Below are positions 1 to 64,000 of a stretch of DNA of 64,000 nucleotides, piece by piece; within the stretch, counting starts at the first letter, position 1, and the number at the start of each line of letters is the position of its first letter. The notes beneath the pieces were generated by a model. It did not search any database, was not told the origin of the DNA, and saw only the letters and a list, made by a program, of their open reading frames with translations. The DNA is taken from positions 2,144,001 to 2,208,000 of the forward strand of contig OZ242326.1 in the NCBI GenBank assembly GCA_965208325.1. Direction: 5' to 3'. The translations under genes were made by a program, and so were the position numbers. The stretch is from Candidatus Poribacteria bacterium (GTDB lineage: Bacteria; Poribacteria; WGA-4E; PCPOR2b).

Positions 1-2049
1 CGGTTGTGGCGAAGCCGATTTGGAAGTTTGACCGGAGTCTGGATTTTCCCGGCTTACCGCGGCGATGTCCAGCATGCTATAGCGGAATTTCAAGAGGGAT
101 TATTGGAAATGATTCAGCCCGACCAGGTCGGTTTGGTGTTCAAGCCGGTCAAAGCGCAAGGTTTAAAAGCTGCCGCGGGCGCCACGGACTTCAGCATGCT
201 GTTTATCGGGTTTAGTCTGTTTCTCATTGTGTCCGCAGTGCTCTTGGTGGGCTTGCTATTCAGGCTGGGCGTAGAGGGGCGGGCGGGTGAGATAGGGTTG
301 TTGTTGTCTTCGGGCTACGCCGTCTCCACCATCCGTTGGCGTTTTATGAAAGAGGGTTGTTGGCTCGCCGGGATCGGCGGTGCGATTGGTCTCGGCGGCG
401 GTGTATCATACGCATGGCTCGTAATGGCAGGCTTGCGAAGCTGGTGGCTGGCGGCGGTCGGCACGCCTTTTCTGGTACTTCACATCAGCCCGTTGAGTTT
501 GGCGCTTGGTTACTTATTCGGTATATTTGCGGTTCTATTTTCAATCTGCTGGACGGTTCGAAAATTCGGCAAATTACCAGTTCGAGCGCTGCTTGCCGGT
601 GATGCAATTTTAGAGTACAAGACCGCCGGACGAATTGCACCGATTATCGCCTTCGGCGGCTTGGGGCTCGCCGCAGGTTTAATCATATTTGCCGTAGTTT
701 CCGGAAGGACATCGTCAGCGGCGCTATTTTTCGGAAGCGGCGCGCTACTACTAACTGCCGGGCTGGCTTTCTTCTCAATGCGGCTCCGAGCTTCCTCTTA
801 CTCGCTTTCCGGCAGCCAAAAGCTGAGAATTGTGCGGATGGGTGTACGCGATAGCGCGCGCCGCAAGGGGCGGAGTATGCTCTGCGCGGCGCTGGTTGGC
901 TGCGCCTGCTTTGTGATTGTTGCCGCCGGCGCCAATCGGCACAGCGGCGCGCGACATGATATCCTGCTGCAGGAAGAATCGGGATCGGGCGGATTCGCGT
1001 TGACTGCGGAATCAGATGTCCCGCTGCATCACAACTTAAACACGGAGGAAGGGCGATTTGAACTCGGGTTCTCTGAATCGGACGCGGCAATGGTAAATCA
1101 GTCCGAGATAACCCAGTTGCGGCTCTTGCCCGGGGAGGATGTCAGTTGTTTGAACCTCTACAAACCTAGAAAACCTCGCATCTTGGGCGTTCCCGCCGAG
1201 TTTATCGAACGCGGCGGGTTTCAGTTCCAAAAGGCGTTGTCAACAACGCCTGAGGTCAGCGCAAACCCGTGGCGTGCGCTTGAGGTTGAGGAGGAAACCG
1301 GCGTAATTCCAGCCATCGGTGATTACAACTCTGTCCTCTGGATTTTGCATCTCGGTCTTGGCGAGGATTTGATTATTCAGGACGAATTTGGAGAGTCGTT
1401 AACGTTGCGATTGGTAGGGCTTTTGCGAAGTAGCATCTTTCAGAGCGAACTGTTAATTTCTGAAGCAAATTTCAAGAAACACTTCCCCAGCCAAAGCGGA
1501 TATTCGTATTTCTTAATCCAGCCGCCCGTGGGAAAAAGTGCCGCATACGAGGGTAGCGGAGCACCTGTAGAAATTGCGCAGATTTTGGAAAACACGTTGA
1601 GCGATTACGGTTTTGATGTCACTTCAACGGCGGAAAAATTAGCTAACTATCGTGCCGTTGAAAACACATACCTCTCGACTTTCCAGACACTCGGCGGACT
1701 TGGGTTGCTTCTTGGGACATTGGGGTTAGCGGTTGTTCTTCTGAGGAACGTTATTGAACGACGGGGCGAACTGGCGACCTTGCGTGCGTTCGGTTTTCGC
1801 CGCTCAACCATATCCACAATGCTTCTGGCGGAAAATGCATTTCTGCTTGGAGTCAGCATATTGATCGGTAGTCTTTCCGCGATTGCGGCGGTATCTCCGC
1901 ACGTTTTCAGTCCTGCCGGCGCACATATTCCTTGGCTTTCGCTCGCAAGCACTCTAATTGCGGTGTTTCTGGTTGGAATCATTGCGAGCGCCGTATCAGT
2001 TTTCTACGCGCTGCGATCGCCCTTGCTACCCGTACTCAAAGCGGAGTAG
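1..2049 (+). CDS. ABC transporter permease, FtsX/MacB-like (5' truncated by window edge)
   Basis: Multiple TM segments; two FtsX-type motifs (RAGEIGLLLSSGY, RRGELATLRAFGF); frame open from base 1. Confidence 0.85.
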   Translation, partial: RLWRSRFGSLTGVWIFPAYRGDVQHAIAEFQEGLLEMIQPDQVGLVFKPVKAQGLKAAAGATDFSMLFIGFSLFLIVSAVLLVGLLFRLGVEGRAGEIGLLLSSGYAVSTIRWRFMKEGCWLAGIGGAIGLGGGVSYAWLVMAGLRSWWLAAVGTPFLVLHISPLSLALGYLFGIFAVLFSICWTVRKFGKLPVRALLAGDAILEYKTAGRIAPIIAFGGLGLAAGLIIFAVVSGRTSSAALFFGSGALLLTAGLAFFSMRLRASSYSLSGSQKLRIVRMGVRDSARRKGRSMLCAALVGCACFVIVAAGANRHSGARHDILLQEESGSGGFALTAESDVPLHHNLNTEEGRFELGFSESDAAMVNQSEITQLRLLPGEDVSCLNLYKPRKPRILGVPAEFIERGGFQFQKALSTTPEVSANPWRALEVEEETGVIPAIGDYNSVLWILHLGLGEDLIIQDEFGESLTLRLVGLLRSSIFQSELLISEANFKKHFPSQSGYSYFLIQPPVGKSAAYEGSGAPVEIAQILENTLSDYGFDVTSTAEKLANYRAVENTYLSTFQTLGGLGLLLGTLGLAVVLLRNVIERRGELATLRAFGFRRSTISTMLLAENAFLLGVSILIGSLSAIAAVSPHVFSPAGAHIPWLSLASTLIAVFLVGIIASAVSVFYALRSPLLPVLKAE

Positions 2050-2148
2050 ATGAAGAAAATGAGCGTGAACGTTGAACGGCGAAGACCGCTTCGAGATCAA
2101 CTACTAAACCGTCAAAACGCCGAAGACTCGATTGGCGCAGGTTTTCGC

Positions 2149-2177
2149 TTGACACCAAGTTGATTTTAGCGTATGAT
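2149..2177 (+). promoter_or_regulatory. sigma70-type promoter upstream of porin/SBP
   Basis: TTGACA-17 bp-TATGAT. Confidence 0.6.
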
Positions 2178-2371
2178 GGACTCCTCTCTATTTGAGACAC
2201 GCGGCATGTAATGAAACATGTTGTACACAAACCTATATGGTAACCGAGACGCAACGTTTGCTACCCCTACCCACGACTTTCACGCCAAATCGTACCGTTC
2301 CAAATAACCGTGAAACCAATAACAACTCTCCCATGACGTTTCTGCGTCAAGGGACTTAAAAGGAGATTTGA

Positions 2372-3598
2372 ATGCAAATTGACTTAAGGCGGCAATTGTG
2401 GCTTATCACATTTGCCGCATTGTTAATGGGTGCTACAGTTGTCTTCGCTGATCAGACAAAAAAAGGATCAGACATTCAATTTTACGGGTTTCTGCGAATG
2501 GATGCCGCCTACGATTCTTCACGGTTGAGCGACACACAGGTTCCCGCTTACGTTCTCTGTGAAGACCCCAAAGCGCTCGCAGCCAAAGGCGTAAAAGCGG
2601 CGCCTGAGAACCAAGATGAATTCACGCTCTACACGCGCATGACCCGCCTCGGCTTTAACCTGACAGGCGCGAAGGTCAAGGGGATGGGAGCCCCGAAACT
2701 CACCGGACGCATGGAGGTTGATTTCTATGGTCCGGCGTCGGATTCGCGAAACATGTTTCGCATGCGCCACGCTTGGTTGAAACTTCAATGGGGCGATTTT
2801 TCTGTGCTTGCCGGACAGACTGTTGACCTAATATCGCCGCTCTACCCGATAGCGAATGACGATATGATACTCTGGGGCGCCGGCAACCTCGCAGACCGAA
2901 GACCTCAAGCCCGTTTACAGTACGCCCTGCCCATTGGCGAGTCACGCCTGTTTCTGCAGGGGGCGGCAGGGTTGACCAGCGCGATTGACCGGAAAGACCT
3001 CGACGGAAACGGTGTAACCGACGGGGAAGTTTCCGGGCGACCGACGTTGCAGGGACGCGCCGCCTATCAAATGCCGGTGTGGGACACAAACAGTCCTCTA
3101 GAAGTTGGCGTCTGGGCGCACCAAGCGTGGGAGGAACTAGACTCGCCACTTGCCGAAGGCGGCGAGACAGAATTCCAGAGCAACGTGGTTGGTGTTGATG
3201 TAAAACTGCCGATTTACCAAGACCGGCTTGCGTTGAGCGCCGAAGGTTGGACCGGCAAGAACCTGAGCGACGTTCGGGGTGGTATCTTCCAGGGTATCAA
3301 CACCGAAACCAACGCGGAAATCAACGCGATGGGCGGATTCGCTCAATTGAGTGCAACCGTCATTAAGAAGCAGAACTACAAAAACGTCATTTTCTTGGGG
3401 GCATCGGTCGACAACCCCGAAGACGAAGATCTTAGCAACGGCGGTCGTAGTCTGAACCGTGTCTTTTTCATCGTACAACAGTCGAGTTTCGGGCCCGTGG
3501 TAATTAACTTGGAGTACCTCAACTGGACTACCGAGTATAAGGGATTCGAAGACGGTACGAGTGACCGAGTCAGATTATATGCCGCATACAAGTTTTAA
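2372..3598 (+). CDS. Outer-membrane porin, DcaP-like
   Basis: Signal peptide, FYGFLRMD start motif, FRMRHAW, C-terminal aromatic (YKF); SD AGGAG. Confidence 0.7.
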   Translation: MQIDLRRQLWLITFAALLMGATVVFADQTKKGSDIQFYGFLRMDAAYDSSRLSDTQVPAYVLCEDPKALAAKGVKAAPENQDEFTLYTRMTRLGFNLTGAKVKGMGAPKLTGRMEVDFYGPASDSRNMFRMRHAWLKLQWGDFSVLAGQTVDLISPLYPIANDDMILWGAGNLADRRPQARLQYALPIGESRLFLQGAAGLTSAIDRKDLDGNGVTDGEVSGRPTLQGRAAYQMPVWDTNSPLEVGVWAHQAWEELDSPLAEGGETEFQSNVVGVDVKLPIYQDRLALSAEGWTGKNLSDVRGGIFQGINTETNAEINAMGGFAQLSATVIKKQNYKNVIFLGASVDNPEDEDLSNGGRSLNRVFFIVQQSSFGPVVINLEYLNWTTEYKGFEDGTSDRVRLYAAYKF

Positions 3599-3602
3599 TC
3601 GT

Positions 3603-3640
3603 TGATGGTCCGCAGAAGAATTCATTTTTGCGGACCATCA
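3603..3640 (+). terminator. Intergenic hairpin (terminator or mRNA stabiliser)
   Basis: 12-bp perfect inverted repeat TGATGGTCCGCA/TGCGGACCATCA; no clear U-tract. Confidence 0.45.
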
Positions 3641-3679
3641 GATGTTGTCAAAATTCATAACACAAGAAGGGATTATCAA

Positions 3680-4558
3680 ATGATATTTTTATTCAAATCG
3701 TTTCAGAAAATTGGGACAATGCTGCTATTAACTATCCTTTGCACTTTCACGGCGTGGAGTGCGGATTTAACCTTCACCGCCATTCCGGACCAGGACACTA
3801 CCCGCCTGCAGAAGCGTTTCGGCAAGATTGCCGCTTACCTATCGGAAGAGTTGGGGATTACGGTAAAATACGTACCCGTGAAATCCTACAGCGCCTCGGT
3901 TCAAGCGTTCAAGAACAACGAGGTTCAACTGGCTTGGTTCGGCGGGTTGTCAGGTGTTAAAGCCCGCATCGCAGTTCCCGATTCCGTCGCCATCGCGCAG
4001 GGCGCGGAGGATCCCGATTTCATCTCCTATTTCATCGCCAACACGAGCACAGGTTTATCGTTCTCGGAAGCATTCCCGAAAGCCATAAAGGACAAGACAT
4101 TCACATTCGGCTCCAAGGGCTCGACATCGGGCCGCCTCATGCCGGAGTATTTTATCCGAGAGGCGTATGGGATGGCGCCCCGCGAAATTTTCAAGCGAGT
4201 CGGCTTCAGCGGCGACCACTCCAAAACCCTAGCTCTGGTTCAAGCCGGCAGCTATGAAGTCGGCGCGATGAATTACAAGGTGTGGCGGAAGGAGGTCGAT
4301 GCAGGCAAAGTTGACCCAAACAAGGTGCAGGTGATTTGGCGCACTCCGGGTTACCCGGACTACAACTGGACGATTCGCGGCGATGTCGAAGAAACGTACG
4401 GCGAAGATTTTATCAAAAGAGTTCAGCAAGCCCTTCTCGACATCACGGACCCTGCCATACTTGACGCTTTTCCGCGATCCAGCTTCATCCCTGCCGATAA
4501 TTCGATGTACAAGACTATCCTTGACACCGCTATTGAAGTTGGAATCATTAGAAAATAG
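3680..4558 (+). CDS. PhnD-fold ABC substrate-binding protein, putative selenate-transporter subfamily
   Basis: FTAIPDQD, LAWFGGLSGV, TFGSKGSTSGRLMP, GFSGDH, YPDYNW motifs; ATG 3680 after AGAAGGGA. Confidence 0.75.
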   Translation: MIFLFKSFQKIGTMLLLTILCTFTAWSADLTFTAIPDQDTTRLQKRFGKIAAYLSEELGITVKYVPVKSYSASVQAFKNNEVQLAWFGGLSGVKARIAVPDSVAIAQGAEDPDFISYFIANTSTGLSFSEAFPKAIKDKTFTFGSKGSTSGRLMPEYFIREAYGMAPREIFKRVGFSGDHSKTLALVQAGSYEVGAMNYKVWRKEVDAGKVDPNKVQVIWRTPGYPDYNWTIRGDVEETYGEDFIKRVQQALLDITDPAILDAFPRSSFIPADNSMYKTILDTAIEVGIIRK

Positions 4559-4615
4559 CTGAAGGTGTGTTTTGAATTGCCTTAAAGACCGTTTTTTTTA
4601 ATTTAAGATTCACGC

Positions 4616-4799
4616 GTAGATTGGGTTGAACAGCAAAAAGCAAATCTCTCTGAAGGCATCCATCAGAAGCCCGCGAAAGCCACCAGCGAATCGTGTAAAC
4701 GCGCAGTAAAGAACACGATTTAATTGTTGAAGTTTTCTCCCATTCTGGAACAGTTCTAATTGCCGGAGAGTTTTCACTATTGACGTTGACCCAATCTTC
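4616..4799. repeat. Degenerate GTAG-type REP/MITE-like element
   Basis: Ends GTAGATTGGGTTGA ... TTGACCCAATCTTC form imperfect terminal inverted repeats of the family seen at 49159 and 56266. Confidence 0.5.
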
Positions 4800-4940
4800 G
4801 TGGAAATCGCGTTCAGCCGCCTAACGAATTACCGAAAAACACGCAAAACTGGCTGGCAGTGCTATAATCCTTTTCCGGAAATCGAATCGGATTTACCGGA
4901 TTTTCCCAATAACCTTCAATCATAGAATGAATTTTAAAAA

Positions 4941-7934
4941 ATGGAAACTACTCGGATTCCAGAAGTAAACTTGCGTCCCGGCGATCAACTGCACGGTTTT
5001 GAAGTAAAAGCCGTCACGCCGATTGACGAGTTGCGGGCGGTAAACATTGTATTGACACATCCGCATAGCGGCGCTCGCCTGCTGCATCTCTACACAAACG
5101 ACACTGAAAATCTCTTCTCTATCAATTTTCCGACGCCGCCATCGGACGATACTGGCGTACCCCATATCCTTGAACACGCGGTTTTGGCAGGGTCACACAA
5201 ATTTCCGGTTAAAGAACCATTTTTTGAAATGGTTAAAATGAGCATGGCAACCTTTATTAATGCCATGACAGGCGAGGATTTTACCTGCTATCCGGTGTCA
5301 AGCAATGTAAAAAAAGATCTCTTCAACTTAGCAGAGGTGTATTTCGACGCGGTCTTTCATCCGTTATTGACGGAAAATACTTTCAAACGTGAAGGACATC
5401 ACCTTGCGCCCGTTGATCCCGATATCCCCACTGGCGATCTGAAGATAACAGGTATTGTCTACAATGAGATGAAAGGGGAATTCTCAGATCCCGAAGCTCG
5501 GTTATACCGATCGGTGATGTGCAAGCTCCTTCCTGATACGCTCTACGCCTACGAATCTGGCGGCGATCCAGATGCCATTCCGGATTTGACATACGCGCAG
5601 CTCAAAGCGTTCCATGAAACCTATTACCACCCAAGCAACGGCTATTTTGTCCTCTACGGCGACATTCCAACGAGCGAGTATCTTGCCTTCCTTGCTGATA
5701 AGTTAGATAACATCCCGAAAAACGCCGCGACCGATGTTTTGCGTCCATTGCGGCCGGAGGTCACACACCAACCGAAGTGGAATGCTCCGAGGGATGTAAC
5801 GAATAGCTATCCTGTCGGGGCGGATGAGCCGCTTACGGAAAAGACCTATCTCATGCTCAGTTGGATTATCGGGGATGCAACCAACCCAGAAGAGGTCGTC
5901 TTGGGTCGTATCCTGAGTCTCATTTTGCTCGGCAATGAAGCGGCGCCTCTTCGTAAGGCGATTATTGATTCCAACCTCGGTGCCGACATGATATTTTCCG
6001 GAGCCGGTTCAATTGGACCCGCAGCCACTTTTGACATCGGACTCAAAGGGAGCGAAGCGGATCGGGTTGAAGCGTTTACGACACTGGTGTACGACACCCT
6101 AACACAGATTGCAGATTCAGGAATTGCTAGCGAAAGGGTGGAAGCAGCCTTTCAACAAGCGACCTATCACTATCAAGAGGTCGCGTCAATGTTCCCGCTC
6201 CATATGCACTACCGTGCCATCCAAGGTTGGATATATGAAAAAGAGCCCGATACCTTCCTGAACATGGGGCAATGCCTCGCTGATGTGCGCGAACAGTGGC
6301 TGGAAAATCCATCAATATTCAACCAGTTAATCCGAGAAAACCTTATTGAAAACCCGCATCGCCTGACAAATATACTATCCCCTGACCGGGACATGCAGGC
6401 GAAAACGGACGCTGAACTCGCCGAACGGATGAAGGAGACGCGGGCACGGCTGACTGATGAGGAAGTCCGGCGAATTGCCGCTGATGCTGCCGAGCTTGAA
6501 CGGCTTAATGGCCTCCCAAATTCGCCGGAAGCACTCGCCAACCTGCCGCAACTCCTAGTCAGTAATCTCCCTGAAAAACCGAAACATATTCCTACAACGA
6601 TTGAAAATGTGAGAGGCCAGGTGTTGCTCCACAACGATGTTTTTGCCAACGGCGTTAACTACCTCGTGCTGAACCTCGATCTGCGAGGGTTGCCCGAGCA
6701 TCTCTGGACTTTTCTACCCAGATATGCTGATGCTATTGGCAAACTCGGTGCGGCTGATATGAGCTATGAAGAGATGGCGCAGCGGACATCTTCATTCACC
6801 GGTGGCATTGGATGCGCACCGTGGTTTTCTACAAACGCTCTTGACCCTAGTCGTGCCACGCAGGGTATGTTCTTTCACCTTAAAGCACTTGACAACAGAA
6901 TGGATGCCGCACTGGATGTCTTGTACGATTTACTTTTCGCTGTGAATCCACGCGATACGGAACGTCTCCGCGATGTCATGGTTCAAGCGGTTGCGAATTA
7001 TCAGACTGAAATGATCCATGACGGCTCAAGTACCGCGATTCATCACGCTTCACGCGGACTCTCATCGAACGCGCATCTTGCTGAAACCATCTATGGACTG
7101 CCTCAACTCCGCAATAGCGAAACGTTGCTTGACAGTTTTGACGAACTTAGCACCGGACTTATGCGGCATATAGAAGGGATTCGCGATTTTCTGTTAACAC
7201 GTGGACGGGTAACCGCAAGTTTCACCGGCTCCGATCCTGCGTTTGAAACAACGCGAACCAAACTCAGTGGGTGGCTTGACGCGATGCGGGATGAACCTGT
7301 TTCTTCAGCATCAATTACATTCCAGCCGTTTGGAACGCCGCCACGAGAAGGATTAGCCGGTCCCATCCAGATTGCGCACTGCGCCCACGTGATGCCGGCA
7401 CCGCACTATTCGCATCCGGATTCAGCGCTGCTGACGATCGGTGCACATCTCATTCGGCTGGATTACATACTGAGCGAGATCCGATTTAAAGGAAATGCTT
7501 ACGGGGCAAGGTTTTCCTATAGTCCTTATGATTCGGTGCTGTGCCAATCTTCATACCGAGATCCACACGTCGCCCGCACGGTCAATGTCTTCGATCAGAC
7601 CGTAGACTATGTTAAACAGGTGGAATGGACGCAGGTAGACATAGACCGGGCGATTATCGCTACGGCAAAAGACGGCGAGAAACCGATTCGTCCTAGTCAA
7701 GCTACAAGCGACGCGCTGAGGCAACATCTTGTTGGGCAAACACGCGATATGCGCGAGGAACGCTACGCGCAACTCCGGCGTGCCACCCCAGTAAAAGTGA
7801 AACGCGCATTGCTTCAACTCTTGGAGGGAAGCGGAGATAAGGCTGCGGTGTGCGTCGTTTCGAGCCGCGAGAAACTGGAAGCAGCGAACAGCGAACTGGT
7901 GCAACCTCTCGTTATTGAAGATATTTTAGCCTAA
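4941..7934 (+). CDS. Insulinase-family (M16C, presequence protease-like) zinc metallopeptidase
   Basis: HILEH inverted zinc motif, TFINAMT, GIVYNEMKG, SYRDPH; 997 aa. Confidence 0.9.
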   Translation: METTRIPEVNLRPGDQLHGFEVKAVTPIDELRAVNIVLTHPHSGARLLHLYTNDTENLFSINFPTPPSDDTGVPHILEHAVLAGSHKFPVKEPFFEMVKMSMATFINAMTGEDFTCYPVSSNVKKDLFNLAEVYFDAVFHPLLTENTFKREGHHLAPVDPDIPTGDLKITGIVYNEMKGEFSDPEARLYRSVMCKLLPDTLYAYESGGDPDAIPDLTYAQLKAFHETYYHPSNGYFVLYGDIPTSEYLAFLADKLDNIPKNAATDVLRPLRPEVTHQPKWNAPRDVTNSYPVGADEPLTEKTYLMLSWIIGDATNPEEVVLGRILSLILLGNEAAPLRKAIIDSNLGADMIFSGAGSIGPAATFDIGLKGSEADRVEAFTTLVYDTLTQIADSGIASERVEAAFQQATYHYQEVASMFPLHMHYRAIQGWIYEKEPDTFLNMGQCLADVREQWLENPSIFNQLIRENLIENPHRLTNILSPDRDMQAKTDAELAERMKETRARLTDEEVRRIAADAAELERLNGLPNSPEALANLPQLLVSNLPEKPKHIPTTIENVRGQVLLHNDVFANGVNYLVLNLDLRGLPEHLWTFLPRYADAIGKLGAADMSYEEMAQRTSSFTGGIGCAPWFSTNALDPSRATQGMFFHLKALDNRMDAALDVLYDLLFAVNPRDTERLRDVMVQAVANYQTEMIHDGSSTAIHHASRGLSSNAHLAETIYGLPQLRNSETLLDSFDELSTGLMRHIEGIRDFLLTRGRVTASFTGSDPAFETTRTKLSGWLDAMRDEPVSSASITFQPFGTPPREGLAGPIQIAHCAHVMPAPHYSHPDSALLTIGAHLIRLDYILSEIRFKGNAYGARFSYSPYDSVLCQSSYRDPHVARTVNVFDQTVDYVKQVEWTQVDIDRAIIATAKDGEKPIRPSQATSDALRQHLVGQTRDMREERYAQLRRATPVKVKRALLQLLEGSGDKAAVCVVSSREKLEAANSELVQPLVIEDILA

Positions 7935-8265
7935 ACCTGTTTATGCAAGCACATCTCTGCTTGGTCGGCGTGTTTAAAAAACCACGCGGCATTTAAAATG
8001 GAAAGTGAATGGCATTACAGCGGACTTTGAATATGATCCAAGCAGAATTACGTGCTTACCTTGAGCGTCTTATTCATCGTACCGAACGGGGAAACCATGA
8101 ATCGTTGCGATTGACGGCGGTTCGGTTTGTCAAACATGTTTGATCAGTCTCTGTCGCAACTGAATTAGGTTGATAGGAAATAGGCAGATAACGTATCATT
8201 GATTCATCTGGCACTTCAGTTCGTGGTTTTATGATTGCCGACTTATCCATAAAGGACATATCCCG

Positions 8266-8478
8266 ATGACAGCACGACTTGAACAAGCTTTCACAGAAGT
8301 CTCAAAACTCTCCCCAAAGGAACAAGATGCAATAGCGGATTGGTTGCTTGCTGAGCTTGAATCCGAAAGGCGATGGGATAAGCGATTTGCAGATTCTCAA
8401 GACATATTACCCAAGCTGGCCGGAGAAGCACTTGCCGAACATCGCAAAGGTCAAACTCAAGAATCAGATCAAATATGA
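8266..8478 (+). CDS. Small acidic putative antitoxin
   Basis: 70 aa; WDKRF...LAGEALAEHRKG pattern; ATGA overlap with the downstream toxin-like gene. Confidence 0.6.
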   Translation: MTARLEQAFTEVSKLSPKEQDAIADWLLAELESERRWDKRFADSQDILPKLAGEALAEHRKGQTQESDQI

Positions 8479-8738
8479 ATTCAAAAACGACAAAATATTT
8501 TCGCTAGATTCCTGCAACATTACCGAGCTACATTCGACACCAGCCGAGGAAAGCCAATACGCATTTCCGGGAGAATCCAAACCATCCAAGCCTTCGGTTC
8601 AAAAAGATACATACCACTGAACCGATTTGTTCCGCTCGTATCAATATGAACTATCGGGTGGTTGGAGTCGTTGATGACGGAGTGATTGTTTGGTTCTGGA
8701 TTGGAACACACGCTGACTATGATGAACTGATTCAGTAG
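8475..8738 (+). pseudogene. RelE/ParE-like toxin with in-frame TAG at codon 11 (8505-8507)
   Basis: MNSKTTKYFR*IPATLP...NPNHPSLRFKK...YRVVG...WFWIGTHADYD in a single frame. Confidence 0.75.
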
Positions 8739-9089
8739 TCACTGCACACGACGTTTAAACCCAAAACCTCGTACCATCAAAAGTTAGTATGAATAACGGG
8801 CCACCAAACGAAATGAACGACTTTGGTGAATTGCGGAGAGGCGGAAGGCGTTTGTCGCTAGGCTTGAAAAAAACTGGGGCTTGTGTTAATATTTTAGCTT
8901 AATGAGGAGTTTTTGTTTTCGGCTGGTTTCGCAGCGCAGCGGTGGATTTCATCGCAGATTATTCTTGTGCGGCGTGAATAGTCACCCCTAGCAACTGTTG
9001 TCCCTTTTTCACACCAACCGCACATGGAATGCTCTCACTAAAAACTTGAGCCACTTCATTTCACCCAACCCAAGGAGGAGGTAATCGAA

Positions 9090-9887
9090 ATGAAAGTCAA
9101 ATTGGCGTTTTTATCCATGGTGTTCGGGCTCGTTGTTATCGGATTGATACTAACCGCGGAAAGCGATGCAAAGATTGTATCCGTTGGCGCATGGCTTTTG
9201 GATGAAGCTGAAGGAAACACGGTTGAAGACGTTTCCGGTAAGGGCATCAATGGAGAGATCCAGGGTGCCTATAAATACGTTAAGGGCCAGTTCGGCGAAG
9301 CGTTGGAGTTTAATGGACGGGACACGCTTGTTCTGTTCGAGAATGACGACCCGAATCAGGCATTTATTCTCCACCGTGACTACGATGTTTCATTCATATT
9401 CTGGCTCCAACCTCTTGATGACAACCATAGATCCATTTTCTGGACAAGAGGTAATGCCGCCGATTCAGATAGATTTAATTTCTATTCAGGCCCTGGGGAA
9501 ACGCTTGGGTTCGACTACCGGGAAGTGGATGGGGCGGTGATACACCTTATCAGCCAAGAGATAGCGCTTCCCCTAAAGGAATGGTCCCATCTTGCTGTCG
9601 TAAGAGCAGGTGACAATTATAAGATATTTAGAAACGGGAATGAAGTCGCGCATAAGACAGATTCCAATCCAAAATTGCCCGAGGCTACAAGCTGGATGAT
9701 GTCGGGCAGACCGAATTTTACTTTTTTCGGGCTTATGGACGAAGTTGCGTTCTTCGACTTCGCTCTGAGTGAAGCCGATATCTCCAATGTTATGAATAAT
9801 GGACTCGTAGAATTTTCCGTGGAGGTTGCTGTACAACCATCAGACAAACTCGCGGCGGCTTGGGCACGGTTGAAGACCAGTAGATAA
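9090..9887 (+). CDS. Secreted LamG/concanavalin-like domain protein
   Basis: Signal peptide, GQFGEALEFNG, WSHLAVV, GLMDEVAFF; C-terminal AVQPSDKLAAAWARLK. Confidence 0.8.
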   Translation: MKVKLAFLSMVFGLVVIGLILTAESDAKIVSVGAWLLDEAEGNTVEDVSGKGINGEIQGAYKYVKGQFGEALEFNGRDTLVLFENDDPNQAFILHRDYDVSFIFWLQPLDDNHRSIFWTRGNAADSDRFNFYSGPGETLGFDYREVDGAVIHLISQEIALPLKEWSHLAVVRAGDNYKIFRNGNEVAHKTDSNPKLPEATSWMMSGRPNFTFFGLMDEVAFFDFALSEADISNVMNNGLVEFSVEVAVQPSDKLAAAWARLKTSR

Positions 9888-9978
9888 TGACGCTTCCGAG
9901 ATTTAATCTAGGCAGCGTATGGCTTATGGTAGGTTTATGGTCTAGGGTGTGTTGAAATTTGCGAAACTGTCTGTAATC

Positions 9979-10103
9979 GTAGGGGATCAACCGAGTGAAT
10001 AGCGAGGGCGATAGTGTTTATCAGGTTGCCTCGCCCATTGACCTACAGGACTCCGATATCGTCTTTGACGTGTGAACAAAGGGTTGGGAGACCCAACCCC
10101 TAC
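9979..10103. repeat. GTAGGG...CCCCTAC REP-like element containing a 36-bp insert (9985-10020)
   Basis: Terminal GTAGGG and GGGTTGGGAGACCCAACCCCTAC hairpin; the insert matches 56508-56543. Confidence 0.6.
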
Positions 10104-10152
10104 GAAGGAACGTGTGTCTCTGCACACCTCTCGATTATCTTGTTGCAGTGAA

Positions 10153-10362
10153 ATGTCAACAGTACCCAGTGTAGAAGAACTGCAATCATCCGTTTCCCAA
10201 CTTTCGGCGGAGGAACTTGCTCGCTTCAGGGCATGGTTTGATGAATTCGATGCCGGCGTTTGGGATGGGCAGTTTGACGAAGATGTGGAATCAGGAAAGT
10301 AAGACCGCCTAGCAAAACGTGCAATTGCAGAATTCCGGGCAGCGAAGTGCAAACGAATATGA
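10153..10362 (+). pseudogene. Putative antitoxin with premature TAA (10300-10302)
   Basis: ...WDGQFDEDVESGK*DRLAKRAIAEFRAAK; the family pattern continues past the stop. Confidence 0.65.
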
Positions 10363-10561
10363 ATCACTTCGCGTCACCCTCATCCTGCGAGCGTTATCGA
10401 AAACTCCGGCAAATATTCGAGAGCGAATAGATGACGATTTCAATCTGCTAAAGCGCGATGCGAGACAACCATCCTTACATCTGAAGAGAGCCGGAGGGTG
10501 TTGGTGCGCTAAGGTGAAGAAGGCGCTTGTTGCGATGCTTGAAATAAACCGGGACTTGTGA
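10359..10561 (+). pseudogene. Frameshifted, truncated RelE/ParE-like toxin
   Basis: MNHFASPS... in one frame, DFNLLKRDARQPSLHLKRAG in another; ATGA overlap with the antitoxin. Confidence 0.6.
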
Positions 10562-10714
10562 TAAGATTTCAAGTTAATTGGGAGCCGCTATTTTCGGCGG
10601 ATCTCGCCGCGAAGCGTTGGGTGTCATCTCAAATCACCTTGCGCGGCGTGAAAGGTCACGCCGCGCCGAATGTAACGTGTTACACATATCAATCCGTTGT
10701 CGAAGAGGAGAAGT

Positions 10715-11764
10715 ATGAAACAAATCTGCCGCGTCTTGAGAAATAACCCCTTTTGGGCATTAGGACTACTTTTAATCTGTAGTTGCGACTTTGTTCAAGA
10801 ACTTATCATCTCGGAACCATCAAGCGGAATGGATCCTGGATCGATTCATGTGGCCATGGTGTATCCAAGCGATTGCGTTGGGGATTCATCATATTGTGAT
10901 AGTTTCCATATTGGCGTTAGGACTGCGGAGGCGGAACTTGGAATTAGCCTGACCGAGTTAGACGGCATGGAGAGCGATCCGGCAGCAACAGAGATGGTTT
11001 TGAGAGAAACCGCACAGAATTCAGCCCTCGTTTTAGCGGCAGGTTACCAGATGGGACCACCGCTCGCGCGCGTTGCAGCCGAATTTCCTGATGTCAAATT
11101 TGCGATTTTTGATGTTGTGCTTGACGTTCCGAACGTAGCTTCTATCAACTATAAGGCGAACGAAGGTTCATTTCTGGTTGGTGCGATTGCAGCTTTAAAA
11201 TCAGAGAGCGGAAAAATTGGATATATCGGCGGCGCGGATGTTCCGTTATTACACGAATTTGAAGCCGGTTACGCCGCCGGGGTTCGTGCAATCAATCCGG
11301 ATGCAGCGGTTGCCATTGAATATATCAGCGAGAATGAAGCGGGTTTCGGTCAGCCGGACAGAGCGAAAGAGATAGCGCTGGCACTATATGAGAGCGGCAT
11401 TGATGTTATATACGTCGCTGCGGGCGGATCGGGTCAAGGTGTGCTTGAAGCCGCCCAAGAGCAGGGGAAATTTATCATTTGGGTTGACTCTAACGGCAAT
11501 CATCTCGCGCCCGGAATCGTCTTGACGAGTATGGTCAAAGAGCTTTCGGCGTCTGTCGAGCGAGTCATCGGTGAAACCGCTGACGGCAATTTTATGGCAG
11601 GCGTCCGATACTTCGGACTTGAGGATGGCGGAGTCAGCTATGCCGTTGATGAACATAATCAGTCGTTGCTGTCAGATGAGATTTTACAGACCGTTGAATC
11701 ATTGAAGGCGCAAATCATCGCCGGCGAAATTGATGTTCCGAATGAAGTCTCACTTCCCCGTTGA
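10715..11764 (+). CDS. BMP-family (PnrA/TmpC-like) ABC substrate-binding lipoprotein
   Basis: Lipobox-like LLICSC, EGSFLVGAIAA, GKIGYIGG, WVDSN, TSMVK motifs. Confidence 0.85.
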   Translation: MKQICRVLRNNPFWALGLLLICSCDFVQELIISEPSSGMDPGSIHVAMVYPSDCVGDSSYCDSFHIGVRTAEAELGISLTELDGMESDPAATEMVLRETAQNSALVLAAGYQMGPPLARVAAEFPDVKFAIFDVVLDVPNVASINYKANEGSFLVGAIAALKSESGKIGYIGGADVPLLHEFEAGYAAGVRAINPDAAVAIEYISENEAGFGQPDRAKEIALALYESGIDVIYVAAGGSGQGVLEAAQEQGKFIIWVDSNGNHLAPGIVLTSMVKELSASVERVIGETADGNFMAGVRYFGLEDGGVSYAVDEHNQSLLSDEILQTVESLKAQIIAGEIDVPNEVSLPR

Positions 11765-11824
11765 CGGGACGCGCTGTCGCATCGCTGTAGTAACGGGTTT
11801 GTACGCCGATGGCACAATCAGTAA

Positions 11825-12541
11825 GTGTCATTGAGATTGGTGAGTACCTCCGACACTGAGTTACAGTTCCATCTGATTTTCCGGGATTATAGAAAATCGT
11901 TTAGTTCAATACGGATTGGCGAAATGAACTTCTTCAATCAGGAACGAAAACTCTTTGGCGAACGGCTTGAACCCGATGCCCCGAATCTTAGCGCGCCGGT
12001 TGCGGCCTCGGAGGAACAGCCGGCTGAAGACAATGAATCTCACGCAGCGGACAACGCGAAACAGGGCACGCTCATCTTTACTAATCGAGCGTGTCTTTTT
12101 TCGCAAGTGGAGTTGAATTCCTTTTTCAATCGCATCTCAACCCAGATTCGCGGCGAGAAGAAACGCGGGCGAATACCGACAGCGGATGAAATTCGCGGTC
12201 GCTTTGAGCAGGGGCGTTGTGTCATGGGTGCCGCTGATTGTCAAGTGTGGGGATATACGTGTATCGTACCAATCACGGAAGAGATCGATGTTCTTGAAAC
12301 AACGATACAGCGGGATTTCCAAAATACCCAACCCGCGAAACAGTTAGTCGACCTCGTTTCGCAGGGGTTGCTGCACCCAGAGAAAACCGCCTTCGCGCTC
12401 TCGTGGACATCTTATACCAAACGACTTTACGGTAAATTGGGCTGGTTACCTTGTAATATTAAAATGCTGGATTCCGGCACGAAAGAAGCACTTAAAACAT
12501 ATGATGAAGTCGTCGAACAATACAACATTTTCATACCCTGA
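11825..12541 (+). CDS. Hypothetical protein, possibly a GNAT-like C-terminal fold (start uncertain, alternative ATG 11924)
   Basis: 238-codon ORF; VWGYTCI and KRLYGKLGW are weakly GNAT-like. Confidence 0.4.
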   Translation: MSLRLVSTSDTELQFHLIFRDYRKSFSSIRIGEMNFFNQERKLFGERLEPDAPNLSAPVAASEEQPAEDNESHAADNAKQGTLIFTNRACLFSQVELNSFFNRISTQIRGEKKRGRIPTADEIRGRFEQGRCVMGAADCQVWGYTCIVPITEEIDVLETTIQRDFQNTQPAKQLVDLVSQGLLHPEKTAFALSWTSYTKRLYGKLGWLPCNIKMLDSGTKEALKTYDEVVEQYNIFIP

Positions 12542-12607
12542 TATGTGTAAAAGAGAGCCGTTTTGACGAGGTTTAGCACGGCAGTCTTTATTTCCCATTC
12601 CTAGCAC

Positions 12608-13294
12608 ATGAAATCATCCCCCGGTAACCCGCTGTTTAGTTTGGTCGCGGAAAGTGTAGCCTACCAAGACACTGTTGCGCTAAAGAATATCACGCTGCAA
12701 ATCGACAGAGGCGAAAAGGTCGCGCTAGTAGGTCCGAGCGGCGCCGGCAAAACCACATTACTTCGTACACTCTACGAAAGCGTCGAGGGTCAGCCTTCAT
12801 TCGTTCATCAACACTATTCCCTTGTGCCGCAACTCTCCGCATTTCACAACGTCTATATTGGACGGCTCGATCGATATTCCACAGCATACAACCTCTTGAA
12901 CCTGATAAAACCGCAGAAAAAATCTTTGCAAGAGATTGTACCTATCCTGCGCGAATTGGGCATGGATGAAAAGACTTTTGATAAGGCTGGTGCGTTGTCT
13001 GGCGGACAAAAACAGCGGGTCGCTGTCGCACGCGCGATTTACCGGGGAGAGGAAATCCTGTTGGCGGATGAGCCGGTGTCTTCCGTAGACCCTCATCAGG
13101 CAGGCACGGTGATGGAACTCATTATGCAGAATGCAGAGACCGTTGTTGTGTCGCTTCACGCTGTAGAATTCGCCCTGAAGTTCTCACAGCGAATGGTCGG
13201 GCTTCGCGGCGGCGAGGTTCAATTCGATCTGCCAGCCGAGGCGGTGACCCAGATGATGCTTACGGAACTGTATCGCAATGAGAATGCCCATTGA
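12608..13294 (+). CDS. PhnC-like ABC ATP-binding protein
   Basis: GPSGAGKT, LSGGQKQRV, LLADEP, SLH. Confidence 0.85.
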   Translation: MKSSPGNPLFSLVAESVAYQDTVALKNITLQIDRGEKVALVGPSGAGKTTLLRTLYESVEGQPSFVHQHYSLVPQLSAFHNVYIGRLDRYSTAYNLLNLIKPQKKSLQEIVPILRELGMDEKTFDKAGALSGGQKQRVAVARAIYRGEEILLADEPVSSVDPHQAGTVMELIMQNAETVVVSLHAVEFALKFSQRMVGLRGGEVQFDLPAEAVTQMMLTELYRNENAH

Positions 13295-13326
13295 ATTCAT
13301 GACGTTTCAAAGGGAATACTGCCGCC

Positions 13327-14817
13327 ATGTTGAGAACCAGCCTTGTCTTCTTCGCCATTGCGCTGATTGCTTTACTACTTGCAGACCTTGAAATCTCCAC
13401 ACTTCACCCTTGGACCGAACTGAGCCGACTTGCTTGGGGGGCAATCACGCCGGATATTCCTGCCCTTTGGGGTTTTAAATCCGCAGTTCTCAACACAGTA
13501 ATCTTTGCTGTCTGCGGTACGTTCCTCGGTGTTGTGCTCGGCATCGGATTAGCCTTCGTTTTTCGTTTTATGGCTGTCAGGTTGTTCTGCGCATTCATCC
13601 GCGCCATTCACGAGATTTTCTGGGCATTTATCTTCCTGCCTATCGTTGGCTTAAATTCAACCTGCGGCGTGCTCGCCATTGCGATTCCTTATGCAGGCAT
13701 CTTTGCCAAGGTATATGCGGAGATTATTCAGGAATCGGATCGGGGCCCGCTTGAGGGAGTGCCTAAAGGGACTGGGGGTTTGAGCCGTTTTGTTTACGGT
13801 ATTCTCCCGGTCATTTATGCCGATACCAAACACTACACCAGCTACCGTTTCGAGTGCGCCCTGCGTTCTAGCGCTATTCTCGGATTCATCGGACTGCCGA
13901 CGCTCGGATTCCATCTTGAGACAGCGTTTCGAGAAGGTTTGTATTCGGAGGCGTGGGCGCTGCTCTACGCCTTCTACATCTTGATTGCCTCGCTCAGGTA
14001 CTGGCTCAAACCGCGACTTGCCGCACTTTACATTGCAGCGTCGTTCGTGTTGTTGTCAAAGACAATCAACGTGTCATGGGAGAACATCGTCCGCTTTTTC
14101 ACCTACGACATCCTGCCGTGGCCAATGCGCCGGGAAGGTATTCACGACGGATCGCACGACGTTTCGTTTGTGTGGGAATCAATTCCTGGCTGGGCGCACA
14201 AAATTTTCGTTCAGGAGGCTTGGGAAGGTATAGGGAACACCGTAGTTTTGACCCAAATTGTGTTGGTTGGGACTGGCTTATTTGCGCTATTGAGTTTTCC
14301 ATTCGCATGCCGGCACTTCTCGGGGAAAATCTTCAATCGGATCTCGCACTTCGGGCTGATTGTCATCCGCACGACTCCGGAGTACATGCTCGCGTATATC
14401 CTTGTACAGCTCTGGGGACCGTCAATGCTTCCGGCTGTTTGGGCGATTCTTCTGCACAACGGAGCAATTCTTGCGTTCCTGACTAGTAACAACGCCGATT
14501 TGGTCTCTCCCAGAATAGATACGCCCCAGAGACGGATAGACCGGTATTTGTTCGAATTCTTGCCGCGCGTATACGGCCAGTTCCTCGCGTTCCTGTTTTA
14601 CCGATGGGAGGTGATGATGCGGGAGTCCGCCATTCTTGGGATTCTCGGCATATACACGCTGGGATTCTACATTGAGAGCGCAATTTCCGATGATCAGATT
14701 GATAAAGTAGTTCTGCTGATTCTCATCACGGCGCTGCTCAACATGGGCATTGATTCCGTGTCGCAGTTTGTACGCCGGCGCCTTAAGATTTCTACGAAAC
14801 TGGTCACGTCTTCGTGA
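13327..14817 (+). CDS. Duplicated PhnE-like ABC permease
   Basis: Two copies of the YRFECALRSSAILG / YRWEVMMRESAILG motif; many TMs. Confidence 0.85.
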   Translation: MLRTSLVFFAIALIALLLADLEISTLHPWTELSRLAWGAITPDIPALWGFKSAVLNTVIFAVCGTFLGVVLGIGLAFVFRFMAVRLFCAFIRAIHEIFWAFIFLPIVGLNSTCGVLAIAIPYAGIFAKVYAEIIQESDRGPLEGVPKGTGGLSRFVYGILPVIYADTKHYTSYRFECALRSSAILGFIGLPTLGFHLETAFREGLYSEAWALLYAFYILIASLRYWLKPRLAALYIAASFVLLSKTINVSWENIVRFFTYDILPWPMRREGIHDGSHDVSFVWESIPGWAHKIFVQEAWEGIGNTVVLTQIVLVGTGLFALLSFPFACRHFSGKIFNRISHFGLIVIRTTPEYMLAYILVQLWGPSMLPAVWAILLHNGAILAFLTSNNADLVSPRIDTPQRRIDRYLFEFLPRVYGQFLAFLFYRWEVMMRESAILGILGIYTLGFYIESAISDDQIDKVVLLILITALLNMGIDSVSQFVRRRLKISTKLVTSS

Positions 14818-14996
14818 GAGGACTACCTACTGCTTGTCAATAACAACGAATCATTTCGCATTAATTTTCGTTACCGTGTGCGAAGGTGACGATTTCCCTG
14901 TTACGGCGTTTCAGATATTCTTCGCGGTATTTCACAATAATAATGTACATCGCATAACCACTTAACTGGCTTACAATGAAAGGAGAATCGACTTAA

Positions 14997-15689
14997 ATGA
15001 CTGAGAAGGAAGTGCTCGAAGAACTAGAGTCGCTCGGCACAGCGCAGAACCGAAAAATCTATAAACGCCACGGCGCCGATGAGACGGTCTACGGCGTCAG
15101 TTTTGCAAATTTGAGGAAGATGCACAAACGGATTAAGGTCGACCATGCGTTGGCGTTAAAGCTCTGGGCAACGGGCCAGCTCGAAGCCCGCCTCATCGCT
15201 TCCATGATTGCTGACCCAAAGTTGACGGATGAGCCTCTGCTTGACGCTTGGGCGGAGGACTTGAACAGTGGTATGGTTGCCGGTGAATTCGTAGAACTCG
15301 TCAGCAAAACACCATTTGCCCGCGCCAAAATGGAGCAGTGGTGTGACTCGGAAGGCGAATGGACCGGACGCGCAGGCTGGCAACTTCTTGCCCATCTTGC
15401 AATGAAAGACGAAGAATTGTCCGACGAATATTTTGAAAACTATCTTCAAATCATCGGGGAAGAAATTCACTTGCGGAAAAACATGGTGAGGGACGCCATG
15501 AATTCAACACTCATCGCCATTGGGATTCGCAACAGTAATTTGGAGAAACTTGCTCTTGCCGTTGCGGCGAAAATCGGGAAGGTAGATGTCGATCACGGGG
15601 AGACGAGTTGCAAGACGCCTGACGCCGCCGAATACATCCGCAAAACGCTCAATCGTAGGCAGCAGAAGAGGAAGAAATCAGCAGCTTGA
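14997..15689 (+). CDS. AlkD-like DNA alkylation repair (HEAT-like) protein
   Basis: HALALKLWATG, KVDVDHGETSCKTPDA motifs. Confidence 0.8.
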   Translation: MTEKEVLEELESLGTAQNRKIYKRHGADETVYGVSFANLRKMHKRIKVDHALALKLWATGQLEARLIASMIADPKLTDEPLLDAWAEDLNSGMVAGEFVELVSKTPFARAKMEQWCDSEGEWTGRAGWQLLAHLAMKDEELSDEYFENYLQIIGEEIHLRKNMVRDAMNSTLIAIGIRNSNLEKLALAVAAKIGKVDVDHGETSCKTPDAAEYIRKTLNRRQQKRKKSAA

Positions 15690-15898
15690 CCGCCTGTTTA
15701 AGAAGGCTCATCATTGGATTAACGCAACGGGGCACAAAAATTATGCGCGGTATGGACCGGTTGCGTTTACGTTCCTGCACCGCGCCAAACGCGTGGAGTC
15801 TGTCATTTCATGGATTTACCGCAACCTCCGATTTGAAAATGTGCTTCCCAAATGCAGCGCTTGACGGCTGAAAAACACGCTAAATAGATTACTATCAT

Positions 15899-15938
15899 TG
15901 AGCCATGAGTTATCACAAAGGATTCATGGCTCATTTTT
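15899..15938 (+). terminator. Probable intrinsic terminator
   Basis: TGAGCCATGA/TCATGGCTCA stem followed by TTTTT. Confidence 0.5.
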
Positions 15939-16007
15939 ATATTTTGACTACATTTTATGATATTTTAAATGAATGTGGCGAATATATATGAATATTTGCA
16001 TTATGCC

Positions 16008-16036
16008 TTGACATACATTTATAACTATGTTATATT
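16008..16036 (+). promoter_or_regulatory. Strong sigma70-type promoter
   Basis: TTGACA-17 bp-TATATT with extended TG and AT-rich upstream region. Confidence 0.65.
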
Positions 16037-16234
16037 CTATTCGCAGCAACCCACTGATTCAATCATCACATCAACCTCTAAGATGAAGTTCATCTTGCGA
16101 ATGATATCGGAAAAATGCACATACAGCTATTTGCCGTCCCTTTTGTGATTGATGGGCAATAAAATTAAGGGCGCACCCCTACGATAGCAGGTGTCGGACG
16201 GCAAAACAAAAACGAAGAATTAGAGGAGTTCTAA

Positions 16235-16471
16235 ATGACAGAGATGATCTTGATGCTAGTAATTGTATTTGGAAGTATTATGGTAACAACGCTGGGCTGT
16301 GTCTGGATGGGTACATCTTACTCTTCAAAGAAACGGGGTTTTATAACGGGCGCGTCCGAACGCGAGATAAAGCAACTACATGAACAAGTGGTGCAAATCC
16401 AGCAAGAGGTGAGGTTTCTCCAAAAAGAGGTGAAATCACTCATCAAGATCGCAAAAGGCATTATACAGTAA
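16235..16471 (+). CDS. Small membrane protein with C-terminal coiled coil
   Basis: SD GAGGAG; N-terminal TM, heptad-rich tail. Confidence 0.7.
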   Translation: MTEMILMLVIVFGSIMVTTLGCVWMGTSYSSKKRGFITGASEREIKQLHEQVVQIQQEVRFLQKEVKSLIKIAKGIIQ

Positions 16472-16485
16472 GGGAGGGACGTTGA

Positions 16486-16827
16486 ATGGCACTACTGCTT
16501 CTACTGCTTTTTCTAGGGTTGACGTTCTTTTTCGTCATAAAATTTTCAGTGATAATTACAGCGGTGGCGGCTATAATTTTGGGGAGTATAACGGTTACGG
16601 TGCTTGCAATTGTCTGGTTGGCAACATCGCGTTCACTAAATAGAACGGGAAAATACCGGTACACCGGGCAAGTGACCTATCAACAAATACAATCAGATTT
16701 AAGCCAGATTTCTGAGGATTTGAACGGTATTCGCTGGCAGTTGCAAGACATCGCCCCGCGATTACATGATATGGAATTCCTGAAGTATGCGCGGCGAGAA
16801 GACACTGATCAAGGTAATCCTCAATAG
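16486..16827 (+). CDS. Small membrane protein, paralogue of the upstream gene
   Basis: SD GGAGG; GSITVTVLAIVWLATS aligns with GSIMVTTLGCVWMGTS; coiled-coil tail. Confidence 0.7.
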   Translation: MALLLLLLFLGLTFFFVIKFSVIITAVAAIILGSITVTVLAIVWLATSRSLNRTGKYRYTGQVTYQQIQSDLSQISEDLNGIRWQLQDIAPRLHDMEFLKYARREDTDQGNPQ

Positions 16828-16958
16828 ACCTGTCTACTGGGCGGGAAACAACAATCACTAAAACCTTAACTAAAGGCGTGGCAGGGATTTTCACAACAAA
16901 GGTGGACGATTGGACAAACCCGCACAATAAATCGAAATCCGCACGAACAGATTTGCCG

Positions 16959-17183
16959 CTAGGATTGGCGTTTTTCTAGCGTCCTTCCGACAAAGAATAT
17001 GAGGATGCCTAAAATCAACGAACCCATCTCGGCGCCCATCGCTTTGCCTTCGCTTAGTCCATGTGGATTGATACAACCAATATACAAACCTGCCCCGAGT
17101 AATGCCATGCCGATTAGTTCTAGCGTTTTGCCAATAAAAAACACGGCGCCTCCGGGGGCAAACGAAAAATCAAGAATCGGCAA
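16959..17183 (-). CDS. Small two-TM hypothetical membrane protein
   Basis: Two hydrophobic segments; follows the upstream minus-strand gene. Confidence 0.5.
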   Translation of the reverse strand: MPILDFSFAPGGAVFFIGKTLELIGMALLGAGLYIGCINPHGLSEGKAMGAEMGSLILGILIFFVGRTLEKRQS

Positions 17184-17197
17184 TCTTACCCATGGGT

Positions 17198-17908
17198 TCA
17201 GTAAAGACTTTTGATGCTACCCCACTGCATAGCCTTCAGGTTGGTGTCTAGCTTTAGCTTGGAAGTGAACACCAAATCCGCGAGTGTGTTATCTTCAGTG
17301 GACGCGATTGGCGCCCAGCTAATTTTATGGCGCAGACGCCCGCCATCCACGTCGTTATATAAGATGCCAAATCCGATTGCATCATCCTTTTTCGGGGACT
17401 GCCCTAAATTAACGCTCAATTCGCACGATTGTCCATCATCACCCCAAGCTACCATTATGATGGGTGAGTTAGGGTCTGGGTTGTGCTCACCAGCACGAAG
17501 TGTATGATGAAAAACATTGCTTTTGTACCCTGTATGATCTATATCAAGATATATTTCAAGATGGTCTTGGCGAGAGAGTTTTTCCTCATGGGTTTCGACT
17601 AGGTCGTCAGTCAACTTGATCGCGATGTAAAGGAAGCTATTACGCCACACAGCAACAAAGGTGCCTGTGAAGTCATCTGAGTGCTGGTTCCAGCGTTTAT
17701 TTTCGATCGTATCCCACTCCAAATTTCCTAATTCTGCTGCTTCCCAGGCTGGGTCGTCGAGGAACCCATCGACCAAAGGCGCGACCTCCGCTAAATTGGC
17801 TCTGTATTGAAAAGGAAATCCGGTGTCTGGATCGACGATATGGGCAAAGCCGGTACTCGCTATAGTAAGCATGAAAAAAACCGTGAAATGCTGTTTCCAA
17901 GTTTTCAT
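17198..17908 (-). CDS. Secreted CBM9/DOMON-like sugar-binding domain protein
   Basis: Signal peptide, PLVDGFLDDPAW, LYIAIKLTDD, IGFGILYNDVD; tail LKAMQWGSIKSLY. Confidence 0.7.
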   Translation of the reverse strand: MKTWKQHFTVFFMLTIASTGFAHIVDPDTGFPFQYRANLAEVAPLVDGFLDDPAWEAAELGNLEWDTIENKRWNQHSDDFTGTFVAVWRNSFLYIAIKLTDDLVETHEEKLSRQDHLEIYLDIDHTGYKSNVFHHTLRAGEHNPDPNSPIIMVAWGDDGQSCELSVNLGQSPKKDDAIGFGILYNDVDGGRLRHKISWAPIASTEDNTLADLVFTSKLKLDTNLKAMQWGSIKSLY

Positions 17909-18191
17909 ATCATCTTCCCTTTCTTTGCAATCAAATTGGAGATCCGATAAGTTAGTATACTGTCAAGTAAGTGGGCTGTCAAGGCAAAATAATTCGATTA
18001 ATTTTGTGTAATGCTGGTTCGCACCCGCGCCATACGCGCGCAGTTTATTCCTCCTCGTATCATACCCTGCCAAAGCGAAGACTATTGCTTCAAATTATTC
18101 TGTAAATTGCCGGCGCGGGTAGTGTACAATCGGTAAACGTTATTTTGAAATTTCAAAATCAAAGGCGCGTTGAACTTAGATTATTACAATA

Positions 18192-19838
18192 TCAAATTGC
18201 ATGGGCGATATTTCCCAAGCGTTCAGTTAGCAGCGAGTTTTCGCGATAGTCGATTGGAACAACGACGAGGCACGGCCGATCAGCGGCAAAAGCCTGCTCT
18301 AAAGCAGGGGCTAGGTCACGCGCATTCTCCACTTGGATTCCTTTCCAATCGAACGCCTCAGCTAACTTAACGAAGTCGGGGTTGTCAAACGACAATTCTG
18401 TATTATATCCAAATTCATTCCGCTGTTTCCATTCAATAAGTCCATATCCGCGGTCTTCCCAAATCATCACGACGATATTCGTCCCAATCCTCCGTGCGGT
18501 TTCTAAATCTTGTACATTCATAAGAAACCCGCCATCGCCGCAAATTGCCAGCACACGTCTGTCTGGATTAACCAACTTTGCGGCAATGGCTCCCGGCAAG
18601 GCAAATCCCATGGAGCAGAAGCCGTTGGATATTAAGCAGGTATTCGGTTCGTCACAGTGATAATAACGGGCGATCCACATCTTGTGCGCACCGACGTCGC
18701 TTAAAAGTATATCTGTGGCGCCCAGCACCTTTCGCACATCCCAGAGCACTTTTTGCGGACGGATGCTACCCTCTGTGTCATCATCTTTGTGTTCAGCGAA
18801 ATCGGATAGCATTACATCTCGAATCGGTTTGTATTCATTCACATCATAGCGAATCGGCTCCTGTTTGATACGCTCATTGAGCATCCAAAGGGTGTGCCCA
18901 AGGTCGCCAACAACCTCTACATCTATACGATAATTTTCGTCGACTTCGGCTGGAAGAAAGTCGATATGAACGATTCGTTTATCTGCTTTTGGGTTCCACA
19001 GCCGTGGGTGGTATTCAACCAAATCGTATCCGAGCGTGATGACGAGGTCAGCGGCATCAATGGCTAAAGCCACGACATCCTTGGCTTGCAACCCGATAGT
19101 AAAGAGGTAGTTCGGCGCGTGGCGAGAGATACACCCTTTGCCCATGAATGTGCTAATTACGCCGATGCCTGTGGCGTCCGCGAACTGCCGCAGTTGCGTG
19201 CTTGCTCGTTTGCGAATGGTGCCGTTACCTGCAAGGATTACCGGATTTTTCGCGCTGCGAATTAAATCCATCACCTGATTCACAATCTTGTCATCTGGCA
19301 CTGGGCGGCGCATCCGCTTACTGGGGATAGGCCGGTTTTCAACGGGTAACTTGGCGATATCTTCGGCAAGTTCAATATGGCAGGCTCCGGGTTTTTCGGT
19401 CATTGCCACCTTGAAGGCTTTACGGACAACTTCCGGAATGTTCCCAGGGTGAATTATCGGCATTGCCCACTTCGTGACGGGCTTAAACATCCCGACGACA
19501 TCCATGTTTTGGTGGCTCTCTTTGTGCTGCCTTCGGCTGTCAGCCTGCCCCGTAATAACGACAAGCGGGGCGCGGTCCATGTTGGCGTCGGCCACACCCG
19601 TAATAAGATTCGAAGCGCCGGGCCCCAATGTGCCGAGACAGACAGCCGCCTGGCCGGTCAGTCTTCCGTGCACGTCTGCCATGAAGGCGGCGGCTTGTTC
19701 GTGCCGCGTAAGGATGAACTCAATGGATGAATTCTCAAGCGACATCATAAACTCGGCATTTTCTTCACCCGGTACCCCGAATATATATTTTACGCCCTCG
19801 GCTTCGAGGCACTGTATAAACAGATCTGCAGCTTTCAT
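18192..19838 (-). CDS. ThDP-dependent enzyme, acetolactate synthase large-subunit family
   Basis: FGVPGEEN, TRHEQ, TLGPG, GDGG ThDP motif, DVGAHKMW. Confidence 0.85.
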   Translation of the reverse strand: MKAADLFIQCLEAEGVKYIFGVPGEENAEFMMSLENSSIEFILTRHEQAAAFMADVHGRLTGQAAVCLGTLGPGASNLITGVADANMDRAPLVVITGQADSRRQHKESHQNMDVVGMFKPVTKWAMPIIHPGNIPEVVRKAFKVAMTEKPGACHIELAEDIAKLPVENRPIPSKRMRRPVPDDKIVNQVMDLIRSAKNPVILAGNGTIRKRASTQLRQFADATGIGVISTFMGKGCISRHAPNYLFTIGLQAKDVVALAIDAADLVITLGYDLVEYHPRLWNPKADKRIVHIDFLPAEVDENYRIDVEVVGDLGHTLWMLNERIKQEPIRYDVNEYKPIRDVMLSDFAEHKDDDTEGSIRPQKVLWDVRKVLGATDILLSDVGAHKMWIARYYHCDEPNTCLISNGFCSMGFALPGAIAAKLVNPDRRVLAICGDGGFLMNVQDLETARRIGTNIVVMIWEDRGYGLIEWKQRNEFGYNTELSFDNPDFVKLAEAFDWKGIQVENARDLAPALEQAFAADRPCLVVVPIDYRENSLLTERLGNIAHAI

Positions 19839-19916
19839 TTAGGCAACTCCTCCTAGTTCATTATCGAAAAGCGAATAGGTCTTTACTTACCCCCAATGTT
19901 TAGACAGTTATGTTTG

Positions 19917-20129
19917 TTATCTATATTGAAATTCGTCCCAAGATAAATCTAAATCGCGAACCACTTTACGGACGATTTCTAATGCTATATCCTGAGAACC
20001 ATGATATGGGATAATTGTTAAACCTCTTGTAGCAGGGTTAAATCACTTTCGGTGAGAACCGCGTTTTGGGCGGGATAATTCTTGGCAACCAAGAGCTCTA
20101 AGCCTCTTTGACAATTTCCGATAGCACAT
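19917..20129 (-). pseudogene. hicA: HicA-family toxin with in-frame TGA at codon 29 (20043-20045)
   Basis: MCYRKLSKRLRALGC...GSHRK*FNP...IPYHGSQDI...; the stop sits where Trp would fit. Confidence 0.75.
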
Positions 20130-20508
20130 GTGGCACTGTTGCCTCAAACACGTAAGGGCGTGGATACTCGTTAGTCTTATTGGGAGTTTTTGTCGCAAAC
20201 AAGGAAGCTATATCGGTTGCTTTCCAATCATCTATTGGAAGTTGTTGCCAAAATTTTGGGAAAGACACATTTGCGTTTGCGTAAACAATACTATCCGGTA
20301 TTTCTTTACCCAAATCCAAATCTTCGTATAGCTCTATTGTTGCAACAAAAGCATCTAAGGATTGGTGTAGAGCTTCTTCTATAGTATTACCCTGAGTTGC
20401 TAATTCTGGTAATTCTTCACACGTTACCATATAGCAACCTTCCGGTTGTAAATCTAGATTGACTGTAATTCTATAGCAAACCTTGCCAGTAGTAAATCGC
20501 CCTTCCAT
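20098..20508 (-). CDS. hicB: HicB-family antitoxin with C-terminal extension
   Basis: YMVTCEELPELATQGNTIEEAL motif; overlaps the hicA pseudogene. Confidence 0.75.
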   Translation of the reverse strand: MEGRFTTGKVCYRITVNLDLQPEGCYMVTCEELPELATQGNTIEEALHQSLDAFVATIELYEDLDLGKEIPDSIVYANANVSFPKFWQQLPIDDWKATDIASLFATKTPNKTNEYPRPYVFEATVPHVLSEIVKEA

Positions 20509-20812
20509 TTGCTTTGCCTTTCAAAGCGTGTCTGGTTTTGAATCTTGAAGCAACAACATGGCACCGGAGTTCCATCTACTCCCGCTCAATTTTAGCACTA
20601 CATGTAGTATAGCGTCAAGAAATACAACAACCTCCCACAATTTTGTTAGCAGGCATCGGTATTATGTGTTAAGCTAAAATACCGAATATGTGCGAATGTT
20701 CGTGTGACATACTTAACAGAATGAGTTAGTGAATCTAGAAGCACAAGATCCGTCTGAAACAAGACAGTTCAAAGACAATATCTGATTCTCAGACGTACTT
20801 GGAGTTACCGCT

Positions 20813-21070
20813 ATGATAATCAGCTGCCTCACCGCGAAAAACTGGCGTAATTTTCAATAGATTGATGTACATCTTAGCGAACGCCAGTTTGTTGTAGGCG
20901 CGATTGCGTCCGGAAAATCCAACCTTCTCGGCACTATTCGCTTTCTTCGAGATATCGTAAAAGCGGAGGTCGGACTCCTCCGCTACTTGGAAATATGGGC
21001 TCGGATTTCGCCAAGAAACTCGGGGATATCGCCGTCCCTTCCTCAGCTACGAGCGCGTGTGGAGAAATAA
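20813..21070 (+). pseudogene. Remnant of an ABC/AAA_21-type ATPase (N-terminus only; TAG at 20858-20860)
   Basis: MIISCLTAKNWRNFQ*IDVHL...VVGAIASGKSNLLGTIRFLRDI: degenerate Walker A region. Confidence 0.6.
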
Positions 21071-21183
21071 TGAACGAATCCTCAATAGACCGGATAAACG
21101 AGACGAGGCAGATCCAGATAGACTGACCCAGACCTTTCTTGAACAGATTAATGTTAATGCCAAATTTCGGGAGGGGGCAGCGC

Positions 21184-22290
21184 TTGAGTGTCAGCCATGC
21201 GGATGTTATAATTGTTGGCGGTGGTGTCATCGGTTGTGCGGTTGCTTATAACCTCGCCAAATCTCAGGTAAAGCCGCTTGTAATCGATAAAGCCGGCGGA
21301 GTGGGACGGGAAGCTTCTCGGGCGGGTGCAGGCATATTGGCTTCCCACGCTTCAACGCGAGAACCCTATGCGGAATTGTGCCGTGCGAGCCTTGCGCTTT
21401 ATCCGCCGCTGGCAGAAGAGTTAAAAGCCGAGACGCAGATTGACATTGAGTTTATCCGATCCGGCTCAATCGCCGTATATTCGACTGACGCTGAAAAAAA
21501 TGGCTTGATAAGTCTGGCAGAACGGCGTATCGAGCGCGGCTTTTCTGCTGAAGTGTTGACCGCCGCGCAGGTGTTGGAAATCGAACCCGCCGTCTCAAGA
21601 GATGTGATTGGAGGGGTTCGCTTCCCCCACGATGCGCAGGTCAGAAGTGTCAAACTCTCCAAAGCGCTTGCGAAGGGGGCAGCACAACTGGGGGCGCAGT
21701 TTTTGTTCGGCAACCCAGTCACCGCAATTTTACGCAAGGCAGAACGCGCCGTTGGAGTTGAGGTAAACGGCGAGGCGCACTACGGCGAAACAATCGTAAT
21801 TGCCGCGGGGTGCTGGTCGGGAAAGATGGCTGCGTTCCTCGACTACTCCCTGCCGATTCAACCCGTCCGCGGGCAAATGGTGTTAACTGAAACCACGCCG
21901 CCGCTCTTTCGGCACATCATTGACGGATACGGCGTTTACGTCGTTCCTCGATCAGACGGCAAAGTCCTTATTGGCGCCACAGTTGAATTTGCCGGATTCG
22001 ACAACCGGACAACGTTGGGCGGCATACACGGGCTGATTGAAGCCGGTACCACATTGATGCCGGCGCTCGCCGAAAAGCCGTTCGTACAGGCATGGTCTGG
22101 ATTGCGCCCTTATTCAAAGGGAGGACCTTATCTTGGGAAACTGCCCGGGTACGAAAACGTAATCGCCGCATCAGGACATTTCAAAAATGGCATTCTCCTC
22201 GCGCCGATTACGGGAAAATTAATCGGTGAACTTATAACAACAGGTCGTCCATCAATGTCGCTTGAGCCTTTTCACCTCGGTAAAACGTGA
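21184..22290 (+). CDS. thiO: Glycine oxidase ThiO / FAD-dependent D-amino acid oxidase family
   Basis: GGGVIG, ASRAGAGIL, PVRGQ, WSGLRP, GHFKNGILLAPITG. Confidence 0.75.
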   Translation: MSVSHADVIIVGGGVIGCAVAYNLAKSQVKPLVIDKAGGVGREASRAGAGILASHASTREPYAELCRASLALYPPLAEELKAETQIDIEFIRSGSIAVYSTDAEKNGLISLAERRIERGFSAEVLTAAQVLEIEPAVSRDVIGGVRFPHDAQVRSVKLSKALAKGAAQLGAQFLFGNPVTAILRKAERAVGVEVNGEAHYGETIVIAAGCWSGKMAAFLDYSLPIQPVRGQMVLTETTPPLFRHIIDGYGVYVVPRSDGKVLIGATVEFAGFDNRTTLGGIHGLIEAGTTLMPALAEKPFVQAWSGLRPYSKGGPYLGKLPGYENVIAASGHFKNGILLAPITGKLIGELITTGRPSMSLEPFHLGKT

Positions 22291-22440
22291 AAGATTTGCA
22301 ATAATCTAAAGTAGCGTCCTGACGGGAAAGGTTGACCTGTTCTAATTCGCCGATTGCCACGACTGAAAAATGAGGCGATACACCGAGGTAGATTTTCTCA
22401 TCGTACTGCATCAATTTGGAAAGTCTCTCTAAGTGTAAAC

Positions 22441-23478
22441 ATGACACAACACAAGGCTCCGTTAACAGTAGCCGCGTTTGAAATTGCCGCAATCCTGTTG
22501 CTTCTGTCTTCTGTGACGGCAATCTCCATCGGCTGTGATGACAACAAAGCGCCAGATAAAATCGGCGTCAGCGTGCCAACGGCGAAAGCACCGGTTAATG
22601 TGCTCATGAATAAGGCGATGATTGAGCATGAACAGGAGTACGGGGTCGAGATATTGTGGAATGAGGTGCGGCATGAAGGGCCGCAACAAGATGCCGTCGT
22701 TCTGGAAAGGCGTCAGATTAAAGGCATGTTTGAAGATGGGATTCAGGCACTAATCTTGAATCCCGTCGAGGGGAGTGCCGCATATCCAATTTTATTAGAG
22801 GCGCGCCGCTGGGGTGTGCCTGTTATATCCTTAGACAATATGTTAGCCAGTATGCCGGTGCGAGGGCATGTGGGCGTAAATGAGGTGAGGCTGGGAGAGG
22901 AAGCTGCGAAATACGCCGTTTCGCAGATTGGCCATAAGGGAAACGTCCTACTATTGGAAGGCTCTGCCGGATCTGAATCTCTGCGGAACATTGCAATTGG
23001 GGTATACCGAATTTTAGACAAATATCCTGAGGCGATTCATGTTTTTGCACAACCATCCGCACTCACTGCGGAGGCAGCATTCGATTTTACGAATCGGATG
23101 CTGAAAAACTACGCGGGAAACATCCAAGCAATTATAGCAGTTGACAGCACACTCGCAGTCGGTGCAGTTCGCGGTGTTCAGTTGCACGAGCTTGTAGATA
23201 GAATAGTCACCATAGGGGTTGGTGCGGGAGAAGAAGCGTGCCGCCAAATTATGTCCAAGCAACACGACGCAGAAGTCGACCTGATGCCTTATGAACGAGG
23301 ACTTACCGCGTTCAAGGCTGCTATCTACGCTTTGAAGAATCAATCATTCGCTTATGATGCCCAATTGCCCAATGGTGAGATTTTTACCAAAACGAAATTT
23401 GGTCCCGTTCGCCTCATCACCTCTGCGAATTTTGGCGTTCTCAAGCAGATGTGGCCAGATTTGTTCATCCCAAAATGA
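22441..23478 (+). CDS. Sugar ABC periplasmic binding protein (type I fold), lipoprotein
   Basis: Lipobox-like SIGC, GVPVISLD, GEEAAKY; no cognate permease nearby. Confidence 0.75.
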   Translation: MTQHKAPLTVAAFEIAAILLLLSSVTAISIGCDDNKAPDKIGVSVPTAKAPVNVLMNKAMIEHEQEYGVEILWNEVRHEGPQQDAVVLERRQIKGMFEDGIQALILNPVEGSAAYPILLEARRWGVPVISLDNMLASMPVRGHVGVNEVRLGEEAAKYAVSQIGHKGNVLLLEGSAGSESLRNIAIGVYRILDKYPEAIHVFAQPSALTAEAAFDFTNRMLKNYAGNIQAIIAVDSTLAVGAVRGVQLHELVDRIVTIGVGAGEEACRQIMSKQHDAEVDLMPYERGLTAFKAAIYALKNQSFAYDAQLPNGEIFTKTKFGPVRLITSANFGVLKQMWPDLFIPK

Positions 23479-23500
23479 GCGAACACGTTGACAGATTAGC

Positions 23501-24073
23501 GTGGAGAATCCTATAATGCCTAAACTCGTCGAGGTAATAATTTTCGGCTTTTTCGTTTGCGGTTCCTTTGCGGCAAACTCAGCGGAGACTGACAAACGGC
23601 CTGAGGTCGGCGGCAAAGCACCAGAATTCGCGCTGCAAGACGCAGCCGATCGGACACATTCGCTGAAAAAGCTGCGCGGCAAGGTGGTCGTTCTAATCCT
23701 CGGAAATCGTAAGATACAAAAAGAAGATGACAAATGGGCACATGCCATTCAAAAGGATTATCAAGAAAACAGCCGTATCGCAACGTTCATCATCGCTGAT
23801 ATGCGGAGCGTTCCGCGGTTTGTACCGAAAGCGCTCATTAAGCGGCAACTCAAGAAAAACAAACCGCCCGTAACGCTGTTGCTCGATTGGAAAGGCGAGA
23901 CCCATAAAGCCTACCGGACGCAAAAAGAGATGCCGAACCTGTATGTTGTAAATCCTGACGGTAAGATAGCATTTCACATCAAATCGAATTTCAGTGACGA
24001 GAAATACGAAAAACTGAAAGCTGTCACTGAGAAAGAAATTGCCAAAATTAAGACAAGAAAGGAAATTGAATGA
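23501..24073 (+). CDS. Secreted redoxin-fold (AhpC/TSA-like) protein lacking catalytic Cys
   Basis: GGKAPEFALQD...LRGKVVVL, PNLYVVNPDGKI; no CxxC. Confidence 0.65.
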   Translation: MENPIMPKLVEVIIFGFFVCGSFAANSAETDKRPEVGGKAPEFALQDAADRTHSLKKLRGKVVVLILGNRKIQKEDDKWAHAIQKDYQENSRIATFIIADMRSVPRFVPKALIKRQLKKNKPPVTLLLDWKGETHKAYRTQKEMPNLYVVNPDGKIAFHIKSNFSDEKYEKLKAVTEKEIAKIKTRKEIE

Positions 24074-24612
24074 CGACAAAGGCGTTATCATCAGAAAGTC
24101 CCTTGGTCAGCATTGTCATGGGAAGCGATTCAGATCTTGCGTGCATGGCTGAGGCTGCCAAGATACTAGAAGAATTTGAGGTTCCGTTTGAGATTACAGT
24201 TTCGTCAGCCCACAGATCGCCGGAACGGACGATTGAGTATACCGTAGATGCTCCCGATCGAGGAATTCATGTGATAATTGCGGGCGCCGGACGCGCCGCC
24301 CATCTTGCCGGCGTCATTGCAGCACATACAACGCTTCCGGTGATTGGCGTTCCGGTGGATGGAGGGCCGCTTAACGGGGTTGATGCACTTTACGCAACCG
24401 TTCAAATGCCGCCCGGCATTCCGGTGGCAACGGTCGCAATCGGATCTAGCGGCGCGCGAAACGCGGGCATACTCGCCGTCCAGATTCTCGCATTAAAATT
24501 CCCGGAACTTGACGATAAACTCAAAGCCTACAAAGCCAATCTTAGCGAAGGCGTGGCAAAGAAAGCCGCGCGGTTATCGGAAGTCGGGTATCGTGAGTAT
24601 TTAACAAAATAG
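24070..24612 (+). CDS. purE: N5-CAIR mutase
   Basis: MGSDSD, SAHRSP, AGAGRAAHL, VQMPPG. Confidence 0.97.
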   Translation: MTTKALSSESPLVSIVMGSDSDLACMAEAAKILEEFEVPFEITVSSAHRSPERTIEYTVDAPDRGIHVIIAGAGRAAHLAGVIAAHTTLPVIGVPVDGGPLNGVDALYATVQMPPGIPVATVAIGSSGARNAGILAVQILALKFPELDDKLKAYKANLSEGVAKKAARLSEVGYREYLTK

Positions 24613-24672
24613 TATTCATGCGTATTTCGTAATTTTTCAGGTTTTTTCAAATTCTGAATTAATTCATCAAAC

Positions 24673-25095
24673 ATGGCTGAATCCTTTCGCGCGCATAGTC
24701 CGGAAGAAACACAAGCAATCGGGGTACGCGTAGGGCAAAACCTCAAACCCGGCGACATTGTTGCCCTCATCGGAGACCTTGGGGCAGGCAAAACTTGCCT
24801 GACGCAAGGCATTGCGCGCGGCGCGAAAATCGATCCGAACCAGATTGTCAACAGCCCGTCCTACACCCTGATTAACGAATATGAAGGCGAAATTCCAATT
24901 TACCATATAGACCTTTATCGACTCCAACGGCGGGAAGAGATATTAGATCTGGGATTAGAGGTATATTTTGAGGGAAACGGCATCTGTATCATTGAATGGG
25001 CGGATCGAATGCTCGACCTGCTTCCTGAGGGTTACATGGAGATTAAACTCAACTGGGAAGATGAGTTTGTACGTACAATCGAATTTAACCCTTAA
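24673..25095 (+). CDS. tsaE: tRNA threonylcarbamoyladenosine biosynthesis ATPase
   Basis: GDLGAGKT, SPSYTL, HIDLYRL, IEWA. Confidence 0.95.
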   Translation: MAESFRAHSPEETQAIGVRVGQNLKPGDIVALIGDLGAGKTCLTQGIARGAKIDPNQIVNSPSYTLINEYEGEIPIYHIDLYRLQRREEILDLGLEVYFEGNGICIIEWADRMLDLLPEGYMEIKLNWEDEFVRTIEFNP

Positions 25096-25222
25096 AACCC
25101 GGCTTTACCCGATGGCGGTAAAAGCTAAACACACGGCGAGCATACCGCTATAGAACAAAACGATTCCCCGGTCCAACTCAATAACGAAAAAGGAGCGGCG
25201 CATTTGCGCGCCTCACGTTCCC

Positions 25223-26611
25223 GTGGCAAAGCAACCCAACATCGTGCTCATGGGGGTCGATTCCCTGCGAGCCGATCACATGAGCTGTTACGGCTATCAG
25301 CATTGCACCACACCGCATATTGATCGATTTGCCCAGAGCGGAACGCTCTTTGAGCAAACTTACAGTCCACATATTCCGACAACTAGCGCCTATGCGTCCA
25401 TGCTCACCGGCATGGATTGTTTCAGTACGCAGGCCGTTGCGCTGCGGCATAAAGGGCCGCTAAGGCATGAAGTGAAAACCTTGGCGGAGATACTCCATGG
25501 CGCAGGCTATAACACGGCGTGCGTTGGTTTCGAGGGCAACCCAAGCTCACGCGGTTTTGACAAATACTTGGACTACCGTGCCTGGGGCAGTTGGGCAGAA
25601 GGGCGCAGCCCGAAAGCGCAAAATCTCAACAACGCGGCAATTCCGGAACTGGATCGATTGATTAACTTGGGTGACCCATTTTTTTTGTTCCTTCGCCACA
25701 TGGACCCGCACGCCCCCTATTTACCGCCCGAACCGTACGAGCGCATGTTCTACCACGGGGACGAATTCGACCCGCACAATAAATCCATGAAGCCTGTGAT
25801 GGATTTTAAGCCGTTCTGCGATTTTTTCGCCAGTTGGATGCCGCCCGGCATAACGGACAAAGATTACGTCATCGCCCAATACGACGGAGCAATCGCTTAC
25901 ATGGACGCCTGTATTCAGACAATTTTTACAGCCCTCAAAGCCCGTGGCATCCTGGACGAGACCATCGTCGTCATCAACGGCGATCACGGAGAAACGCTCT
26001 ACGACCATGAATGCTGGTTCGATCATCACGGCCTCTACGATCCGACATTGCATGTGCCGTTAATTATCCGATACCCGAGCAAGATTCCCGCCGGCGCGCG
26101 CGCAAGCGGTTATAATCAGCACAAAGACTTGGCGCCAACCATTCTCGAACTGGCAGAAATCGAGACCGAGATTGAATTTGACGGGGTGAGCCTAATTCCC
26201 TTGATTAACGGTGCAGTTTTTTATTACGAAAGTGAATTCTACATTACTGAATGCACCTGGATGCGGAAGCACGGGTGGCGCACGCCAGAATGGAAGTTAA
26301 TTCACGCCCTTGAGCCTGACTTCCATTTTAAGCCGATGGTAGAACTCTATAACCTCATTAAGGACCCTCAAGAAAACGACAATCTTGCGGAAGCAAATCC
26401 AGATATCGTCGCTAAATTAGAGACGCGGATGCAAAGCTGGATTGAAAAGCGCGAAAGTGAAACTGGCATGGAAAACCCCATGATGACGCAAGGGGATTGG
26501 CACGGGCATAACGGCATTGGCCCTTTCAAGACCTCGCAGCAGGCTTATGATACGCTTCATATCGGCAATCCGGGACAAGCTGCGCGAATGCAGGCGGAAG
26601 CCAGAAAATGA
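25223..26611 (+). CDS. Sulfatase-like (alkaline phosphatase superfamily) hydrolase with Thr in place of the FGly precursor
   Basis: DSLRADH, PTTSAYASMLTG, DPHAPY, GDHGE. Confidence 0.85.
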   Translation: MAKQPNIVLMGVDSLRADHMSCYGYQHCTTPHIDRFAQSGTLFEQTYSPHIPTTSAYASMLTGMDCFSTQAVALRHKGPLRHEVKTLAEILHGAGYNTACVGFEGNPSSRGFDKYLDYRAWGSWAEGRSPKAQNLNNAAIPELDRLINLGDPFFLFLRHMDPHAPYLPPEPYERMFYHGDEFDPHNKSMKPVMDFKPFCDFFASWMPPGITDKDYVIAQYDGAIAYMDACIQTIFTALKARGILDETIVVINGDHGETLYDHECWFDHHGLYDPTLHVPLIIRYPSKIPAGARASGYNQHKDLAPTILELAEIETEIEFDGVSLIPLINGAVFYYESEFYITECTWMRKHGWRTPEWKLIHALEPDFHFKPMVELYNLIKDPQENDNLAEANPDIVAKLETRMQSWIEKRESETGMENPMMTQGDWHGHNGIGPFKTSQQAYDTLHIGNPGQAARMQAEARK

Positions 26612-26730
26612 AACTAGCTTTTTTGCGTTTGACCGTTGACTTATCCGCTCATCTTGGTGATATGCAACAACGTTAAAACCTTGTAATTGAACTTGCTTGA
26701 TAGCTCCAACTATAAGGAGGAAAAAAACAG

Positions 26731-26940
26731 ATGCCCATCTATGAATATCAGTGCACAGCATGCGCGTCCAAATTTGAAGCCCTGCAACGCATCAATGCGG
26801 ATAATCAAGATTTAATTTGTCCCATATGCGGTGCACCGGAACCGACCAAGGTCTTCTCACGCTTTGCATCTTTGGGCGTCGAGAGTGGCGGTGCATGTGA
26901 GACAGGCTCTACATGAGCACTGCCTGGATCGGACAGTTAG
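26731..26940 (+). CDS. FmdB-family zinc-ribbon protein, probable selenoprotein (Sec at 26914-26916; ends at 26916 if UGA is a stop)
   Basis: MPIYEYQCTAC...CPIC; tail GGACETGST-UGA-ALPGSDS-TAG; hairpin after the UGA. Confidence 0.75.
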
Positions 26941-26945
26941 TCCGA
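26914..26945 (+). promoter_or_regulatory. Candidate bacterial SECIS element
   Basis: UGA + 12 nt + stem UCGGAC / loop AGUUA / GUCCGA; 18 nt between UGA and loop, G at loop position 2 followed by U. Confidence 0.55.
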
Positions 26946-27180
26946 ATATGATAGCGCAGTTGAAGACCTTTGTGTCTGGTAATGGGCAGTGACCCCAATT
27001 GTTTGGGCACAAATTGTGCCGATTCCCGCGTAGTCTTTACGTATGAATATAGGAGTGGGCGAACGTTGACTACGATGGTATGTAAAATAGCCAACGTCCA
27101 TCTTTTCTTTTTTGAGAGATTGAGGCATAATCGGAGGTGAATGCCTCTCCCGCTTCCTTCCTAATTGATCGGCTTAAGAG

Positions 27181-27387
27181 TTAATCCGCTACTGGAATCG
27201 AATCCAATAGTTTCTTCAACCCTTCAATGCTTTCCAGTGTTTTCATTGCGTTATCAAATGAGCTATTATCAGCATCGAAACTAGTGTGACGCAGTGTCTT
27301 GATGACTTCTCCGATTATTGTTCCTGAATCCAAAACCTTATCAATTACTTCGTTCTTAACATCTTCCGTGAATTGTGTAGTGGGCAT
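27181..27387 (-). CDS. Small hypothetical helical protein
   Basis: SD GGAGG before ATG 27387; 68 aa. Confidence 0.55.
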   Translation of the reverse strand: MPTTQFTEDVKNEVIDKVLDSGTIIGEVIKTLRHTSFDADNSSFDNAMKTLESIEGLKKLLDSIPVAD

Positions 27388-27711
27388 GACATCCTCCGTT
27401 GAATTAGTTTTCTGTTTACGTGCGAACACATGAGTGAGTGCACGTCAGAAGGCGCAAACAACCATGTTTTGACGTCCATCTCCCCGAAGTTTGAGAATTG
27501 GATAGGAGCATAAAGCAAATCCAATTCCACCGTCCATATCTTAACATGAAGTATATTCCTGCCTCAAATATTTTCGCCTTTACTTCCTACAAATTTTAAG
27601 TTGCCAAACGCGCGATTGGTTTGCGATAAATCCGCGACCTACAAAACGTCAATCTTCCCACTGCGTAACGCCAATTAAATTCGGATATCGCTTAAAATTC
27701 AGACAGCATAT

Positions 27712-27728
27712 TGCACAAATTTTGAGCA
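27712..27728. promoter_or_regulatory. NtrC-type enhancer site
   Basis: TGCAC-N7-GAGCA (one mismatch to TGCAC-N7-GTGCA) within the larger palindrome CAGCATATTGC...GCAATATGCTG. Confidence 0.6.
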
Positions 27729-27901
27729 ATATGCTGTTTTTTTTGTTTGGGCTGATTGTATGAGAATTCTTTTTACACAATTTTCTGTTGGCCAAATCGT
27801 GTTGAATAGTGCCGCGAACACTTGAAATTTCTATGTTTACGTTGATAGGAGTGGAGTGATACAATTTAATGCCTATAGCAAGCTAGACGCTAAATTAGGT
27901 T

Positions 27902-27918
27902 TTGGCATCTCTTTTGCT
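27902..27918 (+). promoter_or_regulatory. sigma54 (-24/-12) promoter of the urea cluster
   Basis: TTGGCATCTCTTTTGCT = GG-N10-GC. Confidence 0.7.
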
Positions 27919-28116
27919 TCTCTTTAAGAGAAATTGAGTGACTAAACAGGATTCTTTTCCTGTTTTTCAATTCTCCTTAAACTCTCTGTTATAACCTGTG
28001 GCGCTCTGGTAGTTTCCGTTAAGTAATTTTTTGAGTTTTAGAGATTAATGTACGGTGTAACAGGATAACAGGTTTTTAAGGCAACGATTTTCTATCACAA
28101 AATTGGAGATTTTTTC

Positions 28117-29058
28117 ATGAAAAAATTTGCATTAACCACACTGCTTTTTGTCGTTCTCGCGTTCACCACAGGTACTCTCAATGCTGAAATAAAGCTGACA
28201 GACAACCTGTCATTATCGGGTTTCCTGGATATGTCAACCGTAATAGGCAGCCATGACGATCACACCGACGCAAGTCTGTCTTTCGATCAGTTCGAGTTGG
28301 ATTTCCATCTCGACTACGGCTCAGTTACCGGGCGTATTGATATTGATAGCACAGACACGGACCAAGGGATTAAACTGGAACAGGGTTTCGTGACATACAC
28401 GCTTCCCGAAGATGTTGTATCCGGCGTAAGCATCACCGCTGGTAGATTTCTCAGTTCGTTCGGCTTTGAAGCCGCAGAGCCGACAGGGCTCTATCAGTAT
28501 TCCTTTTCCGAGGGAATTCCTTATCCGGGTTATCAGAATGGCGTCGCAGTCAATGTCAGTCCCGTAAAAGAGGTCGGCATTTACTTAGCGCTCTTGTCCG
28601 GTGTTTGGGACGTGAACGATACGGATGTGAAAGACCCGGGCGTCGAGGCGCAACTGTCGTTGATGCCTATCGATCAGATTACCGCAAAGGTCGGTTACGC
28701 GATGGATATGTTGGAAGACTATTCACAGTCGGAACTCAACGCTTGGGCGCAATTCACGCAAGGGCCATTGACCCTCGCTGGGGAAATTGACCTCTTGGGC
28801 AACTGGGGTGCCGACGGGAATAACGGCATCCACTTTTTGGGGATGGCGAATGTTTCGCTCGAAGATGCGATTTCCGCGCCGGTTGCGGTTACCCTCCGTT
28901 TCAGCGGCATCAACTTGGATGATACGGACAGCTCTACGGAGTTTACGTTCAGTCCATCTTATGCGGCGACGGACAATTGGCTGCTGCTCGCCGAGTTTAA
29001 ACGGCGAATTGACGCGGAAGAGACCATAATTGCGGCCGAATCCCTTTTCACTTTCTAA
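28117..29058 (+). CDS. Outer-membrane beta-barrel (putative urea/amide porin)
   Basis: Signal peptide, LSGFLDMS, GFEAAEPTGLYQYS, terminal Phe; directly upstream of urtA. Confidence 0.7.
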   Translation: MKKFALTTLLFVVLAFTTGTLNAEIKLTDNLSLSGFLDMSTVIGSHDDHTDASLSFDQFELDFHLDYGSVTGRIDIDSTDTDQGIKLEQGFVTYTLPEDVVSGVSITAGRFLSSFGFEAAEPTGLYQYSFSEGIPYPGYQNGVAVNVSPVKEVGIYLALLSGVWDVNDTDVKDPGVEAQLSLMPIDQITAKVGYAMDMLEDYSQSELNAWAQFTQGPLTLAGEIDLLGNWGADGNNGIHFLGMANVSLEDAISAPVAVTLRFSGINLDDTDSSTEFTFSPSYAATDNWLLLAEFKRRIDAEETIIAAESLFTF

Positions 29059-29104
29059 ATGAAAACCACTTAGTTGAAAAACACTCTTAAGGAGATCATT
29101 AGTT

Positions 29105-30400
29105 ATGTTTAGGTCGAAACCAAAATTGCGCAGTATTGCTACTATAAGTTTACTACTCATAGTTGTTGGGATGTTTAGTGTCACGCCGGTAAACGCCGGG
29201 GATGGCGAAGTAAAAATCGGAATACTGCACTCGTTGAGTGGTACAATGGCAATCTCAGAGACCTCTCTCAAAGACGTCGTTCTGATGGCGGTTGACGAGA
29301 TTAACGCAAATGGCGGCGTAATGGGTAAGCAGGTTAAACCGGTCGTCGTCGATCCCGCCAGCGACTGGGACCTTTTCGCTGAAAAAGCCAAGGATTTGAT
29401 TGTTAAAGAGAAAGTTGCTGTCGTCTTTGGCTGCTGGACCTCTGTGAGCCGAAAGTCTGTACTTCCGGTTTTTGAGGAAAATAACTCCCTGCTTTTCTAC
29501 CCGGTGCAGTATGAAGGTGAGGAACAGTCGCTCAACGTCTTCTACACCGCTGCCACTCCTAACCAACAGTTGGTTCCCGCGGCTGAGTATATGATGGAAG
29601 AAATCGGGGCAAAAAAATTCTACCTTCTCGGAACCGACTATGTGTTTCCACGCACGGCGAATAAAGTGCTGAAGGCTTACTTGAAAACGAAGGGCGTTCC
29701 CGATGAGAACATCGTCGAGGAGTATACGCCGTTTCACCACCAAGATTATCAAACGATTGTCGGGAAGATTAAGACGTTCGCAGCGGGCGGCGATGCTTGT
29801 GTATTGTCCACAATTAACGGTGACAGCAACGTGCCGTTCTACAAGGAGTTCGCCAACCAAGGGTTGACGTCCGACGACTGCCCGATTATGGCGTTCTCTG
29901 TTGCGGAAGATGAATTGCGCGCGATGGATGTGCCGCCTCTCGTTGGACATCTCGCCACCTGGAATTATTTCCAAAGCATAAATACACCGGAAAACAAGAA
30001 ATTCGTCAAGAACTTCAAGGCGTTCTGCGAGCAGAATAATCTGCCCGGCGGTTCGGATCGGGTCACGGATGACCCAATCGAAGCCGCTTACTTCGGCGTA
30101 TACGTGTGGAAGGCTGCCGTTGAAAAGGCGAAGTCCTTCGATGTTGATAAGGTCCGAGCGGCTGTCTACGGCTTGGAATTTGACGCGCCCGGCGGTAAGA
30201 AGATGATGCACGCCAGCAACCAGCATACGCTCAAGCCGGTATACGTCGGCGAAATTAAGAAGAACGGCCAGTTCAAGATTGTTTACAAGTCAGACGGATT
30301 AGTTTCGCCCGATTCCTACAGCAAATATCTCCACCCGGACGGCAAATTCCCAGCGCCGACAGGCGGTCCGAAGGTTGCTGTTTTATCGTCTGAGGAATAA
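29105..30400 (+). CDS. urtA: Urea ABC transporter substrate-binding protein
   Basis: GILHSLSGTMAISE, FGCWTSVSRKSVLP, FYPVQYEG, STINGDSN. Confidence 0.95.
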   Translation: MFRSKPKLRSIATISLLLIVVGMFSVTPVNAGDGEVKIGILHSLSGTMAISETSLKDVVLMAVDEINANGGVMGKQVKPVVVDPASDWDLFAEKAKDLIVKEKVAVVFGCWTSVSRKSVLPVFEENNSLLFYPVQYEGEEQSLNVFYTAATPNQQLVPAAEYMMEEIGAKKFYLLGTDYVFPRTANKVLKAYLKTKGVPDENIVEEYTPFHHQDYQTIVGKIKTFAAGGDACVLSTINGDSNVPFYKEFANQGLTSDDCPIMAFSVAEDELRAMDVPPLVGHLATWNYFQSINTPENKKFVKNFKAFCEQNNLPGGSDRVTDDPIEAAYFGVYVWKAAVEKAKSFDVDKVRAAVYGLEFDAPGGKKMMHASNQHTLKPVYVGEIKKNGQFKIVYKSDGLVSPDSYSKYLHPDGKFPAPTGGPKVAVLSSEE

Positions 30401-30587
30401 TTGAGATTGTTGCCTGCCGTCAGAATGTAGCTTCGTCGGCTATAATCGAGCGGCGTAAATCAAGCGTTCGCAAAGCGTAAGGCGTCCTATGGCGTTTTGC
30501 GTTTTGCGAACTTCATTTTACAATTCGAACCGTCGCGACACCAAAATCCTTCCCGTTTCTTACGTAGGCAATCCAAGGTGCACTCCC

Positions 30588-32318
30588 ATGCCGAAAGTGC
30601 GTTTTCTGTTAAGTATCCTCGCAATCTCCTTTTCGCTGCAAATCCTCAGTGGCTTTTTCATCTGTTCAGCTCGTGCGGACGATGGATTCATCCGCTCTGA
30701 AATTCACAAACTCACCAGCGAAAACACTGCAACCCGCAAAGATGCTGTCATCGCGCTAGCAAAAACTGGTGACATGCGTGTGGAGGCAATTCTCCAATCG
30801 TATAAATTGAGCGAACTATACGTTTGGAATGAGGCAGTCGTGCTCTGCAAAGAGATTATCGAAGACGAGGATTTCAACGAATTCTGCCGTGTCTCGGACG
30901 TGCTGACCGGCGAACCAATTCTGGACGCAGGCGGCGAGCCGCATGAAATCCCGGTGGAGGAACTTGAGGAGATTAGTCCCTCTAGAGCAGAACGCAAACT
31001 TGCGAATAGCGCTAAATTTCTTCTCCGGCTGTCATCTCCAGACCGTGATATCCGGATGTCGGGCGCAAAGAAATGCGGCGACCCGCCGGGCATTATCGCA
31101 TCAGTACGCCAACTCCGAGAGATGTCAGAGAACGACCCGGTCAAAAAAATTCGCTATATTGCCAAAGAAAGCCTGCTTCTCATCCGCTTAAATCAAACCT
31201 CCGTAGCGTCCGATCCACATGCACACCTTGAAGTTGCCCGTGAATTGGGAAACATGAAGAGTATGCGCGGGCGGCCGCAGTTGCAAAAACTTTTCGATGC
31301 GCTGATGAAAACCCCCAACGGAGCCAAGCCCGTATACGACGACGCTAGGAAGACTTACAAATTCTCGATTGACCAGATTGACGGCTATCAAGGATTCGTA
31401 GGCGGGGTCGGCAACATATTTCGCGGGCTATCGCTCGGATCTGTGCTCATCCTCATGGCGCTTGGACTTGCGATTACCTTCGGTCTGATGGGCGTCATCA
31501 ATATGGCGCACGGCGAGTTGATGATGATTGGGGCTTACGCGACCTTTGAGATGCAAAGATTGTTCGGCCATTCACCTGATAACCCTTCAGACCTATATTA
31601 TATCGCTGCATTACCTGCCGCATTCCTCACAGCGGCATTCGTCGGTTATCTCATTGAGGTGTCGGTCGTCCGTTACCTGTACCGGCGCCCATTGGAGTCG
31701 CTGCTCGCAACATGGGGGATTGGACTTATACTGATTCAACTTGTGCGTATTCGATACGGAGATAATATTGGGGTTAACGCCCCGACTTGGGCGCGCGGCG
31801 GTGTCGAAATTGTGCAGGATCTCGTCCTCCCTTACAGCCGTTGCTTCATCATTGTCTTGTGCGGCATTTGCGTTCTGCTTATCTATTACCTCATGAACTA
31901 CACCAAGCTTGGTTTGCGGATGCGAGCGACGATGCAAAATCGGAATATGGCAAGGAGCGTTGGCGTGAACACGCAGCGTGTAGACCGGTATACGTTTGCC
32001 TTCGGCGCCGGGATTGCTGGAGTTGCGGGCTGTGCTTGGACACTTATCGGCGGCGTCACGCCGGATATGGGACAGACCAACTTCATCATTGATTCATTCC
32101 TCGTCGTCGTCACCGGCGGTGTGGGCGAACTCATCGGGGTAATCTGCGCGGGATTGGGCATTGGCGTGCTGACGAAAGTGGTTGAGCCGACGCAAATCGG
32201 GTCTTTCGTTGTCGGCGCGATTTGGGCAAAAATTCTGCTATTGGTTGTCATTGTCGCATTCATCCAATTTAAGCCCGCAGGCCTGTTTGCGCCTAAAGGT
32301 AGGCTCAGTGATGTTTAA
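30588..32318 (+). CDS. urtB: Urea ABC transporter permease with periplasmic HEAT-like N-terminal region
   Basis: GLAITFGLMGVINMAHGE, ESLLATWG. Confidence 0.92.
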   Translation: MPKVRFLLSILAISFSLQILSGFFICSARADDGFIRSEIHKLTSENTATRKDAVIALAKTGDMRVEAILQSYKLSELYVWNEAVVLCKEIIEDEDFNEFCRVSDVLTGEPILDAGGEPHEIPVEELEEISPSRAERKLANSAKFLLRLSSPDRDIRMSGAKKCGDPPGIIASVRQLREMSENDPVKKIRYIAKESLLLIRLNQTSVASDPHAHLEVARELGNMKSMRGRPQLQKLFDALMKTPNGAKPVYDDARKTYKFSIDQIDGYQGFVGGVGNIFRGLSLGSVLILMALGLAITFGLMGVINMAHGELMMIGAYATFEMQRLFGHSPDNPSDLYYIAALPAAFLTAAFVGYLIEVSVVRYLYRRPLESLLATWGIGLILIQLVRIRYGDNIGVNAPTWARGGVEIVQDLVLPYSRCFIIVLCGICVLLIYYLMNYTKLGLRMRATMQNRNMARSVGVNTQRVDRYTFAFGAGIAGVAGCAWTLIGGVTPDMGQTNFIIDSFLVVVTGGVGELIGVICAGLGIGVLTKVVEPTQIGSFVVGAIWAKILLLVVIVAFIQFKPAGLFAPKGRLSDV

Positions 32319-33546
32319 AAAAACTGTAACTGCCGAATCAAGCAATGCGGGCGAGGCGGCGAGGCCTCAGTCTTTCCGGACAAATGGATTGGGATTAAAG
32401 AACCAAAATTCACAAGTTGCGGCAACGGGTGGCTGGCGAATTTTTGTCCAACGGTATGTCCCGTGGGCATTACTTTTTGTCGGGTTAGTCATGGTCCCGC
32501 TGTCGTATTACACGGGACTTATTACCATCGGGACAGTGAACATGCTCGGCCGGTACATGGCATTTGCAATTGTAGCGGTGGGACTCGATCTTATCTGGGG
32601 TTATACCGGTATCCTTAGTCTCTGCCAGTCCTTCTTTTTCGCGCTGGGCGGATACGCGATGGGGATGTATTTGGCGCACCACGGCGGTCCGGAGGGAATC
32701 ATAGACGCCAACAACTGGAAAATTCCCGCCTGCTTGTACGTCGTATATCCGTACAAAGTCGGCGAAGCGCCGGGTGATGCTCTGGTTCCATGGTTCTGGA
32801 AACCGTTCTATACACTGCCAGTCACAACGCTTTTAGGGTTGCTCATTCCCGGCTTAGCCGCTTTAGTAATCGGCTATGTCGGGTTTCGCAGCCGGGTTCG
32901 CGGCGTCTATTTCGCCATTTTGACACAGGCAATTACGGTGGCAGGGTGGTTAGTGTTCTGCATGAACAATATGAAACTGTGCGGGACTAACGGATTGACA
33001 CGGTTTGATCGAATCGCGGGCTTCAAGTTAGCAAACCCTAACGTCAAAGTAAGCCTGTATATCCTCACACTGCTTGCGTTAGTTGGGGTCTATGCCTTGT
33101 GCCGATACGTCGTAAAATCGCGGCTGGGACGAATCCTCATCGCCATTCGAGATGATGAAACTACCCTGCGTTTTTCTGGCTATAAACCCTACATTTATAA
33201 ACTCTTCGCTTTTGTCCTAGCAGGCATGATTGCCGGGCTGGGCGGGATGCTTTATGCGCCGCAGATGGGCATTTTTACGCCAACGAACATGGAGGCGAGT
33301 GCGTCGATTTTGGTTGTTGTCTGGGTTGCAGTTGGAGGGCGCGGCGCTCTTTCCGGCGCAATTCTTGGCGCGTTAGCCGTAAATCTTCTTTACAACTTTT
33401 TTACCTCAGAGAAGGACTTCTACTTGTTTGTCTGGAAGGCAGAATTTTGGCAGTTTGTTTTAGGCGGACTTTTTATTGGCGTCGTTCTGCTGTTCCCCGG
33501 CGGTTTAATCGATCTGTGGCGGCGCTTGGTGCGTGCTGCGAGATGA
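32311..33546 (+). CDS. urtC: Urea ABC transporter permease
   Basis: DLIWGYTGILSL, FRSRVRGVYFAILTQA, VAVGGRG. Confidence 0.92.
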   Translation: MFKKTVTAESSNAGEAARPQSFRTNGLGLKNQNSQVAATGGWRIFVQRYVPWALLFVGLVMVPLSYYTGLITIGTVNMLGRYMAFAIVAVGLDLIWGYTGILSLCQSFFFALGGYAMGMYLAHHGGPEGIIDANNWKIPACLYVVYPYKVGEAPGDALVPWFWKPFYTLPVTTLLGLLIPGLAALVIGYVGFRSRVRGVYFAILTQAITVAGWLVFCMNNMKLCGTNGLTRFDRIAGFKLANPNVKVSLYILTLLALVGVYALCRYVVKSRLGRILIAIRDDETTLRFSGYKPYIYKLFAFVLAGMIAGLGGMLYAPQMGIFTPTNMEASASILVVVWVAVGGRGALSGAILGALAVNLLYNFFTSEKDFYLFVWKAEFWQFVLGGLFIGVVLLFPGGLIDLWRRLVRAAR

Positions 33547-33663
33547 TTATCAAAACGGAGAAAACGGGTGACCTGAATGAAGGGGCAAGCCTTGTGCCTG
33601 CCCAAGACACTCGCAACCGAGATGGGTTCAATTTGTCAAATTCCAAAAAGAACCTAGTTTATT

Positions 33664-34464
33664 ATGGACCAAGCCCAACGAATCGCCGAATATAAAGAGT
33701 ACAGTCCTCGAGCCAGTCGATTGTCAGAGGAGAAATTTCTGCTCTTTCTGGAAGATATAACCGCAGTCTTTGACGGTTTCAAAGCGTTAGATATACAAGC
33801 GTTGGGAATTGAACATAACGAACTCCGCGTTATCATCGGTCCCAACGGCGCGGGCAAAACAACGCTTTGCGATGTCGTAAGCGGAAAAACCCGGCCGACG
33901 ACTGGATATGTCTTTTTCGATGGCACCGATATTACACAACAGACAGAAGAACAGATTGCGTTGCGGGGAATCGGCAGGAAGTTTCAAACGCCGACCGTTT
34001 TTGATAGCCTCACGACCTACGAAAATATGGAACTCGCCCTACCGGGCCACTACCATCTGTGGCCCAATCTGTTTGGACACACAACAAAAGCCCAGCGGGA
34101 ACACATCTTAGAAATTTTAGAGCGAGTCGGACTCGTAGATGCGTTAGACCTTGAAGCCAAGTATTTGAGTCACGGACAACGTCAATGGTTGGCGATTAGC
34201 ACGCTTATCCTATCCAACCCCAAATTGCTCCTCGTCGATGAACCTGCAGCCGGTTTAACAGATGCCGAAACGGCGTTGACAGCGGAACTCCTCCTTGAGT
34301 TGAAAGGCGACCATACGCTTATCGTCATTGAGCACGATATGGATTTTGTACGCCAGCTCGATTCATTCGTAACCGTGCTGAATGAAGGGGTCATTATGGC
34401 GGAAGGATCCATGCAGGAGGTTCAGCAAAACGAGGAGGTCATTGAGGCATATCTCGGCAGATAA
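33664..34464 (+). CDS. urtD: Urea ABC transporter ATP-binding protein
   Basis: FDGFKAL, GPNGAGKT, GRKFQ, LSHGQRQW, EAYLGR. Confidence 0.93.
   Translation: MDQAQRIAEYKEYSPRASRLSEEKFLLFLEDITAVFDGFKALDIQALGIEHNELRVIIGPNGAGKTTLCDVVSGKTRPTTGYVFFDGTDITQQTEEQIALRGIGRKFQTPTVFDSLTTYENMELALPGHYHLWPNLFGHTTKAQREHILEILERVGLVDALDLEAKYLSHGQRQWLAISTLILSNPKLLLVDEPAAGLTDAETALTAELLLELKGDHTLIVIEHDMDFVRQLDSFVTVLNEGVIMAEGSMQEVQQNEEVIEAYLGR
34417..34463 (+). repeat. 47-bp direct repeat, copy 1 (3' end of urtD)
   Basis: GAGGTTCAGCAAAACGAGGAGGTCATTGAGGCATATCTCGGCAGATA; 45/47 identical to 36562-36608. Confidence 0.9.
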
Positions 34465-34500
34465 ACAGTTATGAAGCGGAAAGCTAAGTATGTGTAGGCA

Positions 34501-34529
34501 TTGACTTATTGTTGTGGTTTTGTTATTAT
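34501..34529 (+). promoter_or_regulatory. sigma70-type promoter inside the inserted cassette
   Basis: TTGACT-17 bp-TATTAT with extended TG. Confidence 0.55.
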
Positions 34530-34823
34530 TGCTGCGTCAAACACAGCTGCGCGCGTGAAAAAGCCTCCCTTTCACAACATCCGACCGCGTAACCGAAAGT
34601 TGTAAACCATTTTCTCCAATGAAGGGGCTTCTGTTCGTCGGTATACCTTTGACCATAGGTTGGTATATCCGTTTGGAGGCTAGGGTACCGGGATTTAGCG
34701 GAAATGATTACGCTTGAATGTTAAAAATACCCAACAGGCTTGACTTAATCATGTACCGGGCATATTTAAAGGAGAGCGAATCAAGCTAGAAGCCGAAGTA
34801 TTCAGGACCTGTTTGGAGTTGCA

Positions 34824-36563
34824 ATGCTAACAAAATTGATTTGCCGAAATTTCAAGAATTTTGATGATGTAGAAGTCGAATTGGGGAACCCTGTGGTTTT
34901 TATTGGCCCGAATAACTCTGGCAAAACTACAGCATTACAGGCGCTTGCGCTGTGGGATGTTGGTCTCAAACGTTGGAACGAAAACCGTAAGGGGAAGCCA
35001 AATCCGGAAAAACGTCCTGGCGTTGCTATCAATCGACGCGATCTCATCTCAGTACCTGTCCCGAATGCGAGGTTGCTTTGGCAAAATTTGCAAGTTCGAG
35101 ATACTCATAAAATTGATGGAAGTCAACGGACGCAAAACGTCCGTATGGATATAATTGTTGAAGGTGTTACCGCAAATAGGCAGTGGGCGTGCGGCTTGGA
35201 ATTCGATTATGCCAATCAGGAATCCTTTTACTGCAGACCCCTACGATTATCAGAAATCGATGGCAAGGTGTTGAAACGAATGCCGGTTCCTGAAGAGGCA
35301 GCGCACCTTGATGTCGCATTCTTGCCGCCGATGTCTGGACTCGCGTCGAATGAAACGCGACTCGATCCGGGCGCGATTAATGTCCGTGTTGGCGAAGGAC
35401 GTACCGCAGAAGTCCTCCGCAATCTCTGTTTTCAAGTTTTGCACGAGCATCGGGATGAAGAAACTTGGGGAAAAATTTGCCAACAAATTCGAGAGCTGTT
35501 CGGTGTTCAACTTGATGAGCCTGTCTACATTCAGGAGCGGGGAGAGATAGAGATGAATTACCGGGACAGTTCAGGTGTCACTCTGGCACTGTCGTCTTCC
35601 GGGCTAGGGTTTCAGCAAACACTACTTTTGCTCGCGTATATTGCGGCACGACCGGGCTCTGTCCTTCTCCTTGACGAACCAGATGCTCACCTTGAGATTC
35701 TCCGACAGCGGCAGATTTACCAGGTGCTTAGTAAGCTGGCGAAAGCACAGGACAGTCAAATCATCGCTGCCAGTCATTCGGAGGTCATACTCAACGAAGC
35801 CGCCGTACGGGATGTAGTTATCGCTTTTCTTGGCGTTCCGCACAGAGTTGATGACCGTGTCAGCCAGCTCTTGAAATCCCTCCGGTCGATCGGCTTTGAG
35901 CAATATTATCAGGCGGAACAGAGGGGTTGGGTACTCTACCTTGAGGGTTCGACCGACCTAGCAATTTTACAGGCGTTTGCCGAGAAACTAGATCATCCCG
36001 CGCAGGATGTATTGGAGCGTCCATTTGTGCAATACATCGGAGACCAACCACAGAAAGCACGCGACCACTTTTATGGATTGCGAGAGGCAAAACCGAATTT
36101 GGTTGGATTCTGTCTAATCGATCGGATGGATTACGGACTACAAGACAGACCTGAATTACGAGAATATATGTGGACACGGCGTGAAATAGAAAACTACCTT
36201 TGTCGGAAAGATGTTTTGCTCCGATGGGCAGAGGTTGAAGAAGCGCAACGGTCTATGGGACCGCTGTTTAGTAATCAATGGTCACCCGCAATGGAAGAGA
36301 CAATCGCAGAGGTTGAAAATGCTTTACAGACTCTTGGCAAAGGATTGCCTTGGTCAGCAGATACCAAAGTAAGTGATGATTTTCTGAATCCTCTTTTTGA
36401 AGCGTTTTTCAAGAAATTGGGTTTGGAAAATCTCATGCTAAAGACGAATTATCATACGCTCGTTCAATACGTTTCATCGGATGGGATAGACCCAGAAATT
36501 CGGGACGTGCTTGATGGTATCCAAGAGATAGCGAACCAAGCAGTTCCAATTGCCGAAAGGTGA
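34824..36563 (+). CDS. ABC-type ATPase + TOPRIM-like domain (OLD-family-like ATP-dependent nuclease, candidate defence gene)
   Basis: RNFKNF, GPNNSGKT, LLLDEPDAHL, ASHS; C-terminal YLEGSTD and REIENYL. Confidence 0.8.
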   Translation: MLTKLICRNFKNFDDVEVELGNPVVFIGPNNSGKTTALQALALWDVGLKRWNENRKGKPNPEKRPGVAINRRDLISVPVPNARLLWQNLQVRDTHKIDGSQRTQNVRMDIIVEGVTANRQWACGLEFDYANQESFYCRPLRLSEIDGKVLKRMPVPEEAAHLDVAFLPPMSGLASNETRLDPGAINVRVGEGRTAEVLRNLCFQVLHEHRDEETWGKICQQIRELFGVQLDEPVYIQERGEIEMNYRDSSGVTLALSSSGLGFQQTLLLLAYIAARPGSVLLLDEPDAHLEILRQRQIYQVLSKLAKAQDSQIIAASHSEVILNEAAVRDVVIAFLGVPHRVDDRVSQLLKSLRSIGFEQYYQAEQRGWVLYLEGSTDLAILQAFAEKLDHPAQDVLERPFVQYIGDQPQKARDHFYGLREAKPNLVGFCLIDRMDYGLQDRPELREYMWTRREIENYLCRKDVLLRWAEVEEAQRSMGPLFSNQWSPAMEETIAEVENALQTLGKGLPWSADTKVSDDFLNPLFEAFFKKLGLENLMLKTNYHTLVQYVSSDGIDPEIRDVLDGIQEIANQAVPIAER

Positions 36564-36608
36564 GGTTCGGCAAAACGAGGAGGTCATTGAGGCATATCTG
36601 GGCAGATA
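36562..36608 (+). repeat. 47-bp direct repeat, copy 2 (vestigial urtD 3' end)
   Basis: GAGGTTCGGCAAAACGAGGAGGTCATTGAGGCATATCTGGGCAGATA. Confidence 0.9.
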
Positions 36609-36658
36609 TTTTTGGGAAGGCGGGCTTCAGAAATAGAGAATCCCGTTTGGATGTGCGT

Positions 36659-36798
36659 TTACGCATTACTCGTTACGCATTACGTATTACGCATTACGTA
36701 TTACGCATTACGCATTACTCGTTACGAATTACGCATTACGCATTACGCATTACTCGTTACGTATTACGCATTACGCATTACTCGTTACGCATTACGTA
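36659..36798 (+). repeat. Tandem heptamer array, 20 units
   Basis: TTACGCA / TTACTCG / TTACGTA / TTACGAA units with strict 7-bp period, ending 11 bp before the urtE ATG. Confidence 0.95.
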
Positions 36799-36809
36799 TC
36801 ACCAACATC

Positions 36810-37505
36810 ATGCTAACAGTCTCAAATCTCTCATTTTCATACGGCGAAGTCCAAGTGCTGCGTGGGGTGGATATTCACGTGCCTGCGGAGACAATTGTCT
36901 CGATGATGGGACGCAACGGTGTGGGAAAAACGACACTGATGAACAATATCGTCGGGCTGCTCAAACCGTCGTCCGGCTCGATAAAAATCGAAGACCGTGA
37001 ACTTGTGCGCGTTTCGACGCACCGGCGGATACGCGCCGGGTTGGCGTACGTACCGCAGGGACGGATGATATTTCCGAAACTGACGGTTGAGGAAAATTTG
37101 CGGGTCGGGCTATCGGCGCGTGCTGATAAACGCGCACAAATCCCGGATGAGATTTATGAACTCTTCCCAATTCTCAAAGAGATGGGAGGTCGGATGGGCG
37201 GCGACCTCTCCGGGGGGCAGCAACAGCAACTCGCTATAGGACGCGCGCTCGTCACTGATCCGAAGGTTCTTATCTTGGACGAACCCACCGAGGGCATCCA
37301 ACCGAACATCATCCAACAGATTGGGGTGGTGCTGCGGCAATTGGTGCAAAACAGACGGCTTACAATTCTTATCGTCGAACAGTACCTCGATTTTGTTCGG
37401 GAATTCTGCCAGCAGTTTTTCATCATGAACCGCGGTGAGATTGTCGCACACGGTGAAACTGACGCGCTCAACCAGAACATGATTCGGGAGTACCTTAGCG
37501 TCTAA
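36810..37505 (+). CDS. urtE: Urea ABC transporter ATP-binding protein
   Basis: GRNGVGKT, YVPQGR, LSGGQQQQLAI, DEPTEGIQP; the family N-terminus MLTVSNL begins at 36810. Confidence 0.93.
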   Translation: MLTVSNLSFSYGEVQVLRGVDIHVPAETIVSMMGRNGVGKTTLMNNIVGLLKPSSGSIKIEDRELVRVSTHRRIRAGLAYVPQGRMIFPKLTVEENLRVGLSARADKRAQIPDEIYELFPILKEMGGRMGGDLSGGQQQQLAIGRALVTDPKVLILDEPTEGIQPNIIQQIGVVLRQLVQNRRLTILIVEQYLDFVREFCQQFFIMNRGEIVAHGETDALNQNMIREYLSV

Positions 37506-37506
37506 G

Positions 37507-38355
37507 ATGTCACGCATCAGCTCTATTGCAGGGCGCCACGGCGAACTCAAACTCGCTTTCGAACAACGACACGGCAGTACGGTGTTGGCGGCGAGTTTCT
37601 TTAGAGTGCCGTTACAGGTGATGAAGCCGCGTTACGATGCGTCGGGCTGTGCTTGTGTATACCTCTTGAGTCCAACAGGAGGTGTCGTTCAGGGCGACGA
37701 TTATCAGATTGAGGTTACGCTCGCTACGAACACTCACGCAATTTTGACGACGCAGGCGGCGACGAAAGTTTACGCCATGCCCAAGCATGGCGCATCGCAA
37801 TCAATGCGGGTGCAGGTCGGGCAAGACGCATTCTTTGAATACTTGCCGGATCCAACAATCCTATTTCGAGACGCGAATTTTAGTCAAAGTATCGCCCTCT
37901 CTCTCGAGCGCGGCGCAATGGTTGCCCTGCAGGAAATTGTTATGCCGGGGCGGTTGGCGCGTGGAGAAACGCTGGCATTCACGCGTTTTGAGAGCCGCAT
38001 AGAGGCTTCAAATACGGATGGGCTGTTTATGTTTGACACATGCTGCATCCAACCGGACCGCCAATCTTACCTCACCAAATTAGCAGTGTTAGAGGGATAT
38101 ACCTGTTGGGGAAGTTGGTATCTCATCGGCGACTATGAAATGCCCGAATGGGAACCGTTTTGTGCATTTGCCGAGCCGCTGCTCAATCAGCCTTCAAAAT
38201 CGACGGGCGGATTGTCTCGGTTGCATCAGAGCGGTGTCGCTATCCGCATGCTCGCCCACAACGCAGGGACGATATATTCTGCTTTTCAGGCGATCTGGAA
38301 TTGGCTGAAGCTGGAACATTTTGGATTCGACAGCGTTGATTTGCGGAAGTATTAA
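37507..38355 (+). CDS. ureD: Urease accessory protein
   Basis: GGVVQGD, LTTQAATKVY, EYLPDPTI, PGRLARGE, LRKY. Confidence 0.9.
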   Translation: MSRISSIAGRHGELKLAFEQRHGSTVLAASFFRVPLQVMKPRYDASGCACVYLLSPTGGVVQGDDYQIEVTLATNTHAILTTQAATKVYAMPKHGASQSMRVQVGQDAFFEYLPDPTILFRDANFSQSIALSLERGAMVALQEIVMPGRLARGETLAFTRFESRIEASNTDGLFMFDTCCIQPDRQSYLTKLAVLEGYTCWGSWYLIGDYEMPEWEPFCAFAEPLLNQPSKSTGGLSRLHQSGVAIRMLAHNAGTIYSAFQAIWNWLKLEHFGFDSVDLRKY

Positions 38356-38373
38356 ACTTGGAGGAAATTACTC

Positions 38374-38676
38374 GTGAACTTAACGCCCCGTGAACAAGAG
38401 AAGCTGCTGATTTACGTTGCGGCGCAGCTTGCCAAAGATCGGCGGGCGCGCGGCTTAAAACTCAACTACCCTGAAGCGGTTGCCGTAATCACCGCCGAAA
38501 TTCTGGAGGGCATCCGTGAGGGAAAATCGGTCGCAGATTTGATGCAGTACGGCACCACCCTACTGAACCGCGGCGATGTAATGGACGGCGTGCCGGAGAT
38601 GCTCCACGACGTGCAGGTCGAAGGTACGTTCCCCGACGGCACGAAGCTCGTCACTGTCCACAATCCGATTCGGTAA
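38374..38676 (+). CDS. ureA: Urease gamma subunit
   Basis: [11 protein letters not shown]...[15 protein letters not shown]. Confidence 0.98.
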
Positions 38677-38702
38677 TAATGAGCAGTTAAAGGAGAAAAG
38701 AG

Positions 38703-39017
38703 ATGATTCCCGGAGAATTCATACTTGCGGAAGGCGGCATTACCGCCAACGTTGGGCGCAAGACCGTTGAGTTAGCCGTTGCGAACACCGGCGACCGACC
38801 CATACAGGTCGGATCGCATTTCCACTTTTTCGAGGTCAACACCGCACTCCAATTTGATCGGGAGAAGGCGTTCGGTATGCGGCTGAATATCCCGTCGGGC
38901 GTCGCTGTACGCTTTGAACCGGGCGATGAAAAAACCGTGACACTCACAGAATTAAAGGGCAAACGAATTGTGCACGGATTGAACAGTCTGACCAACAGGG
39001 CGCTTGACCAAGCGTAA
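38703..39017 (+). CDS. ureB: Urease beta subunit
   Basis: [26 protein letters not shown]. Confidence 0.98.
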
Positions 39018-39028
39018 AGGAGTGGCAA

Positions 39029-40747
39029 ATGGCTCTCAACATCCCACGGCGTACCTACACGGACATCTACGGACCGACCGTCGGCGATAAAGTTCGCCTT
39101 GCGGACACCGAACTATTTATCGAAGTCGAGAGTGATTTTACAACTTACGGCGATGAGTCGAAATTTGGAGGCGGCAAGACGCTGCGCGACGGCATGGGAC
39201 AGATGCCCGGTGCTACGAGTGCGGATGGTGTGCTCGATCTTGTTCTGACCAATGCGCTAATCCTAGACCATTGGGGAATTGTCAAAGCAGACATCGGCGT
39301 GCGAAACGGAAAAATCGTCGGGATTGGCAAGGCGGGGAATCCAAACATTATGGACGGCGTCACCGAAGGTATGATCGTCGGGGCAGGCACGGAAGCCATT
39401 GCTGCCGAGGGGATGATTGTGACGCCGGGCGGACTTGATGTCCACATCCACTTCATCTGTCCCCAGCAAATTGATGAAGCCCTCTCTTCGGGAATCACGA
39501 CGATGATTGGCGGCGGGACTGGACCCGCAACCGGCACCAACGCCACCACCTGCACCCCGGGCGCGTGGAACATCGCGCGAATGCTGGAAGCTGCAGACGG
39601 GTTCCCCATCAACCTCGGTTTTCTGGGCAAGGGCAACTCATCGCTGCCGGCGTCACTCAACGAACAGATTGAGGCGGGCGCGTTGGGACTGAAACTCCAC
39701 GAGGATTGGGGTACGACCCCCGCTGCAATCGACTGCTGCCTATCCGTCGCCGAAGAATACGATGTGCAGGTCGCCATACATACCGATACACTCAACGAGG
39801 CGGGGTTTGTCGAAGATTCCATCGCCGCATTCAAGGGACGAACCATCCACACCTACCACACTGAAGGCGCGGGGGGCGGCCATGCGCCGGATATCATCAA
39901 GGTCTGCGGTCAAAGCAACGTGTTGCCATCCTCGACCAATCCTACGCGGCCGTTCACAGTCAACACCATTGATGAGCACCTCGACATGCTAATGGTCTGC
40001 CACCATCTTGACTCCTCTATCCCCGAAGACCTGGCATTCGCCGAGTCTCGGATCCGCCCGGAGACTATCGCCGCCGAGGATATCCTGCACGACCTCGGTG
40101 CATTCAGTATGATGGCGTCCGATTCACAGGCGATGGGGCGTGTCGGCGAAGTCATTCTCCGCACATGGCAGACTGCCCACAAAATGAAAGTCCAACGTGG
40201 GCGCCTTCCTGATGAAACGGGCGAAAACGACAACGTTCGCGCGAAACGCTATATCTCCAAATACGCAATTAACCCGGCAATCACACACGGCGTCAGCGAT
40301 CACGTGGGATCGATTGAAGTGGGGAAGCTCGCAGATCTTGTGATATGGGATCCAGCCTTTTTTGGCGTCAAACCGCAACTGGTGCTGAAGGGCGGATTCC
40401 TCGTCTGGGCGGCGATGGGCGACGCAAACGCTTCCATTCCAACGCCTCAGCCGGTTCTAGGGCGTCCGATGTTTGGCGCATTTGGGCGCGTCCCGTATAC
40501 CGCCTCGTATACGTTTGTTTCGCAGGCTGCTGTTGCGAGAGAGGTCGGTGTGCCTCTCAATCTTCAAAAGCCGACGGTTGCCGTGCGAAACTGCCGCACC
40601 CTAGACAAATCGTCCATGATAAACAATGCCTACCTGCCGAAGATGGAAGTAAATCCAGAAACCTACGAAGTCCGCGCAGATGGCGAACTCCTCACCTGCG
40701 AACCCGCCGAAATCCTTCCCATGGCGCAGCGTTACTTCCTGTTTTGA
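39029..40747 (+). CDS. ureC: Urease alpha subunit
   Basis: [37 protein letters not shown]. Confidence 0.99.
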
Positions 40748-40860
40748 CCTTTGTTCCCGCTACGCAAAAATCCCCCACAAACCCAAACTGACCTCCCCCC
40801 AACGTCCACGCAACACTTGAATTTCTCGCTGAATTCAACTATAATTAGCCGTAAGGCGTT

Positions 40861-41286
40861 ATGCTCACTTTGGAGGAATCAAAATTGGACCGCCGTATCC
40901 GGCACTACGAAGACAAATTAAGCTATGAAACCGACTCATGGGACCTAAATGAAGCCATTCAAAACGGCGAGAGAATTGTCGTAATCGACACGCGTTCTTT
41001 CGATGCGTTCGAAGAAGAACACATCCCCGGAGCGGTAAGTTTGCCGCATCGGACGATGCGCCAAGAGACGACTTCCCATATGGATCTAGAATTTCTCTAC
41101 GTCACATACTGCGACGGTATTGGTTGCAATGCGTCAACCAAAGGTGCACTCAAGATGGCACAGTTAGGATTCCGCGTGAAGGAGCTAATCGGCGGCTTGG
41201 ATTGGTGGAAGCGGGATGGATACCCTACGGAAACTTCTGATAGATTGCGTGCGGATACACAATCAACATCGTGCGTTTGTTCATAA
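40861..41286 (+). CDS. Rhodanese-like domain protein
   Basis: HIPGA, YCDGIGCNAS, GGLDWW. Confidence 0.85.
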   Translation: MLTLEESKLDRRIRHYEDKLSYETDSWDLNEAIQNGERIVVIDTRSFDAFEEEHIPGAVSLPHRTMRQETTSHMDLEFLYVTYCDGIGCNASTKGALKMAQLGFRVKELIGGLDWWKRDGYPTETSDRLRADTQSTSCVCS

Positions 41287-41427
41287 TATGCGGCCACGCT
41301 GGGTAATCCCGCATGAAGGCCCTGGAACGCACACCTGCATATCTATATCTCCGATTCTGAATCACTGTATTCCGAGTCTTTGCGGGTTTCCCATAATCCA
41401 TTCGCCGCAGCTTTGAAGGACATACCC

Positions 41428-41988
41428 ATGCAATACGACGAGAATTCGCCATTCTACAAATTGCTCGCTACGAAGTATAAGGAGGACGAGGAAGACCTTG
41501 GCATAGCCATTATCGAATCTCATCCGGAAATCGCAACATTCGAATGGCCCGGTCCAGATGAAGAGGGGCAACCATTCATCGAAGGGAGTACGGCGCTGCA
41601 TTACGCCGCCAATGACGGAAAAGACAGGCTTGTCCTCAAACTTCTCGCGCATGGTGCGGACATCAATGCCAGCAATGCAAATTGGTATCGATCCGTGCTA
41701 TCTTGGGCCGCAAACAACGCGAGAATATCAACCATCCGTCTGCTTCTTGAAAACGGCGCCGACCCAAATTCGCTGGATGCGGTGCATGCCGCTGCTTACG
41801 GCGGATCGGCGTGCGGAGATGGTGAAGAGCAGGAATATGCCGAGTCGCTTAGAATCCTGATTGAAGCGGGCGCTGACATGAACGATCGAAGACATTATCA
41901 GAACCAAACACCGTTGCGCGTTGCTTTGAACAGCGGCAACAGAGGGGCAATTGAGTATTTGTCCAGTATTGGCGCCGCTGAAGTATAA
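41428..41988 (+). CDS. Ankyrin-repeat protein
   Basis: TALHYAA...LLAHGADIN, LLENGADPN, TPLRVA. Confidence 0.85.
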   Translation: MQYDENSPFYKLLATKYKEDEEDLGIAIIESHPEIATFEWPGPDEEGQPFIEGSTALHYAANDGKDRLVLKLLAHGADINASNANWYRSVLSWAANNARISTIRLLLENGADPNSLDAVHAAAYGGSACGDGEEQEYAESLRILIEAGADMNDRRHYQNQTPLRVALNSGNRGAIEYLSSIGAAEV

Positions 41989-42158
41989 ATCCAGACTAAC
42001 CCACTGACACAAGCAGTGATTTTCTTTTCGTTGCATGAGGGTCATTTGAGTTGTTTATGTCTGTCGTACGGTTTAGGCAGTTCTTCGACGCGCTAATCCC
42101 AAAACCCTGAGACTACGGAATTTGTTTATTCATCAAGTAAGATTAGGAGATTTCAATC

Positions 42159-42890
42159 ATGAGTAACGCCAAGGCACTAATGCCGCTCGGTTTAATACTC
42201 GCGCTTGGCCTTGTAATATCGACCTACCTCGTCACCAGATTTGCGCGAGAGGTCGTCATGGCTCATCAAATCATAAAGGTCAGGGGATACGCCGAAATCC
42301 CCGTCGAGTCGGATTTGGCGATATGGCATATCACCGTTAAAGCGAAAGACAGAGATTTGGCAAAGGCATATCCCGTACTTGCCTCACATCGCGAAGCAGT
42401 GATAGCTTTTCTGAAAGAAAACGGCGTGAATTCTGAGGAGACGAAAATCTCTCCAGTCCAAGTACGCGAGCACAATATACGCACCGAAAACGGCCATGAA
42501 ACAAGCGAGATTGAGGCATTCCAGCTTTCTCAGGACATTACGGTCAACTCGAAGGACGTGCACAACATATCAAAAATTGCGACATCAATAGCCGAACTGC
42601 TTGGACGAGGCGTAAACTTTAAGACGGAAATGCCAGGCTATTACTTTACGGGTGTCAACACACTAAAGAGTACGCTGCTCGTGGAGGCAACAAAAGACGC
42701 ACGGATGCGGGCGAAGACGTTGGCTGAGGGCAGCGAAGCTAATCTGGGACCGCTCCGCGCCGCACGTCAAGGCATATTTAGCGTTCAGTCAGCGTACTCG
42801 AGCAGCATTGCAGAAGAAGCCAGTGATGATGTCTGGTCTATTGCGAAGAAAGTCACTGCCGTTGTAACGTTCGACTATATTATGCGGTGA
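42159..42890 (+). CDS. SIMPL (DUF541) domain protein
   Basis: IKVRGYAE, SDLAIW, EATKDARMRA, ARQGIF. Confidence 0.8.
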   Translation: MSNAKALMPLGLILALGLVISTYLVTRFAREVVMAHQIIKVRGYAEIPVESDLAIWHITVKAKDRDLAKAYPVLASHREAVIAFLKENGVNSEETKISPVQVREHNIRTENGHETSEIEAFQLSQDITVNSKDVHNISKIATSIAELLGRGVNFKTEMPGYYFTGVNTLKSTLLVEATKDARMRAKTLAEGSEANLGPLRAARQGIFSVQSAYSSSIAEEASDDVWSIAKKVTAVVTFDYIMR

Positions 42891-42997
42891 ATGCGTGACA
42901 CACCTTCACGACGTCTAAATTAAGAGGGTTTTGTTGCCATCCGGTGTTTGTCCGTAATTCATACAACAACCAGACTCGGAGGCATTTAACAGCCAAA

Positions 42998-44017
42998 ATG
43001 AGCGAAAAAGAGGTATTAATATTCACTGACGGCGCCTGTATCGGCAACCCGGGTAAGGGTGGATACGGCGTTGTGCTCTGTTATAATGGAAACCAGAAGC
43101 AGTTATCCGGAGGGTTCCGTCTCACGACAAACAATCGGATGGAAATCATGGCGGCAATTGTCGGATTGGAGGCGTTAAAGTCCCCGTGCACAGTTACGCT
43201 GTACACGGATTCAAGATACCTCGCCGACGCAATCACCAAAGGGTGGGCGCGGCGATGGCGAGCAAAGGGATGGTGGAGAACGGACAAAGAAAAAGCCTTA
43301 AACGCCGACCTGTGGACGAGATTGCTGGATTTGTGCGAGCAACATAATGTCAAATTCCGCTGGATTAAAGGGCACGCAGGACATGAATGGAATGAGATTT
43401 GCGATAAGATTTCAAAGGAAGCAGCAGGTGCTCCAAACCTTCCAGAAGATGGTGGGTATACTGTAGAACCTAGCACAGGGGAAGAGAATGCGAATTTACA
43501 TCGCTGTGTTCAATTTAACGGGAAAAGTTATACTTGGGATTCGGTGAATTGGTACGAGACCGAGACGCATTTAAGACCACCTGTGTCGGTGATTTCTGAG
43601 CTAAACAAGCGTTTGTTACCTTTATTGGAGGAAGAAGACCAACAAACCAAGGATTTCCATGCCCTGCTTGTCAGTGCAAAGAAAGCTCGAGACTCCAAAC
43701 AGTACGTAAGAGCGGAAAAACTTGCTCGACGTGCGGTTAAATTGTCTCCTAGTGACGTTGGTGCATCTGCTGTGCTTTCGTCTTGTCTTCGTGCCCAAGG
43801 AAGTTCAAGAGAAGCTCTTAAGGTAACAGAACGTTTTAAGTTTGCGCTTTACTTGCCACTGCTGAGTACGCGCGTGGCTGCATTATGTGACCTTAACAGA
43901 TGGGAAGAGGCGAAGCAAGCGGTTGACCGTGCGGTTGCTATCGGAACGAACAAAGAAAAATTCTCTGAAATAGTCGAACGGATAAGGGAAGCTAAACCTG
44001 AGCTTTACGACGAGTGA
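42998..44017 (+). CDS. rnhA: Ribonuclease HI fused to a C-terminal TPR-like region
   Basis: [39 protein letters not shown]; about 190 extra C-terminal residues. Confidence 0.9.
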
Positions 44018-44145
44018 CGGATTCACAGACATAGACCCTAACAAGGTATTGCAGATTAGGACTGGAAGTGCAGTTTTATTTACTAGTGTTTTCAGAAAAG
44101 TGTGCATTCTGGTCTATCACATTCAGCTCACAGGGAATCAGCGTA

Positions 44146-44517
44146 ATGATTAAAAAAATTGCAACATCGGCGGTCTATGTGGCGGATCAAGATAAAGCCG
44201 TACAGTTTTGGGGGAAACAGGTGGGTTTTGAAATACGCCGCGATTTACCGATGGGATCCGAAGCCAGATGGATTGAAATGGCGCCGCCGGGCGCCGAATC
44301 CTGCATCGTCATTTACCCAAAAACCATGATGGAGGATTGGGCTGAACGGAAGCCGTCCATGGTATTTGAGTGCGATGATATAGAACAAACTCACAGGGAG
44401 ATGGCTGATCGGGGCGTCGAATTTTCTCAAGAGCCTAAGGAGATGCCGTGGGGTATGTTCGCCATCTTTTTGGATCCTGAGGGCAATTGGTACGGTTTGC
44501 GCGAAGCATCCAAATAA
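44146..44517 (+). CDS. VOC/glyoxalase family protein
   Basis: VYVADQDKA, PWGMFAIFLDPEGN. Confidence 0.88.
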   Translation: MIKKIATSAVYVADQDKAVQFWGKQVGFEIRRDLPMGSEARWIEMAPPGAESCIVIYPKTMMEDWAERKPSMVFECDDIEQTHREMADRGVEFSQEPKEMPWGMFAIFLDPEGNWYGLREASK

Positions 44518-44563
44518 AACACGCAATCTTCACTCGCGCTGCTGAAATCTGTGACCCCTTACC

Positions 44564-47395
44564 TCACTTTGCCGACATCCAATTGTCGCCAATCCCAACC
44601 TCCGTCCGAAGGGGAACTCGTAACGCCATCGCGCCTTCCATCTCCTCGCGCACCACGGCTGCATGTGCGTCAGCGACCGATTCAGGTGTTTCATATACCA
44701 ACTCGTCGTGAATCTGCAGCAGCAGTTTCAACGGTAAACTGTCTCCATCAATGCGCTCCTGCACGTTCACCATCGCCGCTTTAATTAAGTCTGCCGCGCT
44801 TCCCTGAACCACCGTGTTGAACGCTAAACGTTCGCCCTGGCTCTGGCGGTGCCGGTTCGAGGAGTGAATCTCCGGGATAGCGCGCCGCCGTCCGGTGAGC
44901 GTGCAAACATATCCGTGTTCCAACGCCTGTTGAATACACCGATTCAAGAAAATCTCGATTCCCGGAAAGCGTTCCTTGTAGTCGTTAATCAACGCCGTAG
45001 CGGTCTTTACGTCCATACCCTTAATCCGCCGCGCGAGTCCAAACGGGGATACTCCATAGATGATGCCAAAATTAATCGTCTTCGCACGGTCGCGCTGTTC
45101 CCGCGTCACGCTCTCAGTCGGGACGCCGTACACCTGCGAAGCCACGGACGTGTGAATATCGAGTCCTTTCTCAAACACCTCAATCAAGCCAGGGTCTTCG
45201 CTGAAGTGGGCGAGCAATCGGAGTTCAATCTGTGAGTAGTCGGCGCAGATGAGTTTGTTGCCTTCCGGGGCTTTGAACGCCTTACGAAGTTGGCGTCCCA
45301 CCTCTGTCCGCACCGGGATATTCTGTAGGTTGGGCCCGTGCGACGCCAACCTCCCGGTGGCAGTGGTGAGTTGATGGAATGTGGCGTGAATGCGCCCCGT
45401 CTCCTTGTTTACTGCGCTCCGCAGTTGGTCAAGGTAGGTGCTAGTCAATTTGGTAAGTTGGCGGTACTCAATAATGAGACGCGGTATCGTCGTGTGCGGC
45501 TGATTCAAGTCCTCCTGCGCTGTGAGCCGTTCCAACACAGTCACGTCCGTACCCCACCGGCCGCTCTTCGTCCGTTTCACCGGCTCAAAACCGAGCTTTT
45601 CGAATAGCACCTCGCCAAGTTGCTGCGTGGACTCCAGATGGAATTCGCCGCCGGCGAGCTCCCAAATTTCCGTGCGGAGTGCGTTGATTCGCTCGTTGAT
45701 AATTTCGCCTTGCCGCGCCAACTCCTCCGGATCGCAGACAACGCCGTTGAACTCAATTTCCGCAATGATTGGCGCGAGCGGTGATTCAATGTCGCGTACA
45801 AGGGCAGTAATGCCCATCTCCTCCAACTTGGGCAGTAGGTGGTGATATAAGCGAAGCACGATGTCAGTGTCCTCGGAGGCATAGGTCGTAACCTGCGCCA
45901 ACGGAATCGTGTCGATAGCTCTCTCTTCCTCACCCTCACCTATCAGGTCAGCGATTGGAATCATTTTATAGTTAAGGTGAAGCAAGGCGACGGTATCCAG
46001 CCGGTGCCCCGGTTGTTCCGGATCGATTAACAGGCTGGCGAGCATCGTATCAAAAACGACACCGCGCAGCTTAGCACCGTTTCGCAGCAGCACGTGCGCA
46101 TCAAACTTCAGATTATGACCGCACTTGGGCAGGTTGCTGTCTTCCAAAATCGGTTTCAGGGCATTTATGACAGTTTCAGTGTCAAGGTGCTCGCTCGGAT
46201 TTGGTGAGCGAACCGGGACATAAACACCGTGACCGGGCTGCCATGAGAAACTCAAACCGCAGAGCGCTGCGTCTCGCCCCAAACTGGTCGTCTCCGTATC
46301 AACGCTGACAATGGGCTGATCACGGAGTGCCGCCGCGAGTTCCTCCAACTGTTCCGGTGTCGTGATAGCGGTGTAGGTACCTGTGCTGGCGGTGCCGTAA
46401 TCGCCTTTTTCCAGAATCGCTGTCGTTTGCTCTTCCAAAACTGCGACCCGCTCCTTCCTTGTCGTGGGAGTGGGAACTTTCGCGGAAACCGCCGGTTCGG
46501 TGCCATCGGTTAGTTGCTCCAACTCCCTCCGAAACCGGTTAAATCCTAACTGCTCAAACAGCAGCATAAGCTTCTGGCGGTCAATGGAGTCGACCCGCGC
46601 TTGATCTAGCGAAAACGGGAAGTCGGCGTCGCGTTTCAGTGTCACAAGGGTACGCGAAAGGGGCAAATGGGCACGTGCCTTGTCAAGATTTTCTCGACGT
46701 TTGCCTTTAATTTTGTCAATATTCTCGAATATACCGTCAATCGATCCAAAATCTTGTATCAGTTTGGCGGCGGTTTTTGGCCCAATGCCTTCAACACCGG
46801 GGACGTTGTCCACTTTATCGCCCATCAATGCGAGCAAATCAACCACTTGCGCCGGTGTTATGCCTTTATCCGTTTGCAGCGATTCCGCATCAATTGTAGC
46901 GTCTGAATGTATATCAAACATTGTAACGCGATCGCCGAGGAGTTGCTCAAGATCTTTGTCTTTAGAGACGATGCGGATTCGGAGACTGTTGCATGAGGAG
47001 TCGTCAAGTACGCGTTGGGTAATTGTGGCGATGACATCGTCGGCTTCTAATCCCGGCACACCGACGATTGGGATACCGAATAGTTCGGTTACCTCCAGAA
47101 TTCGAGGTATCTGTGAGATGAGGTCGTCCGGGGTAGTCTCGCGAGTACCTTTGTACTCGTCATAGAGATCGTCGCGAAAGGTCTTGCCGGGCATATCAAT
47201 TGCGGCTACAACATAGTTTGGGCGAAACTGAGAGAGGAGTTTAAACAACATACCCGTGAAGCCGAAGACGGCGTGGGTCGGTTCTCCCGTAACAGAACTG
47301 CGCAATCCACCGCGAATGGCGTAATACGCGCGGAAAATCTGGGCGTGCCCATCAATTAGATATAGCGTTTCAACCGGTTCATGTTCTGCTTCCAT
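44564..47395 (-). CDS. polA: DNA polymerase I
   Basis: 5'-3' exonuclease (LIDG, EADD, DNVPGV), 3'-5' exonuclease (DTET), ADYSQIELR, KTINFGIIYG, QIHDEL. Confidence 0.98.
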   Translation of the reverse strand: MEAEHEPVETLYLIDGHAQIFRAYYAIRGGLRSSVTGEPTHAVFGFTGMLFKLLSQFRPNYVVAAIDMPGKTFRDDLYDEYKGTRETTPDDLISQIPRILEVTELFGIPIVGVPGLEADDVIATITQRVLDDSSCNSLRIRIVSKDKDLEQLLGDRVTMFDIHSDATIDAESLQTDKGITPAQVVDLLALMGDKVDNVPGVEGIGPKTAAKLIQDFGSIDGIFENIDKIKGKRRENLDKARAHLPLSRTLVTLKRDADFPFSLDQARVDSIDRQKLMLLFEQLGFNRFRRELEQLTDGTEPAVSAKVPTPTTRKERVAVLEEQTTAILEKGDYGTASTGTYTAITTPEQLEELAAALRDQPIVSVDTETTSLGRDAALCGLSFSWQPGHGVYVPVRSPNPSEHLDTETVINALKPILEDSNLPKCGHNLKFDAHVLLRNGAKLRGVVFDTMLASLLIDPEQPGHRLDTVALLHLNYKMIPIADLIGEGEEERAIDTIPLAQVTTYASEDTDIVLRLYHHLLPKLEEMGITALVRDIESPLAPIIAEIEFNGVVCDPEELARQGEIINERINALRTEIWELAGGEFHLESTQQLGEVLFEKLGFEPVKRTKSGRWGTDVTVLERLTAQEDLNQPHTTIPRLIIEYRQLTKLTSTYLDQLRSAVNKETGRIHATFHQLTTATGRLASHGPNLQNIPVRTEVGRQLRKAFKAPEGNKLICADYSQIELRLLAHFSEDPGLIEVFEKGLDIHTSVASQVYGVPTESVTREQRDRAKTINFGIIYGVSPFGLARRIKGMDVKTATALINDYKERFPGIEIFLNRCIQQALEHGYVCTLTGRRRAIPEIHSSNRHRQSQGERLAFNTVVQGSAADLIKAAMVNVQERIDGDSLPLKLLLQIHDELVYETPESVADAHAAVVREEMEGAMALRVPLRTEVGIGDNWMSAK

Positions 47396-47686
47396 GTTTG
47401 TATCCTTCAGTAATTGAAACTACAGCGCGATTTACAGCCTTTTCGATTGGGAATTATTTCACACTTTGCTATAATGCTAAAGTTTGGACAATTGAGGTGA
47501 ACTGAGATTTTATCCGCTCGGCAATCTGTCAGGAGTTTCAAAGGGAAATCATTCCATCCCGTTTACTGCATAAACGGTATTTTAACCGAATCGGCTATAA
47601 AACGCAACCCACAAAGCTTCGCTCATTTCCGAGCATTCAAAGCCGGTGTGCGAGACAGTTTGGAATACATACGGGGAGAACCATAG

Positions 47687-48019
47687 TTGAAGAATGAACC
47701 TAAAAAAGCCATACTGGATGACTTCTTTTCCAAGAATGATGATGTACGCGCCGGGCAGATGTTCGGCTATCCGGCATATTACGTCGGGCGTTCGATGTTC
47801 GCTTGCCTCTACGAGGGGGTGGTCGGTTTAAAGCTACCGGAAACGATGGCGAATGAAGCGAGGGAGAAGAAGGAAATCACCTATTTTCAGCCTTATGGAA
47901 AACCCAAAATGCGGGAATGGGTTCAACTTGATTTCGACTCGGAAGGAGACCTAGACCGGCAAAAAATCCTCCTGGATGCCGCGATAGCGTATGCGCAAAC
48001 GAGAAGAAGCAAGAAATGA
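47687..48019 (+). CDS. TfoX-N/YjbR-like protein
   Basis: MFGYPAYYV...MFAC, MREWV. Confidence 0.65.
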   Translation: MKNEPKKAILDDFFSKNDDVRAGQMFGYPAYYVGRSMFACLYEGVVGLKLPETMANEAREKKEITYFQPYGKPKMREWVQLDFDSEGDLDRQKILLDAAIAYAQTRRSKK

Positions 48020-48156
48020 AGGGCTAATTGCAGGGAGATTTCGGTTGGAAGTCATTTCTGCGTTTGAGATTGCAACACTAAGCCGCTTAAAATGAAAAAG
48101 GTCTGCACAATAAATGGCAGACCCTTTTCTTACTAACGAAATGCGAATCTATAGAC

Positions 48157-48729
48157 TCAAGGGAGTTGGGTGAAGACACTGTCTTTACCCGGCACAGCTT
48201 CATCATTAACCTTGCTGTGGCAGGCGTGACAGCCGAGAGCCCTATTTCCGTCCACATCGCCAGCAACACCAATGAATACGGCATCTGCAGAGTCGCGCTG
48301 ATACTGGATGTATTTCCAATTATTGTGGTCGGCATACATCGCATCGTCCACTTTCCACATAACCGCGACACGCCAGACGAAAGTGTTGTCGTCATCCATG
48401 ATTTCCTTGACAATCGTGGTTCCGCTATGAAAGGTTTGCTCACTCGTATCTTCCAAGGTTTCGACGCCAGTCGAGTTGATATAGACGGTTCGGGTTCCCG
48501 CACCGTGTGCGCTGCCGCTGTCCTGCGGCATTTCAAATTCCGCGGGCGGCGCGCCAAGTTCAACGCTCCTCCAAGACTCGTACCCCGCTATATCTGACGG
48601 GAGGCCTGCTGCCAGCATCTGTTCGGCCTCATCGTCCATTTCGGGCTCATCGTCTTCTGAATCGCCGCACGCAACGAATACAACACAGCCAATCAAAATT
48701 GCAATTAATGCACTTTTTCGATTTAGCAT
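48157..48729 (-). CDS. Cytochrome P460-family lipoprotein
   Basis: Lipobox FVAC, RTVYIN, GTTIVKE, VMWK, WKY, C-terminal CHACH. Confidence 0.8.
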   Translation of the reverse strand: MLNRKSALIAILIGCVVFVACGDSEDDEPEMDDEAEQMLAAGLPSDIAGYESWRSVELGAPPAEFEMPQDSGSAHGAGTRTVYINSTGVETLEDTSEQTFHSGTTIVKEIMDDDNTFVWRVAVMWKVDDAMYADHNNWKYIQYQRDSADAVFIGVAGDVDGNRALGCHACHSKVNDEAVPGKDSVFTQLP

Positions 48730-48910
48730 CGCGAATCCTCCTTCCTGTATATTTTTATAAAGACCACACTGTTGTCAATCTGCGTGAATAGCCAAACTTA
48801 TACCCCATAACAGTTTTCAACCTTCGTAGATTCTGTAGCGCAGAACCAAGCCATTTTGAATTTAGATTCATAATCAATTGATTGGGGCTTGGCTATTTCT
48901 TGACAAACGG

Positions 48911-48944
48911 CGCATAGTATACACTATGCGTTTGTTGAAATCAA
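48911..48944 (-). promoter_or_regulatory. sigma70-type promoter overlapped by a palindromic operator, upstream of cytochrome P460
   Basis: Minus strand TTGATT-17 bp-TATACT; palindrome CGCATAGT-N4-ACTATGCG (48911-48930). Confidence 0.55.
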
Positions 48945-49085
48945 CCGAAAATCCATTCACTGTTTTCAGTGGTTTTCCCAACCACCACCCGAATTCTGCG
49001 GCTGTCGCATCGCGTCCGATTTGCTTGACGAAGTCCCATTTGTGCGACAAAAATTGTCCGCGGCGCAGACTGGAAGCGGACTTGA

Positions 49086-49150
49086 ATTTTGACCAAGTCG
49101 TGTAAAAGGTCTGAATCAGGATACTCAGGATTAGGGGATTTTCAGGATGA
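49086..49150 (+). repeat. 9-bp-period repeat element end (TCTGAATCAGGAT...)
   Basis: Near-identical copies at about 49604-49670 and 53375-53440, inverted copy at 49820-49863. Confidence 0.75.
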
Positions 49151-49158
49151 CAAGACTT

Positions 49159-49504
49159 GTAGGTTGGGTAGAGCGGATTCATCCAAAATTCGCCCATTAA
49201 AACCAACCACCCAGTCAACCGCACCGCGTACAAAACTCAATCGATGGAGCGAAACCCAACGTTTTTGAAACGTCTCGATTGCCGAACGGCAGACGCCAAC
49301 GCCAGAACAGCTGGAATAATGAAAAACAATGAGAGTATGCGGAATTCGGAGCGGTGTTTTGGATTCGGGAGTTGATAGGGTTGCCGGAGGTTATAAAAAG
49401 CGTTGGGTTTCGCTCCGCGTGTGTTGACAACAGCATCATTAAAAACTCGGAACGGTAAATTTCTACCAGAACCGTTTTGGGATTATTCGCTCTACCCAAC
49501 CTAC
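49159..49504. mobile_element. Non-autonomous REP/MITE-like element with GTAGGTTGGGTAGAGCG terminal inverted repeats
   Basis: TIRs plus internal GCGAAACCCAAC / GTTGGGTTTCGC; the body aligns with 56266-56646. Confidence 0.75.
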
Positions 49505-49603
49505 AAAAACTGATTAATTGCGGTGCGACCCGTTTGGAATACAGACGCATATTCAACGACAATACGATTCCCATCAGTACAAAATTAGACGGGAAGCACG
49601 TAT

Positions 49604-49863
49604 AATTTCGGACGAAGTCGTGTAAATTGTCTGAATCAGGATACTCAGGATTAAAGGATTTTCAAGATTGAATCTATGTGTTTCGGTTCATTGTCCAGAC
49701 GACTCCTTTATTTTGAGCAATCTAGTTCAGAAAAGTCACAGAATCGCCTCCCATTTTTTTCGAATCTTCATTAACGGGATTAGAGGATTTACAGAATTGA
49801 TTTTATCCGTCACAAATTGTTATCCTGAAAATCCTCTAATCCTGAGTATCCTGATTCAGACAA
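49604..49863. repeat. Element bounded by inverted 9-bp-period arrays
   Basis: TTGTCTGAATCAGGATACTCAGGATT ... AATCCTGAGTATCCTGATTCAGACAA. Confidence 0.75.
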
Positions 49864-49875
49864 ATTTCAGTTTCC

Positions 49876-49986
49876 GTAGGTTGGGTTAAACCGTGTTGAC
49901 GTAAAAATGCAGGTATTACGTTTGGAAATACTGCTTTGATTGCATTAGATATTATGATTGATATAGCATATCCCAACGGTTTTTGA
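49876..49986 (+). repeat. Left half of a GTAGGTTGGG element
   Basis: GTAGGTTGGGTTAA ... ATCCCAACGGTTTTTGA. Confidence 0.5.
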
Positions 49987-50111
49987 TTCTTAATACGGAA
50001 TAAAATTGTCATGTCTGCGATAATTCATCTCCCAAGCGCGTCATAATATATAGAAGGCGATTGAATTGACAAACGCCAACAACACATGCACTGGCATCGG
50101 GAGCGAAAAAA

Positions 50112-52883
50112 ATGGCGCTCAGCGAGATTGAATTAATTCAACGCACACTGGATGGCGACGAGTCCGCGTTCGGTTTTTTAGTCGATAAATACAAAGCAGC
50201 CGTCCACGCGCTGGCTTACCGCAAACTTGGGGATTTCCATCATGCTGAGGAGATTACCCAAGATACCTTCCTCAAAGCGTATCAAAAACTATCGACACTC
50301 CGCGACCCGCGTCGGTTTTCCGGCTGGCTCTACGTGATTGCCGCCCGGCTCTGTTTGTCATGGCAACGAAAAGAAAGACCCTATACACACGCTATCGACA
50401 ACCGTGAGACAGCAGAGATGAATTCAATGGCTGTGGCGAAATACACCGACCAAAGAATTCGTGAAGATGTACGCGATACGCTTGAAAACCTGCCCGAAAG
50501 CGAGCGAACAGTGTTGGCGCTCCACTATTTTGCGGGCATGACCTGCGAAGAAATCGGGCGTTTCATGGGGACATCGCAAAGCGCCATTCTTAATCGGCTT
50601 TATCGCGCCCGACGTCATTTAAAAGAGGAGATGATACAAATGATACGGCAGACGTCTGGAGCTTTTCATCTGCCACACACTGTGACGCAAAAAATCATAG
50701 GCAAAATCCGCAAACTTCAACCGACGCCGTCGCCGCAGAGTAAACCTATTGTTCCATGGATTGCCGTCGCGGCGCTCAGCTTAATTGCCCTGTTCGTCGG
50801 GCTCGCACCACGACAGATGACGCATTTTCAGCGTCCATATAGCCTTAACGCGCCAGAATCAGCGACGCTGGTTGAAGTGATCGATGCGCCGATAATTGAC
50901 CTGCCCGTGACCAAACCGGCACTTGTGAATCGACTGGGTACACCGAATGCGGAAAACTCCCGCGACGGCAACGGCGCATCCGATAACGTTTTGGCGGCTG
51001 TAAAGGATTCCCAGGATGGCGAATGGATGCGGCTCGGCTGGACGCAAACCAATGGTCCATACGGGGGTGAGATTCGCGCATTCCATGCCACGCCGGAAGG
51101 CGTAATCTTCACCGGAACGTCGGGGGCAGGTATTTTCCGCTCAACCGATGGCGGCGATACTTGGTCGCCGGTCAATACCGGGTTGTCATACCACAGGGGA
51201 GAGGGTTTTATGCCTGTCAATGCATTTGTGCAAAAAGGATACTCGCTCTACGCATGCGCGAGTGACGGTCTATACGTCTCAACCAACGGCGGTGATTCAT
51301 GGCGCCGAATGACACATGATCGGCGGGTTTCTAATGCCGCTGGCGTGCTCATTATCAACAATCGCCTCTACATTAGCACATTTGGTGAGGGTGTGTGGTA
51401 CACGGATGATAATGGGAATTCGTGGATACCGATTAACGATGGATTGGAAAACCTGGAAATTCGTGAACTTGCCGCGATGGGGACCACCCTATTCGCTGGC
51501 ACGGAGAACGGGGCTTTCCGCAGACGAGCAAGCGAAAACTCGTGGACACCAATCAACGCAGGCTTTACGGTGCAACCGATGAATATTGATGCCATCAACA
51601 AAATCAACAAAGCGATGATTGAGTCGGGAGCGGATCCGTTGCCTATGAGCCAGTTCGCTTCGGGATTGCGGGTAGATTCGTTGGCTGTCATGGGGGATGC
51701 ACTCTACATGGGGATATTTATGGGCAAAGACAAAGGGCTGTTTCGTTCCGATGACGAGGGAGACTCCTGGACACGAATCACCGCAGAGTCGATGGTACAT
51801 ACCGTCGAAGCGTTGGCGTCGTCGGCAACGATGTTGTATTCGAGTACCTTTGGTAGCGGTGTTTTCCGTTCAAGCGATGGCGGCAATTCTTGGACAGAAG
51901 TCAACGACGGCTTAACAAACCAAACGGTCTCTGCGTTGTTAGCCGTGAGTGAGAAAACTGTTTTCGTCGGAACGGATAGTGGCGTTTTCCGCTCTACGGA
52001 TAGCGGAGATTCTTGGATAGAAGCCAACGCCGGCTTGACGAATACGTGGGTAGACAATCTCGCAGTCATTGGAGAGTCCATTTACGCCGGGTTCGGTGAT
52101 CGACTTGGTCATTCAGTTGTCGGCGGAAAGTTATGGACGCCCGTGAAGAATGGCGCGACACCGGCACAATACCATTTTTCCGCACTATCGGTTTAGGGCC
52201 GAATACTTTATGCCGCTGCGACTCGCTTCGCCGTTACCGTCGAAGGTGGCATTATTCAGTTGGATGTAGAGCGAAACTCGTTGATAGAACTCTACGTGGA
52301 CAGAAGATTGTCTACAATCGAGTCCTTGGAAATTGTCGGTACGAAATTCTATGTCGGAACCCAGGGTGATGGTGTTTTTCGTTGGGTGAAAGACTTGGAT
52401 TCATGGACAAATCTCGGATTGGAGGGACATGCCATCGCGGCGTTGTCGGTGAATGGAAAAACCATCTACGTTGGAACTGGGCAGGGAGAGATTTTTCGCT
52501 TGAAAGACACGGAAGAATCGTGGGAATTAATCAATGAAGACATGAGGAGTGATGGTAGTATAACAGAGCTAAAGTGGATTGGAACGACACTCTACGCCTC
52601 CACTTGGGATGTGGGCGTCTTCCGTTCCATTGACGACGGCGATTCGTGGATACCAGTTAATGATGGGTTAGTTGACACACCGGTTATGACATTATGTACT
52701 GACGGATCAACAATTTTCGCAGGAACATATTACAACGGTGTTTTTCGGCTAACGCCTGAAAAAAATCTGTGGGAGCCGGTCGGTTCGCTCGCCCACCGGG
52801 TTGATTCGTTGGCGGTCGTTGATGGAGTGCTTTACGCAGGCACAACGGGAAGAGGCGTGTTCCGCACCCCGCTTGAGAAGTAG
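50112..52883 (+). pseudogene. ECF sigma-70 factor + TM + extracytoplasmic BNR/beta-propeller repeats, interrupted by in-frame TAG (52194-52196)
   Basis: sigma2 (AEEITQDTF, FSGWLY) and sigma4 regions, TM helix, repeated FRSxDGGxSW; ORFs 50112 and 52260 share a frame with only one stop between them. Confidence 0.8.
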
Positions 52884-52888
52884 CTTTT

Positions 52889-53121
52889 GTTGGTTGGGTT
52901 AAGCGTTCAACTGAACGAATAGATTAAGCGACCGAATAGGGAGTGCGATAGAACTCTTAGGCGATAGTCTTCCCCGCACACCACCACCGATAAATTGAAC
53001 ACATCACAATTAACGAAAAACGTTGGGTTACGCTGCATCCGTCAAATCTAGGAAGCGGCTAACCTGCCGAGCGTTTCGTTACAATTGACATCATTTCCGT
53101 AATCCGCTTAACCCAACCTAC
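52889..53121. mobile_element. REP/MITE-like element (GGTTGGGTTAAGCG TIRs) carrying nested 36-bp inserts
   Basis: GTTGGTTGGGTTAAGCG ... CGCTTAACCCAACCTAC. Confidence 0.7.
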
Positions 53122-53374
53122 AAAATCTTCGCAAGAATTCACCCCTGCAAATGCTCTCAATTATGTTCAATCGCGCACCAGATCTGTAGCCATTTTTGCA
53201 GCCCCTCCCATTGTATTCGTCCCAAGCAAAAAATCACCCACCATTTCAGGGCAAATACCCCTTGAAATATGTTAAAATATTATTCACAGATATCTTGGCG
53301 AAACGACTAAATCGCAGAGGCTTTCAAGCGAACACAGTCCTAGCCGAAATTTAATGGTAGTGAAATGTTGCGGT

Positions 53375-53505
53375 AATTTTTAGAGGTGGCGGTGTAAATT
53401 GTCTGAATCAGGATGCTCAGGATAGAGGGATTTTCAAGATAATAAATGCAAACGCATAGAATCAATCCAGTAAACCCTAAAATCCCGTAAATCCCGATTC
53501 TGGCA
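53375..53505. repeat. Short element with inverted 9-bp-period arrays
   Basis: TTGTCTGAATCAGGATGCTCAGGAT ... AATCCCGTAAATCCCGATTCTGGCAA. Confidence 0.65.
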
Positions 53506-53998
53506 AAAAGTGTAACATTTTGTGAGATCCGGTTGACGGTTGGGAAACTCACAGGCAAAACCACATTTTGACAACTTTCGAATGACGTGAGCACAATATG
53601 AACAACGGAGAAAACTTAAAATCATCTCCATTTGCACGTCCCATATTGAAATTCACCAAAGAACACGAATGGACGCCTAAACTCTACGTAACAGGAGCAA
53701 GACAAGAAATCGCTGCCGTTCAAGTCAACCTACATTAATTCGGGCCGGGAAACGAAAAAAAGGGGGCGACGGGAATTACTTTCAGCGCCACCGAAAAGTT
53801 TCAGTTCGTAACGTTTTGTTTAGGAATGGCGTGATTAGGTGAGTCACAAAAAATTGTCGAATCGCAACATCACCACATATGGGTGCATTTTAACATGTCG
53901 TCGCACTACCGTCAAGGCAAAACGGTGGATCAATTTTTGTCTTCCGCTGAAATTTTGGCTCTAATTTGAACATTGAAAACGCTAAAATGGAGAGATAT

Positions 53999-56131
53999 AT
54001 GGACCAACTTGACCAATCCCAAAGATCGTTCTGCGAAGCCCCTTCAACAAACATCAGGTTACTTGCACCGGCCGGATGCGGGAAGACGCATAGCTTGCTA
54101 TTTCGTTGTCAACACCTCGTCGAACATGCCAAATCAAGAAGTGTGCGCTTCCTCCTTGTAACATTTACTCGTGCCGCTATGCAAGAATTAAGTAATCGTC
54201 TTGATGAAGACAATCGGTTCGCGCAATTTCAAGATTCCATTGAAATCACGACGCTGAACGCTTGGGGATATCGCCGAATTAGGAATGCCGTTCGCTACCC
54301 CAAGCTCCTCAATCCAGAAAGAGACTATCATTTCGCAACGCAAAATCAACTTCGACCGGTCTGGCAAAATCATGACCCTATAAGAAATGCGATTCAGAGC
54401 AGGAACCGACGGACTAGAGTTATCGCTCCACGAAAGTTGATGGACGTGATTGATGGATTTAAGTCCTTAGGATTTGACCACGTCAGACATGCTAATTTTA
54501 GCACATTTTCACAGCATTGGCGCCAACTTGAACTCCATGGATTAGAATGGAGAATAAAAGAGCTGCTTGGTGAAATAATCGATCTTGATATACTTGATAT
54601 TGAAATTGAAATGCGAAACGGTGAGTCTAGCACAGATGCTTTGAGAAGTGAAATCGAATCACTGAAACGTGAAGTCTACGATGTGTTTTACAAATTTTGG
54701 CTAGAAGCGGTGGAAAATTTGCTTGATAGCGCCACGTTTACCCTTGAAGACCAAAAATACTACGCTTACTTGAACGAGCGCGATAACATAGAGCAGGGAC
54801 GCTACCTTTCCGGCGCAGCAGGTTATGACCATGTTTTCGTCGATGAATTCCAAGATATCAACCCGCTTGATCTAGCGCTAGTAAAAGCAATCGTTGAACG
54901 TCGCCGTGCCACATTGACTATCGCAGGAGACGACGACCAAGCAATTTTTGAATGGCGAGGAGCAACGCCATACTACATCCTAGATCCCGACAGATTTTTT
55001 GGCTCTCCGTTTCACACATATACACTTGGCGTAAATTATCGTTCTCCTAAGAACATTGTTGAACATTCCCAACAACTGATTTCTCACAACTTGCGGCGAG
55101 AGCACAAACAAGTTAACGCAGCAAGTTCTCGAAATGCACAGATTGAGATTAGGGAAACTAGTGGCCTCATAGAAGCGCTTGAGTACGTTGATGCGATAGT
55201 TAATGAGGAAATTCAACAAGGTAGAAGCCCCAGTCGCGTAGCAATTTTTGGGCGCAAACGAAGCCAAATCATCCCGTATCAAATGCACTTTGCATCACAG
55301 AAAATGCCCTTTTGCGCCGCTGAAGATTTGCAAATCTTCTTGAGCGATGCGTTTGATAGCCTTCTTCAACTTTTGGATATTAAACCTCGCTCCGAAGTGG
55401 CACAGAGATCCGGGCAGGTTATAGATGACCTGTTGTTTTTGTGCGACCGCGTGAAACGATACCATATCAGTAACGCAGAAAAACAAGCTTTGAAAAGTCA
55501 TCTTCAACAATCTCGACCATCCTCCATCATTGCTGCAACAAATTGTTTGGCTGAATACAGGGGGCGATTGAAAGGGGAAAATCGCGAAGGTCGCATGAGC
55601 ATCACTATGGCAAATTGTGTACGGGAGTTTATTGGAGCAAACACCGTATCAGATGCATTGATTGAACTAAGCGTCAACTTTGAGGGACTACAACGTGATT
55701 TTGGTAAGGCTGAAGATGATATTTTTTACGCAGACCCTCCTTTCTTTCAGCTAGCCGAATATGCGTCAAGCTATGCGGATGATTATGATTCCTTTATCAG
55801 CGACATCGAGGAGGCCAGGGCGACGCTTGTTTACATGCCTCCATTTGAAGATGACAACGTAGAAAATCTTTGGCTACACCCCATACACTTGATGACGGCA
55901 TTGCGCGCTAAGGGCAAAGAGTTTAACACAGTTATATTACTTGATGTGAACGATGGGATATGGCCAAATCGAAATGCAGAGACTCCTGCGAAACAAGAGG
56001 CTGAACGACGTGTCTTTTATGTGGCATTCACACGGGCTAGAAAACGTGTTGTAATGTTGGTGAATTCGCGCATGGGGAATCGAGAAGCTGCGCCATCACC
56101 CTATATTGAAGAACTTGGTTTTGAGCGATGA
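53999..56131 (+). CDS. UvrD/Rep-family SF1A helicase
   Basis: APAGCGKT, VTFT, VDEFQD, GDDDQAIFEWRGA, NYRS, AKGKEF, EAERRVFYVAFTRAR. Confidence 0.9.
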   Translation: MDQLDQSQRSFCEAPSTNIRLLAPAGCGKTHSLLFRCQHLVEHAKSRSVRFLLVTFTRAAMQELSNRLDEDNRFAQFQDSIEITTLNAWGYRRIRNAVRYPKLLNPERDYHFATQNQLRPVWQNHDPIRNAIQSRNRRTRVIAPRKLMDVIDGFKSLGFDHVRHANFSTFSQHWRQLELHGLEWRIKELLGEIIDLDILDIEIEMRNGESSTDALRSEIESLKREVYDVFYKFWLEAVENLLDSATFTLEDQKYYAYLNERDNIEQGRYLSGAAGYDHVFVDEFQDINPLDLALVKAIVERRRATLTIAGDDDQAIFEWRGATPYYILDPDRFFGSPFHTYTLGVNYRSPKNIVEHSQQLISHNLRREHKQVNAASSRNAQIEIRETSGLIEALEYVDAIVNEEIQQGRSPSRVAIFGRKRSQIIPYQMHFASQKMPFCAAEDLQIFLSDAFDSLLQLLDIKPRSEVAQRSGQVIDDLLFLCDRVKRYHISNAEKQALKSHLQQSRPSSIIAATNCLAEYRGRLKGENREGRMSITMANCVREFIGANTVSDALIELSVNFEGLQRDFGKAEDDIFYADPPFFQLAEYASSYADDYDSFISDIEEARATLVYMPPFEDDNVENLWLHPIHLMTALRAKGKEFNTVILLDVNDGIWPNRNAETPAKQEAERRVFYVAFTRARKRVVMLVNSRMGNREAAPSPYIEELGFER

Positions 56132-56265
56132 TTTTGGCACCACCCGCCCAATCACCGCCGTTTCGAGAAGGCCTACCTTCTCGCCAAGGAGTTGCAGACT
56201 TTGGGAACCGTTTCTCAACAGATGGGGTTAATTTTACTGTTGAAAATCGCATTGCGAAAGTTTTT

Positions 56266-56646
56266 GTAGGTTGGGTAGAGCGGATATGGCGAAAAATGCG
56301 TAGTATTTCGTACGCGGTACATACGTTAAAATTGCTTAGTAAATGTAACGGTGGAGCGAAACCCAACGTTTTTGAAACGTTTCGATAGCCGAACGGCAGG
56401 CGCTACCGCCAGAACGACTGGAATAATGAAAAACAATGTGAGTGTTTGGAATTCGCAGCGGTGTGATGAATTCGGGATTTATAAGGGTTGACGGAAGTTT
56501 TTAATACGGAAGACTATCGCCTTCGCTATTAGTTCAGTTGATCGTTGTATTTCGCTGTGCGTGTATTGACAGCAGCACCATTAGAAAATCGGAACGGTTA
56601 ATTGCTACCTGAACCGTTTTGGAATTACCCGCTCTACCCAACCCAC
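56266..56646. mobile_element. Second copy of the GTAGGTTGGGTAGAGCG MITE, with a 36-bp insert at 56508-56543
   Basis: Colinear with 49159-49504 from GGAGCGAAACCCAAC to the right TIR, apart from the insert. Confidence 0.75.
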
Positions 56647-56791
56647 GGAAACTGAGAAATTTCGAGCATTGCCGAAGTGTGGAAGATAGATACCGCACTA
56701 GGAGTTTTCGGTCAGTATGGTGCATCCGAACCAGCGCGCTTTTGAGTTTCAAAGTCATCACAGTGTGCTGCTACCTACAAGGAAAACAAAA

Positions 56792-57598
56792 ATGAAAACA
56801 ATGGTTCTGAATTTGGTGTTGTCCATTTTATTCGCGGCGTTTTCTTTTGGAATAGCCGCTGCCGCGGTGGACAATGATGTGGTGCTCGCCATGCCATTTG
56901 AGGAAGGTGTTGGCGAGGACACCAAAGACCTCTCCCCCCACGAAAATCACGGCACGTTCAACGGAACGGTTACTTGGGCGGATGGAAAGTTTGGCAGTGC
57001 GCTTCGGTTCGAGCCGGTTAGCTTTGTTGACGCCGGAAGGGATGAGAGTCTGAGTCTATCCGACACAGACTTTACGATTGCCGCTTGGGTAAACATGGAG
57101 GAAACTGCCGTCCAACAACACGGATTTCTCGGCCAAGATGAAGGGGGCGGATCGAAAAACAAGTGGATTTTTCGATACAACAAAGCCCAAAGTATAAAAT
57201 TGAATTTTGTGGCGTACAACAGCGGACCTGCGCGCGCGGCGCAACTCGATTCGAAGCTGTGGGAACCTAAACCCGCAGCGAATCGGTGGTATCAGGTCGC
57301 CGTCGTGCGAGAGGGCGACGACTATACGTTCTATATTGATGGCAAACCGCATAGCATGGCGTCCGATGACTTGGTGATTCCACCCGTCATTGAAGCGCCG
57401 CTGACGGTCGGATGGGCTGAAGGCCCCATTGCCATGGATGGCATTATCGACGAAGTCCTGATACTCCGGCGGGCTTTCACAGACCTTGAAATTCAAACTC
57501 ACTTCAAAGGCGGTTTGGCGCAAGTCCTCGCCGTTCAATCTCATGGAAAACTCGCCACTACCTGGGCTTCCCTAAAGGGCGCACTAACCTTTCGTTGA
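56792..57598 (+). CDS. Secreted LamG/concanavalin-like domain protein
   Basis: Signal peptide, GKFGSALRF, FTIAAWV, GIIDEV; tail AVQSHGKLATTWASLK. Confidence 0.85.
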   Translation: MKTMVLNLVLSILFAAFSFGIAAAAVDNDVVLAMPFEEGVGEDTKDLSPHENHGTFNGTVTWADGKFGSALRFEPVSFVDAGRDESLSLSDTDFTIAAWVNMEETAVQQHGFLGQDEGGGSKNKWIFRYNKAQSIKLNFVAYNSGPARAAQLDSKLWEPKPAANRWYQVAVVREGDDYTFYIDGKPHSMASDDLVIPPVIEAPLTVGWAEGPIAMDGIIDEVLILRRAFTDLEIQTHFKGGLAQVLAVQSHGKLATTWASLKGALTFR

Positions 57599-57689
57599 AC
57601 CCCCGATACAGATTAGGCATGCTGCCTACAAATTTAAAGCGCGGTCTTAACCGTGTTATGGCGGACGTTAAAAATTCTCAATAGATTTT

Positions 57690-57736
57690 GTAGGTTGGGT
57701 AGAGCGGATATGGTGAATCATGCGTAGTATTTTGTA
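57690..57736 (+). repeat. Truncated left end of the GTAGGTTGGGTAGAGCG element
   Basis: GTAGGTTGGGTAGAGCGGATATGG...ATGCGTAGTATTT matches 56266 onward. Confidence 0.7.
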
Positions 57737-58038
57737 AATTGACGCAGCCGAAATTGACAGAAATGCCAACATATAATACCAGTACATATGTTAACTTCGT
57801 ATTATCAAAATTTCACAGTAACACATTTGCAACAGTGTTCAAAATTCGACCAAACCGTTGTCCTATATGGGTTTATAGGAATTTTCCTGCAACTCGTTTT
57901 TTCAGTTTACTGTGAAAACTGTGAAATTTTGCCGCCAGGTTGCGGCGCACTTCGCAGTAAATTCAAGTCCCCATAGTTGTCAAAATCTTTGTATGATTCA
58001 GGGCGGAAAACATATCGGGTATCAATCTGTAGCGATAC

Positions 58039-58758
58039 CTAATTCAGCTTGGCTTTCAGCCTTCGTAGCGCGATGAAGGCAGCGTCATAATCCGGCATTT
58101 CATACAAGGCGCGTTTGTAGCACGCCATCGCTTTATCCCATTCAAACCGATTTTCCCAGACGCGGCCAAGGTTCATGTGCGGATACGCCCGCGGTTCGTA
58201 TCGGGGTGCGCGTGTCGCCTGCTCCAACCAAGGAATAGCGGCATCGTATTCGCCCTTTTCAATCAAATATGCGCCGATGTCGTTGTATGGGTTGCCGAAA
58301 TCAGGGTCAACCCGAATGGCTTTGCGGCATTCCTCAATCGCATCTTCGCCGCGTCCAATCATGCTATATGTCCAACCGAGATAGGTGTGCGCCTCAGCAG
58401 TCGGATATATTTCAATGGATTTTAGATACAACCCAATCGCATCGGAAAATTCACCCTTTTGTTGATGCTCTAATGCGTCCTGCCAGTAAAACAACGCCTG
58501 TTCCTTTTTATAAGCAATTTCATCGTCGTATATGTTCAGCCTTTCTTCGGCTCGCTTGACCGTGTAGATGCGGTCGTCGTCTTTGTCTACAATTAACCAT
58601 TCGCTATCTTCCGTTTCAATCGATACTTTGACATTTCGAGAGAGAACAATCTTGTTCTTTTTAAATGCTTGGCGCAGTTCGTCCGGGAGCGTACCGCGGT
58701 TCAAATCGGTTTGATACCTCAATTCGACATCGAACAGCAACATCTCATCCGCAGCCAC
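58039..58758 (-). CDS. TPR protein with an extra N-terminal module
   Basis: AEAHTYLGW, DPDFGNPYNDIG, PHMNLGR. Confidence 0.85.
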   Translation of the reverse strand: MAADEMLLFDVELRYQTDLNRGTLPDELRQAFKKNKIVLSRNVKVSIETEDSEWLIVDKDDDRIYTVKRAEERLNIYDDEIAYKKEQALFYWQDALEHQQKGEFSDAIGLYLKSIEIYPTAEAHTYLGWTYSMIGRGEDAIEECRKAIRVDPDFGNPYNDIGAYLIEKGEYDAAIPWLEQATRAPRYEPRAYPHMNLGRVWENRFEWDKAMACYKRALYEMPDYDAAFIALRRLKAKLN

Positions 58759-58950
58759 AATCGGTGCTCCTTTCTAAGCGGTTTGACATCACAGAACCCT
58801 ACAACGAACTTTCTTGTTTCTTCGAGACTCGTCAGTAACGACAAAACTCTACCGTTTATCGCTTCGGCACCAACATCCCCACCCTTATCAAGCAGCCACA
58901 ATCATCCTCCCCCACAACAAGGGGGAGTGAGAGGGGGATTCGTCAGCTCC

Positions 58951-61032
58951 TCACTTCGAGTCCAACTGGCTTTTAAATTCCGCGAGATTCGTGGTAGGCG
59001 ATTTACAGGCGTAATTTTCGCAGACATAGACGGTTGTTTCGCCGTTGATTTGTCGCTTGTATTCAAGGAGTGGGATGAGCGCCTCAGTCTCGTGAGCCTT
59101 CTCATCCGTATCGTCCAACATCGCCATGACCTTGTTCGGGATAAACCGGCTGTGAATGGTATGCAAGACTCTCTTCGCGCCCTCGCTGTTCAGCTTCCCG
59201 GCAATCGCTATTTCCTTGGGGATTGAATGCAGAAAATCGAGTTCGCACAGCAGTTGAGCAGAACCGCTTGGCGCCGATTTCATCTGATGCGAATAGAGAT
59301 TCAATGCCGTTTGCGCGTTTTCCCTCAGATTGGGTTGATTGAGCAACTTCGAAAGCCGAAGTAAACAGTGGATGGCGATCGAGGTGCCGGACGGCGTAGC
59401 GCCATCGTATGCCGATTTGGACCGGACAATCAGCGATTCGTGCCCCTTGCTGGTGTAGAAAAAACCGCCCTTAGCGTCATCCCAGAACTGTTCGATCATC
59501 GTCTCATTGAGTCGTTGGGCGTTTTTGAGCCAGTGAGGATTGAAGGTCGCCTCGTATAAATTGATTAAGCCGGCGATGAAATACGAATAATCTTCGAGAT
59601 AAGCGTTCAGATGGCTTTTACCGGCGCGATGGGTTCGCAGCAGCCCGTTATCCTGTGACAGTTCGGTCAACACAAAATTGGCTGAAGCTTCCGCAGCTTC
59701 AAGAAAGCGGCTATGTCCAAGGATTTGATATCCTGATGCCATACTCCGAACCATCAAACCGTTCCAGCTCGTGAGGATTTTGTCGTCCAGGCCGGGCTTT
59801 ATGCGCTGCTCGCGCACTTCAAACAGCTTCCGCTTCCCTTCGGTGAGAATCGTCTCCAACCCGCCCAAATCCATTCCCAGTTTCTTTGCGAAGATGTCCG
59901 GCGGGGTCTGAACGTGAAGGATGTTCTCGCCTTCAAAATTACCGGGTTCCGTAATATCGTAATATTCACAGAAAATCTTCGCGTGCTCCGCCTCAAGTAA
60001 ATCTTCAACTTCGTCGGGCGTCCAAACGAAAAACTTGCCTTCGACGCCCTCGCTGTCCGCATCTTGCGTCGAGTAAAACCCGCCTGTCGCCGGGTTGTAC
60101 ATCTCTCGCAAGACGTAGTCGAGCGTGTCTTCAGCAATGCTGGCGTAAAACGACTCGCCGGTCGCCTGATATGTTTCCAGATAGATTGCCGTAAGCAGTG
60201 CGTTGTCGTACAGCATCTTCTCAAAGTGTGGGACGAGCCAAGTTTCGTCGGTCGAATAGCGGTGGAATCCCCCGCCAATCTGATCATACATTCCGCCCTG
60301 CGCCATTTTTTGCAGCGTTAGTTCGACCATTTCTAGCGCGTTCTGATTACCGGTGCGGTGCCAGTAACGCAGCAGGAAAGCGAGTCCCATGCTCGGCGGG
60401 AATTTGGGCGCACTTCCAAATCCGCCGTGCCGCGAATCAAACCGCGACCGATAATCTTGATAAGCACGGTCGAATACATCGGTGTTTAGGGGCTGACCGC
60501 CCGCCTGCGTCTCCGATAGTTGATGCAAGCGTTCGGTGATTCGATTTGCTTGTTCAACAATGCTCTCGTGACGTTCGCGGTACGCCTCAATTACACCAAG
60601 CAGCACACGCGGGAAACCGGGGCGTCCGTATCGATCATCAGGGGGGAAGTAGGTGCCGCCGTAAAAGGGTTTCAAATCCGGTGCAAGAAACATGGTCATC
60701 GGCCAACCGCCGGATCCCGTGAGCATCTGGACGGCGTTCATGTAGATTTCATCAAGATCTGGACGTTCCTCGCGGTCCACCTTGATGTTGATAAAATGTT
60801 CGTTCATGATTGAGGCGATTTGCTCGTTCTCAAAGGATTCGTGCTCCATCACGTGGCACCAATGGCATGCAGCATAACCAACGCTCAAGAGTATCGGCTT
60901 GTTCTCACGCCTCGCGAGCACCAATGCCTCTTCTCCCCACGGATACCAATCGACAGGGTTGTGAGCGTGTTGCAGGAGGTACGGGCTCGTCTCGTTAATG
61001 AGCCGATTTGTATGTTTCGGGTTTTCAGACAT
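58951..61032 (-). CDS. Thioredoxin-domain protein, YyaL/SSP411 family
   Basis: [43 protein letters not shown]. Confidence 0.93.
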
Positions 61033-61045
61033 TCATTTCCCTCTC

Positions 61046-62041
61046 TTAGGGTGCCGCGATGCCGCCGCTGCTGCCAGTTTTTAGGACGACATAGCTCCTA
61101 TATCGAACCGGGCTAATCTCGCCCGCATTGACAGCCTCGGTTACCGCACAATCTGGCTCATTAAGATGGATGCAATCGTTGTATTTGCATTCACCAAGGT
61201 AGGAGTCCATTTCCGGAAAATAGAGGTCAAGGTCTTCCGTATCAACGCCCCACAGACCGACCTCTCGAATGCCCGGCGTGTCCGCCACTTCGCCGCCATT
61301 TTCCAAGGAAAAAAGTTCAACAAGCGTTGTGGTATGGCGTCCTTTACCAGTTTTCAACCCGACTTCACCAATGGGCAAGGCGAGTCTCGGTTGTACCGCG
61401 TTAAGGAGGCTCGACTTTCCTACCCCAGACGCCCCGACGATGACACTGAACTTATCGGATAATACACCTTGGAGACGATCAATCCCTTCACCATCTGTAA
61501 CGCTAGTATAGATTACCCGATAGCCGAGACGTTCGTAGACGTTCAACATTGAGGTTACCCTACCCTTTTCCACCGTGTCAATAAGGTCCATTTTATTTAG
61601 ACAAACTACCGCCTCCATCTGCCCCGCTTCGGCTAAAATAAGGAATCGATCGAGCGTTCTGTAGTTAAGGTCCGGCAGGCGGGTTGAAACAACAGCCACC
61701 ACCTGATCAGCGTTGGCAACGACGATTTGCTCGATTGTGTCTCGCTTGCCTGGGTGGCGGCGCGATAGTTTAGTCCGCCGCGGCAGGATGTCTTCGATAA
61801 CACCCCTGTCCTCGTCAAGACGTTCCACCACTACGTCATCGCCAACTGCAACAGGGTCGGCATAGATTTGCTTGCCCTGCTCCGATCGCCGTTCTCGCTT
61901 GACACGCCCGCGCAGCGTACAGCGAAGTACGCTGCCGCCAAGCTGGACATCGTAAAAACTCGTTCGGGCGCGAATGACTCTTCCTTGACCGTGGTCCATA
62001 TAAACCCGTCTGCCTTGACGCTCCAGTCTTCCTACGAACAC
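61046..62041 (-). CDS. rsgA: Ribosome small subunit-dependent GTPase A (probable start 61999)
   Basis: NKMD, GASGVGKS, GRHTT, DTPG, CxxxxCxHxxEPxC. Confidence 0.95.
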   Translation of the reverse strand: MFVGRLERQGRRVYMDHGQGRVIRARTSFYDVQLGGSVLRCTLRGRVKRERRSEQGKQIYADPVAVGDDVVVERLDEDRGVIEDILPRRTKLSRRHPGKRDTIEQIVVANADQVVAVVSTRLPDLNYRTLDRFLILAEAGQMEAVVCLNKMDLIDTVEKGRVTSMLNVYERLGYRVIYTSVTDGEGIDRLQGVLSDKFSVIVGASGVGKSSLLNAVQPRLALPIGEVGLKTGKGRHTTTLVELFSLENGGEVADTPGIREVGLWGVDTEDLDLYFPEMDSYLGECKYNDCIHLNEPDCAVTEAVNAGEISPVRYRSYVVLKTGSSGGIAAP

Positions 62042-62067
62042 GGGAGCTAGTGCGAACCCTTAGCGCA

Positions 62068-62457
62068 CTAACAGGGAATTACCCAATGCAGGACAGTGTC
62101 GATAAGCGAAATTAGAAGGGCAGCTATTATGGTGTTGAAGAAGCCCTTTACTTCGAACCCTTTGATTATCTTCGCCGTAATCCAGAGGAGAAAAGCGTTT
62201 ATGACAAAATAGAACAGACCGAGCGTCAGAACAAACAGCGGCAACGTTAGCAAAATAAAAATCTTGGTAAACACCGTTTTCAATATTCCGTAAACGAGCG
62301 CTACGACGATTGCCGTGGCGAAGTTCTTGACACGGATAGACGGTAAGATATGGGTAGCGACAAAGACCGATACGCTGAGGATTAAGAGTTCAATTATCCA
62401 GTGAATTATGGGGCTATAATCAGGCAATCTCGATTTCCCTTTCCCTTTCGTGGACAA
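62068..62457 (-). CDS. YvlD/DUF360 four-TM membrane protein ('phage holin family')
   Basis: LTLPLFVLTLGLFYFVINA motif. Confidence 0.8.
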   Translation of the reverse strand: MSTKGKGKSRLPDYSPIIHWIIELLILSVSVFVATHILPSIRVKNFATAIVVALVYGILKTVFTKIFILLTLPLFVLTLGLFYFVINAFLLWITAKIIKGFEVKGFFNTIIAALLISLIDTVLHWVIPC

Positions 62458-62480
62458 AAAGGCGCCCTTGACCGTATTCC

Positions 62481-63284
62481 TTACTTCCCGAACCGCCGCT
62501 GCCGTTGGCTATAGTCACGAATTGCGCGGAGAAAGTCAATCTTCCTAAATGCGGGCCAATACGTATCGCAGAAGTAGTATTCTGAATACACGCTTTGCCA
62601 AAGCAAAAACCCAGATAGTCGTACCTCTCCACTGGTTCGGATAATCAGGTCGGGATCCGGCAATTCGGACGTGTAGAGGTGCGGGCTAATCTTTTCGACA
62701 CTGAGTTCATCCGTAATTTCGGCGGGTTCACGCCCTTTCGCAAGTTCGGATTGTAGATGGCTGCGGACGGCTTCGACAATTTCTTCACGCCCGCCGTAAG
62801 CGACAGCTACGTTCAAAATAAATTTGTCGTAATGCTTTGTTGCCTTCTCCGCAGCGTGAATTGCGTCTTGAAGGCTCTGCGGCAGCAGTTCAACTTGTCC
62901 CATGGATCGAATCTTAATCTGGTTGGTGTGCAGCCCTTCAATCGTCACAACTTCGCGCATCTTCTTTTCAATGAGATCTAAAATCTCAGTGACTTCGGAT
63001 TGATCGCGCTTGAAATTGTCGAGAGAGAAAATCCAGATGGAGACAATCTTGACGCCCAACTCATCACACCAATGGAGCATCTCTTCCAGTTTGTGAGCGC
63101 CGTCATAATGTCCTTTGATGCTATCCATAAAGCCCTGCTTTTTCGCATAACGGCGATTACCATCAAGAATAATACCGATGTGGTGGGGAATATGCCAATG
63201 GCTGGTTTTCTGCTCAAGACGCTTTTGGTAAACCGCGTAGAAGAATTTTCTGAGAGGATTTTTTATAATCTGCAATGGTTGCAT
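62481..63284 (-). CDS. uppS: cis-prenyltransferase (UppS family, short-chain-like N-terminus)
   Basis: HIGIILDGNRR, FSLDNF, YGGREE, DLIIRTSGEVRLSGFLLWQ, RRFG. Confidence 0.9.
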   Translation of the reverse strand: MQPLQIIKNPLRKFFYAVYQKRLEQKTSHWHIPHHIGIILDGNRRYAKKQGFMDSIKGHYDGAHKLEEMLHWCDELGVKIVSIWIFSLDNFKRDQSEVTEILDLIEKKMREVVTIEGLHTNQIKIRSMGQVELLPQSLQDAIHAAEKATKHYDKFILNVAVAYGGREEIVEAVRSHLQSELAKGREPAEITDELSVEKISPHLYTSELPDPDLIIRTSGEVRLSGFLLWQSVYSEYYFCDTYWPAFRKIDFLRAIRDYSQRQRRFGK

Positions 63285-63589
63285 GTTGAGACCTCGAAAA
63301 GATAGTTCATTTTGATTATACCACACAACACAAGATGAGAAAAAGCCAAAACCATTGATGCTGTTAAATCCAATAATTGTACGGACATCTTTTGATATCA
63401 GTGTAAAGTCCGCTCACAGGAGGCATAGTCTTCGCGCTAATCGTATTTAAAGAACCACGTTATTTGCACATACCCGTTTCGTTTTACTTTTGCGTTTCAG
63501 GTTAAACATGGTAAAATTATGCCGCCTCGTAACGTCCCAGTATTTGGGAAGATGATGCTTCGCAGCCATTTAAGAAAGGAAACGGGTGC

Positions 63590-64000
63590 ATGCCGGACGT
63601 TGTTGTTGGACATATTGAAAACCCAGAACGCCTTAAAGCTGTATTCTCTGAATTTGAACGGCATCATCCCGGCATCAAAATGGGGATGGGACAATTCGAA
63701 GCCGACGACAGTGAGCTTGCAACGGAGTATGGCGGCGTCCGATATATCTGGATTGACCAAGGAGCGGGCGAGGTCTATCTAGATTCAGGTTATCGGACGC
63801 AAGAGGGAGATGGCGAGCGATTGCCCCCAATTTACGTATCGGATCGATGTGATGATGAGAATTGGTCAATATTGCAAACATTGGCGGAAAACCTTGACAC
63901 ACTTCATGAAAGAATTAGACCGCCCGTTGAGGGCATATTAGACAGAATTGCGGAACGAACATTGGTTGGGGACATCGCCAACGAAATCTGGTTAATGGAG
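63590..64000 (+). CDS. Hypothetical protein, 3' truncated by window edge (not in the ORF track)
   Basis: AAGAAAGGA SD, ATG 63590, 137 open codons to the window end (MPDVVVGHIENPERLKAVF...). Confidence 0.65.
   Translation, partial: MPDVVVGHIENPERLKAVFSEFERHHPGIKMGMGQFEADDSELATEYGGVRYIWIDQGAGEVYLDSGYRTQEGDGERLPPIYVSDRCDDENWSILQTLAENLDTLHERIRPPVEGILDRIAERTLVGDIANEIWLME

Follow-up and report, generated by a model that had tools for sequence, protein, structure and literature searches.

Is a block of about 36 bases, seen inside larger repeats of a Candidatus Poribacteria genome, part of those repeats or a mobile unit of its own? The question comes from a stretch of 64,000 nucleotides (contig OZ242326.1, positions 2,144,001 to 2,208,000; hereafter the window). 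A sequence-only reading had proposed a 36-bp mini-element of fixed length, confined to REP/MITE repeats, frame-preserving, with a 3' hairpin, and inserted by an enzyme not encoded there. A discrete mini-element within structured repeats and within itself survived our analysis; the confinement to REPs, the fixed length, the frame preservation and the 3' hairpin did not. The unit probably represents a family of non-autonomous insertion elements of very small size (about 35–37 nt), and all matches listed so far belong to Candidatus Poribacteria; its folded single strand would be recognised by an enzyme encoded elsewhere. This places the unit among the smallest insertion elements seen: its approximately 36 bases have spread to hundreds of sites, in other repeats, within the unit itself and, in frame, within at least one gene.

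The window contains three intact copies and one copy split by another. The sequences lie where they had been reported, and the reported pairwise identity of 28/36 was reproduced; the remaining pairs of window copies are 25/36 and 24/36 identical. A 19-base core gave three exact matches in the window against 0.01 expected, and none of 100 shuffles reached three; the pattern derives from these same copies, and independent support comes from the scan outside the window. A covariance model (CM) trained on 150 copies, three of them the window's own, scored the intact copies as given below, and the next best match reached 11.6 bits. The features are as follows.

9985–10022, plus strand: c1, intact copy, first base the G of GATCAA; CM 57.1 bits.
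9991–10007, plus strand: covarying hairpin of c1, element positions 7–23, CC/GG, tandem G.A, GU/GC, loop GAAUA; from covariation and the RNA minimum-energy fold.
9978–10104, plus strand: REP-like host hairpin split by c1; read directly from the sequence.
49157–49511, no strand assigned: sister repeat without the element (empty); flank identity to the filled copy 84% and 83%.
49399–49401, minus strand: empty site, the minus strand reading AACG-C-TTTTT; length difference 35.
52905–52922, plus strand: 5' part of the outer split copy (GTTCAACTGAACGAATAG), its last G common to the inner copy; 23/36 to a full copy across the junction.
52922–52957, plus strand: c3, inner nested copy; CM 48.2 bits.
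52959–52973, plus strand: 3' part of the outer split copy (AGGCGATAGTCTTCC); from the sequence as read.
56508–56543, minus strand: c2, somewhat decayed copy; CM 47.0 bits, one non-standard pair.
56259–56653, no strand assigned: filled host repeat of c2, MITE/REPIN-like with inverted GTAGGTTGGGTAGAGCGG ends; from the window repeat comparison.

Copy c1 does split the left arm of a REP, as had been described: the arms CGTAGGGG (9978–9985) and CCCCTACG (10097–10104), which pair with each other, flank it. The host hairpin has an inner stem GGGTTGGG/CCCAACCC (10081–10099) and also holds about 59 nt of a different repeat, and its right part is a repeat family present at other loci. The 3' tail of c1 is unusual (TGTTTATC); c1 with an identical tail occurs in a related genome (locus L110), where the flanks are 89% identical. 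The nesting at 52905–52973 was likewise found as described, the copy at 52922–52957 splitting the outer one and sharing the G at 52922 with it. After c3 the outer copy resumes at host position 22, host positions 19–21 being missing, and a loss of 2–3 host bases is seen in other nested copies too. Nesting at this point, after GAATAG, was found again elsewhere, in 19 of 178 copies. Copy c2 carries an A.C mismatch at pair 11:19 and a T for G at position 13. Its block is absent from the sister MITE and without target duplication, as had been stated. The repeats 49242–49522 and 56349–56664 are collinear with an offset of 7107 and then 7142, so the extra block is 35 nt rather than 36; in the filled site AACG-[ATCAAC...] replaces the C of the empty site.

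We scanned for the 19-base core in a sample of one genome per species. At least 131 stretches contained it, and all 131 matches listed belong to Candidatus Poribacteria, in at least 13 assemblies; the hosts are sponge-associated. Among the matches listed we counted at least 178 distinct strict copies and at least 594 profile matches. Plasmids gave only chance-level matches (E = 6) and phages none. Further copies and pairs of filled and empty sites, on which the sequence-only reading had staked its proposal, thus exist in quantity. The copies are diverse and few are identical; with the commonest 41-mer found in 4 of 178, no recent burst is visible.

Across the 178 distinct copies, many positions inside the unit carry 2 bits of sequence information, and hardly any information is left beyond positions -3 to +37. 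The maximum is 0.43 bits over positions -3 to 0 and 0.28 bits over the positions listed past +37, as far as +66. When positions 1–4 were left free, 339 copies carried G1 in 305, A2 in 327, T3 in 337 and C4 in 328. The unit is therefore discrete and sharply bounded, its flanks vary, and it does not belong to a REP consensus. A GTAG lies within 10 nt upstream of 29 of 178 copies and belongs to the host REPs. The 3' tails differ in length (AGATCC, TAGATCC, TCTTATCC), so the proposed fixed length fails; filled and empty sites mostly differ by 32–38 nt, and tandem units measure 35 or 38 nt. We also considered a longer parent element and rejected it: a nesting-aware matching of orphan 5' halves to 3' halves gave 259 pairs, of which 192 were intact and 24 held one nested copy, and the few half-pairs 250–4000 nt apart were mis-pairings of separate elements.

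What the copies have in common is a fold. The consensus reads G-ATCAA-NN-GA-NY-GAAUA-GN-GA-NN-GCGAUAG, and after it comes a short tail that ends in (A/T)TCC(Y). An irregular hairpin is possible over positions 2–28, with pairs A2-U28, U3-A27 and C4-G26, a 2x2 loop, and an inner hairpin of pairs 7-23 and 8-22, tandem G9.A21 and A10.G20, pairs 11-19 and 12-18 and a GAAUA loop. Mutual information was 1.14 bits for 11:19, 0.96 for 8:22 and 0.86 for 7:23. In the inner pairs 95.8% of 600 cells were paired (25 unpaired) and 218 were changed on both sides; none of 500 shuffles matched the paired and both-side-change values, and slid controls reached at most 57.5%. RNAalifold returned the same covarying pairs plus 2-28, 3-27 and 4-26. 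The inner stems thus covary while the unpaired bases stay fixed. Since G.U pairs are common (29 G.U at pair 7:23, 58 U.G at pair 12:18) and mismatches of the kind needed for a fold of the opposite strand are rare, the structure is that of the GATCAA strand. The earlier proposal of a 3' hairpin around GATA found no such support, with 65.1% paired against a shuffle mean of 63.4%; positions 7–8 covary with 22–23, and 11–12 with 18–19, so that positions 22–23 are lost to the 3' stem. RNA folding energies are weak (-5.7 to -8.8 kcal/mol, z-scores 0 to -1.7), and the hairpin was recovered in 5 of 8 copies with RNA parameters versus 1 of 8 with DNA parameters. Pairing between the GGATC/GATCC ends reaches 69.7% of cells, equal to the shuffle mean; by this test no terminal inverted repeats stand out from chance.

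We then compared filled and empty sites. At least one empty relative was present for 48 of 175 copies, and at least ten unrelated host contexts have such relatives; most are paralogues with flank identities of 75–100%, and so candidate rather than proven pre-insertion alleles. In 221 filled/empty pairings the difference was 32 nt in 54, 34 nt in 55, 35 nt in 33, 36 nt in 45, 37 nt in 11, 38 nt in 5 and 17–57 nt in the remaining 18. Clean cases include GGA^GTG (L077 versus L024, 36 nt), GTAGGA^GCGATC (L002 versus L078, 35 nt) and the nested GCGA^GTGCGATAG (L080 versus L075, 36 nt). No pair inspected showed a target duplication, in agreement with the sequence-only reading. Insertion seems to take place directly behind G or GA, and its orientation is coupled to that of the target; inspected empty sites had G as the base preceding the insert, the GA of the cleanest cases giving way to C or T in others. 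Preferred targets are GTAG-type REP hairpin arms and three positions of the element itself, and insertion at the latter yields nested and tandem arrays. A piece of another copy lies in a flank of 93 of 178 copies, on both sides in 45, compared with 325 of 5000 random positions in the same loci. Neighbouring copies up to 300 nt apart are mostly direct (63, versus 8 inverted), and head-to-tail arrays are few (L034, period 38, 5.7 copies; L054, period 35). The unit is not found only inside REP/MITE repeats, as had been supposed: 34 of 178 copies fit no scored repeat context, and one is in frame in a conserved protein gene.

Many junctions are unclean. The filled site lacks one to three bases of the target (C, T, CG, GTT), and at some junctions an A stands where the empty site has C or T. 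Simple cut-and-paste predicts no such junctions, so they count against the reading that we prefer. Only 12 filled/empty pairs passed strict junction realignment, in which gap placement was ambiguous at 30–36 nt and gave no single cut position. Variable junctions with 0–3 target bases lost, a one-base microhomology (G on the left, often G/A on the right), the lack of target duplication and the choice of hairpin arms as targets would suit a process without any dedicated enzyme, in which template switching or microhomology-mediated repair at stalled hairpins copies from a hairpin that already holds the unit. Such copying should leave a variable donor flank, yet the unit begins very sharply at its 5' side (T3 in 337 and C4 in 328 of 339 copies) and has a constant 3' end (...TCC). 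The covariation moreover implies selection for a specific fold, and tandem arrays contain exact 35-nt units. We regard repair copying as rather unlikely.

The same covariation, with its fixed unpaired bases, the strand specificity given by the G.U pairs and the better recovery of the hairpin with RNA than with DNA parameters would also be expected of a structured RNA motif selected by the host, for instance a transcript hairpin that binds a protein or confers stability, dispersed for its usefulness and not through movement. The genomic placement argues against this. Intergenic copies make up 196 of 250. Of the copies between co-directional genes, 61 share the strand of those genes and 66 do not, and 35 copies occupy divergent and 34 convergent gaps, so there is no orientation bias to flanking genes; this is not a cis-RNA pattern. 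Half of the copies cut into or adjoin another copy, an arrangement that would destroy a functional RNA, and filled and empty relatives occur in many unrelated hosts, a coding gene included. Rfam scans of the window and of the two regions that contain the copies produced nothing relevant: no family matched the three sites, either at gathering score or with E relaxed to 5. An RNA motif named 'Poribacteria-1' finds no support in the main text of PMC5737381. Selection as an RNA motif is in our view improbable.

The coding case is a PSCyt1+LRR protein. Among 14 aligned homologues, 4 have 13 residues at a point where 10 have a single residue; this amounts to 12 additional codons, in frame and exactly at the element in L012, and the fetched loci included no empty-homologue DNA of this gene. 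The unit can thus add 12-residue inserts to real proteins. Frame preservation as a general property, which had been proposed, does not hold for a unit whose copies are nearly all intergenic.

It is very improbable that the unit is only a passenger, a part of a REP/MITE family consensus. A subfamily with CT/AG stem and TCTT tail does recur at one site (AACCCAAC^) within a single MITE family, both in several genomes (L007, L008, L076, L113) and at window position 56508, so at least some copies have spread as passengers. The uninformative flanks overall, the number of unrelated host contexts with empty relatives and the copy in a protein gene largely refute the passenger-only reading here. That the unit belongs to an RNA-based array, for instance as a CRISPR repeat or as the 36-nt repeat of a type III antitoxin, is scarcely credible, since despite its length of about 36 nt and the few head-to-tail arrays there are no regular unique spacers, spacing is irregular, the 35/38-nt arrays are spacer-free, most copies are solitary or nested and no cas or toxin gene was found among the neighbours scanned.

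For an insertion element moved by an enzyme, the mechanism could run as follows. A protein encoded elsewhere, most likely an HUH/RAYT-like single-strand transposase, would recognise the folded strand by its shape and fixed unpaired bases, and the same protein would cut and join it. The hairpin would then be conserved because only copies that keep it are recopied, not because the host needs it. We searched for such a gene with Pfam. The 50 window ORFs contain no plausible mobilising gene, as had been claimed, and neither they nor 52 multi-copy ORF families of the loci, sampled over about 1.3–1.6 Mb around copies, include HUH/Y1, RAYT, IS110, reverse transcriptase or cas genes. The only transposases among the locus ORF families are IS4/5 and IS1595 DDE types, with 3 copies each, none adjoining a copy of the unit. 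The lack of a candidate gene in this search speaks against the reading that we prefer, and so do the weak folding energies, the absence of a visible burst, the missing replication-strand bias described below and the paralogous nature of most empty relatives.

How does the unit compare with known small elements? The small dispersed repeats SDR4/5/6 of Nostoc and its relatives, reportedly described by Elhai et al. (2008), are 21–27 nt long and cyanobacterial, against 35–37 nt for the Poribacteria unit. Compared by description rather than by sequence, both are very small, mainly intergenic, placed inside other repeats and nested in each other. In both, short inverted ends enclose a core that is not palindromic, the target is not duplicated, and a mobilising enzyme is not known. 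Unlike SDRs, the unit combines an internal hairpin that covaries with tandem G.A pairs and about 20 fixed bases, and its copies are diverse whereas those of SDRs are reportedly mostly identical. Its clear covariation, its filled and empty sites by the hundreds and its nesting within itself make it a good system for studying how SDRs and many REPs move.

IS200/IS605 elements and their small derivatives (PATEs) insert strand-specifically 3' of a short target, without duplication, and carry imperfect hairpins. The unit resembles them in being strand-specific, in lacking a duplication and in its imperfect hairpin, and perhaps also in its target, which seems to be a G or GA on the 5' side of the insert, and its head-to-tail junctions (TCCC|TCAA) fit insertion at the element's own left boundary. 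It differs in having one hairpin instead of separate left-end and right-end hairpins, in its often imprecise junctions and in that no tnpA was found. It also lacks the replication-strand bias of that family as judged by local GC skew, a proxy for the replication strand: 96 copies had the top strand on the G-rich strand and 96 on the C-rich strand, and 58 at weak-skew loci were left out of the comparison. In contrast to DDE-type MITEs, it has neither terminal inverted repeats above the shuffle mean nor a target-site duplication.

With REP/REPIN elements mobilised by RAYT (PMC3116915) it has in common that short intergenic hairpin repeats are presumably acted on as single strands by an enzyme encoded elsewhere, and its hosts are themselves GTAG-headed REP hairpins. 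The unit, however, has a hairpin without a GTAG head, does not form the inverted doublets of REPINs, and inserts into REPs and itself, with no RAYT gene in the sampled DNA. Our literature search found nothing relevant on Poribacteria with REP, MITE or RAYT, nor on nested REP/RAYT insertions. As with integron attC sites, the unit would be a folded single-strand DNA site with conserved irregularities and covarying stems, and according to PMC5737381 such sites are indistinguishable from RNA motifs by sequence analysis alone. Unlike attC as treated there, it shows no cassette organisation, nearby integrase or R'/R'' core, and is much shorter and dispersed.

More tentatively, the unit might form a distinct class of mobile DNA: 35–36 nt with hardly anything beyond a single irregular hairpin, marked by tandem G.A pairs and fixed bulges and recognised by a protein, homing strand-specifically into G/GA of other hairpins and its own, perhaps through a tiny circular single-strand intermediate, by an enzyme or mode unlike those described for REP, SDR and IS200/IS605. 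Exact 35-nt head-to-tail arrays would be the trace of such an intermediate. If this were true, the unit would be the smallest mobile element with a defined recognition structure; if confirmed, it would set a lower size limit for structured mobile DNA. Fixed bases combined with stems conserved in shape only offer a ready substrate for finding the responsible enzyme. Within Poribacteria, the units clutter intergenic regions, create spurious small ORFs and mark a lineage of uncultured sponge-associated bacteria. A tRNA scan found none, and the only Rfam match at gathering score was 5_ureB_sRNA, antisense to a urease gene.

The three 36-nt copies reported by a sequence-only reading of the window were recovered where it had placed them, with mutual identities of 28/36, 25/36 and 24/36. 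Among other ungapped matches in the window, the split outer copy at 52905 came closest (23/36), and the rest reached at most 22/36. The nesting proposed by that reading was also borne out: GTTCAACTGAACGAATAG and AGGCGATAGTCTTCC, at 52.9 kb, are the halves of a copy split by the one at 52922-52957. Two collinear MITE-like repeats allowed a first comparison of sites with and without the element:

Window 49157-49511, MITE-like repeat, empty
Window 56259-56653, sister MITE-like repeat, filled

Between them the offset changes from 7107 to 7142, so that the filled repeat at 56.5 kb has 35 extra nt; on the minus strand, the empty site reads AACG-C-TTTTT and the filled site AACG-ATCAAC... A 19-base core pattern occurs exactly three times in the window against 0.01 expected, but it was taken from the window copies themselves, so that the real test lies outside the window.

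Searching a single genome of each bacterial and archaeal species for this core returned at least 131 stretches, and the matches listed all belonged to Candidatus Poribacteria assemblies (13 counted). The window's own genome was absent among these listed matches, and the best similarity was 78-89%. De-duplication by context gave 178 distinct strict copies (core-pattern matches), the window's three included. Further copies, as anticipated, were detected by a profile HMM search of the same DNA (594 distinct hits at E up to 1), many of these hits being decayed copies or fragments. Plasmid and phage searches gave no real match to the element.

The element is a discrete unit. With position 1 set at the G of GATCAA, information content across the 178 strict copies did not exceed 0.43 bits at positions -3 to 0, nor 0.28 bits at any listed position beyond +37, while many internal positions reached 2 bits. 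Leaving positions 1-4 free in the pattern yielded 339 copies, with G1 in 305, A2 in 327, T3 in 337 and C4 in 328. The 3' tail always ends in TCC followed by a pyrimidine but varies in length, with forms such as AGATCC, TAGATCC, TAAATCC and TCTTATCC; the unit thus spans about 35-37 nt, rather than the fixed 36 that had been proposed.

Variable positions of the element covary in Watson-Crick fashion:

Pair 11:19, G-C 95, A-T 38, C-G 33
Pair 8:22, C-G 85, T-A 66, G-C 13
Pair 7:23, C-G 56, A-T 46, G-C 37, G-T 31

In addition, an invariant G18 faces position 12, which is C or T. In a 150-copy alignment, the four pairs 7:23, 8:22, 11:19 and 12:18 were 95.8% paired, with both sides changed in 218 cells; none of 500 shuffles reached the observed values, and slid controls gave at most 57.5%. 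A tandem G.A (G9-A10 opposite G20-A21) lies between the two short stems. RNAalifold independently recovered the covarying pairs and added A2-U28, U3-A27 and C4-G26, which are invariant and so outside the reach of covariation, although U4 in six copies keeps a wobble with G26. The 3' hairpin favoured by the sequence-only reading (20-25 with 30-35) was 65.1% paired, compared with a shuffle mean of 63.4%, and is not supported. The same holds for a terminal GGATC/GATCC stem, its 69.7% pairing being equal to its shuffle mean. G.U pairs are common (29 and 58 cells) and unpaired cells few (25 of 600), which places the fold on the GATCAA strand rather than on the complementary one. The case for the hairpin rests on covariation, not thermodynamics: energies are weak, with the hairpin recovered in five of eight copies using RNA parameters and in one of eight using DNA parameters (z-scores +1.3 to -1.8). 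A protein bound to this hairpin is implied. In general, according to PMC5737381, single-strand DNA and RNA motifs are bioinformatically indistinguishable.

For every copy, both flanks were compared with all the fetched DNA to find relatives in which they are adjacent. The predicted empty sites were found, with 48 of 175 copies having at least one relative with both flanks adjacent, the empty sequences being mostly paralogues of unproven ancestry. Length differences in the 221 filled/empty pairings were 32 nt (54), 34 nt (55), 35 nt (33), 36 nt (45), 37 nt (11) and 38 nt (5), and 17-57 nt in the other 18. Hosts with empty relatives included:

Hairpins CACTCC-AGC-GGAGTG, GATCC-AGA-GGATC and GCCCC-AGA-GGGGC
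Several GTAG-headed REP hairpins (GTAGGAGCGATCTCC..., GGTAGGTGCGGTTTCC..., GTAGGCGGGGCATCTTGCCCC...)
The window's AACCCAACG repeat
The element itself

In the cleanest cases, 35-36 nt starting TCAA were simply inserted, without duplication, at GGA^GTG, GCGA^GTGCGATAG and GTAGGA^GCGATC. At the remaining junctions the filled site is without the base after G (C or T) or without 2-3 bases (CG, GTT), and no single junction rule was found for the pairs compared. Template switching at hairpins, the main enzyme-free rival, would account for these untidy junctions.

Resident copies are themselves frequent targets. A piece of another copy lay in a flank of 93 of 178 copies, and in both flanks of 45, against 325 of 5000 random positions in the same loci. 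In one classification, the host copy was cut after G18, A21 or G24 in 19, 3 and 24 copies, respectively; a further 29 copies had GTAG at most 10 nt upstream, and 22 lay in CCNGNGG hairpins. The claim that the element is found only inside REP/MITE repeats was too broad, as 34 of 178 copies fit no scored context and one lies in a protein gene. Neighbouring copies within 300 nt were direct in 63 cases and inverted in 8; integration is therefore strand-specific relative to the target. Head-to-tail arrays consist of exact 35-nt units (junction ...TCCC|TCAA...) or of 38-nt units, as in two stretches fetched from other Poribacteria assemblies:

L034:3963-4180, 5.7 units of 38 nt
L054:241-1368, 35-nt units inside higher-order repeats of 217 and 255 nt

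Such arrays would be expected if insertion occurred at the GA^TCAA boundary of a resident copy. Some copies clearly move as passengers, within a MITE subfamily where the unit sits at AACCCAAC^ in several genomes. Another fetched stretch, L076, contains (near the match at 10001-10030, within ~480 nt) a GTAGGTTGGGT-family MITE with the element in both arms, in opposite orientation and one decayed, which fits duplication of the element together with the arm.

The copy in a protein gene lies in frame:

L012:3568-3604, minus strand, element inside ORF L012:1808-4111 (768 residues, PSCyt1 domain and leucine-rich repeats)

The protein belongs to a large family, with 2029 members at E up to 1e-5, and we aligned 14 of the 120 homologues listed. 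Four of the 14 (87-100% identical to the query) read NAG-SSDR(I/T)GSAIGVSR-TPELL; the remaining ten have NAG-E-(T/P)... at this place, so that the four have gained a net 12 residues (36 nt). In the L012 gene the DNA is GCTGGA|TCAAGC...GTTTCTAG|GACT, and the GGA^ target recurs. The alignment indicates an insertion inherited and tolerated in its sub-lineage. Frame preservation, proposed as a property of the element, thus applies to this survivor (12 codons), presumably through selection, and not to the element as such.

Among 250 profile hits of at least 25 bits, 196 were intergenic, 40 fell in crude ORF calls (20 of the 25 listed being in ORFs under 600 nt, likely spurious) and 14 were at locus edges; by the same calling ~79% of the DNA lies within ORFs. 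Copies between co-directional genes were on the gene strand in 61 cases and on the opposite strand in 66. By local GC skew, the top strand was on the G-rich side in 96 and on the C-rich side in 96, with 58 copies in weak-skew loci excluded. This balance argues against a cis-acting RNA role, and by local GC skew the element shows none of the replication-strand bias expected of IS200/IS605-like elements.

No Rfam family matches the element. It behaves like the small dispersed repeats of cyanobacteria, the closest described kind; next come REP/REPIN elements, inside which it resides. The traits that define REPINs, DDE MITEs and CRISPR repeats, as far as tested, are absent from it. The element is real and abundant, and the literature searched contained no description of it or of such repeats in Poribacteria. 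In kind it is a very small dispersed hairpin repeat, for which the structure and insertion evidence is unusually clear.

In line with the sequence-only reading, no mobilising enzyme was found in the window: the 50 ORFs scanned include no transposase-like gene. Members of the HUH/Y1, IS110, reverse-transcriptase and cas families were absent both from these ORFs and from 52 multi-copy ORF families, and nothing else in the sampled DNA pointed to an enzyme. Nor did this DNA yield a longer parent element with the two halves as its ends. The most likely agent is a trans-acting, structure-specific single-strand nuclease or transposase, because the fold is strand-specific, the unpaired bases stay constant whereas stem sequences vary freely, integration is orientation-coupled and without duplication, and the targets are arms of hairpins in a genome rich in GTAG-type REPs. 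HUH/RAYT-like enzymes are the best-known type with such properties, and we tentatively infer one as a possible, rather doubtful, mover. Many distinct GTAG-headed REP-type hairpin families (GTAGGTTGGGT..., GTAGGCGGGGC..., GTAGGGTGGGCA..., GGTAGGTGCGGTT..., GTAGGAGCGATCTCC... among them) occur in Poribacteria loci (for example L078:10641-10690, L018:1890-1900 and window 49157-49188). An active REP/RAYT-type system, not described for the phylum in the literature searched, is suggested.

The window is otherwise ordinary chromosome, with urease and urea-transporter genes, polA, a uvrD-like helicase and others. An Rfam match to 5_ureB_sRNA (87.7 bits, 39182-39479, minus strand), antisense within the urease alpha-subunit gene, may stem from coding-sequence conservation and not from an sRNA of this organism. 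Another repeat family, unrelated to the element and with core GTCTGAATCAGGATACTCAGGATTAGGGGATTTTCAGGAT (49067-49148, 49587-49668, 49762-49869 and 53359-53500), is present in both direct and inverted orientation around the same intergenic regions; one inverted pair of 48 nt shows 92% complementarity. A 47-nt direct repeat (34417-34463 and 36562-36608, 96% identical) duplicates the terminal part of a urea/branched-chain-type ABC ATPase gene and flanks ~2.1 kb with an AAA_15/AAA_21 (OLD/AbiEii-like) ATPase gene at 34824-36560, which looks like an insertion into the urea-transporter operon. The second 47-nt copy is followed by a tandem array of ~30 TTACGCA heptamers (36631-36840), where the next ABC ATPase ORF begins.
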